From positions 448,001 through 512,000 of the forward strand of contig CAXXYH010000003.1 in the NCBI GenBank assembly GCA_963677925.2: a DNA stretch of 64,000 nucleotides. Direction: 5' to 3'. The translations under genes and the position numbers were made by a program. This stretch comes from Spirochaetia bacterium (GTDB lineage Bacteria > Spirochaetota > Spirochaetia > UBA9216). The notes below the pieces were generated by a model, which was given only the letters and a program-made list of their open reading frames with translations, had not been told where the DNA came from and searched no databases. The stretch's first letter is position 1, and every line of letters starts with the position of its first letter. Shown here piece by piece: positions 1 to 64,000 of the stretch.

Positions 1-1337
1 CTCTCTTTAAAATCATTTGATTCTACAAATTCTATAAGCTGGTTAACTATCTCTGTCCAGCTGAATTTACCTCGTGCCACCCTGCTGCCTTCAGATGATA
101 GAAGGTACGCAAGAGCATCATGCTTAAGAATGGTATGCATATCCATAGCAAGGTCTTCAGGCTCAAAGGGATCAGATTTCAGACCATGTATGCCGTCTTT
201 TATTACTTTGCACAATCCTCCATGTGCAGTAACTATAGTCGGCGTCCCGCAGGCCATTGCTTCAACTGCTGTCATACCGAAAGGTTCATAGCGGCTGGAC
301 AGAACAAATATATCTGCGGCCCGGTAACAGTCCGCCATCATATCATCCGGTATATAACCGGTAAAATGGACTCTGTCGGTTATTCCATATTTTTCAGCTC
401 TTTCAATCAGATCGCTGTAGATTGCTTCTTCGGTCTCGGAACGCTCTTCATGTCCGACAGCCAGATAAAGGTGAGCATCAGGATCACGTTTGGCAAATAT
501 TGAGAAACCATCCATAAGCAGGTCCAGCCCCTTGTTGTGAGCCAGTCTTGAAATTGCAAGAATGCATGTTTCCGGTAAACCCCATCTTTTCTTTAATTAT
601 TGCTTTCGATGCATCTCCCATAGGGAAAAAACTTGTTATCGTCATATCCGGGCGGAATCATAGTGACTTTCTGTTCCGGAAGTTCATATTCGTTTATCAG
701 CATTTCCTGCTGTATAGGAGTGGTAGCAACCAGGCCGCTGCAGTCATTAAAAATGGTCTCTTCATATTTGGTTCGATCTTCAAAATTATATATTTTTTCA
801 AATTCAGCTTCACTTTTATCGAAATCTTTCTCCATATTATTCTTCTTCCAGATTCCGACTGAATGCGGTGTATGGATATGCGGAATAGACAGTTCTTTTC
901 TTAAAATCTCCCCTGCAAGACCCGCATCCCAGTAGTGACTATTTATAAATTTATATTGGTGTTTATTTGTAATTATCCAGTTCTGCAGATTATCTGCAAA
1001 CTCAGGGATATGTTCATATAAATATTCTTTAGGGATAAAATCATTCCCTCCGCATGGTATCCGCACAACACGGACACGTTCATCAACCTCATCTATTTCC
1101 GGCTGGTCTTCAAATCGTCTGGTAAAAATGATCAACATGATACCCCAGTCTGCCGAGAACTTTTGACAGCTCAAGGACATAAACAACCTGGCCTCCAGTG
1201 TCGGGAGCACCAAGCGGCGGCTCTGCAGCGACATATCCATGTGATGAGATCATCATTATTCTGTCTGAAATCTGTTTTTCGGGGTCCTCGCTTTCCGGTG
1301 ACTCAAAAGGCGTCCCGATTGTAAAATCGTTGTTCAT
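1..1337 (-). pseudogene. mfpsA: Mannosylfructose-phosphate synthase (GT4, sucrose-phosphate-synthase-like), interrupted by three +1 frameshifts; runs off the left window edge
   Basis: Fragments read MISSHGYVAAEPPLGAPDTGGQVVYVLEL / FTRRFEDQPEIDEVDERVRVVRIPCGG..NSHYWDAG..PPGYDDNKFF / ILAISRLAHNKGLDLL..SSRYEPFGMTAVEAMACGTP, closely resembling Agrobacterium MfpsA. Frame breaks are at about 1130, 626-631 and 568. May be assembly errors rather than a true pseudogene. Confidence 0.85.
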
Positions 1338-1525
1338 ATTATCTCCTAAACTTAATAAAATATTAGTATTTATTTATATCTATAAATATTTACAGATATT
1401 TATTTCAACATACATAAATATAAGTTAATAATATACAGCGATTTACTCAAGTGTTATAGTAGCGAATAAGCTTACTTTTATTTAGAATTCTAAATATATA
1501 TGGATTTTATTTTAAATAATATATA

Positions 1526-1930
1526 TCAGGCGCCATGAGATATCAAAAATTCTGAATATTTTTTGTCGGTTCCCTTTATATGACTCTGAAGCCATCCTGC
1601 AAGAAAGTTCAGAATATCTATTGATAATGTTCTTTTGCCGCTCTTAAAATCTTCATTGAACACACTGATTTTCTCTACAAAATCGCGGTGTTCCGAGATA
1701 TGTTCAGCTGCATCGGGATAATTATAAGACTTGAAAAGGTTTTCTTCTGTTTTAAAGTGTGTTTGGGTATATTTGATTAATCGCTGAATGATTGGACTCA
1801 TAATATCGTTACCCTTACCGGCTTTCATTGCATCAGTAAGTTCGTTCAGCATCTTTACCAGATTAATATGCTGTTCATCAATTTCAGCAATTCCTACACT
1901 AAATGAATCATTCCAGTTAATTAAAGACAT
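1526..1930 (-). CDS. Bacteriohemerythrin (single domain)
   Basis: W-x3-FSVGIAEIDEQH, HF-x2-EE, H-x3-H and WL-x2-HI-x3-D diiron ligand pattern. Confidence 0.93.
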   Translation of the reverse strand: MSLINWNDSFSVGIAEIDEQHINLVKMLNELTDAMKAGKGNDIMSPIIQRLIKYTQTHFKTEENLFKSYNYPDAAEHISEHRDFVEKISVFNEDFKSGKRTLSIDILNFLAGWLQSHIKGTDKKYSEFLISHGA

Positions 1931-2018
1931 CTACACCTCCATTAGTTCTATACAGTCTAAAGAACATAGAGGTCAAAATCAAATAATCAGAGTAAAGTTA
2001 CTATAGATATATCAGCCT

Positions 2019-2972
2019 CTAGTAGCCTTTTTCAAAATCCACAGTAAAGTTCAGCGGTTTACCGGAAATATAATTTTTAAGGTTTCCAAAAATAACATCA
2101 AAAACACGATCCCGATAAGCATCTGACAGGTAAGAATTGTGAGGGGTTATTATAATATCAGCAGCATCCCATAATGGACTGTCTGCAGCCAGCGGTTCCT
2201 GTTTAAATACATCAAGAGCAGCCCCCCTGAGAACTCCTTCTTTCAGTTTAGCAAGAAGGTCTTCTTCATTGACTACAGAACCTCTTGAAATATTTATAAA
2301 GCAGGCATCTTTTTTCAACAGCGACAATGTTTTCTTGTTAATTAAATTCTCAGTCTCGGAAGTCGCAGGAATAGCAGAAACGAGAATATCACATTCAGGA
2401 AGAAGATTAGCAAGCTGAGCGAGACTGCAGCAGCGATCGAAGCCGGCAACAGCCCTCCCGCTTCTGTTGATTCCTGTAATCTCAACTCCGAAAGCCTTCA
2501 GTCTTGAAGCCGCTTCAACTGCAATCCCTCCAGTACCAAGAAAGATTATGTTCTTACCTGCAAGCTCAGATATATTCCGGTCTTCATTCCATATTTTTTT
2601 TCTCATATTATTATACATGGTAGAAGAGTTTTTAAGCAGCATGAGAATCATTGTGATAATCCATTCGGCTATTGGAATAGATGTAGCATTGCCGTTATTA
2701 GCAACAATAATACCGGCTTTTTTTATTTTTTCCCGGGGTGCCTGGTTGATTCCCTTACTGACTAGTTGAATAAATTTAAGCTTCTCAAGATTACTGATAT
2801 CAACTTTGTCAAATGGATCATAACAGATAAGAACTTCAGTGTTTCCGGGTATTTCATTTCCTGTTATTTTATCTTCATTTATATAAGCGACTTCATAACC
2901 TTCCAGCTCTATTTTACGGAAGTTTTCTCTTCCATATGGAAATGTAAATACCACTAGCGGTTTATTCTGCAT
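2019..2972 (-). CDS. D-isomer-specific 2-hydroxyacid dehydrogenase
   Basis: GTGGIA nucleotide-binding loop, INISRG, AALDVF-x2-EPL, ITPHNS. Confidence 0.92.
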   Translation of the reverse strand: MQNKPLVVFTFPYGRENFRKIELEGYEVAYINEDKITGNEIPGNTEVLICYDPFDKVDISNLEKLKFIQLVSKGINQAPREKIKKAGIIVANNGNATSIPIAEWIITMILMLLKNSSTMYNNMRKKIWNEDRNISELAGKNIIFLGTGGIAVEAASRLKAFGVEITGINRSGRAVAGFDRCCSLAQLANLLPECDILVSAIPATSETENLINKKTLSLLKKDACFINISRGSVVNEEDLLAKLKEGVLRGAALDVFKQEPLAADSPLWDAADIIITPHNSYLSDAYRDRVFDVIFGNLKNYISGKPLNFTVDFEKGY

Positions 2973-4146
2973 TATTACTCCCGAAGTTCAAAATTTTGTT
3001 AAAATAATCTGCAAACCTTTCAGCTCCTGCAGTCATGGTTTCAGCTGAATTGGCAAAAGCAAGTCTAATCCAGCCTTCCGCCTCATTACCGAATGCTGTG
3101 CCCGGAACTGTCAGGACCCCGCCTTCAGAAAGAAGTTTCAATGAAAAGTCTCTCGAATTGATTCCTGTTTTTCTAATATCGGCCATTATTCCGAGAGAGC
3201 CTCCGGACTTAATATAATCAAGATTTTCGATAGAGTCGAATTTATCACAGATAATATTACGCCGGCGCTCGTATTCCCTGCGCATCTGCTCAACACAATC
3301 CTGAGAACCCTTAAGTGCTGCAGCTCCGGCATGCTGAATGAATATCGGCAGACATGAGATAAGCGCCTGCTGCATTTTATAAAATCCTGAAACTAAATTA
3401 CTGCTTCCGAGAATATACCCAAGACGCCAGCCGGTCATGGCATATGTTTTAGACAGACTGTTTGCGATTAAGACCCTGCCTCTTAATTGAGGATGCTGCA
3501 TAGGGCTGTAATGAGTTTTTCCGTCGAAGACTATCTTTTCATATACCTCATCTGAAATAATCAGAACATTGCAGCCTTCAAGCGCGTGTGCAAGCCTCTC
3601 ACAGTATTCAAAATCGATTAACGTCCCTGACGGATTATTCGGATAATTTAGAATTACAGCTTTTGTTCTTGCAGTTACAGCTTCAGCAATTTCATCAGGA
3701 TTCATTAGAAATCCGTTTTCAGAAGAAGCCCTGATACGAATTACGCGGCCTCCGAACATTCTCACCTGCCCTTCGTAGCTGGTGTAGCTTGGATCGGACA
3801 CTATGACCTCATCTCCGCTGTCAAGAATTCCTGCAAGAATAATAAACATTGCTTCGACGCTTCCTGCAGTAGCCATGACATTATCGGGAGTAAAATCGAA
3901 ACCGAACTGATCGATATACTTTGCGGCTACTGCCTCTCTCAGCTCAACAAGTCCGGATTCTGTGGAATATTTGGTATTCCCGTCACGAAGTGATTTTACA
4001 GCTGCCTCCACTATATGTTCAGGAGTAGCAAGATCCGGATCCCCGTTACACATGTTAACAGCATCCGGATATTTCCGGTACATATCAAGCATTTCACGTA
4101 TGCCTGAAGCCGGCCATGTTTTAAGTAGTGTAGAAAATTGTTTCAT
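2962..4146 (-). CDS. PLP-dependent aminotransferase class I/II (AspC-like)
   Basis: NYPNNPSG, ISDEVYE, SLSKTYAMTGWRLG, C-terminal IRLAFA. Confidence 0.93.
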   Translation of the reverse strand: MKQFSTLLKTWPASGIREMLDMYRKYPDAVNMCNGDPDLATPEHIVEAAVKSLRDGNTKYSTESGLVELREAVAAKYIDQFGFDFTPDNVMATAGSVEAMFIILAGILDSGDEVIVSDPSYTSYEGQVRMFGGRVIRIRASSENGFLMNPDEIAEAVTARTKAVILNYPNNPSGTLIDFEYCERLAHALEGCNVLIISDEVYEKIVFDGKTHYSPMQHPQLRGRVLIANSLSKTYAMTGWRLGYILGSSNLVSGFYKMQQALISCLPIFIQHAGAAALKGSQDCVEQMRREYERRRNIICDKFDSIENLDYIKSGGSLGIMADIRKTGINSRDFSLKLLSEGGVLTVPGTAFGNEAEGWIRLAFANSAETMTAGAERFADYFNKILNFGSNNAE

Positions 4147-4205
4147 ATTAATCCAATTAACAGTTTTTATCTTGATTAGAGTGTTGAATGGTTATAGATT
4201 ATTAG

Positions 4206-4233
4206 CCGGTATTCAGTTACAGCTGAATACCGG
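4206..4233 (-). terminator. 11-bp perfect hairpin downstream of the ECF S-component gene (partial terminator or mRNA-stabilising stem)
   Basis: CCGGTATTCAG-ttacag-CTGAATACCGG; no clear U-tract on the minus strand. Confidence 0.55.
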
Positions 4234-4252
4234 TCTAATAATATCCGGCAGA

Positions 4253-4876
4253 TTAAATATCTGCAGCTTCTGCGACTTTATCTTCCTTAATATACTGTTC
4301 ACCGTATTTAAGTTTTGACAGGTATCTGCTGGATATTCTTTTAACAATAAGAACAGCAACAATGAGACTGAGAATCTTGTCTGCGCTTTCTGTAATAAAG
4401 TGGGTAGAAAATACAGCAGTCCAGATCTTGGTTCCTGTAGCGAGGAATCCTGCAGTGATCATTGAAGTTGCATGTCCTGTCATTCCACCAAAAAGTATTA
4501 CAGTGATGGGAGCGGCAGTACATGTAGCTACAAGAGCAATAATTACACCTGAAATACCAATCTTCCACCATTTGCCCATCATGCCTTTGGCAGAAAGCAG
4601 AGCAGCGAAGATACCGATTGCCATGTTTACAACTGAGTAAGGCAGGTATACAGGGTTAAAGATTGCATTAATAGCATTGGTCAGAAAACCAGTTATGATA
4701 GCAATCCAGGGACCAGCAACAATACCTACAAGTATTGTTCCGATTACATCAAGAAACACAGGGAGTCTCAGCAGCTGGGCAAGCTGAAATCCTACAATGT
4801 TGATAGCAACACATACTGGAATAAGCAGCAGTGAAACCAGGGTGAAGTCATCCTTGAAACTTCTTTTCTTTTCCAT
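4253..4876 (-). CDS. ECF transporter S component, QrtT/STY3230-like (nucleoside-associated) family
   Basis: About 6 TM; AIN-x-VG-x-QL-x3-LRLPVFLDVIGT..GP..G-x-LTN and LFGG-x-TG..DKILS motifs; next to ECF A, A' and T genes. Confidence 0.8.
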   Translation of the reverse strand: MEKKRSFKDDFTLVSLLLIPVCVAINIVGFQLAQLLRLPVFLDVIGTILVGIVAGPWIAIITGFLTNAINAIFNPVYLPYSVVNMAIGIFAALLSAKGMMGKWWKIGISGVIIALVATCTAAPITVILFGGMTGHATSMITAGFLATGTKIWTAVFSTHFITESADKILSLIVAVLIVKRISSRYLSKLKYGEQYIKEDKVAEAADI

Positions 4877-4929
4877 TTAATTTCTCCTCGTTATATATTT
4901 AATGCCCGTATGGACATCTATAACCATAA

Positions 4930-5877
4930 TTATTTGAATTTCGCTATCGATTTGATAACCAGATCGATAAACTTTTCTCTGTCAATTTTAAAAGCCACCT
5001 CTGCATTTGCAGGCTTTTTTGTCACGCCGTTAAAATCAACAACTGTACTGCCCAGAGTCGGTCCGTCGTTTGTATCGATTTCAACATGACAGTCAACCAT
5101 TCTGAAAATTGAAGGATCGACAATATAAGCCATGCAGCAGGCATCATGAAGGTGTACACCTTCTACCCAGTCCTCATCTGCCAGAAAATATCTGGTAGCC
5201 TTGGTGATAAAGAAATCAAGCAGATCGGCGAATATTTCTCCGGATTTTGTGCCAAGGTTCCGGAGTGACTTAATTTCATCAGGCATCATACTGGCCCGGT
5301 TTGTTACATCAAGTCCGAACATTGAAACTTTTACACCGCTTTTAAAAACTATGTCTGCAGCTTCAGGATCTACTAGAATATTAAACTCTGCAGCCGGAGT
5401 TATATTTCCTCCGAAACAGGCACCGCCCATAATGATTATCCGTTCAAGTTTTTCTTTTAATTCCGGATAAGCAAGAAGAAAAATAGCGACATTAGTAAGC
5501 GGACCTGTTGCAACCAGAGTAATTGGTTCCGGATGATTCCGGATAATATCTGCAGTAAAATCCCAGGCTTTCCCCTTGAATGCTGCTGTTGTCGGTTCCG
5601 GAAGTTCAGCACCATCAAGACCGGAATCACCGTGAATGTCGGCAGCAATCCGCAAATTTCTTGTCAGCGGTTTTGAAGCGCCGGGACATACAGTAATATC
5701 TTCTCTTTCCGCAAGTGCAAGAAGTTTTCTTGCGTTGTTGAATGTTTTTTCAGGGAGCTGATTACCTGCACAGGTAGTTATGCCCTTAACTTCTATTGCA
5801 TCATTTGCAAGGGCAATGAATAATGCTACAGCATCATCATGCCCCGGATCACAGTCAAAAATTATCGGTATTGCCAT
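4930..5877 (-). CDS. Nucleoside hydrolase (IU-NH/Rih family)
   Basis: DCDPGHDD, IHGDSGL, TGPLTN, AEFNI..DPEAA, LHDA. Confidence 0.95.
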   Translation of the reverse strand: MAIPIIFDCDPGHDDAVALFIALANDAIEVKGITTCAGNQLPEKTFNNARKLLALAEREDITVCPGASKPLTRNLRIAADIHGDSGLDGAELPEPTTAAFKGKAWDFTADIIRNHPEPITLVATGPLTNVAIFLLAYPELKEKLERIIIMGGACFGGNITPAAEFNILVDPEAADIVFKSGVKVSMFGLDVTNRASMMPDEIKSLRNLGTKSGEIFADLLDFFITKATRYFLADEDWVEGVHLHDACCMAYIVDPSIFRMVDCHVEIDTNDGPTLGSTVVDFNGVTKKPANAEVAFKIDREKFIDLVIKSIAKFK

Positions 5878-6698
5878 TATGCTTCCTTTAATCCTGTTTC
5901 ATTTTTTACAGCACTGATCATTTCAGTAACATCAAGAACGTTACCGGGCAGCCCCATTCGATATGCAACCCTACTGACATAGGGCTGTTTCAGCATGCTC
6001 TGTTTTAAAACATCGTGGTTCCAGAATGTTGCCCTTCTGTCTGAATCAGAGATAATTTTTTTGTTGGCCATTACAACGACTCTTTCAAAGTTCTTAACGA
6101 CAAACTCCATATCGTGTGTAATTGTAATTACCGTTTTACCCTGCTCCTTCAGGAATTTAAGTACATCTGCAAGAACTTCCATACCATAGAGGTCCTGTCC
6201 GGCTGTCGGTTCATCAAGAATGAGAACATCCGGATCATTTGCCATTATCGCTGCAATCGTTACAAACTTTCTTGTGGAGTAAGGAAGGTTATATGGATTT
6301 TCATTTAAATACGGACGTATCTTGGTAACATCAACAGCTGTGCGGACACGATTCTTAATCTCTTCGATCTGAAGTTTCATATACTTGGGACCAAAGGCAA
6401 CCTCGCTGTAAATAGAATCGTTAAAAATCTGATCATCCGGATTCTGGAAGATATACCCTACTTTTGAGGAAAGCTGAGCAACGGTATGATCATTAGTGTT
6501 CCATCCGTCAATTACAACTTCACCTTCCTGCGGTTTTAAAAGTCCATTCATCAGCTTAACAGTAGTTGTCTTCCCTGCACCGTTCTGACCGACTATTGCC
6601 AGGAATTCACCTTTGGCTACTTCAAGATTGATATTCTCAATCGCAGTAAAATCATTTGGATATGTAAAAGTTACATTCTTCAGTTCAATAAAACTCAC
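5877..6698 (-). CDS. ECF transporter ATPase (EcfA')
   Basis: GQNGAGKTT, FQNPDDQ, LDEPTAGQD, ITHDM; start set at the GTG overlapping the upstream stop (GTGA). Confidence 0.93.
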   Translation of the reverse strand: MSFIELKNVTFTYPNDFTAIENINLEVAKGEFLAIVGQNGAGKTTTVKLMNGLLKPQEGEVVIDGWNTNDHTVAQLSSKVGYIFQNPDDQIFNDSIYSEVAFGPKYMKLQIEEIKNRVRTAVDVTKIRPYLNENPYNLPYSTRKFVTIAAIMANDPDVLILDEPTAGQDLYGMEVLADVLKFLKEQGKTVITITHDMEFVVKNFERVVVMANKKIISDSDRRATFWNHDVLKQSMLKQPYVSRVAYRMGLPGNVLDVTEMISAVKNETGLKEA

Positions 6699-7555
6699 AG
6701 TACAGCCTCTTTTGTCAGTATTTTTTCCATCACGTTTATGCATTCATCTTCCGTGATCGCTACATCATCTACAGGCAGACCGCTGTTTTTGAGTGCAAGA
6801 CAAAGCTGTGCAAACTGTGGAATGGCAGTATTATGCTCAAGAACATTCTCGCTGGAGAGAACCTCCTTAGCAGGTCCGTCCATTACAATCTCACCATCAT
6901 CAAGAAGAATAATATGATCAGAGTACTCAGCAACCAGCTCAATCTTGTGTTCAACAAGTATGATGGTTTTACCCATTTCTTTCATAAGCTTGATAGTCTG
7001 AAAGACCTCTTCAGTACCGATAGGATCAAGCTGTGACGTAGGTTCATCAATTACAAGGACATCAGGTTCCATAACAAGGATTGATGCAAGAGCTACACGC
7101 TGCTTCTGTCCGCCGGAAAGAGCAAAGGGGTCTTTGTCTTTTAAGTATTCAATCTGCAGAAACTCGAACATCTTTTCTACACGCGCCTTAATTTCCTCAG
7201 GATCAACACCGAGGTTTTCAAGTCCGTATGCTACTTCTTCAAAAACTGTACCTTTAATACCGCTTATCTGAATAAAGGGATTCTGAAAGACATAGCCGAT
7301 TTTCATAGCAAGCTCACCCATACTCAGCTCACTCATGTCCTGACCGTCAAGAATAATCTCACCGTTCAGCTCACCCTTGTAAAAGTTGGGCACAAATCCC
7401 CTTAATGCGCTGCATAATGTTGTTTTACCACTTCCGTTACAGCCGATAATTGAACAGAACTCACCTTTTTCAATTGAAAAATTCAGGTTCTTGAGAACAT
7501 CGCCCTTGCTGGTCGGATATTTGTATGAAAGGTTTTTAACTTCTATAAGAGCCAT
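6695..7555 (-). CDS. ECF transporter ATPase (EcfA)
   Basis: GCNGSGKTT, FQNP, LSGGQKQR, IDEPTSQLD. Confidence 0.93.
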   Translation of the reverse strand: MALIEVKNLSYKYPTSKGDVLKNLNFSIEKGEFCSIIGCNGSGKTTLCSALRGFVPNFYKGELNGEIILDGQDMSELSMGELAMKIGYVFQNPFIQISGIKGTVFEEVAYGLENLGVDPEEIKARVEKMFEFLQIEYLKDKDPFALSGGQKQRVALASILVMEPDVLVIDEPTSQLDPIGTEEVFQTIKLMKEMGKTIILVEHKIELVAEYSDHIILLDDGEIVMDGPAKEVLSSENVLEHNTAIPQFAQLCLALKNSGLPVDDVAITEDECINVMEKILTKEAVL

Positions 7556-8298
7556 AATGCAATCCTCCCTGCGATAAGTCCTATAAGAATAATAAGCATG
7601 ACAATTTTGAGCGGCTTGTCGGCTCTTGTAAGTTCGATTTTATGAATCCTCGTTTTCTTGACCGGAGCTGTAAAAGCCCTTGATTCAAGTGTGATGGCTC
7701 TTTCTTCAGTATTGGCTATTGATGACAGAACCAGCGGCCCTAGCATCGGTATAAAGGCCTTTATTCTGACCATCAGACTGCCTTCGGTTTCAACACCTCT
7801 GGCCCTCTGGGCATCCATAATAACCGTTGACTGTTTTTTCATTTCAGGAATCATCTGCAGTGTTGCAAGAATGACGTAGGTTGCAGTCGGTGAAAAACCA
7901 TTCTGCTCAAGAGCAAGAACGAAATCTTTCACTTCGGTGATCCTGAAAAAGAGAACGAAAGAACAGGCTATTGCAAGAACCCTCGAAGACATCTTGAACC
8001 CGAACTGGATTCCTTCATTAGTAATTCTGAAGATTCCCTTTCTCCATACTTCATCCACTCCAGGATAAAAGAACATCTGCATTACAAGAATCAGGATTAC
8101 CAGAATCAGAATTGATTTCCTTGAAAACTTAAGATAATCCCTCAGGCAGCCTGCCATTGCAGCAATTACCGCCGCTATTAAAAAGCAGGAATAGGCATAA
8201 ATGTAGCTCGGAATAATTACTGAAGACACAGCTATCAGCAGGGCGAGATACAGCTTGGTTGTCGGATAAAGCTGAAGAACAGCATTATTTTTACTCAT
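7543..8298 (-). CDS. ECF transporter T component (CbiQ/EcfT)
   Basis: TM helices plus AQRARG and LESRAF coupling motifs; start moved to MSKNN. Confidence 0.92.
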   Translation of the reverse strand: MSKNNAVLQLYPTTKLYLALLIAVSSVIIPSYIYAYSCFLIAAVIAAMAGCLRDYLKFSRKSILILVILILVMQMFFYPGVDEVWRKGIFRITNEGIQFGFKMSSRVLAIACSFVLFFRITEVKDFVLALEQNGFSPTATYVILATLQMIPEMKKQSTVIMDAQRARGVETEGSLMVRIKAFIPMLGPLVLSSIANTEERAITLESRAFTAPVKKTRIHKIELTRADKPLKIVMLIILIGLIAGRIALWLL

Positions 8299-9115
8299 CA
8301 GTCCCCTCTTTTTTATACTTCTCTGCTGTTTGCCAGCATGTAGTAAATTCAACATTTTCAAAAGATTTTATATGCTTAATAAGATTATCCAGAACTTTCA
8401 TTCTTGCCGGGCGTCCAATCACCTGCGGGTGGCAGGTAAGAATGAAACAGATGTCTGAATTTTCTTCTTCCATAAACTCTTCATACAGGGCATCAAATTC
8501 AGCAATCCAGAATTCCTGCACAGCAGAAACCGGCTGTATCGCCTTACCCGGAATTCTTACCGTGTAAAGCCAGAAGGCTGCATCATCGAGTACCCAGTGA
8601 ATTGGAAGTTCAACGATATTCGTCTTGCGCTCAAACACCTGAAGATGCCCTATACGGTCTGTATGCATCATATTGCTTGAATACTCAAATCCTATATCAA
8701 GAAGGATATCCAGTGTATTTTCACTGAACTCCCATGCTGGAGATCTATAACCTTTAGGCTTCTTTCCAGTCAGCTTTTCAAGAATCTCATTGGTTCTTGT
8801 AAGCTCTTCCTTTTCTGCATCAGCAGAAGGAAGTTTGTCCGGATATGTATGGCTGTAACTGTGATTGCAGATCTCGTGTCCGGCTGTATCTATTTTCTTT
8901 ATCTGCCCGGGATACCTTTCAGCAATAATTCCGGGAACAAAAAATGTAGCAGGGACTTCATTTCTTTCAAGAACTTTCATTATTCTAGGAAGCCCTTCAA
9001 TAATTCCGTAAGTTCCAAGAGAGCGGGTAACAGGAAGATGATCAAGCTCACGGGAAGCCCAGAGTGATTCTCCGTCGACATCAAAGGTAAGCATTACGGG
9101 CATTTTTTTCTTCAT
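8291..9115 (-). CDS. Polysaccharide deacetylase (CE4) family hydrolase, PuuE/HpPgdA-like, cytoplasmic
   Basis: LTFDVD, ATFFVPG, HSYSH, GYRSP, TCHPQVIGR; no signal peptide. Confidence 0.88.
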   Translation of the reverse strand: MKKKMPVMLTFDVDGESLWASRELDHLPVTRSLGTYGIIEGLPRIMKVLERNEVPATFFVPGIIAERYPGQIKKIDTAGHEICNHSYSHTYPDKLPSADAEKEELTRTNEILEKLTGKKPKGYRSPAWEFSENTLDILLDIGFEYSSNMMHTDRIGHLQVFERKTNIVELPIHWVLDDAAFWLYTVRIPGKAIQPVSAVQEFWIAEFDALYEEFMEEENSDICFILTCHPQVIGRPARMKVLDNLIKHIKSFENVEFTTCWQTAEKYKKEGTDE

Positions 9116-9136
9116 AATATTCTTCTCCCTAAAATC

Positions 9137-10312
9137 TTATTTTTTCAGAAACTCTATTGCAGAGAGGGCATAAATCTCAACAGACTGGGCAAGACGCTTT
9201 ATCTCTACTTTTTCATCTGCAGTATGAGATTCATTTGCCGGACCGGGGCCGAGAATTACAACAGGGATACCGGCGTGAAAGATATGTGACGCATCGGTAC
9301 AGCCGCCCTTTCCCCTGTATTTGGGATCGGTTCCTGTTACCTTTTTAAAGGCCTCTTCTATGGTAGTAACAACTGCATCTGAAGCTTCAGTTATAAATGG
9401 ATCCCAGCCCTTGTTGATAAGACTTAATTCAGTTGTGAAACCCTCAGTTTCTGCCTCATCAAGAGCCGCCTGAATCTCGGATGTAATTGATTCTTCGGTT
9501 TCACCCGGAAGCATTCTGCGGTCGATTGTAAGAATGCATTCTTCAGGGATAATATTGGTCTGCCGGCCGCCGCTGATAATTGTGAAAGAAAGACTCGGCT
9601 GCTTAACCTGGTCTTCGAAAATTTCATTATAGTAGTCAAACTTGATTTTCTTTACCGATTCAATTACTTTTGCCGAATGCTCAACCGCATTCTTTCCTAC
9701 ATGCGGCCGGCCGGCATGACAGGCGGAGCCCGATATCTTGATTTCAAACCATCTCAAGCCCCGCTGTGCGTTTTCAATATAAAAATCTGTCGGCTCTGAC
9801 GATACAGCACCATCGTAACGGTTACCAAGTTTTTCAAGAAGCATCCTTGTACCGTTTTTACTGCCAGTTTCTTCATCTCCGATACCCCAGAACTCAATCT
9901 CACCATCCAGTTCTATACCGTTATCCTTGATAGCCTTCATAGCCGACATCATTGATGCGACTCCGCTTTTCATATCTGAAGCGCCGCGTCCGATTATAAA
10001 ACCGTCTTTTTCTACGGCTTGAAAAGGATCTACCGTCCAGTTCAATCCCGCAGGGACTACATCAAAGTGTCCGTTCCACAGAATTTTTCTGCCGCCTTTT
10101 TTACCGTATCTGGCAACAACATTGGCGACACCTTCACTTTTCACGATTTCGGCATCAATATCATTCGACAAAAACCATGAGAGTATAAATTCTGCACATT
10201 CATCCACATGTCCCGGAGGATTAACGCTTTTTATTCTGATAAGCTGTTTCGTAAGTTCTCTTACTTCTTCTGCATCTATTTTAAGTTCAATCATTTTAGT
10301 TTCCTGTTTCAT
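9137..10312 (-). CDS. M20 family metallo-amidohydrolase (ArgE/DapE-like)
   Basis: NGHFDVVP, GRGASDMKSG, DEETG, EPT, HAG, HTADE. Confidence 0.92.
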   Translation of the reverse strand: MKQETKMIELKIDAEEVRELTKQLIRIKSVNPPGHVDECAEFILSWFLSNDIDAEIVKSEGVANVVARYGKKGGRKILWNGHFDVVPAGLNWTVDPFQAVEKDGFIIGRGASDMKSGVASMMSAMKAIKDNGIELDGEIEFWGIGDEETGSKNGTRMLLEKLGNRYDGAVSSEPTDFYIENAQRGLRWFEIKISGSACHAGRPHVGKNAVEHSAKVIESVKKIKFDYYNEIFEDQVKQPSLSFTIISGGRQTNIIPEECILTIDRRMLPGETEESITSEIQAALDEAETEGFTTELSLINKGWDPFITEASDAVVTTIEEAFKKVTGTDPKYRGKGGCTDASHIFHAGIPVVILGPGPANESHTADEKVEIKRLAQSVEIYALSAIEFLKK

Positions 10313-10962
10313 TTCATCATTTTAAGAACACTTGCAACCCTGCGGCCAAGCATTTTTGCGCTTTTCATTCCAAGTTCATCATCAAGTACAGCATCCCTTG
10401 ACTTGCCCCGCTGCGGATATGTAGTTCCTGCAGCACCAAGATAGCAGCCGGGTGTGGGTTCCGGGCCTGTTCCTACAACAATCATATTCTGTATGAAATA
10501 GTAGTAATGGATAGCCTGAATAGTAAATTCCTCACCGCCGTTTCTATTTCCGCCGACAGCAATTGCACCCCCGATTTTATTGCTTAATGCATTCTGATAT
10601 GAACTTTTGCCATATCTAAGCAGGCCTTCGGTTCTATCCATAAATGCTTTTACCTGTGCAGTCATTGAACCGAAGTAAACCGGACTTCCTATGATCAGTG
10701 CGTCACATTCTTTAAGTTTTGGATAGATTTCTTCCATTCCGTCTGTAATGGGAAGACAGGGCTTATCTTTCTCAGCGGCTTTTTCATTACAGCAGGCAAA
10801 ACATGAAATACATGGCTTAATTTCATAATCACGCAGGTAAATTGTTTCAGTCCTGACTCCGTCTTCAAGAGCAGCTTCATCAAGAGCAGTTTTAAGCATA
10901 ATATCCAGATTAGCCCCCTTCCTGGGGCTTCCTGAAATTCCTAATATAAGTTTCTCACTCAT
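10309..10962 (-). CDS. Iron-sulfur flavoprotein / NADPH-dependent FMN reductase family
   Basis: GISGSPRKG, C-x2-C-x2-C..C cluster motif, GSPVYFG, FMDR, GGNRNGG. Confidence 0.88.
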   Translation of the reverse strand: MSEKLILGISGSPRKGANLDIMLKTALDEAALEDGVRTETIYLRDYEIKPCISCFACCNEKAAEKDKPCLPITDGMEEIYPKLKECDALIIGSPVYFGSMTAQVKAFMDRTEGLLRYGKSSYQNALSNKIGGAIAVGGNRNGGEEFTIQAIHYYYFIQNMIVVGTGPEPTPGCYLGAAGTTYPQRGKSRDAVLDDELGMKSAKMLGRRVASVLKMMK

Positions 10963-10972
10963 TAAATAATCC

Positions 10973-12253
10973 TTATTTTAAAAGTGCTACAACGCCGGAG
11001 CTAAGCCCGGGTACAAAAGTAATAACAAGCAGTGTAATTAAAAGTCCAATAATAAAAGGCAGAGCCTTCGAAACTATTTTGTCCATTGGTATTCCTGTCA
11101 TTCCCGATGCTACAAAAAGATTCAGTGCAACAGGAGGTGTAACAAAACCAACTTCAAGGTTAACAGTCATCATTATTCCAAGATGTATAGGATCTATTCC
11201 CAGAGGCTGCAGAACCGCAAGCAGAATAGGAGCGAATACAATTATTGCAGACATGGTATCAAGAACCATTCCTGCAAGAAGCAGAAAGACGTTAATTATC
11301 AATAGAATAACAATCAGATTGTCCGTTACCGAAAGCAGCAGATCACTTATCATTCCAGGTATCCCGAGCATGGCAAGCACTCCGCCCAAAGCCGCAGCCG
11401 GAGCAAAAGTCAGCATAATACCGCCGATGAATGAAGCGTTTTCGTTAAAGATTTTAAGCAGATCCTTCCACTTAAGTTCCTTATGAACAAACATTCCTAT
11501 GATAATTCCATATACAATCGCAACTACCGCTGCTTCTGTCGGAGTAAAGATTCCGCCGTAGATTCCTCCAAGAATAATCACAGGCATAATCAAAGCCCAC
11601 TTGGCCTCCCATAACGCGGCAAGAATTTCTTTAACTGATGACTTCTCACCGCTGCCCTTATATCCCTTTTTCCAGGAAACTATTTTAGCGATGACAATTA
11701 AAACACCAGCTTCTACAATTGCGGGAACGACGCCTGCAAGAAAAAGATCTCCAATTGATGTGTTTGTTGCACAGCCGTAAACAACCAGCGGTATGCTTGG
11801 CGGGACGATTACCCCGAGACTTCCCGATACAGCGACAAGACCAGTTGACCAGGTCCGATCGTATCCGGCTTTCTGCATATGCGGAATCATTATTGTTCCG
11901 ATTGCAGCCACAGTCGCAGGGGCTGAACCTGATATTGCTCCAAAAAACAGGCAGGCAAGAATTACGACCGTCCCAAGTCCGCCGGTTGTTCCGCCGCTGA
12001 ATTTATTTGCAGCGTTTATCAGCCGCCTCGAGAGTCCGCCCTTCTCCATAATAGCGCCTGCAAGAATAAAGCAGGGAACTGCAAGCAGAGGAAGCGAATC
12101 AAGGCCTGAATACATTGACTGGGCAATGAATTTTAAGCTTGTCACATCAAAAAGAAATGCAACCGATATCATTCCTATAGCGAAACAGATTCCTATCGGA
12201 ACTCCTATTACAAGAAAAAGAACTGCCAGGCCGGCTAGTACCATAGTTTCCAT
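10973..12253 (-). CDS. dctM: TRAP transporter large permease (DctM)
   Basis: LLAVP-x-FILAG, ISGSAPA, VIVPPSIP, GIFTPTEAA, TPPV. Confidence 0.95.
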   Translation of the reverse strand: METMVLAGLAVLFLVIGVPIGICFAIGMISVAFLFDVTSLKFIAQSMYSGLDSLPLLAVPCFILAGAIMEKGGLSRRLINAANKFSGGTTGGLGTVVILACLFFGAISGSAPATVAAIGTIMIPHMQKAGYDRTWSTGLVAVSGSLGVIVPPSIPLVVYGCATNTSIGDLFLAGVVPAIVEAGVLIVIAKIVSWKKGYKGSGEKSSVKEILAALWEAKWALIMPVIILGGIYGGIFTPTEAAVVAIVYGIIIGMFVHKELKWKDLLKIFNENASFIGGIMLTFAPAAALGGVLAMLGIPGMISDLLLSVTDNLIVILLIINVFLLLAGMVLDTMSAIIVFAPILLAVLQPLGIDPIHLGIMMTVNLEVGFVTPPVALNLFVASGMTGIPMDKIVSKALPFIIGLLITLLVITFVPGLSSGVVALLK

Positions 12254-12745
12254 TTAACTCTCCTGCAGTCCACTTTTAGATTCACGGATAATCTTCACTG
12301 TATCCTCAATCAGACGGATAGTGATTGCAGCAAACGAAATAGGTAGAACCGAATAAATCGCCCACTTCGGAATTTCTGTGATTGCAGTAGTCATTCCGAA
12401 TCTTTTAAGATTAGCCACAACGCCTATCAGTCCGTAAATAATAAAAACATTTGTTATCATAAAAACTATATTGGCAATTACAGCCAAAACAGTCTGTGCT
12501 TTCGGTTTTAATAAATTTGTAACTACTTCTATCTTTAAATGCTGTCTTCTTCTGGTTGCGCCTATGGCGCCCAGGTAAACTGACAATATAAAAAGTACGA
12601 TTGCAATTTCCTCAGTAAAGGAAATTGAGTTTCTGAATACATATCGTGAAACAACCTGAAGGAACAGCAGAACTACCATTACAGCAGAAAAAGATGCGGC
12701 TACTATATATTCAATATTCCCTAAAAACCATTTTAATCTTTTCAC
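12254..12745 (-). CDS. dctQ: TRAP transporter small permease (DctQ)
   Basis: 4 TM; QVVSRY..TEE..LGA..HL motif; lies between dctP and dctM. Confidence 0.92.
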   Translation of the reverse strand: MKRLKWFLGNIEYIVAASFSAVMVVLLFLQVVSRYVFRNSISFTEEIAIVLFILSVYLGAIGATRRRQHLKIEVVTNLLKPKAQTVLAVIANIVFMITNVFIIYGLIGVVANLKRFGMTTAITEIPKWAIYSVLPISFAAITIRLIEDTVKIIRESKSGLQES

Positions 12746-12777
12746 AAGATTCTCCTGTTCTTAATTCCCAAATATTT

Positions 12778-12800
12778 GCCGGCAGGAATATCCTGCCGGC
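12778..12800 (-). terminator. Perfect 10-bp GC-rich hairpin between dctP and dctQ (likely stabilises the SBP message or attenuates)
   Basis: GCCGGCAGGA-ata-TCCTGCCGGC. Confidence 0.65.
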
Positions 12801-12809
12801 TTCAAAAAT

Positions 12810-13910
12810 CTATTTAAGTCCGGCAGCGGTAATAATGCTGTCGAAATATTCAACGCCGATTGACTCTTCCATTTCGGGCCATGCAGTCATTGCCTTTTCC
12901 TGGAACACTTTCAGTTCAGCTTCTGAAAGTTCATACACTTCAAGGATTCCCTTAAGCTTAAGAAGATATTCAGCTTCTGCGTTTTTTACTTCGTTAAGAG
13001 TAAAAGCTGCCGCCTCTGCTGAAGCCTTGTCAAAGGCTGCCTTAACATCAGCAGGAAGCCCCTGGTAGAAATCTTCGTTTACAGCCATAGTTCCCACTGC
13101 TGAAAGGTGGTTTGTGATAGTCAGGTACTTCTGAACTTCTGCAAACTTGTAGTCGTAGATAGTTGAAAGCGGGTTTTCCTGACCGTCAACAACCTTCTGC
13201 TGAAGAGAGGTGAAGAGCTCACCGAAAGAAATCGGAGTCGGTGAACATCCGAGAGCCTTCATACCGGCAATGTGAAGCGGGTTGTTCTGAACCCGGATCT
13301 TAAGACCCTTCATATCATCCGGAGTCTTAACTGCATTCTTACTGTTTGTAAGCTGTCTCATACCAATAGGAGCATAGTAAAGAGGTCTGAGGTTCGTATC
13401 TTCAAGGCATTTCTCAGTCATTATGTCACCTACTTCACCGCCAAGAAGTTCCATTGCGTTATCCATGGAAGTGAAAAGGTAAGGAACGTCAAAGGGCTGG
13501 AAAGCATTTGTAAGCTCGGCAAAACTTCCAAGGGGCCAGTCGGTCATTTCAAAAGATTCATTCTGAAGACCGCCAAGTATTGCATCGGTACTTGTACCAA
13601 GAGTTCCGCCGAGATAGTACTGAATCTCAACCTTATCACCGAGTTCTGTTTTTAGAACCTCAAAGAATTTCTTGAAACCTCTCATATAGGGGTGATCATC
13701 AAGGTTCCGGCTTGTTGAAGCGTATCTGAGGACAATTTTGTCCGGATTATCTGATTCTGCAGTAATGAAGTCGGTTACTGACATAGTTTCACCGGCTGCT
13801 TTTGCCTCGCTGCCTTCAGCAGATGCTGTTTCAACTTTTGCCTTCACACAACCGCTGAAAATCAATGCCGCTGCAACTATTGCTGCAAATAAAATATTTT
13901 TTTTCTTCAT
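12810..13910 (-). CDS. dctP: TRAP substrate-binding lipoprotein (DctP family)
   Basis: Lipobox IFSGC; GLKIRV with the conserved carboxylate-binding Arg; LQQKVVDGQENP. Confidence 0.93.
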   Translation of the reverse strand: MKKKNILFAAIVAAALIFSGCVKAKVETASAEGSEAKAAGETMSVTDFITAESDNPDKIVLRYASTSRNLDDHPYMRGFKKFFEVLKTELGDKVEIQYYLGGTLGTSTDAILGGLQNESFEMTDWPLGSFAELTNAFQPFDVPYLFTSMDNAMELLGGEVGDIMTEKCLEDTNLRPLYYAPIGMRQLTNSKNAVKTPDDMKGLKIRVQNNPLHIAGMKALGCSPTPISFGELFTSLQQKVVDGQENPLSTIYDYKFAEVQKYLTITNHLSAVGTMAVNEDFYQGLPADVKAAFDKASAEAAAFTLNEVKNAEAEYLLKLKGILEVYELSEAELKVFQEKAMTAWPEMEESIGVEYFDSIITAAGLK

Positions 13911-14015
13911 CTTGTATTCCTCCAAGTTAAATTATTAAAAAAGTAAATACTTCTGTTTCCTAATTTATAAGTTCCGCTCTTCTCCTCCTAAATTTAGGTT
14001 AGTTATATAATCTGC

Positions 14016-15944
14016 TCATGCATGAAGCTTTTCTGCCAGCCAGCCAAGATTTAAATCATACAGCTTGCCCCTGGACGGAATGCCTTTATCATCCCACCCT
14101 CTCATCTCAAAAAGATCTTTTATGCCGTCGGCCAGATTCTTTTTATCTACCGCATAATAATTGGAATGTTCATTTGCAAGATCTTCATGGCTCCTCTGTG
14201 AAAGAGCATCTTCACTTGCTGCAGAACCGTGCAGTATATTAAAGGCACGTCCCATATTTTCAGCTCGTTCTCCGGCTTTCATAATTTCGTAAAGGCTTGT
14301 ATATTCCCAGCCTGTTGAAGCACGTAAAAGTTCAACAACCGTATTAAGGCTTATTACTCCTCGTGGAGCAAATACAAGTATGCACATACCCGCACAATTC
14401 TGAAAGCTGGTCCATTCTGAAACAGTTTTAACATTACGGGCCTTTTTCCAGGAAACTTCTGCAGGACTTATGGGTTCGTAAATCCCGATACCGCTTAGTT
14501 TATCCAGAACTATTCCAGGATTTGATATCATTGTGTCATGAACTGTGTACATGTGGTCGGTAGCATTGGCTGCAGTAGAGTATGCAAATGCAAGACCGGT
14601 TTTTGTCCGTGCATCGTGAAGAGCGTATTCCTGCTTTCTGCTCGTATTAAGATAGGCTTTGCTGCCTTTCCCAATCTTCTCAGCAGCTCTGAATGAACCT
14701 TCAGCAAGCAGAGATGAAAAGTTATCGGCCCGCATGGCTATTCTTTCAAGGAGAGTTAATACTGCGTACGAGTTTCCGAATTCAAGTCTAAGTCCATTGG
14801 TAAATTCTGTATCAATCAATCCGTTTTCAAAACATTCCATTGCAAAAGCAATAGTTCCGCTGACAGAAATAGTGTCCATGCCGAAACGGTTGCAAAGCTC
14901 ATTGGCTTTTGAGATAAGTTTTAGATCGGCCATCATGCAGTTTGCACCGAATCCTGCAATTGTTTCATATTCAGGACCGCCGAAAGCCGGATCAATCGAA
15001 AGTGAATCGTCGCTGACATCTACAACACGCTTACATCTTACAGGACAGGCAAAACAGCCTTCCCGCTTGCTCATGATAGTCTCTGCAAGTTTCTGCCCGG
15101 TAATTTCTTCTGCGTGTGCATTCTCACCGTATCTAAAATTCCTTGACGGAAACATACCTGCAGCATTAAGTGTGGAGATGCCGCCCGATGTGCCGAAGTC
15201 AAACAGTCCACGGCTTAAGGGTTCATTCTTGTAAACAGCCAGATATTCTTTTCTTAAATCAGATATCTTTTCAGGATTTGCGGTTTTTATCTCTCCGCTG
15301 CCCTTTACTGCAATTGCCCTGAGATTCTTTGAACCCATAACCGCGCCCATTCCATTGCGTCCGTTATAATGTTTTAGATTATTGGTTATACAGGCGTACT
15401 TAACCAGATTTTCACCTGCAGGGCCAATCTGAAGAACAGAGGCTTTCTGTTCACCAAGCTCATCTCTTATCAGCTGCTGAACCGTACCGGTTTCTTTGCC
15501 CCAGAGATCAGCTGCATCATTAATCTCAATATCAGAGTCGGCAATGCTGAGGTAAACCGGTTTTTCCGCTTTTCCTTCTATAATAACCGCATCCCATCCG
15601 GCCTTTTTAAGTTCTGGGCCCCAGAAACCGCCCGCTTCCGACTGGCCGAAACCGCCGGTAAGGGGTGATTTTGCTCCTACGGTATACCTGGGTGTTCCTG
15701 CAATTGGTATACCTGTTAAAACACCAGTAGCAAAAATCAATTTATTTTCAGCACCTAATGCATCTGCATCAGGAGATACTTCATTTAAAAGATAATGAGC
15801 AATAATACCCTTCCCGCCCATATACATTCTGTAAAAGGTCTGATCAGGAGTTTCTATTGTTATCTCTGAAGTACTCAGATTAACTCTGAGTATCTTTCCC
15901 GTATATCCGTAAATTTTATTCTCTTCCATCATAAAAAAAATCAT
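14016..15944 (-). CDS. aor: Aldehyde:ferredoxin oxidoreductase (tungsto/molybdopterin AOR family)
   Basis: GYTGKILRVNLS, AKSPLTGG, GMGAVMGSKNLRA, C-x2-C-x3-C, GPEYET, GMDTIS. Confidence 0.93.
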   Translation of the reverse strand: MIFFMMEENKIYGYTGKILRVNLSTSEITIETPDQTFYRMYMGGKGIIAHYLLNEVSPDADALGAENKLIFATGVLTGIPIAGTPRYTVGAKSPLTGGFGQSEAGGFWGPELKKAGWDAVIIEGKAEKPVYLSIADSDIEINDAADLWGKETGTVQQLIRDELGEQKASVLQIGPAGENLVKYACITNNLKHYNGRNGMGAVMGSKNLRAIAVKGSGEIKTANPEKISDLRKEYLAVYKNEPLSRGLFDFGTSGGISTLNAAGMFPSRNFRYGENAHAEEITGQKLAETIMSKREGCFACPVRCKRVVDVSDDSLSIDPAFGGPEYETIAGFGANCMMADLKLISKANELCNRFGMDTISVSGTIAFAMECFENGLIDTEFTNGLRLEFGNSYAVLTLLERIAMRADNFSSLLAEGSFRAAEKIGKGSKAYLNTSRKQEYALHDARTKTGLAFAYSTAANATDHMYTVHDTMISNPGIVLDKLSGIGIYEPISPAEVSWKKARNVKTVSEWTSFQNCAGMCILVFAPRGVISLNTVVELLRASTGWEYTSLYEIMKAGERAENMGRAFNILHGSAASEDALSQRSHEDLANEHSNYYAVDKKNLADGIKDLFEMRGWDDKGIPSRGKLYDLNLGWLAEKLHA

Positions 15945-16186
15945 CCACCGCCAAAAATCGGAAAAACTTCCACGAAGTCTCCATCAGTTAAATTAACTGT
16001 ATCGTTAATATTTCTGTTTAAACCGTTAACTCTGATTAAAGCGGTATAATCTTTTTTTACGCCGCATTTCATAAGCAGGTCCTGAACAGAAAAAACATCA
16101 TCTGTTTCAAGTTCCAGAATTCCCTCCCTGTTTCCGGAAAGGAATATAAAAAATGAATAAAGCTTAACCCTTATCTTCACTGACAT
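15941..16186 (-). CDS. MoaD/ThiS family sulfur carrier
   Basis: 81 aa ubiquitin-like protein, VNG, C-terminal FPIFGGG; adjacent to AOR. Confidence 0.88.
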   Translation of the reverse strand: MSVKIRVKLYSFFIFLSGNREGILELETDDVFSVQDLLMKCGVKKDYTALIRVNGLNRNINDTVNLTDGDFVEVFPIFGGG

Positions 16187-17429
16187 CCTTCAGCAATGGT
16201 ATTGTAGCTCCAGCATCGGGCATCACAAGAACCGAGGCTCTCTCACCCATTTTACCGACAGCAGCATCGAGTGCCGCCTGCAGTGACTTAAAAGGGATAA
16301 AGTTAATAGACTTTACAGTTTCATCACCCAGATCACTGACCATAAATATTTCCGCCTTCTGCAGTATCATGGCAATGGCCGCAGCCTTGTGGCCGCCTAG
16401 TACAAAATTGGATTCAATTTCAGCCAGCATTTCAGAAGGTGTTTTATCCTTCATCCATGATTCAAAGGTTTTCTCGCCAAAACCCTCAGCAGCTGATGCG
16501 GCAAGAATAATTATTCCGCCGTCTTTTACAGCATATTTGGCATTATCAAGGCCCTTTTGAGCCTGATAAAGATTTATATCTTTCGGATATCCGCCCGGAG
16601 ACGCAATTACAATATCAGCCTTTGAAGCAAACTCAACACCGTTCATCCGGTCAAGATACCTGCAGCCGTTTCTGTGAGCCTCAAGATAATGACCTGCAAC
16701 TGCTTTAACAATCTCTTTCTTATTATCAAGAATCACGTTTAAAATAAAATCAATTTTGATAAACTCACCAACCTGGTCTATATCCTGTCTTACAGGATTA
16801 TCATCAAGCCGGCCCGCTGCAGCATTCTTATTTGTCATATTAGAATGGTTGGCCTGAATAGCCGCATGACTGGAGACTCCGGGCATCAGAGCTTTTGCTC
16901 CGCCGGAATATCCTGCAAAATAATGGAACTCAATATTACCCACACAGATAAGCCTGTCCGCTTCCGCTACCGGTCTGAATATATCTACAGGTGTTCCGTT
17001 CCTGCACGCTCCGAGATTAATACAGAGGTCCATTTCTGAATCAAGCAGGTTTATTCCGCTTGAATAAACATCATCACCGGTCAGGTATTTCTTTTCATCT
17101 TCAGTATGTCTGCGGTGACTTCCCAGTGCAAAAACAATGGTAATATCACTGTCACTGACTCCTGCACTGTGAAGACGTTTAACAAGTTCGGGTATAACAA
17201 GTCTTCCCGGAAAGGGCCTTGTTATATCACTTGTAACAATCACAACAGACTCACCAGGTTTAACTATATCCTCAAGTCTTTCAGATCCTGCCGGATTATC
17301 AAGGGCATAATTAATTTCATCAGCTCCGCTTCTATCATGCACTATTTCATTGGGAATCAATGTTCCCGCATAATTTTTTTCAGGTATATCAACAGAGATA
17401 GTTTTTTTGCCGTATTTAAACTCAAACAT
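16164..17429 (-). CDS. larA: Nickel-pincer (NPN)-dependent lactate racemase homolog (LarA family 2-hydroxyacid racemase/epimerase)
   Basis: SDITRP, ALGSHR, HYFAGYSGGAK, ANH, GGYPKDINLYQAQKG; start moved to MFEFKYG after GAGGAGG. Confidence 0.92.
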   Translation of the reverse strand: MFEFKYGKKTISVDIPEKNYAGTLIPNEIVHDRSGADEINYALDNPAGSERLEDIVKPGESVVIVTSDITRPFPGRLVIPELVKRLHSAGVSDSDITIVFALGSHRRHTEDEKKYLTGDDVYSSGINLLDSEMDLCINLGACRNGTPVDIFRPVAEADRLICVGNIEFHYFAGYSGGAKALMPGVSSHAAIQANHSNMTNKNAAAGRLDDNPVRQDIDQVGEFIKIDFILNVILDNKKEIVKAVAGHYLEAHRNGCRYLDRMNGVEFASKADIVIASPGGYPKDINLYQAQKGLDNAKYAVKDGGIIILAASAAEGFGEKTFESWMKDKTPSEMLAEIESNFVLGGHKAAAIAMILQKAEIFMVSDLGDETVKSINFIPFKSLQAALDAAVGKMGERASVLVMPDAGATIPLLKDVSEDKG

Positions 17430-18792
17430 CAGCCCAGACCTCCTCATCGGAAGGCATTACCGCTCCGTCTATCACTGTTGAAATTCGTGTAATATTCATT
17501 AAGTGTGTGTAATTAAAATTATCAGAGATAATATTGTTTCCCCATGTGCCGCATCCGAAGATAGTAGTTGGAACAAGACCATTCAGATAGCTTCCGCCGC
17601 TCATGGTAGCTCCGACCTGATTTACAAGCAGCCGGCTTACATTCAGGTTCTCACCGGCATATCTGACATGTTCATCATTTCCGGAATGTATAACAACAGA
17701 ATGTCCCATACCTTCAGCTTCTATATTCTCAGCCGCGATTGCAACCGCCTCTTCAAATGTTTCGTATCTTTTAAGTCCAATTACCGGAAACAGCTTCTCT
17801 CTGCAGAAAAGTTCCTCTTCTCCGGTGCTGTAGACTTCAATAACTATAAGCCGAACAGTCTCTTCGAGTTCAATTCCTGCATCAGAAGCAAGCTTTGATA
17901 CAGGCTGTCCGACTACCTCGCTTGAAACATTTCCGTCTTCATCGAATATCAGGTTCCTGAGTCTCAAGGCTTCATCAGAATTTCTGACGAAGTACGCGCC
18001 CTGAGACTCAAGTTCTTTTACTGTTTCAGCAAAATCATCATTATGAACGAGAATCATCTGCTCAGCAGAACTGATAATTCCGTTGTCAAAAATCCTTCCG
18101 TTTATTATTTTCTCAACCGATTCGCTTATACTGACGCCCCTGTCTATTATGCACTGCGCATTTCCTGCACCGACACCGAATGCAGGTTTTCCGCAGGAAT
18201 ATGCAGCCTTTACTGTTGTCGATCCTCCGATGGCAACAACAACATCAACTGAACTCATAAGTTCACTGCTTTTCAGCACATTAGGATCTTCTATTGTCTG
18301 TATAAGATTTTCGGGTGCTCCGAGAGTCTTAAGGTTCATATTAATAAGTTCAGCAGCATATGCGGCGCATTTTTTCGCACGCGGATGAGGAGCGATAATT
18401 ATGGAATTACGCGCTTTTACTGCAAACATTGCAATACACATAGGTGTTGTTATGGGATTGGTGCATGGTGTTACCGCTCCCACAACACCCATAGGTTTTG
18501 CTATCTTTATAATTCCGTTTACAGCATCTTCTTCCACAGACCCTACAGATTTTTTACCCTTAAGATTGTGCCAAAGCATGCTTGCAGTCCTGCGGTTCTT
18601 TTCAACTTTATCGCCGTAAACTCCCATGGAGGTTTCATCAACTGCCATGCTTGCCAGAACTTCCGCATTATCAAAAACAGTTTTTGCAATAGCTTTTACG
18701 ATTTCATCTATGTATTTCTGTGAGAATGTTTCTATTTTTTTCTGTGCGGCCGAAGCTTTCTGCACCATATCTGAAATTACATCAAATTCCAT
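17422..18792 (-). CDS. CoA-acylating aldehyde dehydrogenase family (SucD/SauS/EutE-like); catalytic Cys replaced by Ser
   Basis: PCTNP, HPRA, KAAYSCGKPAFGVGAGN, FDNGIISSAEQ, EKLFP, GHS, GCGTWGNN. Confidence 0.88.
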   Translation of the reverse strand: MEFDVISDMVQKASAAQKKIETFSQKYIDEIVKAIAKTVFDNAEVLASMAVDETSMGVYGDKVEKNRRTASMLWHNLKGKKSVGSVEEDAVNGIIKIAKPMGVVGAVTPCTNPITTPMCIAMFAVKARNSIIIAPHPRAKKCAAYAAELINMNLKTLGAPENLIQTIEDPNVLKSSELMSSVDVVVAIGGSTTVKAAYSCGKPAFGVGAGNAQCIIDRGVSISESVEKIINGRIFDNGIISSAEQMILVHNDDFAETVKELESQGAYFVRNSDEALRLRNLIFDEDGNVSSEVVGQPVSKLASDAGIELEETVRLIVIEVYSTGEEELFCREKLFPVIGLKRYETFEEAVAIAAENIEAEGMGHSVVIHSGNDEHVRYAGENLNVSRLLVNQVGATMSGGSYLNGLVPTTIFGCGTWGNNIISDNFNYTHLMNITRISTVIDGAVMPSDEEVWADV

Positions 18793-18811
18793 CTCAAGCT
18801 ATTCCTTCTCG

Positions 18812-20161
18812 CTACTCTGTAACTGCTTTTATTGCTTTCTCAAGGATTTCCAGACCAACTTTAAGCTGCTCATCGGTAACAACAAGCGGCATAAGAGCTC
18901 TTACGATCTGATTATATGAGCCGGCAGCCTTGAGAACCAAGCCGGCCTTCCTGCACTCGGCAAGTATTTTATTTGCAGTTTCAGGATCCGGTTCTTTAGA
19001 AATCCTGTCTTTTACAAATTCAAGTGAAACCATTGCTCCGGTTACTCGGTAAGTTCCGATTGCCTTATACTTTTCAAACCAGTCTTTGAATGCAGCTTCG
19101 CATTTTTCGCCGATTGCCATGGCCTTGGAAGCATAGTCGTCTCTTTTTAGTATTTCGATTACTTTTAAAGAAGATGCACAGGCCACAGGATTTCCGCCGT
19201 ATGTACCGCCGATTTCACCTGCAGTCAAAGATTCCATAATCTCTTCTCTTGCTGTAACAGCGCTTATCGGAAGTCCTCCGCCCATAGCCTTTGCTGTAAT
19301 AAGAATATCAGGATAAACACCTGCCTCTTCCCAGTACTCTGTCGCAAACATTTTTCCTGTTCGGCAGTAACCGGTCTGAACTTCATCTGCTATAAGAAGT
19401 ATTCCGTATTCATCACAAAGCTGTCTGAGACCCTTTATGTACTCGATAGGAGGTACAATAAAACCGCCTTCGCCCTGGATAGGTTCGATAATTACAGCAG
19501 CAACTTTCTGAGGAAGGATGTAGTCAACAAACATATACCGCAGTTTTTCCAGATAATAATCAGCAAGCTGCTCTTCAGCGATACCCGGTTCAGCCCGGTA
19601 AGTATTAGGGAATTCAGCGCGGTGAACACCCGGTGCAAGCGGCATAAAACCGGCCTTGTATACCTGGCCGCTGGTGAGGGTCATAGCCATAAAGGTTCTG
19701 CCGTGGAAACATCCTGAATATGCGATTATATCAGTACGTCCGCTGAACTTTCTTGCAATCTTTATAGCGTTATCAACTGCCTCGGAACCGCTGTTGAAAA
19801 ATGCAGTTCTTTTCTTGAAATTTCCCGGAGTAATGTCATTTATAAGTTCTGCAAGCTCAATATACTCCGAATAGTGCAGTGTATTTATCTGCGGATGAAA
19901 GTATCTTCCAGCCTGCTCCTGTACAGCCTTGACCACCTCTTCATTGCTGTATCCGATATTCAGAGCGCCGATTCCTCCGACCCAGTCCATTATGATATTA
20001 CCGTCAAGGTCGACTATCATAGCCCCCTCGCCTCTGTCAATTACAAAGGGCGCTGCACATCCGATTGATGATGGAATGGCTTTATTTCTTCTTTCAATTA
20101 CTGCCTTTGATTTGGGTCCCGGCAGTTCAGTAACTATTTTTGGTAAAGATTCTCTAAGCAA
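18812..20161 (-). CDS. Class III (omega-amino acid) aminotransferase, GabT/DavT-like
   Basis: NSGSEAV, FHGRT, EPIQGEGG, DEVQTG, AKAMGGG, GGTYGGNP; TTG start with GGAG RBS. Confidence 0.93.
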   Translation of the reverse strand: MLRESLPKIVTELPGPKSKAVIERRNKAIPSSIGCAAPFVIDRGEGAMIVDLDGNIIMDWVGGIGALNIGYSNEEVVKAVQEQAGRYFHPQINTLHYSEYIELAELINDITPGNFKKRTAFFNSGSEAVDNAIKIARKFSGRTDIIAYSGCFHGRTFMAMTLTSGQVYKAGFMPLAPGVHRAEFPNTYRAEPGIAEEQLADYYLEKLRYMFVDYILPQKVAAVIIEPIQGEGGFIVPPIEYIKGLRQLCDEYGILLIADEVQTGYCRTGKMFATEYWEEAGVYPDILITAKAMGGGLPISAVTAREEIMESLTAGEIGGTYGGNPVACASSLKVIEILKRDDYASKAMAIGEKCEAAFKDWFEKYKAIGTYRVTGAMVSLEFVKDRISKEPDPETANKILAECRKAGLVLKAAGSYNQIVRALMPLVVTDEQLKVGLEILEKAIKAVTE

Positions 20162-20194
20162 TTAATTTCTCCAAATTATTATTCTGCAATTTAA

Positions 20195-20212
20195 TTGCAT
20201 TTTTTGTGCCAA
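20195..20212 (-). promoter_or_regulatory. Sigma54 (RpoN) -24/-12 promoter driving the catabolic operon
   Basis: Minus strand reads TTGGCACAAAAAATGCAA: GG-N10-GC spacing, 34 nt upstream of the aminotransferase start, facing away from a bEBP gene. Confidence 0.88.
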
Positions 20213-20321
20213 AAAACCACCATTACAGGTATTTTTATTTGAATTGGCTTAATTTTGCTGATATTTCCTTTGATTTTTGCATTTTTGTAAAATATTTTAA
20301 ATTTTTGAAGGATTGATAAAA

Positions 20322-20377
20322 CTACATTTTTGTAGGAGATAATTTATTTAGTTTAAAAGTATTAAGTTTGTAATACT
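20322..20377. promoter_or_regulatory. Candidate bEBP upstream activator sites
   Basis: Palindromes CTACA-tttt-TGTAG (20322-20335) and AGTATTA-agtttg-TAATACT (20358-20377), about 110-165 bp upstream of the sigma54 box across an AT-rich spacer. Confidence 0.4.
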
Positions 20378-20433
20378 CTATTAAAATTATTATTATTTTA
20401 TGGTATTCTTGATACATCATCGGAGGGATTTTT

Positions 20434-22104
20434 TTGACTGAAAGAATAGATATAAACCTGTTTATCGAACCGGCAATACTGCTGGATGCTGATTATCAGC
20501 TCATAAAAACTAATCAGGCTTTTACCAGTTTTTTCAGCCGGGGCAACACTCTTGAGCAGGCGATAAAACTTATAAAAACAAGAGATGAAAAAAAAAATCA
20601 GGACTTTCTGCTTTTCATCTACGAAGATAAAGAGTTTATAATACATGTCTACAGTCTTTCAGATCAGCAACAGCTGCTCTGCCTGATTTCTGATTCAGCC
20701 CATATTGAAGACGCAGCCTTCTCTCTCTCATCAATTCAGTCAATGAAAGACGAGTTCCTCAACATGCTCAGTGTACTTCATGACGACTTTGTAATAATCG
20801 ACCGCTATGGAGTAATTGTCAGCGCAATGCCTAATTTTGAGACAATGTACGGTATTTCAAGGCAGGAAGCTATCGGGAAAACAATTTTTGAAATGGAAGA
20901 AAAAAAGATTTTTAATCCTTCCGTAGCTATACGAGTATTTAAATCGGGAAATACAGAGACCCTCCTGCAGCTTACCGGAGCAGGAAAATATCTCATGTGT
21001 ACCGCCATCCCGATAAAAGATAAAGATGGAAATATTGAAAAAGTCGTCAGTTATACACGTGATATTACAAAATATCAGACACTTAAGGATGAATTTGAAA
21101 ACCTCGAGGATACTTTAAAATTATACAGTGCCGAAATTGACCGTCTGCGAAAGGATCGTGATCCGGTTCCTTCTATAATAGGCCGCTCACAGGTAATCAA
21201 AAATATATCGGCTACACTTCTCAAAATTTCACGGTTTGATGCCAACGTACTTTTTCTTGGAGAATCAGGTGTAGGCAAAACAATGTTTGCCAAGATTATG
21301 CATTCCCAAAGCGGCAGAAGTGAAGGCCCGTTTATTGAAATAAACTGCGGAGCGATCCCCGAAAGTCTGCTTGAATCGGAACTATTCGGCTATGAAAAGG
21401 GCGCATTCAGCGGAGCCAGCAAAGAAGGTAAACCAGGACTGATTGAACTTGCAAATGAGGGTACTCTCTTTCTTGATGAAATTGGAGACCTTCCGCTTCA
21501 TATGCAGGTAAAGCTTTTAAAAGCCATACAGGAAAAGAAGATAATGCGGCTGGGCGGAGCAAATCTGAAGGAAGTAGATTTCAGACTTATCGCCGCTACA
21601 AATAAAAACCTGGAAGAACTTGTTAAGGACGGCTCATTCAGGGAAGATCTGTATTACCGGCTTAATGTAATAACCATCAAGATCCCCGGCCTGCGAGACA
21701 GGAAGGAAGATATTTTTTCACTGGCTAATCATTTTGTTGAAGTTATCGGAAAGAAATACGGACTCACAAGAACTCTTTCAGGAACCGTAATTGACTATCT
21801 TGTTGAATACGACTGGCCGGGTAATATCAGAGAACTTGAGAATCTGATAGAAAGAATGATACTAACATCCGATGACTATATGATAAGCGAGGAACAGCTG
21901 CCGACAAAAATTAAGGCCAGTATCTTTCATACAACAAGCAGCAGCAGTTCACTCAAAGATATTCTTGAATCGGTTGAGCGCAGACTCATAATTGATGCGT
22001 ACAAAAAACACGGAACCTCAACCGGAGTAGCCGCCGAATTGAATATAAGTCAGCCTTCAGCTTCTAACAAGATCAACAAATATATAAAAGAGACAGAAGG
22101 CTAA
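20434..22104 (+). CDS. Sigma54-dependent transcriptional activator (PAS + AAA+ + HTH)
   Basis: GESGVGKT, INCGAIPESLLESELFGYEKGAFSGA, FLDEIG, FREDLYYRLNV, WPGNIREL; N-terminal PAS. Confidence 0.95.
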   Translation: MTERIDINLFIEPAILLDADYQLIKTNQAFTSFFSRGNTLEQAIKLIKTRDEKKNQDFLLFIYEDKEFIIHVYSLSDQQQLLCLISDSAHIEDAAFSLSSIQSMKDEFLNMLSVLHDDFVIIDRYGVIVSAMPNFETMYGISRQEAIGKTIFEMEEKKIFNPSVAIRVFKSGNTETLLQLTGAGKYLMCTAIPIKDKDGNIEKVVSYTRDITKYQTLKDEFENLEDTLKLYSAEIDRLRKDRDPVPSIIGRSQVIKNISATLLKISRFDANVLFLGESGVGKTMFAKIMHSQSGRSEGPFIEINCGAIPESLLESELFGYEKGAFSGASKEGKPGLIELANEGTLFLDEIGDLPLHMQVKLLKAIQEKKIMRLGGANLKEVDFRLIAATNKNLEELVKDGSFREDLYYRLNVITIKIPGLRDRKEDIFSLANHFVEVIGKKYGLTRTLSGTVIDYLVEYDWPGNIRELENLIERMILTSDDYMISEEQLPTKIKASIFHTTSSSSSLKDILESVERRLIIDAYKKHGTSTGVAAELNISQPSASNKINKYIKETEG

Positions 22105-23561
22105 AAAAGTTCTGCCAGCCTTCTGCCTGCAATATTATAAAGAGTCAAAACTGCCAGAGTCCTCTGGTTAAGAAGCATTTCCTTCTGGTTCAGCTGCTCA
22201 TTGTAATCAAGCTCAACTGCCTTTACTGCAAGCGAAGTTGAGAGCCCCGCTTCCTGCCGGCTTTTTTCTCTTTCCAGCAGATCAAGATCATACACAAGTT
22301 CAGTCTCAATTAATTCAAGCTGCCTGTCTATATTCTTTATTGAATCCAGACCGCCCTCAAATGAAAGACTTACCTGTCTCAGAGCATCTTCAAACAGGTA
22401 GCGGGCAGCTTCTATTTCCGCCTTATCAGATTCTCTTCTTTTTTTATTTTCACCCCAGTCTATCAGGCCGAATGAAAGGGCTACTGTAAGCTGAGTGTTT
22501 AATTCTGCTTCACCAAGATTATCATATGCCTCAGAAATATCTTCGGCAGGATCTGTACTTCCAGGATTTATTAATGCGGTAACTTCAAATACGGGCTCAG
22601 TACCGTCAGGGAAAATTGCAGATTGAATTTCCAGTATTCTTTTCAGTTCTGATGCAGCCTGCACCTGTACAGATCCGCTGAACAGCGCTGCTTCAAGTTC
22701 TGCCAGAACAGTCCTGTCGGCTTCGATCAAAGGAAGAACAGGCATCTTTACCAGCTCACTTCCTGTAATATTTTTTATATCACGTAAAGCCGCCTCATAC
22801 TGGTAAAGAAGCTCTCTGCTGATATCTTCCAGTCTTCTAAGCGACAGTTCTTCGGCAATAAAATCCAGCCTGCTTATTTTCCCTGAAGCTTCATCTTCAG
22901 CTGCAAGCTTAAGAGAATCAGCCGAGATAGCTATCCGCTGTTCAATTATTTCAAGTGACATTTCAATGGACAGGGCCTTAACAACTGCAGAATAAACCGA
23001 TATTACAAGAGCATTTTCAGTATTAAGCACCGACCGGCTTTCTGAATTAACGCTTAGAACATTTAATTCCCTCGCAAGTTTAATTGAGTCAAACCGTATC
23101 ATGGATTTGGAACTCCGATCGGTAAACAGCGGCTGGCGGAAATACAATCCGGCTGAGGGGCTCATGAAATAACTGAGCTCTTCATCATCTGCCGGTGAAG
23201 AAATAATGAGGCTGCCGCTTCCGCTTAGATTAAGCAGGCCTCCTCCGGGAAGGAGTGTATCCAGAGCAAGACCTGCGCCGGCGGTATGCTTTCGTTTTCT
23301 CTCTACCGGATATGAATAATAATCTTCACCCAGACTGTATTTGTAGAGGGGGTTATTGCTGTCGGTTGTAAATGACAGGCCTGGAAGTGTAGACAGATTT
23401 TCAGCCGCTGCCCCTGCCAAAACCGAACTGTATGAGGCCTGTGCTGCTTTAAGCTTATTATCAGAAGCAAGTGCAGCATCTATAAGATCATTAAAATCAC
23501 TTCCATAAACATATGACCATGAACTTAGTATTACAAACAGAAATATAAGTTTATTTCTCAT
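22101..23561 (-). CDS. TolC-family outer membrane efflux protein
   Basis: Signal peptide, helical OEP repeats (QPLF, G-x-ISRLD, GLSTSL), last gene of the RND operon. Confidence 0.82.
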   Translation of the reverse strand: MRNKLIFLFVILSSWSYVYGSDFNDLIDAALASDNKLKAAQASYSSVLAGAAAENLSTLPGLSFTTDSNNPLYKYSLGEDYYSYPVERKRKHTAGAGLALDTLLPGGGLLNLSGSGSLIISSPADDEELSYFMSPSAGLYFRQPLFTDRSSKSMIRFDSIKLARELNVLSVNSESRSVLNTENALVISVYSAVVKALSIEMSLEIIEQRIAISADSLKLAAEDEASGKISRLDFIAEELSLRRLEDISRELLYQYEAALRDIKNITGSELVKMPVLPLIEADRTVLAELEAALFSGSVQVQAASELKRILEIQSAIFPDGTEPVFEVTALINPGSTDPAEDISEAYDNLGEAELNTQLTVALSFGLIDWGENKKRRESDKAEIEAARYLFEDALRQVSLSFEGGLDSIKNIDRQLELIETELVYDLDLLEREKSRQEAGLSTSLAVKAVELDYNEQLNQKEMLLNQRTLAVLTLYNIAGRRLAELF

Positions 23562-26500
23562 TTTTTATTCTCCTTTTACGGTCGTACAGGAAACCGTAGA
23601 ATGACGGTATAAACAGAAGAGCAGTAGCAGTCGAAAAAATCAGACCGAAAACAATGGTAGTTGCCATAGGTCCCCATACGACCGACTTTCCTCCAAGACC
23701 GAGCGCAGTCGGGAGAAGTCCGGCTATTGTTGTTAAAGATGTAAGCATAATCGGACGCAGCCTTGTAGCAGCCGCCTCCACTACAGCATCCCCGGTATTC
23801 ACCCCGGAGGCCTTTAGCTCGTTTATAAAGCTTATCAGGACTATCGAATCATTTACTGCAATTCCTGCAAGTGCAACACCGGCATATAAAACAGTGGTTG
23901 AAAATGGTGTTCCGGAGAAAAACAGGTAAAGTATAACTCCGGCAAATGCAAATGGGACTGTCAGCAATATCAATACAGGCTGTGTGTAGGAATTAAACTG
24001 TGCACCGAGAATTAAATAAATCAGAAAGGCGCCGATAAGAAAGAGCCTGAGGATATTGAGGATAAGATTAGAAAGTTCTGCGAACTCCCCTCCTACCTTC
24101 AGTTCAATTTCCGGATAAACAGGCGATATTTCTGTATTGAAAAAATCTTCAATCGATGTGTTTATATCAGGAACGGCATCATCATTGTAAGCGTCTGCAG
24201 AAATGGTAATCTCTCTTCTTCCGTCAACACGCTTTATCGATGAAAAGCCTTCCTCCTGCTCGACATAGCCGATGGATGTAAAAGGCACAAGGACTCCAGA
24301 AGATGAAGGAATTTTCATCTGATTAACCAGTCTGAATTCTACAGGTCTTTCAAGCTTGTATCTTACAACCACATCAGTTTCTTTATTTCTTCTGAAAATA
24401 GTTGTTGCTGTAACTCCATCAAACGAAGCTCTGACAAAGTTTCCCACATCTGCTACAGAAACACCCAAAGCGCTGGCGCGTTCACTGTCAATTTTAAGTC
24501 TGATTTCGGGCTTCCCGTTCTGAAGATTATCTTCGATATTAACAAGAGCATTATATGACCTTAATTTCTCCTGTATCAGTGTAGATACGGTTTTAAGATC
24601 TTCATAATCATCCCCTTCAAACCTGATGGTAAAAGCCTGCTCAACCGGCGGACCGTTAGCCGCTTTACGGTAAATCACCTTTTCAGGCCCGGGAACTTTT
24701 TTCAGTATATCTTTAACTTCTTCTATGATTTCAGGTATTGAACGAGTACGGCCGTCTTTTACCTCTTCAAGATCGACAGTAATCTGAGCCACGTTGTTAC
24801 CGTTTAAGTTTCCGGAGCTCCCGCCTGAATAACCTGCAGATGAAGTTATTGAAGTTATTTCACCATTGCCGATAAGCGGAAATAATTCGGCTTCCATTTC
24901 CGAAACAACATCAAGGGTTTTCTCGAGCCGAGTTCCGGGGGCCATTTCAATATTCACATAAAACAAGCTGTAATCTTCGGCACTGAAAAGATCCTGGTTA
25001 AGTCCGGGCACCAGAGCAAATGATGCAAGCATCATTATAATAAAGATTATTACAGTTAATCCCCTGTGCCGGTATACAGATGAAATAATTTTCTTATAAC
25101 GATTGCGTACCGGAACAAACCAGTCTTTAAGTTTTTTAGTTTTTGCAGAGGGCCAGTCTGCATAATGACTGGGAATAAAGACTATTGCCTCGAATGTGGA
25201 GGCGATAAGGGCTATGGAAACAGTTAGAGGAATAATCCGAAGAAACCGGCCTATGGTTCCGGGAAGTATCATCAAAGGAAGAAATGCAGCGACAGTAGTG
25301 CCAGTTGCCGCGATTACAGGAATTACGACCTGGTTTACACCTTTAATTGCAGCCTCGCGTCTGTCTAGACCGTCCTGCTGAAGCCGGTAGCTGTTCTCAA
25401 TTATGACTATGGCATGATCGACAATCATACCGAGAACCAGAACAAGGCCAAATAGAGTATTCGTGTTAAAAGTCTCACCGAGATAATCGAGTATCAGAAA
25501 CGTGATAGCAAAAGTGACAGGAATTCCCAAAGCAGTCATAAGAGCATTTCTCAAGCCTATAAAGACAATGAGTATGATTACCAGAAGAACAAGCCCTAGC
25601 ATTGCATTATTCAGCAGAACACCTATACTGTCTTTAATTTGAATGGTGGAATCATTCTGGAGCTGTATTTTTACACCGGGATATTCCTCGTAGGAAAATT
25701 CTGCAACGGCGGTTTTTACTCCTGCAACAATCGAAGAGGCATCACCGCCTGCAACTTTTGCCACCTTTAAAAGAACTGCATCTTCTCCATTAAACCTCAC
25801 ATATTCACCTGAATCGGAAAAGACAGATTTAACTTCTGCTAAATCACCTACCCTGATTACACCGCTTGAGTCGCTTGTCCTCACAATAAGTTTCTCAAAA
25901 CTCTCCGATGTATCAGCCTCTGCAACGGTTCGAACAAGGTATTCTCTTCCGCTTGTTTCAAGATCTCCGCCTGGGTAGTTTCCGGTATTTGACTGAATTG
26001 TTCTTACTATCTGACTGATAGTTATTCCTAAGGATTCCAATCTTGATTTATCAGCATCAACAAATATTTTCCTCTCACGTTCGCCGACCGTACTTACAGA
26101 TGAGACCTGTGAAATTTTTTCAATTTCTGAAGAGAGAATCTCCGAGGCTTCTACTATTACCGGATAGGGAAGTTTTCCATAGACAGCTACTTCAATTACA
26201 GGCAGGAAGTCAGCAGATGAGAACTCATCAATAATTGCCGGCAGAGTTCCGTCCGGTAAAGAAATCCTTGAAAACCTTGTCTGAACATCCTGTACATACC
26301 GTCCAAACTCATCATTTGTGATTCCGTCATCAAATTCTACTCTTACTGTGCTTAAACCTTCGCTGCTTACAGACTGTATGCGCTTCAGATCCTTTAAGCC
26401 GTCCATCTCATTCTCTATTTTTACAGTAACAGAAGATTCAACATCTTCAGCCGAAACGCCTGGATATGGCACTATGATATTCACCCAGTAAAAAGGAACT

Positions 26501-26616
26501 TCTGCAAACTGTTCCTGAGGCAGTTGAAGCATACTGAAAGTTCCTAATATTATGAGGGTTATCATAAGAATAGTTAGAAGAACCGGGTTTTTAACCGAAA
26601 ACTTTCCTATATTCAT
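23551..26616 (-). CDS. RND efflux permease (AcrB/AcrD/AcrF family)
   Basis: YPGVSAEDVE, S-x-S-x-EG-x-S, GMIVDHAIV, RLRPIMLTSLTT; 1021 aa. Confidence 0.95.
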   Translation of the reverse strand: MNIGKFSVKNPVLLTILMITLIILGTFSMLQLPQEQFAEVPFYWVNIIVPYPGVSAEDVESSVTVKIENEMDGLKDLKRIQSVSSEGLSTVRVEFDDGITNDEFGRYVQDVQTRFSRISLPDGTLPAIIDEFSSADFLPVIEVAVYGKLPYPVIVEASEILSSEIEKISQVSSVSTVGERERKIFVDADKSRLESLGITISQIVRTIQSNTGNYPGGDLETSGREYLVRTVAEADTSESFEKLIVRTSDSSGVIRVGDLAEVKSVFSDSGEYVRFNGEDAVLLKVAKVAGGDASSIVAGVKTAVAEFSYEEYPGVKIQLQNDSTIQIKDSIGVLLNNAMLGLVLLVIILIVFIGLRNALMTALGIPVTFAITFLILDYLGETFNTNTLFGLVLVLGMIVDHAIVIIENSYRLQQDGLDRREAAIKGVNQVVIPVIAATGTTVAAFLPLMILPGTIGRFLRIIPLTVSIALIASTFEAIVFIPSHYADWPSAKTKKLKDWFVPVRNRYKKIISSVYRHRGLTVIIFIIMMLASFALVPGLNQDLFSAEDYSLFYVNIEMAPGTRLEKTLDVVSEMEAELFPLIGNGEITSITSSAGYSGGSSGNLNGNNVAQITVDLEEVKDGRTRSIPEIIEEVKDILKKVPGPEKVIYRKAANGPPVEQAFTIRFEGDDYEDLKTVSTLIQEKLRSYNALVNIEDNLQNGKPEIRLKIDSERASALGVSVADVGNFVRASFDGVTATTIFRRNKETDVVVRYKLERPVEFRLVNQMKIPSSSGVLVPFTSIGYVEQEEGFSSIKRVDGRREITISADAYNDDAVPDINTSIEDFFNTEISPVYPEIELKVGGEFAELSNLILNILRLFLIGAFLIYLILGAQFNSYTQPVLILLTVPFAFAGVILYLFFSGTPFSTTVLYAGVALAGIAVNDSIVLISFINELKASGVNTGDAVVEAAATRLRPIMLTSLTTIAGLLPTALGLGGKSVVWGPMATTIVFGLIFSTATALLFIPSFYGFLYDRKRRIKNEK

Positions 26617-26627
26617 AGTCGTCTCCC

Positions 26628-27692
26628 TTAGTTCCTAAGTCTGAAAATAACAGGATATCCGTCTGCAAGACTCTTTATTCCGGTTACAAGAACTGTTTCT
26701 CCCTGCACGAGTCCCGATCTGATTTCTATCCGGTCGCCGGCAAGCTTACCGGGTTCTACTTCTGTAAGTCGTGCCCTTCCATGCTGTTCTACATATACAA
26801 AACTGCTGCCTCCGAAATTGACCACGGCTGCAGAAGGTATTACAAGGCTGTCTTCAACTTCAGGATTAATACTGACTACTGCGGGCATACCTGAACGAAT
26901 TCTTGTTCCGTATGGATTATCCGCCGAGACTATAACTTTGAAGCTGCCGGTGGCTCTGTCACTGCTGAGTGCAACAGCCTCTACTTCAGAATCTATTTCA
27001 AGTCCGTCCACCATGATTACTGCAGGGGCACCTTCTGATATATTTCCTACATCATCATCACTTACAAAAACATCGACCTTAACACCTGAAAGATCAACAA
27101 CAACACCTATAGGACTTCCCGTAGAAAGATAGCTGCCTTCTTCCAGGCTGCTGTTAAGATCTGCAAGATATCCTTCTAAAGGAGCAGTAATTGAAGTATT
27201 TTCGTAATTTTTTCGAGCCTGCTCCAGCCTGGCTTCTGCGCCTGTATAAGCACTTTTTGCCTTTATATATTCTGCATTACTTGCATTGCCGTTACGGTAT
27301 GCCCGCTCAACAGCATCATAGTCAATCTTTATACTTTCTAAATCCTGCTCTGCCTGCCTTAAATTGAGAACAGCTATTGAATCATCAATAGTTATAATTG
27401 GTGCTCCTGCTTTAAGATAATCACCGATACCGGCCTTCAGGGCGGTAATCTTACCAGAAGTTTCTGCTACAACCGAGGCTTCCTTCACTCCCCTTAAAAG
27501 CCCGGAGGCGTCAACTGATGAAACCAGCTTTCCGTAATCAGCGTTGTATGCCTCAACCGAAACAGGGTCCGGTTCTGCAGGTATTGGACTTGATGTACTG
27601 ACATCGTCCGCTTTTCCCGGGGAACATGAAAGAGCAAAAAATGAAGTTATACTAATTACTGCAGATACAATGATAATTCTGGAACTTTTCAT
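26628..27692 (-). CDS. RND periplasmic adaptor (MFP), lipoprotein
   Basis: Lipobox ALSC, ITAPLEG, IP-x2-AV, SGL-x2-GE; start MKSSR after AAGGAG. Confidence 0.92.
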   Translation of the reverse strand: MKSSRIIIVSAVISITSFFALSCSPGKADDVSTSSPIPAEPDPVSVEAYNADYGKLVSSVDASGLLRGVKEASVVAETSGKITALKAGIGDYLKAGAPIITIDDSIAVLNLRQAEQDLESIKIDYDAVERAYRNGNASNAEYIKAKSAYTGAEARLEQARKNYENTSITAPLEGYLADLNSSLEEGSYLSTGSPIGVVVDLSGVKVDVFVSDDDVGNISEGAPAVIMVDGLEIDSEVEAVALSSDRATGSFKVIVSADNPYGTRIRSGMPAVVSINPEVEDSLVIPSAAVVNFGGSSFVYVEQHGRARLTEVEPGKLAGDRIEIRSGLVQGETVLVTGIKSLADGYPVIFRLRN

Positions 27693-27720
27693 ATAATTCT
27701 CCTTATATAATAAAAGTAAT

Positions 27721-27787
27721 ATCACATAACGTGTTTGTAAAGAACTTTTATAAAAACTTTTTCTTTTACTTAATCACATTTTGTGTT
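27721..27787. promoter_or_regulatory. Twin operator-like pseudo-palindromes in the RND/XRE divergent promoter
   Basis: ATCACATAACGTGTT (27721-27735) and ATCACATTTTGTGTT (27773-27787), 52 bp apart. Confidence 0.6.
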
Positions 27788-27798
27788 ATTTTATTATT

Positions 27799-28680
27799 AT
27801 GAAACAGACTCAGGAATTATCCGACAGGCTCAGACTGTACAGAAAAAGAAAGGGAATCACACAAAAAGAACTTGCATCAGAAATTGGTATTGTTCAAACT
27901 GCTGTAGCCAACTATGAAACCGGAAAACGAAATCCCGATCTTGAGACATTGATAAAACTTGCAGATTTTTTTGAAACAAGTCTGGATGAGTTTACAGGCA
28001 GAGACTTCAATAATTCTCAGACAACATTTCAGGCCTTTAACTACCGTAAATCTGCTGAACTCTTAAAAGAAACTGATAAATTTCTTAACATATGTCTTAG
28101 CTCCAGAATGGAAGCAGGAAATTTCTGTCTTAATCTTCTCAACAGTAAACTTTATACCGAAGAGCAGATATTCCTTGATTTACTTATACCATCTCTGCAA
28201 AAAACAGGTGACGGATGGAATGAAGGAATATACGGAGTAGAAGAAGAGCATTTAATAAGTGAGACAATCCTTGAGTGCATTATTTCTGTACACACGCACA
28301 CCCCCCACTCCTTACCTCTTAAAGGAACTATATGCAGCATGACTCCAAGCGGAGAGCAGCACACACTTGGACTTCGAATAGCAAGCTATCTGCTTGAGCA
28401 TGCGGGATGGAAAAATCAATTTCTTGGAGCTCAGGTTCCTGCAGGGGCATTAATTGATTATTTAAGAGAAAAACAAACAGACATTCTTCTGATTTCCGTG
28501 ACTCTGAATGAAAATATTGACTCTGCCGCAGGTATTATCAAAGCCGTAAGGCGTGAATTCGGATCAAGAATTAGAATTGCAGCCGGCGGCGCGGCTGTTT
28601 CGTCTTTGCCCGAAGAAGCTTCAAAAGCTTCAGATCTTGTTTCCGATGATATAGTTGAAATAATCAATTGGGCAAACTAA
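27799..28680 (+). CDS. XRE-family HTH regulator fused to a CarH/LitR-type cobalamin-binding domain
   Basis: N-terminal RKRKGITQKELA..ANYETGKRNPD; W-x9-EH (WNEGIYGVEEEH); GEQHTLG..ISVT..AGG B12 Rossmann motif. Confidence 0.9.
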   Translation: MKQTQELSDRLRLYRKRKGITQKELASEIGIVQTAVANYETGKRNPDLETLIKLADFFETSLDEFTGRDFNNSQTTFQAFNYRKSAELLKETDKFLNICLSSRMEAGNFCLNLLNSKLYTEEQIFLDLLIPSLQKTGDGWNEGIYGVEEEHLISETILECIISVHTHTPHSLPLKGTICSMTPSGEQHTLGLRIASYLLEHAGWKNQFLGAQVPAGALIDYLREKQTDILLISVTLNENIDSAAGIIKAVRREFGSRIRIAAGGAAVSSLPEEASKASDLVSDDIVEIINWAN

Positions 28681-28818
28681 ACAGTAAACATACATAGATT
28701 TAGAACTTATCAACACATAATATTTACATTTTTAATGCTTATTTGTAAGTTTTATGTTTACATAACTCTGTATTTATCGTACAAACATTAATATATACAC
28801 TCAAAGGGAGAAGTAAAA

Positions 28819-30666
28819 ATGATGAGCTCATATTCAGGCCTAAGGACTGTTCCAGCAAGAAAATATGAATTAATCGACGTGAAAGACCCGCAGCTTTATC
28901 GTGAACAGTTCCCCTATACTGAAGTGCCTAAAATTCTTTTCGATGGCACAACAGTTCCCCTGGATTTTCCGGAAGATATATGGATAACCGACACAACCTT
29001 CCGCGACGGGCAGCAGGCCCGTTCTCCCTATACACCGGTACAGATAAAAGAAATCTTTTCCATGCTGCACAAGCTGGCTGGAGATTCCGGAATAATCAGG
29101 CAGAGCGAGTTCTTCCTTTATAGCCATCGTGACCGTGAGGCTGTGGAAGCCTGTCTTTCACTTGGTTATAAATTTCCTGAAATTACCGGATGGATAAGAG
29201 CTAACGCTGAAGATTTCAAACTTGTAAAATCAATCGGCCTTAAGGAAACCGGAATTCTAACATCGGTATCCGATTATCATATATTCCTGAAGCTTAAAAA
29301 AAACCGGGCCCGTACAATGGATGAATATCTCGGCATAGTCAAGGCGGCTCTTTCAGAGGGAATAATTCCCCGGTGTCATTTTGAGGATGTTACTCGCTCG
29401 GATATATACGGGTTCTGCATACCATTTGCTCAGGAACTTAAAAGGCTGTCTGATGAAAGCGGTACACCTGTAAAGATAAGATTATGCGATACTATGGGAT
29501 ACGGTCTTTCATACCAGGGAACAGTACTGCCGCGAAGTATACCAAAGCTGCTGTATGCGTTTCGCAGGGACGCAGATTATCCGTCAGAATGGCTGGAATG
29601 GCATGGGCACAACGATTTTCACAAGGTGCATACAAACGCTGCAACAGCCTGGCTATACGGAGCATCATCATTAAATGCATCTCTGCTCGGTTACGGCGAA
29701 AGAACAGGAAATCCGCCTCTTGAAGCCGCGGTTATTGAATATATTGGATTGAAAGGCAGCAGCAGCGAACTTGATACGAGGGTAATAACTGAAATTGCCG
29801 AGTACTATCGAAATACAATCAAGGCTGTAATTCCCACTAATTACCCCTTCATTGGAGAAGAATTCAATACAACAAGAGCCGGTGTACATGCAGATGGAAT
29901 TTTAAAGAATGAAGAAATTTATAACATTTTTGATACTGGCAGACTACTTAACCGTCCGCTTAAACTGATGATAACAGATAAAGCCGGAGCTGCCGGGATT
30001 GCCGCCTGGCTTACCGATTATGTAAAATTTGAGAATACACTCGAAACGGTAGAAGTAAGCAAACGACATCCCGGCGTAAAAAGGATTTACGAATGGGTTA
30101 TGGAACAGTATGCTCAGGGCCGTACAACAAGTATATCAACCGATGAAATGATAGCTCAGGCAAAACACCATATTCCGTCCCTTTTTGAATCAGACTTTCA
30201 GAAAGTTAAGAAGGCTGCAGTTCTCAAGGCTACAAGAATCGCAGAAAAGATTTCAGGTTCCCCTGAAGTGCTCTCTATGAATGCAGATACAATGGAAAAA
30301 TATCTTAACAACATTGCAAAGGAAGAAGGGTCAATACAGCTTCTTTCCATTATCAATACAGACGGCCAAAGACTGTCTCAGGTATATACACAGCGCGGAG
30401 ATAAAGGCAGCTTCCGTAATCTGATGAATAAAAACTTTACTGAGAAAGACTGGTTTCAGAGTGTTCTTGATAAGAAAGAACGTTTCGTGTCGGATTTGTT
30501 TTTTTCAAAATACACAGGCCGTATGATTATTACGATAGCCGAGCCGATACTTAATCCGGAAGGAAACGTGGCGGCAGTTGTTGATGTTGATTTTATATTT
30601 GATGAACTTGTCAAACTGCTAAGCAATATTCCTGATGAAATACTGGAAAGAAGAAAATCATTCTAG
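28819..30666 (+). CDS. Re-citrate synthase (DRE-TIM metallolyase) with C-terminal Cache/PDC-like domain
   Basis: ITDTTFRDGQQAR, SVSDYHIFLKL, PRCHFED, EWHGHNDF, GERTGN, TRAGVHADG as in Clostridium/Syntrophus Re-citrate synthases; tail WF..FVSDLFFSKYTGRMIITIAEPI..GNVAAVVDVD. Confidence 0.87.
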   Translation: MMSSYSGLRTVPARKYELIDVKDPQLYREQFPYTEVPKILFDGTTVPLDFPEDIWITDTTFRDGQQARSPYTPVQIKEIFSMLHKLAGDSGIIRQSEFFLYSHRDREAVEACLSLGYKFPEITGWIRANAEDFKLVKSIGLKETGILTSVSDYHIFLKLKKNRARTMDEYLGIVKAALSEGIIPRCHFEDVTRSDIYGFCIPFAQELKRLSDESGTPVKIRLCDTMGYGLSYQGTVLPRSIPKLLYAFRRDADYPSEWLEWHGHNDFHKVHTNAATAWLYGASSLNASLLGYGERTGNPPLEAAVIEYIGLKGSSSELDTRVITEIAEYYRNTIKAVIPTNYPFIGEEFNTTRAGVHADGILKNEEIYNIFDTGRLLNRPLKLMITDKAGAAGIAAWLTDYVKFENTLETVEVSKRHPGVKRIYEWVMEQYAQGRTTSISTDEMIAQAKHHIPSLFESDFQKVKKAAVLKATRIAEKISGSPEVLSMNADTMEKYLNNIAKEEGSIQLLSIINTDGQRLSQVYTQRGDKGSFRNLMNKNFTEKDWFQSVLDKKERFVSDLFFSKYTGRMIITIAEPILNPEGNVAAVVDVDFIFDELVKLLSNIPDEILERRKSF

Positions 30667-30677
30667 GACAATTGCCC

Positions 30678-30700
30678 GGGTTTCCTGTTTCTGGAAGCCC
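30678..30700. terminator. Hairpin between convergent citrate synthase and PRD regulator genes
   Basis: GGGTTTCC-tgtttct-GGAAGCCC. Confidence 0.45.
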
Positions 30701-32745
30701 TACTCCTGATAGATTTTAATTAATTCTTTCTTTATTTTATCTACACCGGCAGAAAGTACGGCGGTTCTGAACTCTATATTTTCCAAAAATGAGATGGTAA
30801 TAGCAGAGAGCATTTTTCGTTCACTGTCAGGACATGGATCAGGAGCGAACATAAAAATCATCCGTTTATCATTTTCTTTACTGAATCTGATTACTCCTGC
30901 AGCTGGTTCTGACACTGTCTTTGATTTACAGTGAATTATTCTTATGTTCCATTCATCAACGACAAGTTCACCAAGTTCTTCACGCTTTTTTATGTCTCTT
31001 GTCAGACCGCGGCAGTCAGTAACTGAATCCTTAAGAAATCTCGGCAGCTTTCTGATAATCTGTTCAAAATTCGAAGATTCTTCCATTTCAACAATTCTGA
31101 ATGAATTAATAAATCTTACGATCCTGCTGAATGAGGGAAATCCTGATTCAGCTTTAAACTCTTCAAATTTAACAGGAGCATCCATGTTACGGCTGCTTTT
31201 CATCACTTCCCCTGCAGCCTTTTCAATACTTGAGATTAGTGTCTCACGATTAATCGGCAGCGATACCGGTATAACCGGAATATCCAGACCGCTTATAGGA
31301 AATGTAGAAATTACAAGTTCAATACCATTTGCATCAAGATATTCCTGCCGTATCTTAAACACTGCAGTAGCTTCAACAATATTTATATGATCTATCTCTC
31401 TGGTTAGCAGCGACTTTAAATACGAGGCAAGACCGATTCCCTCAAAGCAGCAGATAAGACAGCGTACTTTCTTATCAGGCAGATCCGCTCTGGTGAATAT
31501 CATCGAATGAAAATAAAGAAGAATATAATCGATGACTTTTGAATCGGCTTCAAGACCAAAAAATTCTCTAAGCAGATTATCAAGGATCAATCCCTTCTTT
31601 TTTCTATCCCATTTTTCAGAGGAAGTCTCCCCCCACTCGCCATGCCAGAACGGAATACCGTTTTTCAATCTGAGTATAAGAGAAGCGGAGGCAATTTTTA
31701 AAACCGACTCAAGATTATCATTCAGATAATACTGCCTGCTGTCCAGTATCCCGTATTCAGATATCAGTTTTTGTGTAAATCCGGTTACTGCATCAGTAAT
31801 CATTCCGTTGAAATGTTTATCTGAATTCAGAACATTTATATCGCCGGGTTCAAGAACCTGCATTAAAAGACCAAGAAAATTATATTCCTGCTCCGGCAGA
31901 CTGCCGCTGAATATCCGTGAAGTAAGCTTTCCAAGCACAGTTTCCGATAGATTCCTGAAATATGGAGAACATTCTGAAAAATTAGAATCCGTTATTAGGG
32001 CCCCGGCTTTGATCCGATGAACCGTAAGATGAAGATAAAAATAAAGAAGACACTCACCTGACATTGTAAACTGATATCCAAGGCGTCCTGAAAGATCAGA
32101 TAATATTTCGAGTATAGCGGAATAGTTATTCTCAAAATTTATTTTATTCATCATGAACTTGAGCTGATTTATCTCAAGAAAAGTACTCCGGTCCTCCCGT
32201 ACATTATAAAGATAGGGAATAATTGTTTTGGATGAAAATGACTCTGTCATCAGACTTAAAAACTTCAAACGCACAGCCGATTCATTTCCGGACAGTTTTA
32301 TTCCGATCCCCTTCATCCGGTTTAACCTTAAACCTGAAGATTCAAGTTCAGATTCAATTTGATTCAGATCTCCCCAGACTGATGTATCGCTGATATAAAA
32401 AGTATTTGCAATTGCCGATATTTTAATTTCCCGGTTATTTACAAGCAGATAGAGAAGGATATTTGTTTTTCTCTGACTCGAGTCAAGCGACTCGATGTAA
32501 TTATCCGGCTCATTTATTATATCCAGAAGTTCATCAGCAGTTTTACCGAATGAAATTACCCTTGTTCCGTTATTCGGTTTTCGCTCAAGACTCCCGCCCC
32601 TGAAAGACAGCCATCGCTCAATAACATCCAGATCCCTTGAAACTGTTCGTTTTCCGACAGAAAAAGCTTCGGCCAGTTCTTCAATTCGGAGAAATCCCTC
32701 ATGAAGAAGCATAAACCTCAGCATTTTCTTCTGACGGTCTTTCAT
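30700..32745 (-). CDS. PRD-containing transcriptional regulator (MtlR/LicR type: HTH, Mga, PRD, EIIB, EIIA)
   Basis: LAEAFSVGKRTVSRDL, second HTH, LHLTVHRI, CCFEGIGLAS (EIIB), KREELG..IIHC (EIIA). Confidence 0.88.
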   Translation of the reverse strand: MKDRQKKMLRFMLLHEGFLRIEELAEAFSVGKRTVSRDLDVIERWLSFRGGSLERKPNNGTRVISFGKTADELLDIINEPDNYIESLDSSQRKTNILLYLLVNNREIKISAIANTFYISDTSVWGDLNQIESELESSGLRLNRMKGIGIKLSGNESAVRLKFLSLMTESFSSKTIIPYLYNVREDRSTFLEINQLKFMMNKINFENNYSAILEILSDLSGRLGYQFTMSGECLLYFYLHLTVHRIKAGALITDSNFSECSPYFRNLSETVLGKLTSRIFSGSLPEQEYNFLGLLMQVLEPGDINVLNSDKHFNGMITDAVTGFTQKLISEYGILDSRQYYLNDNLESVLKIASASLILRLKNGIPFWHGEWGETSSEKWDRKKKGLILDNLLREFFGLEADSKVIDYILLYFHSMIFTRADLPDKKVRCLICCFEGIGLASYLKSLLTREIDHINIVEATAVFKIRQEYLDANGIELVISTFPISGLDIPVIPVSLPINRETLISSIEKAAGEVMKSSRNMDAPVKFEEFKAESGFPSFSRIVRFINSFRIVEMEESSNFEQIIRKLPRFLKDSVTDCRGLTRDIKKREELGELVVDEWNIRIIHCKSKTVSEPAAGVIRFSKENDKRMIFMFAPDPCPDSERKMLSAITISFLENIEFRTAVLSAGVDKIKKELIKIYQE

Positions 32746-34457
32746 CAGAGCAGATCTCTTTCATTCAGAAAGCGGTTAAGTCTTGCACTTATTGCTTCAG
32801 AGGCAGGCAGCCTTAAAATTTCTGTAACCAGCTCTTTTGCCTCTGCCGAATCAATCTGTCTTACTATTCTTTTCAATTTCAGAATATTTGAAGCAGTTGT
32901 ACTCAGCTCATCAACGCCAAGACCTATAAAAAATGGAAGTGCGAGCGGATTTCCTGCAAGTTCACCGCAGACACCATTAAGCTTTCCCTTCTTTGAAGCC
33001 TTTTTGATCACATGGGCAATAGAGCGTAGAACAGCAGGATGAAACTCATCATAATATTCATTCATAGACGGATTACCTCTGTCCGCCGCGAGCGTGTATT
33101 GAGTCAGATCATTTGTACCGATACTGATAAAATCTACCTGTTCAAGAATTTCTTCTATCAGCTGCACAGCTGCCGGAGTTTCAATCATCACGCCGAGTTT
33201 AAGATTATCAGGACCATTCCAGGCAAGTGCCTGCTTCTCTTCTTCAACTATAGCCCTCACCCGCTGAATTGGTTTTAATGAACCTATCATCGGAATCATC
33301 ATCCCTACAGGTCCGGCTTCACTTGCTGTTAACAGTGCCTGGATTTGAGTTCTAAGTACATCTTCCTTCTGAAGCAGAAGCCTTATCCCCCTGACTCCCA
33401 GGAAGGGATTATCCTCATGCGGTAACGGCCAGTAAGACAGCGGCTTGTCAGCGCCTGTATCTAAAAGACGGATAATTACATTCCTGCCCTTCATTTCTTC
33501 GATGGCAGAACGGTAAACCTGTGTCTGACGTTCAAGCGTCGGAATGCTTTTTGTTTCCATAAAAAGGAATTCAGTTCGAAAAAGTCCTATTCCTTCAGCA
33601 TTATATTTTTTTGCATTATCGATATCAAAAAGGCCGCCGACATTAGCATATAATCCGACAGGCTTTTTGTCAGAAGTTTCTGAGGGAAGATTCAGAAGGG
33701 TCATCAGCTCGGCTTTTTCTTTCTGCTTACGCAGGAGATTTCTTTCAATGATTCGGATGGTATCTGCGTCCGGATTTATCCAGACCTCGCCGGTGTCACC
33801 GTCAAGATATACCTTATCTCCATGCCTGAATTCCGAAAAAAGATTTTCATCATTAAGAATAACTGCAGGAAGTTCAAGTGAACGTGCAATTATTGCAGCA
33901 TGTGAGTTCTTTCCTCCCTTTTGAACAATGAAACCTCTTACCTTCGACATATCAAGCGAGGCAGTCTGTGTTGGAGTCAGTTCAATGCTTACAACAACAG
34001 CATCTTCCGGCAGCTCAGCATCATCACCAAAACTTCCGCTTATTCCCTTTACCAGCTGTCTCCCGATGTCTCTGAAATCCTGACCGCGTTCCCTGAAATA
34101 TTCATCATCCAGTTCTTCCATTTCTCGGGCATTTACTTCAGCAAAGATCTCCGCTGCTTTTTCAGCACATATCAGCTTTTCGGTAATAATTTCGATAACA
34201 CCCTCTTCAACATCATCGGAAGTAAGTATTTCAAGATGACCTTCAAATATTTCCGCTTTATCGTCACCAAGCTCAACACGTACTTTGTTTATAAGCTGTT
34301 CAAGTTCCTGTGCTGCCCGGGTTCGCCCCTGCCGGAATCTTTCGATTTCTTTTTTTATCTCACCAGGCTTTATACTTCTGGCGGCAACTGATCCTGTTTC
34401 AGAAAACAGATGAACGGTTCCCCAGGAAATTCCTTCAGATACTGAAATACCTGTCAT
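32745..34457 (-). CDS. ptsI: PEP-protein phosphotransferase (PTS enzyme I)
   Basis: GGKNSHAAIIARS, GIGLFRTEFLF, EDNPFLGVRGIR, SIGTNDLTQY, GVCGE. Confidence 0.96.
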   Translation of the reverse strand: MTGISVSEGISWGTVHLFSETGSVAARSIKPGEIKKEIERFRQGRTRAAQELEQLINKVRVELGDDKAEIFEGHLEILTSDDVEEGVIEIITEKLICAEKAAEIFAEVNAREMEELDDEYFRERGQDFRDIGRQLVKGISGSFGDDAELPEDAVVVSIELTPTQTASLDMSKVRGFIVQKGGKNSHAAIIARSLELPAVILNDENLFSEFRHGDKVYLDGDTGEVWINPDADTIRIIERNLLRKQKEKAELMTLLNLPSETSDKKPVGLYANVGGLFDIDNAKKYNAEGIGLFRTEFLFMETKSIPTLERQTQVYRSAIEEMKGRNVIIRLLDTGADKPLSYWPLPHEDNPFLGVRGIRLLLQKEDVLRTQIQALLTASEAGPVGMMIPMIGSLKPIQRVRAIVEEEKQALAWNGPDNLKLGVMIETPAAVQLIEEILEQVDFISIGTNDLTQYTLAADRGNPSMNEYYDEFHPAVLRSIAHVIKKASKKGKLNGVCGELAGNPLALPFFIGLGVDELSTTASNILKLKRIVRQIDSAEAKELVTEILRLPASEAISARLNRFLNERDLL

Positions 34458-34459
34458 AA

Positions 34460-34720
34460 TCAATGCTCCAGATTTAGAATACACTCAGAAACAGCTTTCA
34501 ATGCAGCCTCTTCATCAGCTCCGTCACATTCAAGTTCAATCTCATCGTTGCTGCTTACTCCGAGTTTCATTATTTTAAGCAGGCTTTTAGCATCGGCTTC
34601 TTTATTACGGTATTTGATTTTTATACTGCTTTCAAACTTTTTCGCCTCGGCGACTACATTCTTAGCCGGCCTTGTGTGCAGGCCTGTAGGATTTCCCACC
34701 AATATATTTTCACTAATCAT
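34460..34720 (-). CDS. ptsH: Phosphocarrier HPr
   Basis: GLHTRPA (His15) and DAKSLL (Ser46). Confidence 0.96.
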   Translation of the reverse strand: MISENILVGNPTGLHTRPAKNVVAEAKKFESSIKIKYRNKEADAKSLLKIMKLGVSSNDEIELECDGADEEAALKAVSECILNLEH

Positions 34721-35627
34721 CTAATTCCTCTTTTATCCAGCCGGGATGAATACTCATAGCATTTCTGGATGCATATTCCCGTCCTCTGTCAACAGCAGCT
34801 TCAAGGGAAAGCCCCTCTGTTACAGCCTGTGCAATTCCTGCGGTCATAGAATCTCCGCATCCTATTGTATTTACAGCCTTAAGCTTATCGCTGGCTGTTT
34901 CAAACAATTTTCCATTTTCGGCAGTCAATGTGCCTTCAGGACCCCTTGTAACAATAAATGCCGTATGGTATTTCTCAGAAACCCCGACCATACTTTTTTC
35001 AAGGCCGCCGGAGTCTCCGAAAGTTTCAACAAATTCATGTTCATTAATTTTTATATAATCAGGTCTGATTGTCTCAGATATGAATGATTCAGAAAGATCC
35101 CTGCCCCGGTAATCCGCAAATAGAAGCAGATTACGCTCTTTTACCTTTTTAACCATAAACGGAATTATTTCATCAGAGAAACCTGCAAGACGGCTTCCTG
35201 ATATGATCACCGCATCCCTGCACCCGGGCAGCAGCTCAATAAATTTTTCCCTGAATGCGGTTTCCTCATCAGTACTTATCAGCTCAGGCTCTCCTGCAAC
35301 AAGCTCGGTACATCGATTTTTACTTTCTTCCACTATAGTCGAGCAGATACGAACCCTTCCGGCCGTTTCAACTGCAGTAAGCGGTATAGAATCTCTTGCA
35401 CAAAGTTTTTCAAACTCAGCCTTGTTCTCTCTGCCGGCTACAGTAAGACAGGCGGTATCCGCTCCTCCCTGAACCAGAACCTTACAAGTGTTAACGCATT
35501 TTCCGGCAGCATCTGTGTAATAGGTACGGCTACGGTTCACCTCACCGACAGTGAAGTCTTCAAACAGCAGCGTTTTCTGAATTGCCGGGCTCAGGCCGAC
35601 GCAAAGAATCCCGAATGAATCTTTCAT
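34713..35627 (-). CDS. 1-phosphofructokinase-like PfkB family kinase
   Basis: LSPAIQKT, AGKCVN, KINEHE, VTRGPEG, NTIGCGDSMTAG. Confidence 0.85.
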   Translation of the reverse strand: MKDSFGILCVGLSPAIQKTLLFEDFTVGEVNRSRTYYTDAAGKCVNTCKVLVQGGADTACLTVAGRENKAEFEKLCARDSIPLTAVETAGRVRICSTIVEESKNRCTELVAGEPELISTDEETAFREKFIELLPGCRDAVIISGSRLAGFSDEIIPFMVKKVKERNLLLFADYRGRDLSESFISETIRPDYIKINEHEFVETFGDSGGLEKSMVGVSEKYHTAFIVTRGPEGTLTAENGKLFETASDKLKAVNTIGCGDSMTAGIAQAVTEGLSLEAAVDRGREYASRNAMSIHPGWIKEELDD

Positions 35628-35629
35628 AA

Positions 35630-36889
35630 CTATATAGCAGCTCCGTTTTCAAGAAGATAATTCTCTGCCTCTACACTCCAAAGTCCATCGTTTCCGGAAA
35701 CTATTGCAGCAAGACCTCTATATAGTTCAGATTCACCTGCTTTTTCCGACAGTTCATCAAGAGCTGTTAAAGGCATTGAAATACCAGTATATATCAGTTT
35801 TTTACCGCCGGGGAGTTTTGGCAGATTTAAAGTTGCATCAATTACCGCATCAAGCCCACCTATATGAGTAACAAGCACCTGAGGATCAATCAAATCCTTT
35901 TCCATTAAACTCAGCGCCTCTCTCATATCATCAACCGTACCTCCGGTTGTACCTATTATATGCTTTTCCTGATAATGCACATCATAATAATTAAGTTTTG
36001 CTGAAAGTGAATGATCAGTAGGGCCCGCAAAGAAATTCATACAGCCGTTAAATCCAAGCAGACTTTCTGCAAATTCAAGAACTGCAGCAGACGGAACCAT
36101 AACCAGCATATCAGAGAAGCCTTCGTTCTCGGTAAGTCTCATTATAGTTGCATGCGGATCTTCAAGTTCACCGGTATTGATGAAAAGCAGGGATATTCCG
36201 TACTTTTCAGCCTTTTTACTGAACAGCTTTGAGGCTCTTTTCAGACGGTTGTTATCAAGATCAGTCACAATAAGCTGCTCCGGCTTAAACTCTCCTGTGA
36301 TAGCATAATCAATAGCTGCCAGCCCCATCGGTCCACAGCCTCCTATAATTGCCATACGGCCGCCTTCCTTGATTCCCATGTAGTGATTGTGATTATGTCT
36401 GTCAGTTCGGTACAGGGACCGGCAGGCGCCGATAACACATGAAAAAGGTTCTGCCAGTGCAGCCTTAAAATACCCTTTACCATCGTATGGAAGCAGGCAA
36501 TCCATTATCATCACTTCCGGTGGAAGTATCATATAAGTTGCATCTCCACCGCAGTATTTATATGAATACCCCGGTGAATCCATTGAACCTTTGTAATTCA
36601 AAGCCGGCTGAAGCGAAAACTTCTGTCCGACTTTGTATTTTGTCTGCCAGTCTTCACCGATCTCAAGGATCTCTCCTGAAAGTTCATGCCCTACTATGAC
36701 CGGGTTTTCCGCGGCATCATTTGGGACACGCTGATGGTCGGTGCCAAGTACAGCAGCTTTGTATGTACTCATACATAAGCTGTCCGCATTTACCCGTACA
36801 AGTATTTCGTCACTTTTAACGGCCGGAAGATCAAACTCTTCCAGCCTTAAATCCATTTTACCATAAAGGCGTACAGCCTTAGTTTTCAT
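35630..36889 (-). CDS. Zn-dependent sugar-phosphate oxidoreductase, L-sorbose-1-phosphate reductase (SorE)/YggP family
   Basis: MKTKAVRLYGKMDLRLEEF, DSLCMSTYKA, GHE, AEPFSC, GGCGPMG, NFFAGP, THIGGL, PGGKKLIY. Confidence 0.88.
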   Translation of the reverse strand: MKTKAVRLYGKMDLRLEEFDLPAVKSDEILVRVNADSLCMSTYKAAVLGTDHQRVPNDAAENPVIVGHELSGEILEIGEDWQTKYKVGQKFSLQPALNYKGSMDSPGYSYKYCGGDATYMILPPEVMIMDCLLPYDGKGYFKAALAEPFSCVIGACRSLYRTDRHNHNHYMGIKEGGRMAIIGGCGPMGLAAIDYAITGEFKPEQLIVTDLDNNRLKRASKLFSKKAEKYGISLLFINTGELEDPHATIMRLTENEGFSDMLVMVPSAAVLEFAESLLGFNGCMNFFAGPTDHSLSAKLNYYDVHYQEKHIIGTTGGTVDDMREALSLMEKDLIDPQVLVTHIGGLDAVIDATLNLPKLPGGKKLIYTGISMPLTALDELSEKAGESELYRGLAAIVSGNDGLWSVEAENYLLENGAAI

Positions 36890-37348
36890 TTAATTCTCCT
36901 GATTCTCAAGTATCGATATAATTGCAGAAACATCCTCAGCCTTTATAAGGGCGTCAACGGTTTCCTCTTCATCACACAAGTCAGCAATCTGTGAAATTGC
37001 TTCTTCATTGTGCTCCTTTACATTAGGTGCTGCCATAAAAATCAGAAGACTTACCGGGTCATTATCGGGATCATTAAAACTCACCGGCTGCTCCAGTGTG
37101 ACAATGCCATATCCCAGAGCCATGGCTCCTTCTTCCGGTCTTGCATGTGGCATAGCTATGCCCGGTGCAATTACGATGTACGGACCATTATCCCTGCATT
37201 TCTGTACGATGGTTTCAAGGTATTCAGCAGTCGCTGCACCGTTATCCACCAGGATTTGTCCTCCCTTAATTATGGCATCTTCCCAAGTTTCAGCCTTAAG
37301 TCTGCAGATTACAGCTTTTTTACTTACTATATAATCTGTGAATCCCAT
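36890..37348 (-). CDS. PTS EIIA component (mannitol/fructose family, CmtB/UlaC-like)
   Basis: GPYIVIAPGIAMPHARPE. Confidence 0.93.
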   Translation of the reverse strand: MGFTDYIVSKKAVICRLKAETWEDAIIKGGQILVDNGAATAEYLETIVQKCRDNGPYIVIAPGIAMPHARPEEGAMALGYGIVTLEQPVSFNDPDNDPVSLLIFMAAPNVKEHNEEAISQIADLCDEEETVDALIKAEDVSAIISILENQEN

Positions 37349-37362
37349 TTAATCTCTCCCGC

Positions 37363-38772
37363 TTAGCTTTTTACTGTTTCTTTACCGTGGCTGCTGAGAA
37401 CCACCTCAACCACATCCTTGTATTCAGGTGCGTTTACAAGATTTGTTACACTCACAATCTGAGCTTTTGTACCGGAAAGCCTTACTCTTTCAGCAAGATC
37501 CCGATGGCATATAACCAGGTCGGCATTGACAGGTATATCGTCAACCGAGCAGTGTTCCACCTTTATATCAAGACCTTCTGACTTAAGCATTTTTGTGAGC
37601 TTGTTTGCGCCCATTGCACTTGATCCCATACCTGCATCACAAGCAAAAAGTATTTCTGTAATTTTGCCCTTGCCCTTGCTCTCAGCCTTCATGTTAACCA
37701 TCTGGTCCTGAGCATCAGAAAGAGAATCATCTTCCATAGTCAGAGCGAATTTTTTTACAAAAGGCATGGCAATTATAAAAGAAACTGCAGTGGCAACAAT
37801 TACTCCGGCAAGAATCGGCAGATGTCCGCCTCTTGGAGCGACTGCCATAAGTGCAAAGATACTTCCGGGTGAAGGAGTAGCTACAGCACCTGAACCAAGA
37901 ACGAGGTTTGTGAGAACACCGGCTGCGCCGCCGCCCATGGCTGCAAGAATAAGAATCGGTCTCATCAGGATATACGGAAAGTAAATCTCATGAATGCCGC
38001 CGAAGAAATGAATAATTATAGCGCCAGGAGCTGAGGCCTTTATATTTCCCTTTGAGAATAACCAGTAGGCAAGAAGAATTCCAAGACCGGGACCCGGGTT
38101 GGTTTCAAGCAGAAAGAGTATTGACTTTCCTGTTTCCTGAACCTGCTGAATACCCAGAGGACCAAGAATTCCATGATTCATTGCGTTATTGAGAAAAAGG
38201 ACTTTTCCGGGTTCAATAAAGATAGAAACAAGAGGCAGAAGTTTTCTGCTGACCAGGAAGCCTACTCCGCCCTGAAGAACTGTGATTATCGCTGTAAGGA
38301 TAGGCTGCATGACGAAGAAACCGAAAAGAGCAAGAATCATTCCGATAATACCGGCGGAAAAGTTATCAACGAGCATTTCAAAACCTACAGGAATCTTTCC
38401 CTCAACAAGCTTATCAGATCTCTTAATAACCCAGCCGGCAAATGGGCCCATTATCATCGCACCGATGAACATCGGGACATCTGTACCTACAATTACACCC
38501 ATCGTTGCAATTGCACCCATAACACCGCCGCGGACACCCCATATCATTTTACCGCCTGTATACGCGATCAGCAGTGGAAGCAGATAGGTAATCATAGGAC
38601 CTACAAGAGCGGCAAGTCTTTCGTTAGGTACCCATCCTGTAGGAATAAAAAAGGCGGTAATCAACGCCCATGCAATAAACGCGCCGATATTCGGCATGAT
38701 CATTCCGCTTAGAAAGCGGCCCATTCTCTGTACACCTGCTTTTACAGATACAGATTTACTAACAGTACTCAT
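37363..38772 (-). CDS. mtlA: PTS mannitol-type EIICB component
   Basis: MIMPNIGAFIAW, LFLNNAMNHG, ETNPGPGLG, GGIHEIYFPY, FACDAGMGSSAMGA. Confidence 0.93.
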   Translation of the reverse strand: MSTVSKSVSVKAGVQRMGRFLSGMIMPNIGAFIAWALITAFFIPTGWVPNERLAALVGPMITYLLPLLIAYTGGKMIWGVRGGVMGAIATMGVIVGTDVPMFIGAMIMGPFAGWVIKRSDKLVEGKIPVGFEMLVDNFSAGIIGMILALFGFFVMQPILTAIITVLQGGVGFLVSRKLLPLVSIFIEPGKVLFLNNAMNHGILGPLGIQQVQETGKSILFLLETNPGPGLGILLAYWLFSKGNIKASAPGAIIIHFFGGIHEIYFPYILMRPILILAAMGGGAAGVLTNLVLGSGAVATPSPGSIFALMAVAPRGGHLPILAGVIVATAVSFIIAMPFVKKFALTMEDDSLSDAQDQMVNMKAESKGKGKITEILFACDAGMGSSAMGANKLTKMLKSEGLDIKVEHCSVDDIPVNADLVICHRDLAERVRLSGTKAQIVSVTNLVNAPEYKDVVEVVLSSHGKETVKS

Positions 38773-38883
38773 ATCTAAACACCTCTCAAAAATATTTAAG
38801 TAATTATTGAGCAGGTTTTTAAATCTTAAAAGAAATTGTAATTTTTAAATGGCATCAATTAGCATTAATTAATTTGGCAACAA

Positions 38884-39390
38884 TTAAATTATAAGTGATT
38901 TTTCATAGAAATAAAAAGAATATTCTCTAAAAGGGAAATAACCCTCGCCCATTCTGCGGAATCCGTTTTTTTCATACAGTTTTAATGCTGCAGGGTTTTT
39001 ACTGTATGCATCAAGTCTTATGAAAGAGTAATTATTCTTTAATGCAAATGCTTCAATAAATTTCATCAATTCTCCTGCAGTTCCCTTCCCCTGCCGATCA
39101 GGATGAACTGATAAGCGGTGAACAACCAGACACTTCTGCGGATTTTCAGACCACTTGATAGTCTTATACTCTTCAGGCTGATCTTCATTAATTGATACGT
39201 ATGCAGCACATTTGCCATCTTCAATCAGAATGTAGGCGGATTCAGTTCTTATATCATCCACAATTATTGAACGATCCGGGTAATGTTCATTCCACTGAAA
39301 AATGTCTTTATTTTCCATATCTTTCACACAGGAAGCTATAATTGTCATAATATTTTCAATGTCGGTTATTTCAGCAGGTACAATTTTCAC
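38884..39390 (-). CDS. GNAT acetyltransferase
   Basis: QWNEHYP, HRLSVHPDRQGKG, IRLD, N-x2-A-x2-LYEKNGF. Confidence 0.9.
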   Translation of the reverse strand: MKIVPAEITDIENIMTIIASCVKDMENKDIFQWNEHYPDRSIIVDDIRTESAYILIEDGKCAAYVSINEDQPEEYKTIKWSENPQKCLVVHRLSVHPDRQGKGTAGELMKFIEAFALKNNYSFIRLDAYSKNPAALKLYEKNGFRRMGEGYFPFREYSFYFYEKSLII

Positions 39391-39458
39391 TGCAGTCTTC
39401 TCCGTAAAAATCTGGATACCAGGGCTGATTATAGCAGAATTTGAATAAAATATAGAAC

Positions 39459-39482
39459 GGGCATCCTCCGTAGAAGATGCCC
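39459..39482. terminator. Rho-independent terminator-like hairpin
   Basis: GGGCATCcTC-cgta-GAaGATGCCC with T-rich flanks. Confidence 0.6.
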
Positions 39483-39519
39483 CATTAATTTTTTCTGTTT
39501 TTATATCTGATATTTTTTA

Positions 39520-40548
39520 TCAGTGAATTGTCTCCCAGGTTTCATTTCTGGCTCCGGGCAGAAGTTCTGTGAAGCAGTAACCTACCCGCTCATCATCAGC
39601 ATTATAAACCGCACAGAGTTCCTCAAAGTAACCGATGTTAACCTGACCGTCCATCAGCGGTACAATGGTATAGACCTCGTCCTTTACGCCCGGCATTGTC
39701 AGTTTCCAGCTTGAAGAAAACTTCAGATTCTGCTCTGTTGCAGTTGTAAAGCTGGTCGCTTCAATACTGTAGTTGTTCAGCCGGCTGTATGAACCGTCTT
39801 CCCTGATATAAGTTCCGTCAACTGCATCTACAGCCGGAAAAGTGAAGAGCATCAGCTCCTCATTATCATCAAACCTTATAGAAAACCATTCCCACTGGGT
39901 TGCCCTGTCCTGAATGGTATAATCGCCTCCCTGCCGGTCAAACCATGATTTGCCGCTTACATTAAGTACCTTACCGTCAATCACAATTGTTCCTGTTGTA
40001 GGCATATTGGTATACGAATAGTAGATTGTGCTTTCAGTTGTAGTTTCAGGATTCCCCATTATAAGAAAGCCGTCATCACAGTGCCATACAGGCCCCTTTC
40101 CGTAATCAAGATTCAGATTAAATGAAACCTCCTCAGTATCAGCATTGATGATCATACTGTTGTCAAATTTTTGAACAGAGGTAAAGTCTTCCATCTGAAC
40201 TCTTGTCTCATTAACATACAATCCTTTTTTATTCATCCTTACATTGTTGAAAAGATGATGCTCATCATTTGTGAAGTCAGTGAGGGCCAGCTGTGTAACT
40301 ATCGGTTTCAGTATTCCCATTTTATTCTGGGCTATAGTGAACTGGTATGAATACATATTGTCATCTTCATCATACAGAAACCCGGTCGCATACCACCATC
40401 CGTTTGTTCCTGAATAACTCAGCCATTCTTCCTCAAATGTTCCATGCGCCTGACCTGAGTACGGAATTTCCTTTACCGAAGTACTCATGCAGGAAGACAG
40501 CATCGCAATAAGCAACATGGCTACTGCAGCAAATTTTGTCTTTTTCAT
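39520..40548 (-). CDS. AttH/CrtC-like (lipocalin-like) lipoprotein
   Basis: Lipobox LSSC; WWYATG, YQFT, YYSYT, VSGKSWFDRQ, WEWFS, YFE, G-x3-EL. Confidence 0.8.
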   Translation of the reverse strand: MKKTKFAAVAMLLIAMLSSCMSTSVKEIPYSGQAHGTFEEEWLSYSGTNGWWYATGFLYDEDDNMYSYQFTIAQNKMGILKPIVTQLALTDFTNDEHHLFNNVRMNKKGLYVNETRVQMEDFTSVQKFDNSMIINADTEEVSFNLNLDYGKGPVWHCDDGFLIMGNPETTTESTIYYSYTNMPTTGTIVIDGKVLNVSGKSWFDRQGGDYTIQDRATQWEWFSIRFDDNEELMLFTFPAVDAVDGTYIREDGSYSRLNNYSIEATSFTTATEQNLKFSSSWKLTMPGVKDEVYTIVPLMDGQVNIGYFEELCAVYNADDERVGYCFTELLPGARNETWETIH

Positions 40549-40702
40549 AATTTGTCTCCTTGTACAAGTGTATGTTTTCCTACACCTGTTGTTTTAATTT
40601 CTGTTAGATAATATAATGAGTTATTCACCGGCGGGAAATATCAGATGCAGATATCTGTCGGTTAAACAACACATTTATTCATATGTTGGATTTGAGGGAT
40701 TT

Positions 40703-41242
40703 ATGGACAGACGTATCAGAAAGACAAAAAACTCTATAAGAAAGCTGCTTCTGGAAATTATGGAGACGGATCCGGCTAACAGGATAACTGTAACCGAAAT
40801 TTGCGGAATGCTTGATATAAACAGAAGCACATTCTACAGCCACTACGAAAGCATCGAAGATGTTCTTGCAGAAATAGAAGATGAGCTTATGGATGAAATT
40901 ACTGCAAAAATAAGGAGTAACCAGGGAAAGGATTTCAACTCAGTTCTAAATGAAGTATCAGCCGGCATATCAGCAAATAAAAAGATATATCAGATACTGG
41001 TAAAATCCCATACCGGCAGATTCACCTGGAAACTGAGCGAAACTATTACAAACCTGCTTTCAATTGAAAACCGGGAAGCAGACTGGAAACCGAGACTGAA
41101 GTACAGCCGAGAATATATTAAGGCGTTCATGGTATCCGGACTAATCGGACTGCTGCTTGAATGGCTGAAGCATGACTGCACCGATACTATGCCGGCGGTT
41201 TCCAGAGAAATGCAGAGGTATTTCAGCAATTCAGATGTGTAA
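40703..41242 (+). CDS. TetR/AcrR family regulator
   Basis: DRRIRKTK..ITVTEIC..INRSTFYSHY; divergent from the AttH-like gene. Confidence 0.92.
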   Translation: MDRRIRKTKNSIRKLLLEIMETDPANRITVTEICGMLDINRSTFYSHYESIEDVLAEIEDELMDEITAKIRSNQGKDFNSVLNEVSAGISANKKIYQILVKSHTGRFTWKLSETITNLLSIENREADWKPRLKYSREYIKAFMVSGLIGLLLEWLKHDCTDTMPAVSREMQRYFSNSDV

Positions 41243-41313
41243 ATTCATATTCCGAATTTTGACCATAACCCTTATTTTTATTATCTTTGCTTAATAAGAT
41301 GAAGGAGAACTGA

Positions 41314-41715
41314 ATGGAGTTTACACTTACAACCCCTGCGCTGCTGTTTCCTGCGATATCACTGCTGCTTCTTGCATATACAAACCGCTATCTCACAATA
41401 GCAGGACTCATCCGTGATCTGCATAAAGAATCAGCGAAGACGCATGAAGATCATCTTGAACTGCAGATAAAAAATCTCCGTTCACGGATTTATATAATCA
41501 GGAACATGCAGATATTCGGGGTAATTTCATTTTTTCTGTGTGTAGCTACCATGCTGCTGCTTTTTTACGGCCAAAGTACTGTCGGAGAGATTCTGTTCGC
41601 AGTCAGTCTTCTGTTTCTATTAATATCGCTTGCTTTGTCGATTAAAGAACTGACTATGTCCATAGGGGCACTAGAGATTCTGCTTGACGACTGTGATAGA
41701 AAACCTTCAGTCTGA
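41314..41715 (+). CDS. DUF2721 family membrane protein
   Basis: LTTPALLFPAISLLLLAYTNR..QI-x-NLR-x-R motif. Confidence 0.85.
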   Translation: MEFTLTTPALLFPAISLLLLAYTNRYLTIAGLIRDLHKESAKTHEDHLELQIKNLRSRIYIIRNMQIFGVISFFLCVATMLLLFYGQSTVGEILFAVSLLFLLISLALSIKELTMSIGALEILLDDCDRKPSV

Positions 41716-42693
41716 TTTAATCCTCAATAAGCATTCCATAGCCATCTTCTCAATTTCTGCTGTTTCAAAACATACCGCAGACGCAGCATCTAGATACTTA
41801 TGATTGTTTGTCCTGCCTGCCGATTTAATCAAATCTGCAGTCGCAGTCCAGTTTGCAGCGGCCTGTGAATACAACTCAACTGCTTGTTCAAGCACCGGAT
41901 TCGAAGGTAAATATGTCAGGGATTCATTTAAAAATGCAGTGAACATATTCCGGAAAACAGCGCCGCCTGTCCCGCCGTTCTCCATTAGATCAGCCTGATC
42001 ATATAGTTCTTTTTCAGGCTTATCCGTACAGGAAAGCCAGTTCTGTATATCATCTGCTAATTTCTTTATTCCCAAATAGCCGAAACATTTCAGAGGCGGA
42101 TTTAAAAAACCATCGGCAATTTTTCTTACTGCATCAGGTATTATCAACTCAGGTGCAATTTGAACCTTACTTTTTCTAATTGTGTAGGAACGAGCTTTTG
42201 CAGCCATTGACCCCCTTTCAAACCTTGCTTTTTCCAGATTCTCAAGTGATACCTTATATACTTTTCCGGTATCAAAGACGTAGGCATGAGTTGAATCATA
42301 TCCGTATACAGTGACAAAATGTCCGGCAAAATGAAAACTATGATAAAAATGCTCAAGATGATAGGCATCAAGCTGTAAAGCTACCGGAACCCCCATATCT
42401 ATAAATTGTTCCACGTTAAGCCAGGCTTTATTTCTCGAACTTGTCTGTCTCTCATCAACCTCAAATCCGGTATTTTCACAAAAAACTTTTGTCAGTTCAT
42501 AGGGTTTAGCCCTTCCACCGATAAACGGAAGGTTCATAAAACTCATTTTCCAGTAAATAAAACCAAAGCCCTGGCTTAGTCCCAGCATCATCGGTTCACT
42601 GTATTCTACGCCCTCGTGAAGCAGCAGTAATCTGGTTGCGCTCGTCTCGCAATTGATTGCTTTAAATGGTTTAATGTTATCAATTATTTTCAT
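41707..42693 (-). CDS. BtrH N-terminal / DUF4872 domain protein (papain-like fold)
   Basis: NCETSA, SEPMMLGL-x2-G-x-GFIYW, PFIGGR, HFAGHFV..YGYD, GGTGGAVFR. Confidence 0.75.
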   Translation of the reverse strand: MKIIDNIKPFKAINCETSATRLLLLHEGVEYSEPMMLGLSQGFGFIYWKMSFMNLPFIGGRAKPYELTKVFCENTGFEVDERQTSSRNKAWLNVEQFIDMGVPVALQLDAYHLEHFYHSFHFAGHFVTVYGYDSTHAYVFDTGKVYKVSLENLEKARFERGSMAAKARSYTIRKSKVQIAPELIIPDAVRKIADGFLNPPLKCFGYLGIKKLADDIQNWLSCTDKPEKELYDQADLMENGGTGGAVFRNMFTAFLNESLTYLPSNPVLEQAVELYSQAAANWTATADLIKSAGRTNNHKYLDAASAVCFETAEIEKMAMECLLRIKSD

Positions 42694-42714
42694 TAGTAGA
42701 TGATATCTCGATGT

Positions 42715-42736
42715 ATATGACAGCTGTATGTCGTAT
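42715..42736. promoter_or_regulatory. Palindromic operator candidate upstream of the BtrH-like gene
   Basis: ATATGACA-gctgta-TGTCGTAT (7 of 8 arm positions complementary). Confidence 0.45.
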
Positions 42737-42755
42737 TTATTGAAAGAAATTAAAA

Positions 42756-42793
42756 AGCTGCAGACTGAAAGACTTCTCCCTCAGCACTGCAGC
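42756..42793 (-). terminator. Terminator-like hairpin after katG
   Basis: AGCTGCAG..CTGCAGCT stem followed by TTTT on the minus strand. Confidence 0.55.
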
Positions 42794-42812
42794 TAAAAAT
42801 GAAGACGTTGAT

Positions 42813-45514
<2,702 letters not shown>

Positions 45515-45564
45515 AATCCAGACCTCCTTAACTGGTACTATTAAAGTATAAGAGAAGTTTTTTC

Positions 45565-45609
45565 ATAGATCAAATTGATATTTTCTAAGTTATGATAGAT
45601 AATATCTAT
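45565..45609. promoter_or_regulatory. OxyR-binding site in the oxyR / ybaN-katG divergon
   Basis: ATAG-N7-TGAT (45565-45579) and perfect ATAG-N7-CTAT (45595-45609), the latter abutting the oxyR ATG. Confidence 0.7.
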
Positions 45610-46542
45610 ATGACGATTCAGCAGATTGAATATGTACTTGCGGTTATCGAATACGGAAGTTTTTCACGTGCGGCCGAGGCCTGCTTTGTAACCCAGCCCA
45701 CGCTCAGCGCGCAAATCTCCAAGCTTGAAAATGAGCTTGGGATTTTTCTGCTTGATCGTCTTAGACGCCCTGTAGGTCCGGCCCCGGGAGCTGAGGAAAT
45801 TATAAGCAGGGCAAGAACTGCAATAACTTCGCTGAATTTAATTCCTGCGATAGCCGATGAGCATAGAAATTCCGTATCAGGAGAACTAAGGGTAGGTGTA
45901 ATACCGACACTTGCCCAATACCTTCTGCCTCTTTTTCTGGAGACCTTTCTTGACCGGTACCGCGAGCTTACGCTAAAAATCAGCGAGCTGCAGTCTGAAG
46001 ATATTATTAAAGGCATAAAGGATTTCAGGCTGGACTGCGGAATAATAGCCCTTCCTTCAGGGGTGGATGAGCTTTCAGAAAAAACTCTTTTTTATGAAGA
46101 ATTTCTGGTATTTCTTCCTCCGGGGAATCAGAAATCTGGAAGGATAGATATAGCTGATTTAAAGAGAGAGGAACTTCTGCTTTTAACCGAAGGCCACTGT
46201 TTCAGGGACCAGGTTATTGATTTATGCGGAAGCACTGCAGACTCGGGAAAAGCCCGGATAGAATTTGAAACCGGCAGTCTAGAAAGCCTCAAAAAGCTTG
46301 TGAATAAGGGTATCGGCCATACTCTTCTGCCGGAACTGGCTATAGTTGACATGAATCCTGAAGCCGGAAAAAGGATACATCCGCTGGGGCCGGTTACACC
46401 TTCCAGAAAAATAGGTATGATTTCAAACCCGGCCTACATACGACCGAAGCTGCTTGAAATACTGACTGATGCAATCATCGATAGTCTGCCTCCTGAAATA
46501 AGAAACAGAGAGTCTGATACTTTTCTGCCCTGGAGAAAGTAG
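45610..46542 (+). CDS. oxyR: Hydrogen peroxide-inducible LysR regulator OxyR
   Basis: FSRAAEACFVTQPTLS, GVIPT, EGHCFRDQVIDLC with both redox Cys, GSLESL; divergent from katG. Confidence 0.93.
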   Translation: MTIQQIEYVLAVIEYGSFSRAAEACFVTQPTLSAQISKLENELGIFLLDRLRRPVGPAPGAEEIISRARTAITSLNLIPAIADEHRNSVSGELRVGVIPTLAQYLLPLFLETFLDRYRELTLKISELQSEDIIKGIKDFRLDCGIIALPSGVDELSEKTLFYEEFLVFLPPGNQKSGRIDIADLKREELLLLTEGHCFRDQVIDLCGSTADSGKARIEFETGSLESLKKLVNKGIGHTLLPELAIVDMNPEAGKRIHPLGPVTPSRKIGMISNPAYIRPKLLEILTDAIIDSLPPEIRNRESDTFLPWRK

Positions 46543-46583
46543 TTTTAATATGATGTAAATTTATGACTAACTTTCAGCAACTT

Positions 46584-47282
46584 TTACCAGTCTACAGATT
46601 CAAAAATAATATTAGCCATAGATCTGCCGCCGGCCCTGTTAAGGTGAATTTTATCAAAGGAATATAGATCAAGTCTTCCCTGAAACGCGCCGTTCAGATC
46701 AATCATTTCGATGTTTGATTTTATACAGAAATCTTTTATATAAGGTACAATTTCATTTTCAATCACTTCATCCTGAATACTGTACAGACCAGAATAAGCC
46801 GGTATAGATGTCATCACAATAATTCTCGGTCTGGAAGGAATAGTCTGATATGAAGAAATGATTTCCTGAAAATCAGACTTAAATTCAGAGCTGTTCCAGT
46901 TAAAAGTTTTTGAGTCATTCGAACCGAGCATGAATAAAATTATATCAGGACGGAATTCCATTGACCGCCTATACTCGGGTAATTCCGTATATGGCTTGTT
47001 TGAGTCCCTCTGTACACAGGCTCCGCTCACTCCGAAATTCCTGACAGTGTATCCGGTATTAAGCAGTAACCCCAACTGAGAAGGATAGCTGTTTTTATTT
47101 TTATTTGGAATTAATGTTCCTTCTGTAATACTGTCACCAACACATGCAACCTTTAAATTTTTGCCGGTATCCGATGCTATCGTATTGCAGGATAAAAAAA
47201 CTGATGCAGATATAACAATTCCGAATATAATAAAAATTATTCGTTTAGATTCTGTTCTTATTTTATGCAATTTTACTGTCAC
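46584..47282 (-). CDS. SGNH/GDSL esterase (acetylesterase-like), probable lipoprotein
   Basis: CVGDSITEG, NFGVSG, MLGSND, DKIHLN; FLSC lipobox. Confidence 0.88.
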   Translation of the reverse strand: MTVKLHKIRTESKRIIFIIFGIVISASVFLSCNTIASDTGKNLKVACVGDSITEGTLIPNKNKNSYPSQLGLLLNTGYTVRNFGVSGACVQRDSNKPYTELPEYRRSMEFRPDIILFMLGSNDSKTFNWNSSEFKSDFQEIISSYQTIPSRPRIIVMTSIPAYSGLYSIQDEVIENEIVPYIKDFCIKSNIEMIDLNGAFQGRLDLYSFDKIHLNRAGGRSMANIIFESVDW

Positions 47283-47411
47283 TTCCTTAAATATTTAATG
47301 GTTTACTATACTCTAATATTATTTTATTAACTATATTTATACTTTCATATAAATAATGTATCCAATATTTTTTTTGATTGACCGCCTTAAATGTCGGAGA
47401 TATCATAAAAT

Positions 47412-48221
47412 ATGGCCAAAATAGTTCTGAGGCTTATATTTATATTAAGTATAACAACTTTCTATGTCTCATGCCTTCCACCTGAACTAAATTTCACAGC
47501 TGACGATACCTATATTATAATATGGGATCCTGAAAAAAATCTTACTAACCATAAAACACTTACCGACAGCCTGAACCGGAGATATCCGCAGACAATAATC
47601 ATGTCAGAATATATGCCCAGTACAAATGCAGTTTTCTTTGAAACAGCATTTTCCCAAATACCTGAAGAGGCATTATGTATATTCATTATAATAAGCATGC
47701 GACCGCAGTTTCATATATCAAGCGAGTGGAATCTCTGGTTTCCTCAAATGTGGAGAAACCTTGACTGCAGAGGGAAAATACTGATAGCAGACGGCTCATG
47801 GGGCGATGAGTTTCTCAATTCTTTAAAAACATTCAACCCGGACTCTATCTGGGCCATTGACGGTAAGATAGGACAACTTAGACGCAAACTGCCCGGTTCG
47901 CTGCTGGCTGCAGCTTGCAGATTTGATGAAAGCAACCTGATAAGCCGGGGTATAGATGGAAAAACGAAAACAGCCCTGTTCTCATGGTACTTTATGAATC
48001 AGCTCTGTACCGAAGAATTACGAAAAATTGAAATTCTAAACTCTTTAGAGAAATCTATATATCTCACTCAGACAGCCCTTGAGCGGGGTGTTCTAACCGA
48101 GGTTGAAGAGACCGTTTTTTATAACAAAAGCGAGGTAAACAGAGAAGAATTTTTAAAATATCCTAATCCTGTCGTCTGGAACGGACTTGCAGAAAAAGTT
48201 TTCATTGAGGCAGCTGAGTGA
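47412..48221 (+). CDS. Hypothetical lipoprotein, possibly a degenerate caspase/peptidase C14-like fold
   Basis: YVSC lipobox; KILIADGSWG, LLAAAC-x3-ES, ALFSWYF pattern; overlaps the next gene. Confidence 0.5.
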   Translation: MAKIVLRLIFILSITTFYVSCLPPELNFTADDTYIIIWDPEKNLTNHKTLTDSLNRRYPQTIIMSEYMPSTNAVFFETAFSQIPEEALCIFIIISMRPQFHISSEWNLWFPQMWRNLDCRGKILIADGSWGDEFLNSLKTFNPDSIWAIDGKIGQLRRKLPGSLLAAACRFDESNLISRGIDGKTKTALFSWYFMNQLCTEELRKIEILNSLEKSIYLTQTALERGVLTEVEETVFYNKSEVNREEFLKYPNPVVWNGLAEKVFIEAAE

Positions 48222-49168
48222 AAATGTTTCTGAACCGGGTAAAAAGCATCACCGGTACCATAATTCTTTTTATCATTCTAATTCTGCTGATTGCAGTCCT
48301 CCCCTCTCTTTTTTCATATGGAAGAGCGTCAAATGATCAGTATTACTCAAATATTGAAGATCCTGATTTTATAGAAAAGAAACTTTATAAACTGCATTTT
48401 CATGCTGAGAATATATGGAGAAAACCTTTTTTTTATTTCAAACAGATAAAATCCGGCGGTGTCTTAATCTATGAGGAAGGAAAAACTGTCCGCAGTTTTA
48501 TAGAAGAAGCACCTCGTTATTTCAGTGTCTCATTTTTTTACGCCGGCTTTGCAGGAATGATCAGTTTGACAGCAGGTATCATGCTCAGTCTGAGAATGTC
48601 CGATAAAAAGAATAATCCAATATATTATGAGTTCCTTTCATTCATGACAGTTTTTCCTGATTTTATCCTGATTCTCATTATTCAATTCATCTTTTTCAAT
48701 ATAAACAGAATAACAGGACTCACGGTCCTGCGGCTTTACACACCTTCCGCTTCAGACAGAGCTGTATTTCTCCCATTAATAGTCCTTTCGATATATCCCT
48801 GCCTATATATCATTAGAACTATAGGCACTCAGCTGAAGGACTTGAATACTGAGACTTTTATAAATATGGCACATGCCAAGGGGCTTTCCAAAAGAGCAGT
48901 CAGATACTTTCATCTGGGACCAGCTGCGGTATCTTTTATCAAAGGCGATATTCATAAGCTGCTGGCTATAATATTTTCGAATCTATTTATCACAGAGCTT
49001 ATGTTCAATAATAAAGGTCTTACATCTTTTCTGTTCAACAACATTCAACAATATGATGCAACAGTTAATACAATAATTCTCATTCTTATTCTTTATCTGA
49101 TAATTTACCTGGTGCTTCAGGCACTTCTCTTTATCATAGGTACGATCTTCAGGAGGAGCCTGCCGTGA
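48218..49168 (+). CDS. ABC permease, OppB/DppB-like
   Basis: PDFIL, FINMAHAKGL EAA loop, ELMFN-x2-GL. Confidence 0.85.
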   Translation: MKMFLNRVKSITGTIILFIILILLIAVLPSLFSYGRASNDQYYSNIEDPDFIEKKLYKLHFHAENIWRKPFFYFKQIKSGGVLIYEEGKTVRSFIEEAPRYFSVSFFYAGFAGMISLTAGIMLSLRMSDKKNNPIYYEFLSFMTVFPDFILILIIQFIFFNINRITGLTVLRLYTPSASDRAVFLPLIVLSIYPCLYIIRTIGTQLKDLNTETFINMAHAKGLSKRAVRYFHLGPAAVSFIKGDIHKLLAIIFSNLFITELMFNNKGLTSFLFNNIQQYDATVNTIILILILYLIIYLVLQALLFIIGTIFRRSLP

Positions 49169-50058
49169 ATGCCCGTCTTATTACAGGACTGATGCTTCTC
49201 ATACCTGTTCTTGCCGCTGTATTTTTCGGTCCTGCTCTGGCCCCATACGAAAAGTATTACACAGAATCAGTCCGCTATGAGGATACAGAGCAGGGACCTG
49301 TGCTTGTCGTTCCGCCAAGTGCACCCTCTTCTGAATACCTGCTGGGAACAACCACAGCAGGGAAAGATATACTAAGTCTTATTCTGTACGGTGCACGCTG
49401 GACTGTCGGCACCACCTTCGTACTTGCATTACTAAGAGTTCTGCTTGGTGCAATCAGCGGTGTATCTGCCGCTTTTGGAAAACTGCGTAAAGATAAAACT
49501 ATAAAATCAATACCTCTTAATGCCCTGCCCCAGATAGTATTTCTCTATTTTGTTCTTTCAATCATTTCAATAAACTTTCCGTTCAATAAAATGATACTTA
49601 TCTCAATTTTCAGTGTGATGGTCCTTATTTTCGGAACACCCGCAAATTCGGCTGCAATAGAAGCAGTCTGCAGAGAACAGAAAAAAAGAGAGTACTATAT
49701 AGCAGCAGAAGCTTCCGGGGCGGGAAAATGGCATCTGATAATTAATCATATATTCCCGTTTATGAAGGAAAGACTTCTTACCCTTCTGATAAGTGAAATA
49801 ATTGCAGTGCTCAACACTATCGGCCAGATGGGAATCTTCGGTGTTTTTCTTGGAGCAACTGTTAAAACATTCAGTCCTGCTATGCTGAATTCAAGATTAT
49901 TCGACTGGGCGGGGCTTGTCGGACAGGCAAGGTTTTATATCTATAGTGAGCAGTGGATTCTTTTTGGGCCGCTTGCCGCTTACATACTTTATCTTGTAGC
50001 TCTCTACTTAATCCTGGAAGGAATTAAGCAGAGTTTTCGACAAAGTTACAGAAGATGA
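49165..50058 (+). CDS. ABC permease, OppC/DppC-like
   Basis: LLGT-x3-GKDILS..YGAR, YY-x-AAEASGA..HIFP, DWAG. Confidence 0.85.
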   Translation: MNARLITGLMLLIPVLAAVFFGPALAPYEKYYTESVRYEDTEQGPVLVVPPSAPSSEYLLGTTTAGKDILSLILYGARWTVGTTFVLALLRVLLGAISGVSAAFGKLRKDKTIKSIPLNALPQIVFLYFVLSIISINFPFNKMILISIFSVMVLIFGTPANSAAIEAVCREQKKREYYIAAEASGAGKWHLIINHIFPFMKERLLTLLISEIIAVLNTIGQMGIFGVFLGATVKTFSPAMLNSRLFDWAGLVGQARFYIYSEQWILFGPLAAYILYLVALYLILEGIKQSFRQSYRR

Positions 50059-50070
50059 CCAGCCCGGCCT

Positions 50071-50499
50071 TTAGTTCCTGAAAGAACGTGCTTCATTTTC
50101 AAGCAGGCTGAGTAACTGGTTTAATTTCTCTATCTCTTCAGAGCTAAGCGGCTTCATGATTTCTTTCAGCCACGTATCATTGAGCATAGAAAGAAAAGTA
50201 AAAAGATCCATTCCGGATTCAGTAAGATAAATTTCCTTGACCCTTGCGTCATTTCTGTTACGTAATGTTCTTACATATTTTTTATGTTCCATACTTTTAA
50301 CGGAACGTGCAACAGCCGCTTTATCTACAACCAGCAGTTCCGACAGTCTTTCCTGTCTTATTCCTTCGTTTGCACCTATATTAAGCAAAAAAATACTGTC
50401 GCTGTAAGAAATATCCTTTCCTTCTATCGCGTTTGACATGTAAGTTGTATACACCCGGTTTAGAACACCTATAGCCCTGAAATTTTCAATCTGATTCAA
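50071..50499 (-). CDS. MarR family regulator
   Basis: Q-x2-L..VDKAAVARSVK..DARVK-x3-LT-x2-G; TTG start. Confidence 0.9.
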   Translation of the reverse strand: MNQIENFRAIGVLNRVYTTYMSNAIEGKDISYSDSIFLLNIGANEGIRQERLSELLVVDKAAVARSVKSMEHKKYVRTLRNRNDARVKEIYLTESGMDLFTFLSMLNDTWLKEIMKPLSSEEIEKLNQLLSLLENEARSFRN

Positions 50500-50510
50500 T
50501 TTAAATTCCT

Positions 50511-51614
50511 TTAATTGATTTCACTTAAAAAAAAACCTTCCAGAATACTGATAAATTCCTCTGGATCTTCTTCATGAACTACATGTCCTGAATTAATCCT
50601 TACATAACTCCCTTTTTTCAGCAGAGACATAACAAGGTCGGCATCATTCTGATCCATTGCTCCGTTAAGTTCTCCGTTTTCAAGTATTTCAAAGTCAGCA
50701 TGAATCAGTAAAGCCGGACATTCAATTTTTGTAAGAGCTTCTGCATGATCGAAAGAGGCATTCCAGCTTCCATCATAAAAAGCCGCACCGAATCGGGGGT
50801 CATAGTAATTCATTCCGCGGAACATATTTCTTACTGTTCCCTGTAAAAACCTCAGCTCAACAGCCTCTCCCGGATTATCTTCACGATACCATTCCACAGC
50901 CTTAATAATTTTAGGAAGTGCATCATCACCAGCATAATTAGCCACAAAAGCTGCATTACTCTGAAGCCAGTACAAAAGAAAATCATCGTCTCCATCTTCA
51001 ATAAATATGCTGCACGTAGTAAACGATCTGTATGAAATTGTCTGTTTTATACGGGGATATTCAGAAGAAAATAATGGAGGGTCTTCCAAAACTACAGCTT
51101 TAACGAACTCAGGTCTGTTTGCAGCCAGCCATACTGTCAGGAGGCCGCCGGATGAGTTTCCTGTTACGAAGGCCGGTTCACCGATTACATCTTTAATAAA
51201 CAGGCCAAGATCGTTTCCGATTCTATCTGCAGTCATTGGATAGCCGGCTGGATATGTTGTATTTCCATGGCCCTGATAATCGACTGCAAAAATGTGAAAA
51301 TTCTCAGACAAATCCGGAAGTACCTGATTGTAGCTGAACCAGTCCATGTGCTGAGCATTTAAAAGAATAAGCGGCGGACCATTATCAGGTCCCTCAGCAT
51401 AGTTAAAATACACCTCTCCGGCCTGGATCTGTTTTTCAATTATTCCGGATTCCAGAATTTTTTCATGACCTGGATCGACATAATTGACGACTAGGCTTCT
51501 CGTGATGCTTTGACATCCATTCAGAACCGGAAGAATGGAAATAACTATTATTGCAGTGTATAAAAATGAAGATTTAGTATTACAATTTTTCAAATTATAT
51601 TTTTCTCGCGCCAC
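50511..51614 (-). CDS. Alpha/beta hydrolase, probably exported/lipoprotein
   Basis: NYAEGPDNGPPL, AVDYQGHG, GNSSGG nucleophile elbow, LEDPP, GHVVH; true start uncertain. Confidence 0.85.
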   Translation of the reverse strand: MAREKYNLKNCNTKSSFLYTAIIVISILPVLNGCQSITRSLVVNYVDPGHEKILESGIIEKQIQAGEVYFNYAEGPDNGPPLILLNAQHMDWFSYNQVLPDLSENFHIFAVDYQGHGNTTYPAGYPMTADRIGNDLGLFIKDVIGEPAFVTGNSSGGLLTVWLAANRPEFVKAVVLEDPPLFSSEYPRIKQTISYRSFTTCSIFIEDGDDDFLLYWLQSNAAFVANYAGDDALPKIIKAVEWYREDNPGEAVELRFLQGTVRNMFRGMNYYDPRFGAAFYDGSWNASFDHAEALTKIECPALLIHADFEILENGELNGAMDQNDADLVMSLLKKGSYVRINSGHVVHEEDPEEFISILEGFFLSEIN

Positions 51615-51700
51615 CAGCTTTACATTGAATCCTGATCGAAACCGGCCCGGTTAGGTTTGGTATTATGTCTTCTAAGTGTTTCGGTGATTTGTCAATGTTT

Positions 51701-52384
51701 TTAGATTGAGTTTAATAGCAATCTGAACTCTGAAACATTCAGAGTGTTTATCCTGGCGCCGCGCCGGCAGATTTTACTGAGTTTTCTGTCGTTCGTAACA
51801 ATAGTTGTAGTCAAGTCTTTTAAATATAAAGTATGAATTATATCAACAATATCATTTTTATCAGCTGTTTTATTCAAATAGTTATGCCTGTAAAATTTAC
51901 AGGAGTTTATAAAGATATTACTTTCTGAAGCGGTCATAACTGCACCGCCCGGGAGATAATTCATATACTCCACAGATAATATTTCACCGATAGGAATTGT
52001 TTGGTTCAGCAGACATACGCATAAATTTTTATATGACAAGTCCGTTTTACCGATTTTAGATAAAAACTCAGAATGATCATTGCACTTCAAAAGCAATTCT
52101 ACATATTGCTTAAGGCGGTATGAATTTTCTTCAATAGACTGCCCCATATAGCCACCGAATAGCTCCATCATCTTTTGATTTACTGATTCCCAGTCAATGA
52201 ATAGATGATTACAGATTACATCAAGTTTAATTTTCCTTTTTTCAAAATTATCTACAGATAAGCCCTTAATAAATTCTAAAACAGCAACTGAAGATGTGTA
52301 GACATTTATATTTTTTAATCCCAGAAGTTCATCAGCTGAAATGGCAATCAGGGCATTAGCTTCAAGGTAGTAAGAGTTTTTCAC
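51701..52384 (-). CDS. Hypothetical protein, PIN-domain-like nuclease
   Basis: YYLEANAL, S-x5-E, NDIVD-x2-H, IVTNDRKL acidic tetrad pattern; GTGA overlap with the upstream gene. Confidence 0.55.
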   Translation of the reverse strand: MKNSYYLEANALIAISADELLGLKNINVYTSSVAVLEFIKGLSVDNFEKRKIKLDVICNHLFIDWESVNQKMMELFGGYMGQSIEENSYRLKQYVELLLKCNDHSEFLSKIGKTDLSYKNLCVCLLNQTIPIGEILSVEYMNYLPGGAVMTASESNIFINSCKFYRHNYLNKTADKNDIVDIIHTLYLKDLTTTIVTNDRKLSKICRRGARINTLNVSEFRLLLNSI

Positions 52385-52911
52385 TGGTAACGGCCCAATT
52401 CAATTTTCAATCCTAATTCATTCTTCATTGTTAGAAGTGCTTCAACATTTCCCTTTACATCATCTAAAGGATCGTGTGTATGCTCGGTTTTTCGCAGATG
52501 TTTAAAATTTTGTGAATAATCTTTAACCAATCCTTTATACAAACTTCCAAGATTAACTGAGGAATAGCCGAAAGGATTATGTCCAAGAAAATGATGGAAG
52601 TACCAGCATATAAACATCCAGTCATATCCGTTATTATCACTTATAAACACGGCTCTGCTGTCAATACTCTTTCTCAGCCAGTTATTGAATTTACTCATTA
52701 CAGCTTCCGGTTCATCAAACATAAGAGTTTCCTCCCTTGTAAACCCGGATACTGCCAGAGCATCATGATTAAAGTTATCTGAAACCGGTTTAAGCCGACC
52801 GGTAAAACTCAAAGACATTGAAGGCTCCACTATCATTGCAGCAAAACATATCATTGAATAATCACCTGGTATAGGGCCGTCAGATTCTATATCAACCATT
52901 ACTAATGACAT
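52381..52911 (-). CDS. DEDDh 3'-5' exonuclease (Rv2179c-like)
   Basis: VDIESDGPIPG, SDN-x2-YDW, HTHDPLDD. Confidence 0.85.
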   Translation of the reverse strand: MSLVMVDIESDGPIPGDYSMICFAAMIVEPSMSLSFTGRLKPVSDNFNHDALAVSGFTREETLMFDEPEAVMSKFNNWLRKSIDSRAVFISDNNGYDWMFICWYFHHFLGHNPFGYSSVNLGSLYKGLVKDYSQNFKHLRKTEHTHDPLDDVKGNVEALLTMKNELGLKIELGRYQ

Positions 52912-53384
52912 TATTCAACCCCATCAGGAATATTTTCAGACAGCTGCTTTCCCATACTCACGCGTTCTTCAACCATATAGCCGTTTTTAATGTAAAATTC
53001 CTTAACTGATTTATTTTCAGCCATTATCTGAAGATTAATTTTCATACAGCCCATTTGAGATAATGCAGCCTCTGCATACTGCAGCAGAAGAGTACCTACC
53101 CCGGCACTTCTGTACTCCGGCAGAACAGCCAGAGAATATATCCATCCGCGATGACCGTCATATCCGGCCATAACCGTTCCAATTACTTTAGACTCGATTT
53201 CTGCAATATATAGCTGCTGATCTATCGCAAGCTTTTTATCAATCACTAAACCGGGTGAATTCCTAAGGTCTGTATATCCGAAGACCTCCGTCCAGAGTTC
53301 AACCACTTCAGTCCGGTGAATTTTATCATCATATTTTTTTATCATCAGTAGTTTCCTGAATTTTAGAGACTTATCCATAGTCAT
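52911..53384 (-). CDS. GNAT acetyltransferase (YpeA-like)
   Basis: GTVMAGYDGHRGWIYSLAV, GCMKINLQ, SMGK; start uncertain. Confidence 0.9.
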   Translation of the reverse strand: MTMDKSLKFRKLLMIKKYDDKIHRTEVVELWTEVFGYTDLRNSPGLVIDKKLAIDQQLYIAEIESKVIGTVMAGYDGHRGWIYSLAVLPEYRSAGVGTLLLQYAEAALSQMGCMKINLQIMAENKSVKEFYIKNGYMVEERVSMGKQLSENIPDGVE

Positions 53385-53420
53385 GTATTATCATCCTGCT
53401 TATATAAAAAATAGAAGAAA

Positions 53421-54461
53421 TTATAAATCTCTTACCAGTCTCCTGAAGATAGGCATTGCTTTCATAAAGTAATCTTTAGATTCCTGTTTTCCGGAAAAAC
53501 CGTTTTTCGGCATCTGCGTTCTCACAATTACGACATCATAATCAGTGAAAACAAAAATGTCGGTATCAAGGTATCCTGAAGCATAATAACCTTTGACTGT
53601 AACATTTTCATCCAAAATCCACCACAAATATCCCATTTCCTTATTCAGCGGACTGGATACCGTTGCTTTTAAGATATAGTCCTCACTTACTATTTTCTGT
53701 CCTTTCCATATTCCGGTATTTTTCATCAGTATTCCAAGTCTGGCCATATCTCTGGGTGTAGTCTGTAATTCGGAATACAGCCATGGACTTCCTCCATAAC
53801 TATAAAAATGAGTATTCTTCATTCCTAATTTATCAAAAAGATATTCATCGGCAAAATCCTGAGTACTCATACCTGCAACGGAACTGATAATTGGTTCAAG
53901 AAGCTGTACACCCTCATTGCTGTAACTGAATTTTTTACCAGGTTCATAATCAGGCTTTAAACTCAGAACAAATTCTGATTTATTACCGGGGGAAAACCCT
54001 ATACTTGTATTGTCCACACGCTGTTCAAATCCTGCTGAATGTGTCAGTAAATCTACTATCCTGACTTCATCCCGGTACTGCCCGCTCCATTCGGGAATAA
54101 TTTCTGTAACTTTATCCTGATAATGCAATTTACCCATATCAGCAAGAATTCCAACTAAAAGACTTGAAACTACCTTGGTAGACGACATTGCACCGATGGG
54201 TTCGGAATATCTGTCGGAATACCATTCAGAGACTATTTTGTTATTATAGATAATCAGTTGAGAATCTGCTCCCGTTTTTTTGCATAATTCCAGATGATCT
54301 ATAGCGGCTTTTTCTGAGAGCCCGGTTTCTTCTATATCAGCGGTTTCCCAGAATGAATCAGAATTTGAATCATTCTGCGGTGGACTCATTAAAACAAGTT
54401 TATTTGAAGCACAAGCTGCAAGAATGAAAATACTAAAGAGAGTAAATATTACATTTTTCAT
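53421..54461 (-). CDS. Serine hydrolase, beta-lactamase class C-like family, lipoprotein
   Basis: LAAC lipobox; SSTK (SxxK), LLTHSAG, FSYSN, RDMARLG, GYLWW. Confidence 0.88.
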   Translation of the reverse strand: MKNVIFTLFSIFILAACASNKLVLMSPPQNDSNSDSFWETADIEETGLSEKAAIDHLELCKKTGADSQLIIYNNKIVSEWYSDRYSEPIGAMSSTKVVSSLLVGILADMGKLHYQDKVTEIIPEWSGQYRDEVRIVDLLTHSAGFEQRVDNTSIGFSPGNKSEFVLSLKPDYEPGKKFSYSNEGVQLLEPIISSVAGMSTQDFADEYLFDKLGMKNTHFYSYGGSPWLYSELQTTPRDMARLGILMKNTGIWKGQKIVSEDYILKATVSSPLNKEMGYLWWILDENVTVKGYYASGYLDTDIFVFTDYDVVIVRTQMPKNGFSGKQESKDYFMKAMPIFRRLVRDL

Positions 54462-54517
54462 GTTATAGAGTATAACATTAATTTTATTTTTATAAATTCA
54501 AAATTACTAATTGGTGC

Positions 54518-55183
54518 TTAATCAAAGCTGCTGGAGCTGAGCTTTTCCCAGACGTTTTGAGCAATACTCACACAAGTATGAATGCTTTCCTGATTCACTC
54601 CAACAGCCAGTAAATTCCAGACTGTCGCCTGTACTGCGATCTCAGTATCAGGCATATCACTATTTCTGAATTCTTCGATAACTGTTAAAAGTGCCCCCTG
54701 CCACAAAACTGCAGCCATTGAAGCAGACAGACCCTCAGGAAGAATATGACTGTTTGATAGTACGTTACGGGTGCGTTCGAACATATATGATCTGAGTTTT
54801 ATATTTGATTTTGTACGCAATTCCGGAATCAGCAGAATCTTGGAAATTTTAATATCCTGTAGGCCTAAGCAAACTCCGGTATACATCATGGAAGCCAGTA
54901 CCCCATATATCCCGCTATCTGAATTCCCTGCTAATTCACCGGCTTTATCAATGAGATTACCTAGCTTTTCAAGTTCACGCTGAACAAGCTGATCAAGCAA
55001 ATCATCCTTATCTTTAAAATAAAAATAAAAATTCCCGTTCGATGTTGCTGCGGCTTCTATTGTTTTACGAACAGTTAAAGCTTTAAATCCTTTTGCAGTC
55101 AAAATCTCTACAGCAGAATTCAGCAGTTTTTCCTTCATTTCTTCACAATGCTGAATTCTGTTGTCTGTCTTTCTGTAAGGCAC
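54518..55183 (-). CDS. TetR/AcrR family regulator
   Basis: LLNSA..KGF..GNFYFYFKDKDDL. Confidence 0.87.
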   Translation of the reverse strand: MPYRKTDNRIQHCEEMKEKLLNSAVEILTAKGFKALTVRKTIEAAATSNGNFYFYFKDKDDLLDQLVQRELEKLGNLIDKAGELAGNSDSGIYGVLASMMYTGVCLGLQDIKISKILLIPELRTKSNIKLRSYMFERTRNVLSNSHILPEGLSASMAAVLWQGALLTVIEEFRNSDMPDTEIAVQATVWNLLAVGVNQESIHTCVSIAQNVWEKLSSSSFD

Positions 55184-55531
55184 CTAAACCTCCGAATAAT
55201 GAGTATGTTTAAATGCATCATCATACTTGTATCCATAACCTAATGCATGATCCATTCCGATATGGGCCGTCCAGATAAGTGCGGCGGCCAGCCAGAAGCG
55301 CCCCGGGGTTATAAAACTCAGCAGCAACAGTGCTGCCGGCCATAAGAGTGAGTGTCCTATATTGTACACTCTGGCACCAATCCTGGGATTCAACAGATAA
55401 CCAAGCATGAAAATATCTGGTGTAAATAAGAATAAAGGAAAAATCCACCATTGATAGCCGAAATGGATAAACAGCCCAAGACCTAGACCAAACAATATTA
55501 AACCATCTATATGCAAACTTATTTTAGGCAT
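55184..55531 (-). CDS. DUF4260 family membrane protein
   Basis: PDIFMLGYL..GA-x2-YN-x2-H..AHIGMD-x-ALGYG-x-K..F-x-HTH. Confidence 0.87.
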   Translation of the reverse strand: MPKISLHIDGLILFGLGLGLFIHFGYQWWIFPLFLFTPDIFMLGYLLNPRIGARVYNIGHSLLWPAALLLLSFITPGRFWLAAALIWTAHIGMDHALGYGYKYDDAFKHTHYSEV

Positions 55532-55543
55532 TAAAAACTCCTT

Positions 55544-55570
55544 ATAAAACAGAGCACTGCTCCATTCTAT
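55544..55570. promoter_or_regulatory. Palindromic operator candidate for the DUF4260-TetR operon
   Basis: ATAAAACAGAGCA-C-TGCTCCATTCTAT, 10 of 13 arm positions complementary, just upstream of the RBS. Confidence 0.5.
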
Positions 55571-55662
55571 AATCAATGTATCTCTAAAATAAAAATAAAA
55601 CAAGTTTTTTTTGACAATATTTGTAAGGTTTATATGTTTTAAAATTATTCAACGAACCTTTT

Positions 55663-56424
55663 CTACAGCTTTTCCCTGGCAAAAACTATCCTGTCGTCAG
55701 TGGAGGCTTCTTCACAAAACTTGTAACGGGAGAGGTCAAAACTTTTTAACTTCTCAATAGACTCTATTTTCTCCTTTGCAATATAACGTGTCATAAGACC
55801 GCGAGCCTGCTTTGAGTAAGTTGGCAGAGATTTCATATTGTTTCCCTGATCTTCCATAAAATCAACGGTAACAAACGACCCTTTGAGCTTTTTTCGGTTC
55901 ACAGCTTTGCTGTATTCTTCAGAAGCTAAATTTAAAAGGGGTTCTCCATCCTGCAGATGGTCATTGAGTGAAGCGGTTATTTTCTCCTTCCAGAATGAGT
56001 AGAGATTTACTGACGGGAAAGTCTCTGTAAAAGCTGGCAGAGTTTGTGAGATATCAAGACGGTAAGGTGATATCAGGTCAAGCGGTCTAAGAATTCCGTA
56101 CAATCCTGATAATATAAAAAGATTTTCCTGCAGAAAGAGTATACCCTTTTCATCTAAGGTTCTGCTGTTGAGATTTTGAAAGACCAGGCCTCCATAGGTG
56201 AAAATCGCGGCGGTGTTCCGGGTAGTTCCAAATTCCGTAAGATAAGACTCTGCCTCTGCTGCAATCTTTGGGCTGCATTTGTAAAAAGCTTTTAGATCAT
56301 TGATGCTACGTAAAACTAACATGATGCTGTCTGCTTCTTTCTGAAAGAGAGGATTAGTTTCATAAAAGCTGGAAACTTCAGCCTGATGATGAAAGGTTTT
56401 AGCAGGAGATAGTATAATTTTCAT
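55663..56424 (-). CDS. yaaA: Peroxide stress protein YaaA (UPF0246)
   Basis: ILSPAKT, ILSGLYGILRPLD-x-I-x-PYRL, NLASEEY, KQARGLM. Confidence 0.92.
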   Translation of the reverse strand: MKIILSPAKTFHHQAEVSSFYETNPLFQKEADSIMLVLRSINDLKAFYKCSPKIAAEAESYLTEFGTTRNTAAIFTYGGLVFQNLNSRTLDEKGILFLQENLFILSGLYGILRPLDLISPYRLDISQTLPAFTETFPSVNLYSFWKEKITASLNDHLQDGEPLLNLASEEYSKAVNRKKLKGSFVTVDFMEDQGNNMKSLPTYSKQARGLMTRYIAKEKIESIEKLKSFDLSRYKFCEEASTDDRIVFAREKL

Positions 56425-56654
56425 AAAGTAAATTTTTCAATTACTGACATTATGCCTGTTATCTTGGGAGTCGTTCTGCTCTCGGCTTCTGCTATGACCT
56501 CATCGGAAAAATGTTCTTTTAGAAAAGTATCAACATCCATCCTTGCAAACCAGCAGTTCCTGAAGGATGAACAATATAGTTTCTGGCCCGGGGACAGGCA
56601 GTATGATACCGGAATGTGATGTCCAAGTTTTCTACAGTAAATTTCTTTATCCAT
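56421..56654 (-). CDS. Small Cys-rich hypothetical protein
   Basis: 77 aa with C-x2-LGH..YC..C..CW; ATGA overlap with yaaA. Confidence 0.7.
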   Translation of the reverse strand: MDKEIYCRKLGHHIPVSYCLSPGQKLYCSSFRNCWFARMDVDTFLKEHFSDEVIAEAESRTTPKITGIMSVIEKFTL

Positions 56655-56665
56655 TTTCTGATAAA

Positions 56666-56685
56666 GCCCCCTTATTTAAGGGGGC
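56666..56685 (-). terminator. Hairpin downstream of trpB2
   Basis: GCCCCCTTA-tt-TAAGGGGGC followed by TTT on the minus strand. Confidence 0.6.
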
Positions 56686-56711
56686 ATAATTCCTTAAATT
56701 GATATACAAGC

Positions 56712-58085
56712 CTATCTGGCGGGTATTTTTGGGAAATCCTTAATCTTTGAAAGATTCTCTGCAATCTGCTCCGGAGGAAGTGCATAGTCAAAAAGATCAC
56801 CGGCCATATAAGCCTGGTAACCCTTAAGATCCATAAGACCGTGACCTGAGAGGCCCATCACTATTACCTTTTCCTTTCCCTCTTCTTTAGCCTTGTTTGC
56901 TTCTCTGATTGTCGCAGCAACCGCATGACTGGTTTCAGGTGCAATTATTATACCCTCTGTCCTGGCAAAGGTCATTGCAGCTTCATAGCATTCCAGCTGA
57001 TGAATTGCCTGAGGTGTAAGAAGTCCTGAAATTGCAGCCTGGGATACAAGCGGAGACATACCGTGGTAACGGAGACCGCCGGCATGAATAGGAGGCGGAA
57101 TAAAATTATGTCCCAAGGTATGCATTGCCATCAGTGGAGTCATCCCTGACATATCACCGATATCATATGTAAAGCTTCCGCCGGTCATTGTCGGACATGA
57201 AGCAGGCTCAACCGGAATAATCTCGATATCATCACCATTAATCTTGTCCCTGACAAATGGGAATGCCAGTCCGGCAAAATTGGAACCGCCGCCTGCACAT
57301 CCGATTACCACATCAGGCTTATCAATTCCAAACTTCTTCAGCTGAACCTTTGTTTCCTGACCGATAATAGTCTGATGGAGCATTACATGATTCAGAACTG
57401 AACCCAAAGCGTACTTGGTTTCACCAGTCGGATCTGATACAGCCTCTTCAACAGCCTCGCTTATAGCGATTCCGAGACTGCCCGGAGTATCCGGATCCAT
57501 TTCAAGCATCTCTCGGCCGGTTTTCGTTTCATTGCTGGGACTTGCGACACAGTGACCGCCCCAGACCTGCATCATTACCTTACGGAAAGGTTTCTGATCA
57601 AAGCTGATCCGCACCATATAGATTTTACATTTAAGATCAAGCTGGGCACATGCAAAGGAAAGGGCGCTTCCCCACTGTCCTGCACCAGTTTCGGTGGTCA
57701 GCTTTTTAATACCTGCAACCTTGTTATAATATGCCTGTGCTACAGCGGTATTCGGTTTATGGCTTCCTGCAGGAGAGACGCTTTCATTTTTATAATAAAT
57801 TTTAGCAGGTGTACCCAGAGCTTTTTCCAGGGCTACAGCCCGATGAAGCGGTGAAGGTCTCCACTTGTAAAGGATTTCAAGAACTTCCTGCGGAATTGCA
57901 ATTTCTCTTTCCTGCGACATTTCCTGTTCAATAAGATTCATAGGAAATATGGGAGCCATCATATCCGGTGTAACGGGATTTCCGTCGGGACCAAGGTAAG
58001 GAAGCATCGGTGTGGGCAGATCCGCTGCTATGTTGTACCACTTGCGGGGTATTTCATCCTCGGCAAGATACATTTTAATAGGCAT
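56712..58085 (-). CDS. trpB2: TrpB-like PLP enzyme (TrpB2)
   Basis: [50 protein letters not shown]. Confidence 0.95.
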
Positions 58086-58238
58086 TTTCTCCTCCTGAAA
58101 TATTCAACGTTACTTTAAATAGAATCGTTTCTACTAGAAGTAACATTAAACCGGTTTCAGTCCGCTGTCAACAAAGAAATTAAAATTAAACAATCTGTAA
58201 AGGGTGTTGAATACAGCAGGAAAAAATTATTCCAATAA

Positions 58239-58769
58239 TTATCTGCAGCGAAGGAATCGGGTTTTGACCAGCGAAGAATTTAGTATTTCAGTCTCAACAG
58301 CTTTAAACTGTTTCCCGCTATTAAATTCCCCGAATAAAGGAATTCCGCCGCCGAGAACAACAGAAACCCTTGTGATGATCATTTCATCAATTAAATCGTA
58401 CTCAAGGAAACTTTGTATTGTCTTTCCGCCGTCGATGTAAAGGTTCTTAAAACCTTCTTCATTTAGTGTTTTTACAATATCAGGGATATTACCGGTTACA
58501 ATTGAAGCTCTGTTTCCAAGATGTTCCGGGAGTTCTTTAAGTCTGCTGCTTAAAACAAATACTTTTTTTGTATACGGCCAGATGCCGAATGTGAGAACCT
58601 TTTCAAAAGTATTCCTTCCCATCACAACAGCATCGATATTGTCCATAAACTCGCTGAAACCGTAATCGCTGCTTCCGGGATTGGGTATATCTTCCAGCCA
58701 TTGCAGACCTCTGTCTTTATCAGCTATGAAACCGTCCAGTGACGCTGCAATATAAACAGAATTTCTCAA
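58239..58769 (-). CDS. Dihydrofolate reductase / RibD C-terminal family protein
   Basis: YIAASLDGFIA, MGRNTFE, YIDGGKTIQ, LGGGIPLF. Confidence 0.9.
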   Translation of the reverse strand: MRNSVYIAASLDGFIADKDRGLQWLEDIPNPGSSDYGFSEFMDNIDAVVMGRNTFEKVLTFGIWPYTKKVFVLSSRLKELPEHLGNRASIVTGNIPDIVKTLNEEGFKNLYIDGGKTIQSFLEYDLIDEMIITRVSVVLGGGIPLFGEFNSGKQFKAVETEILNSSLVKTRFLRCR

Positions 58770-58770
58770 T

Positions 58771-59619
58771 TTACTCTGCCTGTTTTTCTTTAAAGAAATC
58801 TGAAAGGTGTCGTTTACCGTAAAGAGGAGCTTCCATACTCATCACCATCGTAGTCATAAAAAACTCCATAGGACCATAGACTTTTGAACTGGTAAAAGTT
58901 TTAAGAAGAAACAGTGCGGTTTTTCTTATCCAGTCAGGAAGGTGTGTAATTTTCACTGGTTTGGAACAAGCTTCAAATGCAAGTTCCGCTATCTCATTCT
59001 GCGAGAGCATATCAGGTCCGCCAATATCCATCTCTTTAATATCTTCTTCAGCAGCGTTAACAATCGCTTCTGCAAGATCCGCCCCGTCTATCGGATTCAG
59101 TTTTAGTTTTCCGTCTCCGAAAAGAAAGATTCGGCCTTTACCTGCCATTGATAAAAAATCTTTCATGTCAGAAAAAAAGCCGTTCGGCCTGATAATACAG
59201 TATTCAAGTCCTGAAGCTTTCAGATAATCAACGAGCCTTTCCTTGGCTTCGCAGATCTTGATGTTTCTAAGCTGTTCGCCGTTCAGGACAGAAACATAAA
59301 CAAATTTCTTAACATTGGCTTTTTTAGCTGCATCAATAAGATTAGCGTTAGCCTGATAATCGACATCCATATATTTAAGACCGTCTTTCTGTCTGGTTAT
59401 TCCGACTGTGCTGAATACAGTGTCAATTCCTTCAAAAACACCTTCAAGAGATTCCGGCTCTGTAACCCTTGCCTCAATAATCTTAAGGAAGCGGCTATTA
59501 CGATTAACACGTTTTTTATCACGTACAATCATTACAGTGTTTAAATTTCTTGATAACAGTTCATTGACTATGTGACTGCCGAGATATCCTGTACCTCCGG
59601 CTACCAGTACTTTATTCAT
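58771..59619 (-). CDS. NAD(P)-binding SDR/NmrA-like oxidoreductase
   Basis: VAGGTGYLG, VGITRQKDG, VDYQAN, IRPNGFFSD. Confidence 0.88.
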   Translation of the reverse strand: MNKVLVAGGTGYLGSHIVNELLSRNLNTVMIVRDKKRVNRNSRFLKIIEARVTEPESLEGVFEGIDTVFSTVGITRQKDGLKYMDVDYQANANLIDAAKKANVKKFVYVSVLNGEQLRNIKICEAKERLVDYLKASGLEYCIIRPNGFFSDMKDFLSMAGKGRIFLFGDGKLKLNPIDGADLAEAIVNAAEEDIKEMDIGGPDMLSQNEIAELAFEACSKPVKITHLPDWIRKTALFLLKTFTSSKVYGPMEFFMTTMVMSMEAPLYGKRHLSDFFKEKQAE

Positions 59620-59629
59620 GTTTAATCCT

Positions 59630-59980
59630 TTATCTGTTGAATATTTTGTCCAGTGATTTACCCTTCGCAAGTTCATCAATAAGTTTATCAAGATATCGGA
59701 TTTTCCGCATCAGTTCATCTTCAATCTCTTCAATCCTGTAACCGCAGATAACACCTTTTATCTTTGAAACATCAGGATTCAGCTGAGGGACCCGGGCAAA
59801 AAATGTTTCAAAATCTGCTTTACTGTCAATCTGAGCCTTTAGTCCGTCAGCATCATAACCTGTTAACCAGTAAATAATTTCATCAACCTCAGCTTTATTC
59901 CGGCCCTTCCGCTCCGCCTTTTGAATATATAAAGGATAAATATCAGCAAAGGGTGTTTTAAAAATATTATGTTTTGGCAT
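59630..59980 (-). CDS. DUF2200 family protein
   Basis: KAERKGR, WLTGY, GVICGYRIEEI, IRYLDKLIDELAKG. Confidence 0.9.
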   Translation of the reverse strand: MPKHNIFKTPFADIYPLYIQKAERKGRNKAEVDEIIYWLTGYDADGLKAQIDSKADFETFFARVPQLNPDVSKIKGVICGYRIEEIEDELMRKIRYLDKLIDELAKGKSLDKIFNR

Positions 59981-59997
59981 CTACGCTCCCTGATAAA

Positions 59998-60420
59998 TTA
60001 CTGCCATAAAGCAATTACACCGCCGAACAGACAGTATGTAACAAGATAGAGAACATTATTGATAATCAGAACTACCGGCTTTCGGCCTTCAAACTGAGTA
60101 TTAAGGCTGTGTGTAAGGGCAAAAGTAAACCAGGCAACGGCACCAGTAAGCAGTCCAGTCATAAAATTACCGCCGATTGAATGAATAATTACCTGCAGGC
60201 CGTATGAAAGGAGAAAGGAGGCTGCCACGGAACCTCCCATCAGCCTCGGCATACTCTTTTTATCTTCCTCTGTCATCTCCGTCTTATTCGGATCTACTCC
60301 TACACCAATCTGCCATGCTTTAAACCATGGCATCGGCGGTGAGTAATATAACCAGCTTAATATGAAATTTGCAGCAGCGACTGCAAAGAATGGACCAATC
60401 GAAACATGAAAATCCAGCAT
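59998..60420 (-). CDS. DUF1761 family membrane protein
   Basis: 4 TM; WLYYSP..F-x2-W, FEGR-x5-IN. Confidence 0.75.
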   Translation of the reverse strand: MLDFHVSIGPFFAVAAANFILSWLYYSPPMPWFKAWQIGVGVDPNKTEMTEEDKKSMPRLMGGSVAASFLLSYGLQVIIHSIGGNFMTGLLTGAVAWFTFALTHSLNTQFEGRKPVVLIINNVLYLVTYCLFGGVIALWQ

Positions 60421-60488
60421 AGGGACCTCCTGAAAATGAAAGGTATATTCCTTAATATAATCAATTTTATTGGGTTTACAAACAGAAT

Positions 60489-60829
60489 TTATCTGCCGGA
60501 TCTTTTCGGCAGGAATAACCCGACTTTTTTTGTGTACTCAATGTATTCACGGCCGAATCTCAACGCCAGATCATTATCTTCAACCACAGTGTAACATAAA
60601 AAAAGAGGTATCCATATAAGCGAAAAAATCAGGAGGGTCAGACTGTTCAGGATCATGGCAATCCCGAACCCTGAGAGCATTTCTCCCAGAGTCTGGGGGT
60701 GCCGCATAAAAGATAGGCTTTATCTTCTATCCTTAGAGACATGGATGCCGGCTGAAGGCTTAGAATATAAAATACTGTCAGACCCATAGTGCCGATAAAA
60801 ATCATTATTCCGGAAATGAGTGAAATCAT
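60489..60829 (-). pseudogene. Isoprenylcysteine carboxylmethyltransferase/PEMT-family gene with internal deletion and frameshift
   Basis: GGAG RBS and ATG at 60829 give MISLISG..QPA..KAYLLCG, joined out of frame to the C-terminal MRHPQ..E-x3-L-x2-RFG-x-EY-x-EY..V. Confidence 0.7.
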
Positions 60830-60901
60830 TTTCAGCTCCTGTCAGGGATGCAAGGCTATAATTAATTATATTGATTTATTACTCTGCAAACAATCTTCTT
60901 C

Positions 60902-61411
60902 TCAATCATAGATGTACTCCATGGTAATGCAGCACCATTCTTTCTGAATAGTCTGATAAAACTGCAGTTCTTTTTTCACTTCTTTAAATCCTGACTTCCT
61001 GTAGCAGTTTATTGCGGGAATATTAAAATCAAAAACCCTCAGTGACAGCTTCTTCAGCCCTAGTCTTTCTTTACCAAAGAATTTCATACTTTCGATCAGT
61101 TCAAAACCGTAATTTTTTCCCCGATATGCATCTCTTATGAAAACCCGACCGATAGAAGCACTCTTTTCCTTTTTATCAATTCTTAGGAACTGGCAATGTC
61201 CTATAGGAATATTTGATTTAGGGTCAACAGGTTTAAAAAGAATACTGTTCTGTTCCTCCATTGTCAGGAGCAACTGCTGCTCAGTAAGCGGGTATTTAAA
61301 ATTACGCCCGGCAAACTGTATAAGGAATTCGGCATCAGCATCAGTCAGCCAGCTTAGTAACTGCGGGATATCATCTTGTGTAAATCTTGCAAGTTTAATC
61401 ATCTGCATCAC
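60902..61411 (-). CDS. GNAT acetyltransferase (RimJ/RimL-like)
   Basis: IGRVFI..YRGKNYG, LRVFDFN-x2-AI-x-CY-x2-SGF. Confidence 0.88.
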   Translation of the reverse strand: MMQMIKLARFTQDDIPQLLSWLTDADAEFLIQFAGRNFKYPLTEQQLLLTMEEQNSILFKPVDPKSNIPIGHCQFLRIDKKEKSASIGRVFIRDAYRGKNYGFELIESMKFFGKERLGLKKLSLRVFDFNIPAINCYRKSGFKEVKKELQFYQTIQKEWCCITMEYIYD

Positions 61412-61445
61412 AATAATAACACAGAATCAGTAAAATATATAAAAA

Positions 61446-61466
61446 GACCGGTGTTTAAAACCGGTC
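61446..61466 (-). terminator. Rho-independent terminator of the serC-lrp operon
   Basis: GACCGGT-gtttaaa-ACCGGTC followed by TTTTT on the minus strand. Confidence 0.7.
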
Positions 61467-61510
61467 CGGATTTATTCGGGTTAAATAGTTTTTACAAGGC
61501 GACTGCGGAA

Positions 61511-61783
61511 TCAGCCCTCGAGAGCTTCAAGTCTTTTGTTTCTGAAGTATAGAGCAATATCAATGCTGACCATAACAAAGTTCAGAATATACAGGTAGAT
61601 TACCAGGTCAAAACTGAAAAATACTTTGTGAATAATTCCCGATACGTATCCAAGATTGATTACAAAAAGAAACGGAAGACTCTTTCCGCCTGTTTTTCTG
61701 GATTTAACTGATTTGTAGATGTTAAGCGGCCAGGCTGCTCCAAAACAGATCAGCATAACTGCTTCAAAAATACTGAGATTCAT
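61511..61783 (-). CDS. PQ-loop/SemiSWEET-like 3-TM membrane protein
   Basis: FE-x2-MLICFG-x-AWP..KS..GKS..GY-x2-GI-x-HK. Confidence 0.75.
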   Translation of the reverse strand: MNLSIFEAVMLICFGAAWPLNIYKSVKSRKTGGKSLPFLFVINLGYVSGIIHKVFFSFDLVIYLYILNFVMVSIDIALYFRNKRLEALEG

Positions 61784-61802
61784 ATAATTATATCCTTTTA
61801 GA

Positions 61803-62786
61803 TTAGCTTATTCCGACAGAGGCCTTCATGTACTGGGTTCTCTCATACTTCTCAGGCTGCTCACTCTCTTCCTGACAGAGCATACCATTAAAGTCTGAAA
61901 TTGCCTTGAAGTTCTTTGAATCCATCCATGAAGATATTTCACTGTTAACCTTGCTTATGAAGTCAATTCCGTTCTTATATAAGGCTGTACAAAGCTGAAC
62001 AGATTTTGCTCCTGCAAGAAGCTGTTTGATAACACCTTCTGAATTATGTACACCTGTTGTAGCTGAAAAATCAATATCAATTTCTCCGGAAAGTAGAGCT
62101 ATCCACTGAAGAGCAAGAGAGATTTCCTCCTTCGCACTGTGAACAGGTGAATGTGAAAGCTTTAAATTGTTTATATCGATATCGGGTCTGTAAAATCTGT
62201 TGAAAAGAACAAGACCGTCAAGTCCAAGTTCATTAAATCGTTCAATAACTCCAGCAAGACTTGTAAAATGCGGGCTTATTTTGAATGCAACAGGAATACT
62301 GACCGCCTTCTTAATTTTAGAGGCTATTCCGTAATACATGTTTTCATAATCAGCACTTGTCATAGTCTTATTGACCGGCAGAGTGAAAACATTTATTTCA
62401 AGAGCATCAGCCCCGACATTCTGAAATCTTTCAGCGTACTTAATCCAGGCACCATCGGAAGCACAGTTTATACTTGCAATAACAGGCATATTTACAGCCT
62501 TCTTACAGTCTTCAACGAGCCCAAGGTACTCGTCAAGAAAATAGTTACTGCTCATTCCGTTAAAGAAATCGTAGGCCTCGGCATGAATTTCAGCATTCAT
62601 TCCTTCTGTCATTCTGTTACTGTCGAAAAGAATCTGTTCTTCAAACAGAGATTTTAGAACAACTGCACCTGCACCGGCAGCTTCAATCTGCTTAACCTTT
62701 TCAACGGATGATGTTAATCCTGAACTTGCAGCAATAACCGGTGAGTTGAGTTCAAGTCCCATGTACTTTGTTTTAAGTTCTGCCAT
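61803..62786 (-). CDS. Dihydroorotate dehydrogenase-like flavoprotein (DHOD-like subfamily)
   Basis: TKYMGL-x-L-x-SP, GAGAVVLKSLFEEQI, LFNRFYRPDID, ATTGVH, ERTQYMKA. Confidence 0.87.
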   Translation of the reverse strand: MAELKTKYMGLELNSPVIAASSGLTSSVEKVKQIEAAGAGAVVLKSLFEEQILFDSNRMTEGMNAEIHAEAYDFFNGMSSNYFLDEYLGLVEDCKKAVNMPVIASINCASDGAWIKYAERFQNVGADALEINVFTLPVNKTMTSADYENMYYGIASKIKKAVSIPVAFKISPHFTSLAGVIERFNELGLDGLVLFNRFYRPDIDINNLKLSHSPVHSAKEEISLALQWIALLSGEIDIDFSATTGVHNSEGVIKQLLAGAKSVQLCTALYKNGIDFISKVNSEISSWMDSKNFKAISDFNGMLCQEESEQPEKYERTQYMKASVGIS

Positions 62787-62800
62787 TATTACACTCCGTT

Positions 62801-63244
62801 TTATAAAATATATGGTACGCTTAAATTATAACCCTTATACACAATAAAGGTTTCAACATCAGCTACATCTTCAACCTTCGTAACCTCATGGGTATAAAAT
62901 TCAAGAAGGCTGAATTCTTCGTTAAGCAATACCTGCACGATTATATCATATCTTCCGGTAACAACAGCAACACTAATTACGCCTTTAAGAGAACTGAATT
63001 CCTTCCCCTTCTCAACAAGACGCATATTGTTGACCTTGACACCGATAATAGCTACCTGATGACCGGGTATTTTTTCAGGATCAACGAGTCCGTGAACATT
63101 CAGGATGCCCTCCTCACTCAGCTTGTTGACCCTTGCTCTTACAGTGTTTTCGGTTATAGAGAGCTCATCTGCAATAACCTTGAAAGATTTTCGGCCGTCT
63201 ATGAGGTGACGGATAATCTGCAGGTTTATATCATCAAACTTCAT
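62801..63244 (-). CDS. Lrp/AsnC family regulator
   Basis: DGRKSF..IA..TVRARV..EEG HTH; VTGRYD RAM domain. Confidence 0.92.
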   Translation of the reverse strand: MKFDDINLQIIRHLIDGRKSFKVIADELSITENTVRARVNKLSEEGILNVHGLVDPEKIPGHQVAIIGVKVNNMRLVEKGKEFSSLKGVISVAVVTGRYDIIVQVLLNEEFSLLEFYTHEVTKVEDVADVETFIVYKGYNLSVPYIL

Positions 63245-64000
63245 CGGCCTGATGCAAATTCCTTCATGAAATCAGCAAGTGCAGCTGCGCCCTCGTAAGG
63301 CATTGAGTTATAAACCGAAGCTCTGCATCCGCCTACACTTCTGTGTCCCTTAAGTCCCAGCATACCCCTTCCCTTTGCTGTGTCGATGAACTCTTTTTCA
63401 AGTTTTTCGTCAGCAAGGGTAAATACAATGTTCATGAGGGATCTTGATTCTTTTTCAACAGGACAGTTGTAAAAACCGCCGCTTGAGTCGATTGCATCAT
63501 AAATAACAGCTGCTTTTTTCTCATTGGCAGCAGCTCTTACTGCAAGACCGCCGTCTGCCTTAAGTTTTTTAAGTACAAGCATAGTGGCATAGATGCTGAA
63601 AACAGGCGGTGTATTATAAAGCGAGTTCTTATCTGCATGGATTGAATAATTAAGGTAAGCAGGCAGGCTGTCTGATGATCTTGCTAAAAGATCATCTCTG
63701 GCTATTACCAGCGTGGTTCCAGCCGGCCCCAGATTCTTCTGAGCGCCTGCGTAAATAAGGCCGAATTTCTCAACAGGGACAGGCTTCGACATAATATCAC
63801 TGGACATATCTGCAACCAGAGGAACGTCACCTGTATCAGGATAGTTTTTCCATTCAAGTCCGCCAATGGTTTCATTAGCAGTTATATGAAGGTAGGAAGA
63901 ATCTTCACCGGGAGTAACCGATTTCGGTAAGGTAGTATAGCTTTCAGCCTTACCATCCCATACTGCTCTTGCATTTCCAAGTTTTTTTCCATCCTCGAAA
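63241..64000 (-). CDS. serC: Phosphoserine aminotransferase (5'-partial)
   Basis: NETIGG, DMSSD, YAGAQKNLGPAG, NTPP, RSLMN, GHRSVGGCRAS. Confidence 0.95.
   Translation of the reverse strand, partial: FEDGKKLGNARAVWDGKAESYTTLPKSVTPGEDSSYLHITANETIGGLEWKNYPDTGDVPLVADMSSDIMSKPVPVEKFGLIYAGAQKNLGPAGTTLVIARDDLLARSSDSLPAYLNYSIHADKNSLYNTPPVFSIYATMLVLKKLKADGGLAVRAAANEKKAAVIYDAIDSSGGFYNCPVEKESRSLMNIVFTLADEKLEKEFIDTAKGRGMLGLKGHRSVGGCRASVYNSMPYEGAAALADFMKEFASGR

Follow-up and report, generated by a model that had tools for sequence, protein, structure and literature searches.

A cluster of 18 genes in the window (the entire 64,000-nucleotide stretch of DNA, from an anaerobic spirochaete, that was analysed) may represent a catabolic operon, controlled by sigma-54 and an enhancer-binding protein (bEBP), whose substrate would be a small, unsaturated nitrogen heterocycle bearing or giving rise to a carboxylate, with pyrimidines as the likeliest substrates in this organism. 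This is our leading reading, and we advance it tentatively and with somewhat less than even confidence. At its centre stands a widespread but uncharacterized enzyme trio, a CE4-fold hydrolase, an iron-sulfur flavoprotein and an M20 deacylase (Table 1), that probably acts on a small nitrogen ring compound by reduction, ring opening and de-amidation. A described pathway with this gene set was not found in the literature searched, in agreement with the initial reading of the DNA from its letters alone (the sequence-only reading), which had not recognized the combination.

Table 1. Features of the gene cluster and its control region (positions in the window)
Feature	Position	Strand	Evidence
D-isomer-specific 2-hydroxyacid dehydrogenase (HADH)	2019..2972	-	2-Hacid_dh_C 173 bits
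Class I aminotransferase AT1, aspartate-aminotransferase-like	2962..4146	-	Aminotran_1_2 216.9 bits
Strong hairpin, without U tract	4198..4242	-	just after ECF-S stop codon; -25.3 kcal/mol
ECF S component	4253..4876	-	CD3073-family model 113 bits, cut-off 180
RihA-like pyrimidine ribonucleoside hydrolase	4930..5877	-	IU_nuc_hydro 336 bits
Dedicated ECF energising module (T 7543-8361, A 6695-7555, A' 5877-6743)	5877..8361	-	CbiQ + ABC_tran Pfam matches
CE4-fold hydrolase, HpPgdA / cyclic imidase / DdaH / PuuE group	8291..9115	-	PDB 3qbu, 139.9 bits
M20 ArgE/DapE-type deacylase	9137..10312	-	TIGR01910, 287 bits, over cut-off 217.6
Iron-sulfur flavoprotein, FMN_red fold + CxxCxxC...C	10309..10962	-	FMN_red 107.7 bits
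TRAP transporter (DctP lipoprotein 12810-13911, DctQ 12254-12745, DctM 10973-12253)	10973..13911	-	Pfam + NCBIfam subfamily cut-offs passed
Aldehyde:ferredoxin oxidoreductase (AOR)	14016..15944	-	AFOR_N 261 bits, AFOR_C 343 bits
Small MoaD-like protein, GGG C-terminal end	15941..16186	-	TIGR01687, 26.3 bits, under cut-off 49.5
Nickel-pincer LarA-family malate racemase, Mar2 type	16164..17447	-	NCBIfam NF052593, 548.4 bits, cut-off 500 passed
SucD-like CoA-acylating semialdehyde dehydrogenase	17422..18792	-	PDB 8cei SucD, 471.7 bits, E 1.9e-140
Class III (omega) aminotransferase AT3, GabT-like	18812..20161	-	Aminotran_3 390 bits
Sigma-54 type -24/-12 promoter	20197-20211	-	TGGCAC-N5-ATGC; one mismatch vs TGGCAC-N5-TTGC
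Two 15-nt direct repeats, 25 nt apart	20298..20337	.	repeat family D2, 87% identity between copies
Sigma-54 enhancer-binding protein: PAS, AAA+ (GAFSGA loop), HTH	20434..22104	+	Pfam Sigma54_activat 227.5 bits, PAS_9

The CE4 hydrolase and its partners

The best match of the CE4 protein in a PDB search is HpPgdA (139.9 bits, against 70.9 for PuuE), and 34 homologues share residues D12, D14, H85, H89, R124 and H229 without exception. It is 36% identical (E 7e-51) to a CE4 protein encoded on the Paenarthrobacter plasmid pYJN5-3, which we take to be DdaH since its gene context matches that of ddaH1, the gene whose product opens the hydantoin ring (PMC12927932). HpPgdA, in turn, has been described as the structure most similar to the cyclic imidase HxnM (PMC9304392). 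By its sequence kinship, the CE4 protein thus belongs with the cyclic-imide and hydantoin ring-opening hydrolases (HpPgdA, DdaH), and we propose that it functions as a ring-opening amidohydrolase.

The most faithful partner of CE4 is the iron-sulfur flavoprotein, to which the sequence-only reading had assigned no role: a homologue is present in 30 of the 36 close CE4 loci vs none of the 28 distant ones, and the CE4 proteins from flavoprotein-linked loci form one group (35 rows, support 99) in a tree. Its four-cysteine motif is kept in all 30 aligned homologues, with an irregular third position in two of them. The flavoprotein is probably the reductase of the pathway, and we propose that it is a low-potential ring reductase; to our knowledge, no member of the FMN_red family is known to reduce a pyrimidine ring. 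Homologues of the M20 enzyme with more than 50% identity occur in six related loci (L001, L002, L003, L005, L013, L014); its score against the YgeY family (202.7 bits) lies under the cut-off of 321, and we propose that it is an N-carbamoyl or N-acyl amino acid hydrolase. In related loci, the second hydrolase beside CE4 is an M20 enzyme, an amidase or an M28 enzyme. SDR, OYE or LLM oxidoreductases and amidases adjoin CE4 in Variovorax, Paracoccus, Leisingera, Agrobacterium, Sulfitobacter and Haloferax, so that in these aerobes and one haloarchaeon they fill the same places as the flavoprotein and M20. This recurrence of a redox partner and a second hydrolase beside CE4 speaks for the reductive reading.

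The same neighbourhoods could be viewed as serving the catabolism of blocked (N-acetyl, N-formyl or N-carbamoyl) amino acids, diamino acids or small peptides, with neither a ring nor a reduction; CE4 would deblock the substrate, M20 or M28 would split the next amide, the aminotransferases would take the amino acids, and the flavoprotein would do no more than carry electrons or protect against oxygen or peroxide. The CE4 family is one of de-N-acetylases, the M20 enzyme is of the ArgE/DapE type, CE4 and M28 aminopeptidase domains are fused within one existing protein, and an S58 peptidase, an N-acylamino-acid-racemase-like enolase and M28 adjoin CE4 in some loci. Amino-acid-type carriers are found in most related loci (AGCS in 14), and the Treponema loci possess CE4, M20 and AT3 yet no flavoprotein, which also speaks against ring reduction. 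We nevertheless consider this explanation unlikely, since the nearest characterized relatives of CE4 are ring openers, and an oxidoreductase that adjoins CE4 in very different lineages is hard to call a bystander.

Transporters and accompanying enzymes

The gene families named in the sequence-only reading are all supported by Pfam or NCBIfam, with a weak score in the case of the MoaD-like ORF (26 bits, under its cut-off), for which no Pfam match was obtained. Three assignments can be refined. CE4 stands as a family but is nearer to HpPgdA than to PuuE; the LarA racemase is more exactly a Mar2-type malate racemase (PDB 6d6z Mar2, 398 bits, vs 239 for lactate racemase); and of the two aldehyde-oxidizing routes both families are present, but the SucD-like protein, which aligns with 8cei from end to end, carries Ser241 at the position of the catalytic Cys242. 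The serine codon is AGT both here and in L001; the cysteine is kept in L002, L007 and L035. The SucD-like enzyme of this lineage is probably impaired. The AOR was seen only in L001 (96% identity) and L002 (78%), where the MoaD-like ORF is kept together with it; the latter probably serves the supply of tungsten/molybdopterin cofactor.

AT3 scores 441-484 bits against GABA-transaminase models (all under cut-off), 250 against the diaminobutyrate-transaminase model and 347 against the GabT structure 4ffc; homologues adjoin CE4 in L004, L013, L014 and L039, and we propose a transaminase of the beta-alanine/GABA type. AT1 reaches about 300-314 bits with aspartate-aminotransferase models, under their cut-offs, and homologues with 45-49% identity adjoin CE4 in 12 other loci. 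For HADH, no NCBIfam model was at or over its cut-off, and among the close loci a homologue occurs only in L001.

With regard to uptake, the most likely start codon of DctP is the ATG at 13911, preceded by GGAGG. The PDB neighbours of DctP bind varied carboxylates, and in 9 of the 36 close loci the CE4/flavoprotein pair is found together with TRAP genes. The ECF ATPases (231-248 bits) stay under the NCBIfam cut-offs, as does the S component with Pfam ECF_trnsprt (27.7 bits, under 30.7). The nucleoside hydrolase attains 386 bits with the RihA model (cut-off 433), and its best three PDB matches are all RihA (299-309 bits). In two spirochaete lineages, whose versions of the module are only 29-41% identical, CE4 is immediately followed by an ECF/hydrolase module; in the Treponema locus L014, a 39% homologue of the S component takes this place, and the module is accompanied by its own PfkB sugar kinase.

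Operon architecture, control and conservation

ORF calling, a motif scan and Pfam confirmed the previously noted layout: 18 co-oriented minus-strand ORFs that extend from 20161 to 2019 behind a sigma-54 promoter, and a divergent gene for a PAS-containing bEBP. Most neighbouring genes overlap or are 0-21 nt apart; the four longer gaps measure 53 nt (4877-4929), 64 nt (12746-12809), about 104 nt (13912-14015) and 106 nt (4147-4252). The promoter reads TGGCACAAAAAATGC, lies 36 nt upstream of a TTG start and is the sole intergenic one-mismatch site adjoining the cluster. Across the window, such motifs are not over-represented (32 matches with at most two mismatches vs 46 expected); this site owes its weight to where it lies and to the related loci, seven of 36 of which have such a motif less than 200 nt upstream of CE4 (0.15 expected at random). 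The nearest NCBIfam model of the bEBP is PrdR (429 bits, under the cut-off of 795), and homologues with 52-55% identity adjoin CE4 in six related loci. The direct repeats, situated about 100-140 nt upstream of the promoter, are candidate activator-binding sites. The hairpin behind the S-component gene (z = -4.69; 0 of 200 shuffles equally stable) is possibly an attenuator, a processing site or a weak terminator, and it may separate AT1 and HADH from the rest of the operon.

A mosaic of self-sufficient units, brought together under one promoter or by chance and with no single substrate, is in our view another rather improbable explanation: a GABA-type shunt (AT3, SucD-like, AOR), D-malate use (LarA), the TRAP/flavoprotein/M20/CE4 unit, nucleoside scavenging for ribose (ECF and hydrolase), and AT1 with HADH. 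In the neighbourhood check foreseen in the sequence-only reading, the cluster proved modular. A core of transporter, flavoprotein, CE4 and M20 recurs, and outside close relatives this core alone is conserved; the whole 18-gene set was seen only in two related spirochaete genomes. L003 has just the bEBP, TRAP, flavoprotein, M20 and CE4. LarA, AOR and HADH were found only in L001 or L002; as these three and the nucleoside module are kept only among spirochaetes, they may serve other substrates. The hairpin ahead of AT1 and HADH, the separate sugar kinase of the L014 module and the apparent decay of the SucD-like gene point in the same direction. Against a mosaic stand the genes that overlap or abut across module borders, the operon gaps, in which neither a second sigma-54 site nor a terminator-like site on the coding strand was found, the gene order kept in L001 (90.8% nucleotide identity over 17.7 kb) and in L002 as far as its contig reaches, and the AT1, AT3 and SucD-like homologues that recur next to CE4 in unrelated bacteria.

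A proposed route and its relation to known pathways

The gene families, the promoter motif, the pattern of co-occurrence and the Cys-to-Ser exchange are observations, whereas the reactions and the substrate are all inferred. From context and homology, the core steps for a ring substrate would be as follows. A transporter would import the compound, the flavoprotein, supplied with reduced ferredoxin, would saturate the ring, CE4 would open it at the cyclic amide bond, and M20 would take off the remaining carbamoyl or acyl group to leave a free amino acid for central metabolism. Pyrimidine ribonucleosides might enter through the ECF transporter and be split into base and ribose by the RihA-like hydrolase, while a carboxylated ring such as orotate might be imported through TRAP. 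Uracil-type rings would yield beta-alanine, which the GabT-like transaminase could convert to a semialdehyde for oxidation by the tungsten AOR; orotate-type rings would yield aspartate, to be converted by AT1 to oxaloacetate, by HADH to D-malate and by the Mar2-type racemase to L-malate. The Mar2-type racemase, the occurrence of AT1 homologues and the malic enzyme and Asp-Al_Ex permease of L035 suggest such a C4 end, and the link to pyrimidines is drawn from the RihA-nearest hydrolase and the placement of its module after CE4.

The general order of reactions envisioned in the sequence-only reading, from deribosylation to keto-acid reduction and racemization, fits the families found. Among its three substrate ideas, a variant pyrimidine/ureide route fits best, given the similarity of CE4 to the presumed DdaH, the RihA-like hydrolase and the sub-cut-off resemblance of M20 to YgeY; nothing in the analysis speaks for a lysidine-, acp3U- or t6A-type nucleoside. 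Pyrimidines account poorly for the amino-acid carriers, the 2-oxoacid:ferredoxin oxidoreductase (alpha subunit in up to 12 related loci, other subunits in 6-8), and the butyrate kinase and PduL-type transacylase (6-8 loci). EctC-like genes in three loci, the M20 score under the YgeY cut-off and the SucD-like protein without its nucleophile also argue against them, and no pyrimidine-specific gene, such as a nucleobase permease or a PydA/PydB homologue, was found in the annotated neighbourhoods, which comprised recurrent clusters, nine loci and, elsewhere, one representative per cluster of the remaining ORFs.

The third idea, an N-acetylated diamino acid, is supported only indirectly, by the EctC-like proteins, which score 138 bits with the ectoine-synthase model (cut-off 128). 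Ectoine or N-acetyl-diaminobutyrate would be degraded anaerobically by non-orthologous enzymes: TRAP would import ectoine, CE4 would open the cyclic amidine, M20 would deacetylate, and the omega-transaminase and an aldehyde oxidizer would lead to aspartate or a 2-hydroxy analogue and, in the end, to malate. The Doe pathway has counterparts to the two hydrolases, the omega-transaminase, the aldehyde oxidizer and the AspAT-like enzyme; an M24 creatinase-like gene adjoins L031, DctP distantly matches (about 100 bits) 2vpn and 3fxb, which we take to be TRAP binding proteins for ectoine, and a C4 end-product suits Mar2. We consider this route very doubtful, as AT3 is far nearer to GabT than to diaminobutyrate transaminases, neither the flavoprotein nor the nucleoside module finds a role, many carriers of the locus are gut or digester bacteria, EhuB is absent among the 60 best solved relatives of the L013 amino-acid binding protein, and the literature searched contained no report of ectoine being broken down anaerobically.

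The preferred route for ring compounds follows the same logic as two known systems. Uric acid is broken down by a reductase coupled to a ring hydrolase, together with the M20 enzyme YgeY, which cleaves a ureido group (PMC12507026); the extended Pyd pathway consists of PydA-B-C-D and a semialdehyde dehydrogenase (PMC7332683). In our best reading, the operon is a ferredoxin-era analogue of these reductive ring-cleavage pathways.

Organization and control of the operon

The 18 co-oriented open reading frames (ORFs) of the operon mostly overlap or are separated by 0-21 nt, with larger gaps of 53, 64, about 104 and 106 nt. According to Pfam and NCBIfam, the first half encodes a GabT-like class III aminotransferase (AT3), an acylating aldehyde dehydrogenase (ALDH), a LarA homologue, a weak MoaD-like ORF, AOR, and the TRAP transporter DctP-DctQ-DctM; the second half continues with an FMN_red flavoprotein, an ArgE/DapE-type M20 protein, the CE4 protein, ECF T-A-A', an IU-type nucleoside hydrolase, ECF S, a class I aminotransferase (AT1), and a D-2-hydroxyacid dehydrogenase (HADH). 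The divergent gene product is assigned by the same model collections as a PAS-AAA+-HTH enhancer-binding protein (bEBP). The sequence-only reading had described 18 co-oriented genes behind a sigma-54 promoter with a divergent PAS-type activator, and this description is borne out by the ORF calls, the domain models and the promoter motif. A GG-N10-GC motif 5' of the first gene and the adjoining AAA+ activator gene mark the set as a predicted sigma-54-dependent operon. Across the whole window, this motif has 32 matches with at most two mismatches versus 46 expected, and is hence not enriched; the weight of the copy in front of the operon rests on its position, not on the number of matches. No rpoN gene is present in the window, and a promoter and terminator scan of the window gave counts not above those of shuffled sequence.

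A hairpin without a U tract (-25.3 kcal/mol; z = -4.69) is located directly 3' of the ECF-S stop codon. Beyond HADH, a hemerythrin-domain gene with its own GGAGG begins on the same strand 88 nt past the last operon gene; because no terminator-like site was found between the two, it may be the nineteenth gene of the operon transcript. Convergent with the bEBP gene is an RND efflux set comprising an outer-membrane factor, an AcrB-type pump and an HlyD-type adaptor; the set shows the host to be a diderm. Further along, an HTH regulator bearing a B12-binding domain adjoins a single ORF of unusual architecture, in which an HMGL-like (pyruvate carboxyltransferase/aldolase fold) domain is combined with a dCache sensor domain. 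A peroxidase of catalase-peroxidase size, the peroxide-stress protein YaaA and the hemerythrin-domain protein suggest that a host also endowed with AOR and ferredoxin-type enzymes is regularly exposed to oxygen. An Rfam scan of window positions 1-24000 at E <= 1 gave a single match, an ssnA RNA motif antisense within the CE4 gene, which at 20.4 bits (gathering score 37.3; E 0.37) is probably due to chance.

Features of the window and of comparison loci, with their coordinates
Feature	Sequence	Position	Strand	Remark
Operon, 18 genes	window	20161 -> 2019	-	
Sigma-54 type promoter, TGGCACAAAAAATGC	window	20197-20211	-	36 nt upstream of first start codon
bEBP gene	window	20434-22104	+	divergent from operon
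SucD-like ALDH	window	17422-18792	-	
LarA homologue	window	16164-17447	-	
AOR	window	14016-15944	-	
Flavoprotein	window	10309-10962	-	
M20	window	9137-10312	-	
CE4	window	8291-9115	-	
ssnA-like match	window	8843-8895	+	
Hemerythrin-domain gene	window	1526-1930	-	
RND efflux set	window	22101-27725	-	
HTH regulator, B12-binding domain	window	27781-28680	+	
HMGL-dCache ORF	window	28819-30666	+	
Peroxidase	window	42813-45020	-	
YaaA	window	55663-56424	-	
DHO_dh-family ORF	window	61803-62786	-	region with neighbours, 61803-63999
EctC-like cupin	L019	17880-18266		124-128 residues (all three cupins)
EctC-like cupin	L021	8236-8610		
EctC-like cupin	L026	18089-18466		

A recurrent core around the CE4 protein

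An alignment of the CE4 protein with 34 of its 120 listed homologues served as the query for a genome scan that returned 64 loci centred on CE4, each with flanks of at most 10 kb; the presence of genes was scored by tblastn, and the conservation of the outer genes is judged inside these flanks only. The chromosome of a Spirochaetia metagenome-assembled genome (MAG; locus L001) is 90.8% identical to the window over 17.7 kb and carries all 16 genes within flank reach at 85-100% identity, AT3 and the bEBP gene lying beyond the scanned flank. In a Spirochaetales MAG (L002), ten genes from ALDH to CE4 are present up to the contig end. LarA, AOR and MoaD are absent from the other scanned loci, HADH was seen in L001 only, and the ECF/hydrolase module recurs outside these two MAGs solely in the Treponema locus L014, directly after CE4 and only 29-41% identical. 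The sequence-only reading depended on co-conservation of the gene set elsewhere; this holds for the full set only in L001 and L002, while in other genomes the set breaks up and a core recurs.

This core is most apparent in the 36 close loci (CE4 identity of at least 47%), 30 of which encode a homologue of the flavoprotein, versus none of the 28 more distant ones. ORF clustering places an M20 gene in 26 of the close loci, the M20 subtype of the window (>50% identity) in 6. AspAT-like AT1 homologues (45-49% identity) are found in 12 close loci besides L001, TRAP genes in 9 of the 36, and bEBP homologues (52-55% identity) in 6 of the 36. The operon of locus L003 is reduced to the genes for bEBP, TRAP, flavoprotein, M20 and CE4. 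Many Clostridia possess CE4-AT1 followed by an AGCS carrier, the flavoprotein, a P-loop protein, a VorB-like 2-oxoacid:ferredoxin oxidoreductase, butyrate kinase, a PduL-type transacylase and M20. GabT-like AT3 homologues adjoin CE4 in L004, L013, L014 and L039, and SucD-like genes are present in L001, L002, L007 and L035. The distant loci (CE4 identity 34-46%) display mixed contexts and no named pathway. The P-loop protein (228-239 residues; GHxGSGKTEF) is encoded between the flavoprotein and oxidoreductase genes in eight loci, among them L023, L024 and L028, and has no Pfam or NCBIfam match.

The regulatory signal recurs with this core. On the CE4 strand of the 36 close loci (614 kb), the strict sigma-54 motif occurs 13 times, and seven of these occurrences lie no more than 200 nt upstream of CE4, versus a mean of 0.15 and a maximum of 3 in random windows (2000 draws). 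Looser matches, counted without a control, also occur 5' of AGCS, flavoprotein, M20 or DctP genes. In a CE4 tree (FastTree, 71 sequences), which its method and long branches oblige us to read with caution, the flavoprotein-linked loci fall into a single group of 35 rows, 31 of them linked, with a support of 99; the window, L001 and L002 together are sister to L003.

The best solved relative of the CE4 protein is HpPgdA (3qbu; 139.9 bits), the PuuE allantoinase scoring 70.9 bits. Residues D12, D14, H85, H89, R124 and H229, which we take to be the catalytic residues of the NodB-type motif, are invariant in the 34-homologue alignment, and by kinship and residues the protein is predicted to belong to the ring-opening group of HpPgdA, cyclic imidase, DdaH and PuuE. 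Its Protein Atlas matches are all clusters named 'polysaccharide deacetylase'. A CE4 protein of the Paenarthrobacter plasmid pYJN5-3, 36% identical to that of the window, is encoded next to hydantoinase, racemase and cytosine-permease genes. This context fits that of ddaH1, whose product is reported to turn a 2,4-dioxoimidazolidine into a ureido acid (PMC12927932), and the plasmid protein is therefore taken to be DdaH. HpPgdA is also the closest structure to HxnM, the cyclic imidase responsible for opening 3-hydroxypiperidine-2,6-dione; an OYE ene-reductase and an SDR act before it and an amidase after it, in a pathway ending in 2-hydroxyglutarate (PMC9304392).

A protein search of plasmids yielded 301 records. 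Plasmids of Variovorax, Paracoccus and Leisingera carry the order MarR, ABC, CE4, SDR, SDR, amidase; that of Agrobacterium carries ABC, SDR, amidase, CE4, and that of Sulfitobacter ABC, CE4, SDR, SDR and an OYE-type flavin oxidoreductase, while on a Haloferax plasmid CE4 is adjoined by an LLM-class flavin oxidoreductase. In the 987-residue protein P0122, CE4, PA and M28 aminopeptidase domains are naturally fused, and separate, adjacent CE4 and M28 genes occur in the Chloroflexia loci L041-L044. Taken together, the plasmid, fusion and locus contexts indicate that CE4, across lineages, keeps company with a transporter, an oxidoreductase of varying family and a second amide hydrolase.

Enzymes, proposed ring cleavage and candidate substrates

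The flavoprotein combines an FMN_red domain (107.7 bits) with the compact four-Cys cluster motif of the Isf family. All 30 aligned homologues retain this motif, its third position being irregular in two; the PDB matches of the flavoprotein comprise WrbA-like proteins only and no solved Isf structure. The LarA homologue scores above the curated cut-off of the Mar2 malate-racemase equivalog (548.4 versus 500 bits), is far closer to solved Mar2 (6d6z; 398 bits) than to the lactate racemase LarA (239 bits), and is placed in the Mar2 (LarAH6) group, with the GSHRRH, FHYF..GGAK and SSH stretches present. The racemization of malate by Mar2 has been shown (PMC7583248). None of larB, larC and larE was found within the window.

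The ALDH aligns over its full length with solved SucD (8cei; 471.7 bits, residues 6-453 versus 7-452). In the window and in L001, its residue 241 is a Ser (AGT) at the position of SucD Cys242, the catalytic nucleophile; more distant SucD-like homologues in L002, L007 and L035 retain the Cys. From this substitution, the enzyme of the window/L001 lineage is taken to be impaired or altered in function, the gene being either a dying one or one for an enzyme with changed chemistry. AT3 is GabT-like (347 bits to PDB 4ffc), and the diaminobutyrate transaminase model (dat) gives it 250 bits, about half as much as the GABA-transaminase models, one of which reaches 484 bits. The nucleoside hydrolase is nearest to RihA, a pyrimidine-specific nucleoside hydrolase: its three best PDB matches are all RihA, and the RihA model scores 386 bits (cut-off 433). 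With S, T, A and A' genes at one locus, the ECF transporter is complete and of the dedicated type. Every score that would name a substrate lies under its curated cut-off.

The company of CE4 fits known reductive ring-cleavage pathways, and by analogy we suggest that the Fe-S flavoprotein would reduce a ring, CE4 would open it, and M20 would decarbamoylate or deacylate the opened product. We consider this general logic rather probable. Pyrimidines would be the most economical substrates because they would account for the RihA-like hydrolase with the ECF importer, for the GabT-like transaminase with the aldehyde oxidizers, for the AspAT-like enzyme with HADH and malate racemase, and for the TRAP system; an orotate-binding TRAP protein exists. 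Uracil-type rings would yield beta-alanine and then a semialdehyde, and orotate-type rings would be led via aspartate, oxaloacetate and D-malate to L-malate, an idea based on the enzymology of orotate fermentation. The annotated neighbourhoods (recurrent clusters, nine loci and, in the remainder, one representative of each cluster of other ORFs) contain neither a nucleobase permease nor a classical pyrimidine gene. The clostridial AGCS carriers and the oxidoreductase/kinase/transacylase set point to an alpha-amino acid bearing a side chain, not to aspartate, and the Treponema loci lack the flavoprotein. We regard the pyrimidine identity of the substrate as rather doubtful.

Three other readings remain. 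In the first, the operon would serve the catabolism of a blocked amino acid or peptide; the second views it as a mosaic.

The third is the catabolism of ectoine. In the known Doe/Eut systems, TRAP transporters take up ectoine, whose ring is hydrolysed; the product is deacylated, omega-transaminated and, at the aldehyde stage, oxidized, which leads to aspartate. The operon would share this order of chemistry as well as the TRAP uptake. Three clostridial loci encode EctC-like cupins that score above the ectoine-synthase subfamily cut-off; these lie inside catabolic clusters of CE4, flavoprotein, branched-chain-type ABC and oxidoreductase genes, and may thus act in the hydrolytic direction. As the main reading, ectoine is set back by the GabT-like character of AT3, by the binding protein of locus L013, whose 60 best solved relatives do not include EhuB, and by our finding no literature on anaerobic ectoine breakdown. 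Pfam and NCBIfam detected no M24 DoeA, AstE/AspA-type DoeB or EctB-like DoeD among the 18 operon genes.

Pantothenate or pantoate as substrate, hinted at by SSS and TRAP similarities and the VorB-like oxidoreductase, was rejected because it gives no role to AT1, the flavoprotein or the second hydrolase. Queuosine salvage, implied by the label 'QrtT-like' that the sequence-only reading gave to the ECF importer, finds no support: CD3073 is the only family that the S component matches, and it reaches the cut-off of no family model.

Returning to ring cleavage, its most specific form holds that flavoprotein, CE4 and M20 constitute an unrecognized, ferredoxin-driven breakage of pyrimidine-type rings (orotate, uracil, and related cyclic ureides or imides), spread in Clostridia, Spirochaetes and Desulfovibrio under sigma-54 and non-orthologous at every step to the Pyd pathway; in this full form, we judge it rather unlikely. 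The trio might supply genes for ureidosuccinase and carboxymethylhydantoinase, two old orphan activities of orotate fermentation. If the ring-cleavage reading holds, anaerobes would own two unrelated enzyme sets to cleave N-rings reductively, the second with a small Fe-S flavoprotein as the ring reductase, and an additional anoxic route from nucleic-acid debris to C3/C4 acids and ammonia. Functions would be gained for a large family mis-named 'polysaccharide deacetylase' (953 clustered homologues, E <= 1e-20), for many orphan Isf-type flavoproteins, and for a set of sigma-54 regulons of gut and sediment bacteria. Whether or not a pyrimidine is the substrate, the module is a conserved, regulated and uncharacterized one, and it is testable with a few purified proteins and the cultured carrier Sinanaerobacter chloroacetimidivorans (L024).

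Comparison with known ring-cleaving pathways

That the gene combination is not a described pathway, as the sequence-only reading had surmised, agrees with our literature search. Searches covering the gene combination, the CD3073 family, anaerobic ectoine breakdown, and ureidosuccinase or orotate degradation brought up no account of such a system, and a paper on the sigma-54 regulon of Clostridiales does not mention the components of the cluster.

The extended Pyd pathway proceeds from a reductase through a dihydropyrimidinase, a ureidopropionase and a beta-alanine aminotransferase to a malonic semialdehyde dehydrogenase; in Clostridia, the reductase is ferredoxin-dependent (PMC7332683). The proposed route would pass through the same stages in the same order: the ring is reduced, its cyclic amide and then the ureido group are hydrolysed, beta-alanine is transaminated and the semialdehyde is oxidized. 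Like the clostridial PydAc variant (PMC7332683), it would draw electrons from ferredoxin. It differs in that a flavodoxin-fold Fe-S flavoprotein and CE4 would occupy the places of PydA and PydB described there, and the operon adds TRAP, ECF, nucleoside hydrolase, malate racemase and AOR. A DHO_dh match, which PydA (DHO_dh-fold FMN plus ferredoxin domains) would be expected to give, is found for none of the 18 operon genes, and CE4 stands in place of a PydB-type amidohydrolase-superfamily gene, which the operon lacks. Candidate counterparts of PydC, PydD and the semialdehyde dehydrogenase are M20, AT3 and SucD-like ALDH/AOR, none of which passes an activity-specific model. The sole DHO_dh-family ORF of the window (weak; 65.6 bits) is 40 kb away from the operon, has genes for an AsnC-type regulator and a class V aminotransferase as neighbours, and might be a PydA/PreA-like or a PyrD-like enzyme.

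In E. coli and C. difficile, reductive breakdown of uric acid likewise relies on a flavin/Fe-S reductase paired with an adjoining ring hydrolase, and on an M20 enzyme. According to PMC12507026, the activity of this reductase depends on its coupling to the ring hydrolase encoded alongside, its family varies by lineage, and the M20 protein YgeY cleaves a ureido group. Unlike that pathway, the operon encodes no homologue of XdhD, SsnA, HyuA, YgeW or YgeX, and its M20 scores under the YgeY cut-off.

The cyclic-imide branch of fungal nicotinate catabolism (HxnT ene-reductase, HxnW SDR, HxnM imidase, HxnN amidase), in which the ring is saturated and opened, the product de-amidated and a 2-hydroxy-dicarboxylate formed, is related through HpPgdA, the nearest solved structure for both HxnM and the CE4 of the window; it is an aerobic route with upstream monooxygenases, an OYE reductase and an amidase, where the window has an Fe-S flavoprotein and M20 (PMC9304392). 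The bacterial plasmid clusters of CE4, SDR, SDR and amidase or OYE resemble this branch. Amino acids seem to result from the pathway of the window, in contrast to the hydroxy acids alone of the nicotinate branch. In the iprodione steps of Paenarthrobacter, a CE4 enzyme taken to be DdaH likewise opens a hydantoin ring, and an amidohydrolase annotated as hippurate hydrolase (DuaH) then cleaves the ureido acid; here an aerobe degrades a xenobiotic, and the pathway has no reductase step (PMC12927932). Pathways of the kind proposed here are already known, but not with this enzyme set.

Follow-up and report, generated by a model that had tools for sequence, protein, structure and literature searches.

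A divergent pair of transcription units lies within the window, by which we mean the whole 64-kb stretch of spirochaete DNA that was analysed, with a regulator gene on one side of a short control region and three efflux pump genes on the other (Table 1). The regulator open reading frame spans positions 27781-28680 and its most likely start is ATG 27799. The 293-residue product joins an XRE/HTH_3 head to a cobalamin module of CarH type, in agreement with the original prediction of an XRE/Cro-like head on such a domain; HTH_3, B12-binding_2 and B12-binding were all found by Pfam, which also matched HTH_31 and HTH_19. The translation reads GDGW-NEGIYGVEE-EH, then E186-Q-H188-T-L-G191, S233-V-T235 and G263-G264, and the W-x9-EH and ExHxxG..SxT..GG motifs described earlier, with their codon positions (W140 at 28216, E150-H151 at 28246-28251 and H188 at 28360), were reproduced exactly when recomputed from it. 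The W-x9-EH motif is a mark of the AdoCbl upper-ligand pocket in B12 photoreceptors. In a phmmer alignment the partners of W140, E150, H151 and H188 are the GEAW..EEH..GERH residues of TtCarH (5c8a), H188 being paired with the H of GERH. The best PDB sequence matches are light-responsive cobalamin domains (photocobilin, CtMerR, CarH and AerR), with E values of 1e-12 for photocobilin 8j2w, 1.5e-10 for CtMerR 8jbs and 2.7e-10 for CarH 5c8a. Four signature motifs of such domains, GxxW, EH, GxxH and GxxxP, are listed in the SignatureFinder publication (PMC11796333), and all four can be read off the regulator translation as GDGW, EH, GEQH and GAQVP.

Table 1. Features of the regulator and efflux pump locus, in window positions
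Feature	Position	Strand	Basis
Outer-membrane factor, OEP/TolC-like, 486 aa	22101..23561	-	OEP 2.1e-22, 2 stretches
RND inner-membrane transporter, HAE1-like, 1021 aa	23551..26616	-	ACR_tran 4.9e-189, residues 5-1009
MFP periplasmic adaptor	26628..27692	-	HlyD_3; NCBIfam RND_mfp TIGR01730 5.3e-52, 176.8 bits, cut-off 94.9
Divergent control region, 106 bp	27693..27798	.	Both candidate operators conserved in alignment with L001-L004 and L006
Candidate operator O1, ATCACATAACGTGTT, palindrome within 17-nt spacer of putative pump promoter	27721..27735	.	Pattern scan and relatives
Candidate operator O2, ATCACATTTTGTGTT, palindrome within spacer of the regulator's putative own promoter	27773..27787	.	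Pattern scan and relatives
Regulator gene, 293 aa: XRE/HTH_3 DNA-binding domain, linker, four-helix bundle, Rossmann B12-binding domain	27799..28680	+	Pfam, AF2, Foldseek
HTH_3 (Cro/C1-type) domain, residues 11-65	27829..27993	+	Pfam E 8.6e-18
B12-binding_2 four-helix-bundle match, residues 119-157, holding W140-x9-E150-H151	28153..28269	+	Pfam 26.8 bits, cut-off 23
Rossmann-type B12-binding domain, residues 183-280: E186-x-H188-x2-G191, S233-x-T235, G263-G264	28345..28638	+	Pfam E 2.6e-14

The MFP gene probably starts at ATG 27692, with the ribosome-binding site AAGGAG, and the open reading frame list places its start at GTG 27725. The closest solved structure to the RND transporter is MexK (2.1e-98), and its score against RND_permease_2 is 491.8, under the cut-off of 1250. 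The MFP, RND and OEP genes abut or overlap, with 11 nt shared between the OEP gene and the end of the RND gene, and so make up one operon which, as judged from the encoded proteins, is that of a tripartite HAE1-type RND efflux system. The transporter is of the generic HAE1 type and carries no clue to its substrate. The head-to-head arrangement of regulator and pump genes, put earlier at about 105 bp, holds with a gap of 106 bp.

No carotenoid genes were found within about 10 kb of the locus, as had been noted before, and a CrtC-lipocalin-family gene is located at 39520-40548, 11 kb away. The 64-kb window yielded no gene for a photolyase or for the biosynthesis or uptake of cobalamin, and no cobalamin riboswitch. 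An aldehyde:ferredoxin oxidoreductase and a hemerythrin are encoded in it, which fits an anaerobe, possibly a dark-living one. The KatG, YaaA and hemerythrin genes of the window are at least 15 kb from the locus and have no operator site.

The control region and its candidate operators

The intergenic region contains two 15-bp palindromes, ATCAC-N5-GTGTT, 52 bp apart. A putative regulator promoter was read as -35 TTTTAC (27764-27769) and -10 TATTTT (27787-27792), the latter ending 6 nt ahead of the ATG, which suggests a leaderless mRNA. The putative pump promoter, likewise as read, is on the minus strand, with -35 TTTACA (27741-27736) and a weak -10 TACTTT (27718-27713); a consensus scan found no minus-strand promoter. 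On this reading, each of the divergent promoters would have one palindrome filling the stretch between its -35 and -10. The 64-kb window has two matches to YCAC-N5-GTGKT (0.66 expected window-wide), and both are inside the 106-bp region.

Palindrome pairs spaced 49-52 bp apart are also found upstream of the regulator in the related loci L001-L004 and L006, and a single copy is present in L023, L037 and L054. The pump-side operator of L002-L006 is flanked by TTGATT or TTGTTT and by TATAAT, TATTAT or TATCAT. Across the related loci, the 270 bp ahead of the regulator carry CAC-N5-GTG at a density of 2.87 per kb, compared with 0.13 per kb in the remaining intergenic DNA of these loci; at least one site is present upstream of the regulator in 50 of 81 loci, and no strict site was found there in the remaining 31.

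Predicted structure and comparison with known systems

The AF2 model of the regulator has a pLDDT of 94.9 and a pTM of 0.75, with a low-confidence linker at residues 71-74. Its top Foldseek matches are all CarH, LitR, AerR, the CtMerR cobalamin domain or photocobilin, with a TM of about 0.8 over the cobalamin domain and target TM values of 0.73-0.83 against 5c8a, 8c32 and 3whp. A two-copy prediction of residues 85-293 scored 0.87, while the best-scoring of 3 controls reached 0.00; in the benchmark for the 0.87 dimer mark, 20 of 30 one-chain-pair structures and 1 of 23 single-chain structures passed. The runs share at least 97 % of contacts with a partner pLDDT of at least 92, and the interface places bundle helix 146-170 of one copy against residues 205-221 of the other. 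Solved CarH dimers exist, so the high score may reflect structures already known to the predictor, and the predicted dimer shows likeness rather than binding.

The MerR-type AdoB12 photoreceptors CarH and LitR are known from Thermus thermophilus, Myxococcus xanthus and Bacillus megaterium. The regulator shares with them the sensing module (four-helix bundle plus Rossmann domain, W-x9-EH and the lower axial His in ExHxxG), a head-to-tail dimer, in its case predicted only, and what appears to be a repressor-type layout, with candidate operators over promoters and relatives linked to carotenoid genes and photolyase. It differs in its head, which is XRE/HTH_3 where that of CarH is a MerR winged helix, and no MerR domain was found in it by Pfam. 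The regulator is set apart from the MerR-type CarH/LitR group by the HTH_3 head and by a score of 50.2 bits against NCBIfam TransRegCarH, for which the cut-off is 400 and the match covers the cobalamin domain only (residues 116-248). The operators of CarH are tandem 11-bp direct repeats, whereas the candidate operators here form a pair of separate 15-bp palindromes spaced by about 50 bp, and the target beside the regulator would be a tripartite efflux pump.

The photocobilins (SasPcob, AbDPcob; 8j2w, 8j2x, 8j2y) and the CtMerR cobalamin domain (8jbs, 8jbt) are the best sequence matches of solved structure, and PMC10979010 and PMC11796333 describe them as experimentally light-responsive AdoCbl domains. 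Photocobilins lack a DNA-binding head, unlike the regulator, and carry enzyme outputs or a globin domain that binds biliverdin; CtMerR has a MerR head. AerR of Rhodobacter capsulatus (7te2) has a cobalamin domain of the same fold but lacks a DNA-binding domain and works through CrtJ, whereas the regulator has its own HTH; stand-alone cobalamin-domain paralogues that resemble AerR and similar co-regulators adjoin the Clostridia relatives. With the XRE/Cro-C1 repressors (P22 C2, SinR, HipB and ImmR-type) the regulator has in common the HTH_3 fold and palindromic operators, here the two candidates in the control region, but its C-terminus is a cobalamin module instead of a peptidase, antitoxin partner or simple dimerisation domain. 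HAE1 pumps of the MexJK and AcrAB type, which have local repressors, resemble the locus in that MFP, RND and OEP genes make up a complete operon and the repressor gene is divergent to it. The regulator in the window belongs to none of the TetR, MarR and LysR types, and its inducer would be light and not a pump substrate.

The regulator family comprises 1302 clusters at E<=1e-30, and a relative is present in 144 species genomes. The architecture is thus not rare, and the original prediction of a new one is borne out only in that no published account of an XRE-headed B12 regulator family was found in the literature searched. The W, E, H and H of the cobalamin motifs are invariant across the six closest relatives, as are recognition-helix residues Q33, T34, A37, N38, Y39 and E40 in their alignment (A1). 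Among 121 sequences, W140, E150, H151, H188, S233 and G263-G264 are conserved in at least 90 %, Q33, N38 and Y39 likewise, and E40 is invariant. The genome scan yielding 80 related loci used a peptide pattern containing EH, so that EH conservation there is partly by construction; the unbiased figure is that W-x9-EH is present in 122 of the 132 full-length-sized proteins that were the top matches of an exhaustive profile search not selecting on the motif.

The phylogenetic clustering of these loci means that the following counts overstate the number of independent events. A divergent MFP-RND(-OEP) set in the same gene order adjoins the regulator in 8 of the 80 related spirochaete loci, in addition to the window, which bears out the proposed linkage; the regulators of these loci are 32-88 % identical to that of the window (tblastn best segment) and are split over two separate tree clades. 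Co-directional RND-MFP genes occur in 3 more loci and a divergent MacB/Lol-type ABC pump in 29 of 80. Of the 54 rows in one clade (SH-aLRT 91), window counted, 41 have a pump context, and the window regulator belongs to a 6-row clade in which every row is RND-linked (SH-aLRT 99). In 16 of 80 loci the regulator is adjacent to, or shares an operon with, a class II CPD photolyase gene. L023, L037 and L054 also have the divergent RND pump, and there the photolyase gene begins before the regulator gene has ended, so that start and stop overlap; in Proteiniclasticum the photolyase is placed within the ABC pump operon. Phytoene synthase or CrtI-like carotenoid genes are found in 7 of 80 loci, and operator-like sites precede phytoene synthase (L080) and HMG-CoA synthase (L016, L036) and lie in a crtI/psy-HMGS divergent region (L028). 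Stand-alone cobalamin-domain paralogues in 17 loci lack W-x9-EH, which indicates that the motif can decay where it is not needed.

A proposed light-relieved repressor of efflux

Light, corrinoid or redox status had been proposed earlier as the signal, and it is light that the comparative context favours, through the photolyase and carotenoid loci and the family-type operators. On balance, the regulator is likely to be an AdoCbl-dependent, light-relieved repressor, CarH-like with an XRE head, that governs its own gene and the pump, the probable effect of light being to turn the pump on. The domains, motifs and fold, the candidate operators with their conservation and the synteny come from computation; in this model we infer AdoCbl binding, the light response, repression as opposed to activation, bridging by a tetramer, a leaderless start and the kind of substrate. 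In the dark, AdoCbl-loaded cobalamin domains would pair head-to-tail, and probably further into a dimer of dimers, placing HTH pairs on the two 15-bp palindromes (A-Y-CAC-N5-GTG-K-T), whose spacing of 52 bp corresponds to about five helical turns. Occupied operators, one per divergent promoter spacer, would keep both the regulator gene (probably leaderless) and mfp-rnd-oep off. Light would cleave the Co-C bond, H151 would move to the upper axial position, and the oligomer would break up, with loss of cooperative DNA binding and expression of the pump. The pump would then be a photoprotective output comparable to the photolyases and carotenoid genes under the control of relatives; it might most plausibly export the cell's own photosensitisers (porphyrins or corrinoids) or the products of photo-oxidation, although the substrate is a guess.

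An unlikely alternative is a dark sensor of corrinoid availability, in which cobalamin acts as a nutrient or toxin signal, the pump is repressed or derepressed by B12 status and might export surplus or unusable corrinoids, or cobalt. The intact cobalamin-binding residues, the anaerobic-looking host and the ECF-transporter S component, ZIP metal transporter or HemC-HemD genes beside the regulator in some related loci agree with it, but it would leave the retention of the photoreceptor-pocket motif in 122 of 132 family members unaccounted for, the recurring neighbours are photolyases and carotenoid genes and not cob, cbi or btu, and the window has neither a cobalamin riboswitch nor a B12 gene. 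Rather more doubtful is a cofactor-independent local repressor, in the manner of B12-independent CarA-type or classical repressors, whose cobalamin-like domain only oligomerises or binds the pump substrate. Divergent local repressors are the usual rule for RND operons, which counts in its favour, and the predicted dimer arises without ligand in the model; against it, the cofactor-contact motifs are at least 90 % kept in the 121 sequences, although relatives are only 23-42 % identical, and the regulators kept W-x9-EH where the stand-alone paralogues of 17 loci lost it. Least probable is a redox or oxygen sensor working through the cobalt centre or an H151 ligand switch, with the pump on under oxidative stress and not in light: a redox-driven ligand switch is reported for CarH (PMC10442372), and the distant KatG, YaaA and hemerythrin genes could be counted for it, but the operator pattern is confined to the control region within the window, and the photolyase co-transcribed with the regulator in L023, L037 and L054 is light-dependent and so indicates light itself.

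To our knowledge, B12 photoreceptor biology is almost wholly that of MerR-type CarH/LitR governing carotenoids. On a wider and more tentative reading, XRE-headed B12 photoreceptors may form a large, undescribed sister class of CarH/LitR that is found in Spirochaetota and Clostridia, often in anaerobes. Their commonest output would be envelope-spanning efflux and not pigment; diderms would use RND pumps for it and monoderms ABC pumps of the MacB/Lol type, and in many cases photolyase would belong to the same operon. If this is true, light-induced export of endogenous photosensitisers (porphyrins, corrinoids) would be a form of photoprotection that is widespread in bacteria but has gone unrecognised, and a conserved link from light to both RND and ABC efflux would put pumps among the recognised photoprotective responses and offer a physiological role for the "multidrug" pumps of environmental anaerobes. 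With its two phased palindromes, the regulator would couple B12-driven tetramerisation to DNA in a new way, by bridging two operators in place of reading tandem repeats. A second DNA-binding chassis with palindromic operators would broaden the known B12 regulons and supply optogenetics with a new switch that responds to green light and needs only a simple operator. The hypothesis can be tested directly with one purified protein and the 106-bp DNA fragment.

Regulator, pump and sensor module

The regulator carries, by Pfam assignment, an HTH_3, a B12-binding_2 and a B12-binding domain, which bears out the original prediction of an XRE/Cro-like DNA-binding domain on a CarH-type cobalamin module, and the codon positions predicted for W140 (28216), E150-H151 (28246-28251) and H188 (28360) are exact in the translation. 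On the opposite strand, ORF listing gives three pump genes that abut or overlap, encoding a membrane-fusion protein (MFP), an RND permease and an outer-membrane factor (OEP). The adaptor matches NCBIfam RND_mfp (176.8 bits, cut-off 94.9), and the RND protein is of a generic HAE1 type with MexK nearest. The probable MFP start, read from the minus-strand sequence, is ATG 27692 with AAGGAG in front, and the head-to-head gap, predicted at about 105 bp, therefore measures 106 bp (27693-27798). Against the NCBIfam CarH equivalog the regulator scores 50.2 bits (cut-off 400), the match being limited to the cobalamin part. That the XRE head serves a phage or toxin-antitoxin function was rejected: the NCBIfam RstR and HipB scores are under their cut-offs, the match spans the HTH alone, and a partner gene is missing. 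Next to the regulator, on its downstream side, lies a gene for an unusual enzyme-sensor fusion, in which an HMGL-like (homocitrate/isopropylmalate-synthase-type) catalytic domain is followed by a C-terminal dCache/PDC sensor; it was rejected as part of the regulator-pump unit, being kept only in L001, the locus with an 88%-identical regulator.

Features of the window and of related loci from the genome scan (L numbers)
Feature	Position	Strand	Basis or remark
Regulator	27799-28680 (ORF from 27781)	+	293 aa; likely start ATG 27799; ORF listing and translation
HTH_3	regulator residues 11-65		Pfam, 8.6e-18
B12-binding_2	regulator residues 119-157		Pfam, 26.8 bits, cut-off 23
B12-binding	regulator residues 183-280		Pfam, 2.6e-14
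MFP	26628-27725	-	ORF listing; Pfam HlyD_3
RND permease	23551-26616	-	Pfam ACR_tran, 4.9e-189, full length
Outer-membrane factor	22101-23561	-	Pfam OEP
Predicted operator O1	27721-27735		ATCACATAACGTGTT
Predicted operator O2	27773-27787		ATCACATTTTGTGTT
HMGL-dCache gene	28819-30666	+	615 aa
Sigma-54 activator	20434-22104	+	contains PAS
Lipocalin-family gene	39520-40548	-	CrtC N-terminal lipocalin and Lipocalin_9 family, 3.8e-23
Oxidative-stress genes	42813-46542, 55663-56424, 1526-1930		
Aldehyde:ferredoxin oxidoreductase	14016-15944		
Stand-alone cobalamin-binding genes	L009:2374-3033, L013:7212-7904, L040:7135-7803		14 further loci
Regulator with same-strand RND-like permease and MFP	L051:~5870-10200, L079:~8830-13300		also L073
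Regulator with HMG-CoA synthase and HemC-HemD	L067:about 9000-13700		also L016, L039
Palindromes before multi-fasciclin-domain genes	L020:2260, L038:6365		ATCACGTATAGTGTT, ATCACAAAACGTGTT

In a sequence search, the best matches among solved structures were without exception light-responsive cobalamin domains, including photocobilins 8j2w and 8j2x (1e-12), the cobalamin domain of Chloracidobacterium MerR (8jbs, 1.5e-10) and Thermus CarH 5c8a and 5c8d (about 3e-10), with LitR 3whp and AerR 7te2 also among them. GDGW..EEH..GEQH of the regulator aligns opposite GEAW..EEH..GERH of Thermus CarH. The available part of one source identifies W131, E141, H142 and H177 as the residues that matter most for AdoCbl, and GxxW, EH, GxxH and GxxxP as motifs distinguishing light-responsive cobalamin domains (PMC11796333); all four motifs were found in the regulator. 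Its AlphaFold2 model, built with 121 relatives as input, has a pLDDT of 94.9 and is uncertain solely at the inter-domain linker (residues 71-74). The top Foldseek matches of the model are structures of full-length CarH, whether dark, light or DNA-bound; the cobalamin domains of CarH, LitR, AerR, CtMerR and photocobilin come next (target TM about 0.75-0.83), ahead of methionine synthase and methyltransferase corrinoid proteins. Prediction of residues 85-293 in two copies scored 0.87 (best of three controls, 0.00), a mark attained by 20 of 30 proteins solved as one-chain pairs and 1 of 23 solved as single chains, with at least 97% of contacts in agreement between runs and partner pLDDT of at least 92. 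The predicted interface is symmetric and head-to-tail, the bundle helix around H151 lying against partner residues 205-221. Because CarH dimers have already been solved, the predicted dimer shows likeness to CarH and is not proof of binding.

Family size and published descriptions

A word-indexed protein search returned five full-length relatives (identities 88, 44, 43, 37 and 35%), in which W140, E150, H151 and H188 are invariant. The tiny family that this implied was rejected as a sensitivity artefact, since an exhaustive profile search gave 1302 clusters (50% identity) with E<=1e-30 and a genome scan placed a relative in 144 species genomes; judged from these sequences, the XRE plus cobalamin-domain architecture is common. 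Among the best 150 of the 1302 clusters, most are single-stretch proteins of about 290-310 aa, and some of the strongest profile-search matches are long multi-HTH proteins that do not contain the motif. W-x9-EH is present in 122 of the 132 full-length-sized proteins among the 149 top profile-search matches that were retrieved. This figure is preferred because one genome-scan pattern contained the EH motif, so that motif conservation in the 79 locus regulators is partly circular. The 80 loci kept from the genome scan (L001-L080) belong to Spirochaetota and Bacillota (Clostridia, Tissierellia and others).

The original prediction called the architecture apparently new, and no description of an XRE-type B12 photoreceptor, or of a B12- or light-controlled efflux operon, was found in the full-text literature, although reviews or supplementary figures may list the former; the architecture is nevertheless not rare, given the cluster and genome counts. 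In the parts of the sources available, 'xre' denotes an unrelated gene (PMC8123684), MerR with B12-binding is the sole combination mentioned for P2TF (PMC3532121), light-responsive cobalamin domains are described as fused to 'HTH' and other outputs, no more specifically (PMC11796333), and complex architectures are known from genomes without experimental evidence (PMC10979010). The sensor module is already known; what is new, or at any rate not yet characterised, is the DNA-binding head, the operator logic and the pump output.

Predicted operators and putative promoters of the control region

A 15-bp palindrome occurs twice in the control region (O1 and O2), 52 bp apart, and the pattern YCAC-N5-GTGKT has no further site in the 64-kb window (expected 0.66). 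Paired palindromes with 49-52 bp spacing lie upstream of the regulator in L001-L004 and L006, pairs at 49 bp are also found in several Proteiniclasticum loci and L041, and single copies precede the regulator in L023, L037 and L054. Over the 81 regions formed by the loci and the window, CAC-N5-GTG reaches 2.87 sites per kb over the 270 bp that precede the regulator and 0.13 per kb elsewhere in the intergenic DNA of these regions; at least one site is present in 50 of 81 loci, and the strict pattern was not found upstream of the regulator in the other 31. The recognition-helix residues of the regulator HTH are conserved, matching the conservation of the operator.

Each palindrome appears to occupy the 16-17-nt spacer between -35-like and -10-like hexamers. 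The putative pump-side promoter reads TTTACA-N17-TACTTT in the window, and TTGATT or TTGTTT, N17, then TATAAT, TATTAT or TATCAT in L002-L006, and the putative regulator-side promoter reads TTTTAC, TTGCAT or TTGTTT, N17, then TATTTT. A consensus promoter scan called three plus-strand sites and none on the minus strand, and the pump promoter, as read from the sequence, would have a weak -10 element that the scan did not call. On the regulator side, the -10-like hexamer (TATTTT; TAAATT in L004) ends 6 nt short of the start codon in the window (27787-27801), L001-L004 and L006, and no Shine-Dalgarno sequence precedes the start in these six, which suggests that the regulator mRNA is leaderless; the regulators of L023, L037 and L054 have a leader with GGAG or GAGAG. 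The placement of the palindromes is the layout of a repressor that would occlude two divergent promoters, and an oligomer bridging both would fit the conserved spacing, which is about five helical turns.

Conserved neighbourhoods and proposed mode of regulation

Synteny of the regulator with RND genes, part of the original prediction, was checked in the 80 loci by tblastn with the window pump proteins and by clustering neighbours within 5 kb, which were named by Pfam and NCBIfam. Divergent MFP-RND genes were found in 8 of 80 loci, exclusively in spirochaetes, with an OEP gene beside them in 4 of the 8 by gene calls and 5 by tblastn. A divergent FtsX/MacB-Lol-type permease occurs in 29 loci, exclusively in Bacillota, adjoined by an ABC ATPase except in L049, L061 and L068. 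Co-directional RND-MFP genes occur in three loci (L051, L073 and L079), where the RND-like permease has 27-28% identity to the window RND; the hosts are two Bacillota and one genome titled delta proteobacterium, and RND plus MFP sets are uncommon in presumed monoderms. The divergent pump operon of 17 Clostridia loci opens with a gene for a stand-alone cobalamin-binding protein of 219-239 aa. This protein clusters with the regulator and has B12-binding as its sole Pfam domain in the three scanned; W-x9-EH has been lost, and ExHxxG kept, in every one of the 17. It may partner the regulator, either as a co-regulator of the AerR kind or as a carrier of B12.

Class II CPD-photolyase-like genes are present in 16 loci (phr2 scores of 443-516 bits in four scanned, slightly under the cut-off of 550), phytoene synthase or CrtI-like oxidases in 7, HMG-CoA synthase in 4 and MCPs in 13. 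The photolyase start overlaps the regulator stop in L023 and L037, L054 has the same gene order, and in all three an RND pump lies on the regulator's other side. On the divergent strand in Proteiniclasticum, the gene for a stand-alone cobalamin domain is followed in turn by those for the permease, the ATPase, the photolyase, an unknown protein of 220 aa and DUF2177. Operator-like sites precede phytoene synthase in L080 and HMG-CoA synthase in L016 and L036, and one lies in the divergent region of L028 between a crtI-psy-crtI operon and HMG-CoA synthase. Family-type palindromes also lie upstream of multi-fasciclin-domain proteins in L020 and L038, whose genes may be an unexpected further regulon member. 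In the spirochaete loci L016, L039 and L067 (no regulator ORF found by gene calling in the last), the regulator precedes HMG-CoA synthase, an unnamed protein of 470-500 aa and a fused HemC-HemD (porphobilinogen deaminase and uroporphyrinogen-III synthase), a neighbourhood that, by gene order, links the family to tetrapyrrole synthesis genes.

A maximum-likelihood tree (quick search, with SH-aLRT as the only support measure) covers 79 regulators, L067 and L075 being omitted because no ORF was called for them; in it the window falls in a six-row clade that is entirely RND-linked (SH-aLRT 99). Its sister, a 36-row clade, contains every one of the 29 ABC-linked rows plus 7 others, and both lie inside a 43-row clade (SH-aLRT 97). 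Of the 54 rows in the enclosing clade (SH-aLRT 91), 41 have pump contexts. The Marispirochaeta RND-plus-photolyase trio forms a separate clade. Relatedness inflates the locus counts, and the tree reads as at least two independent lineages with a divergent RND and about four with an adjacent photolyase. The same regulator family and operator go with RND pumps in the diderm spirochaetes and with MacB/Lol-type ABC systems in the monoderm Clostridia, which suggests that export as such is the conserved output.

In the simplest model covering the data, the regulator would work as a CarH-like switch built on an XRE chassis. In the dark, AdoCbl-held regulator oligomers would occupy the two phased palindromes and repress the pump operon together with the gene of the regulator itself, and light would break the oligomer and free both promoters. 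Light is favoured as the signal because of the photoreceptor-specific motifs, the closest structural relatives, and the photolyase, carotenoid and mevalonate neighbours. Several observations weigh against the model: genes for B12 uptake or synthesis and for a photolyase are absent from the 64-kb window, Rfam matched no family over its whole length, hence no cobalamin riboswitch there, the host is anaerobe-like, and the pump-side -10 element is weak. About a third of the probability goes to the rival readings taken together, in which the regulator would be a corrinoid sensor working in the dark, a repressor independent of any cofactor, or a redox sensor. The host looks anaerobic from its aldehyde:ferredoxin oxidoreductase and hemerythrin, KatG and YaaA also being present. 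Under the light-responsive model, the role of the pump is inferred by analogy only, E. coli MacAB-TolC being described, in the part of the source available, as exporting protoporphyrin IX (PMC4263509).

The sole carotenoid-flavoured gene in the window is the lipocalin-family gene, 11 kb from the regulator and beside a TetR-like gene, which has no NCBIfam match and no operator site. The oxidative-stress set comprises a KatG-type catalase-peroxidase (735 aa), DUF454, a divergent LysR-type regulator, YaaA and hemerythrin. The sigma-54 activator is convergent with the OEP gene, with a 4-nt overlap at its end, and is probably unrelated to the pump, because by tblastn it adjoins the pump only in L001; the opposite strand upstream of it encodes a class-III aminotransferase and an aldehyde dehydrogenase.
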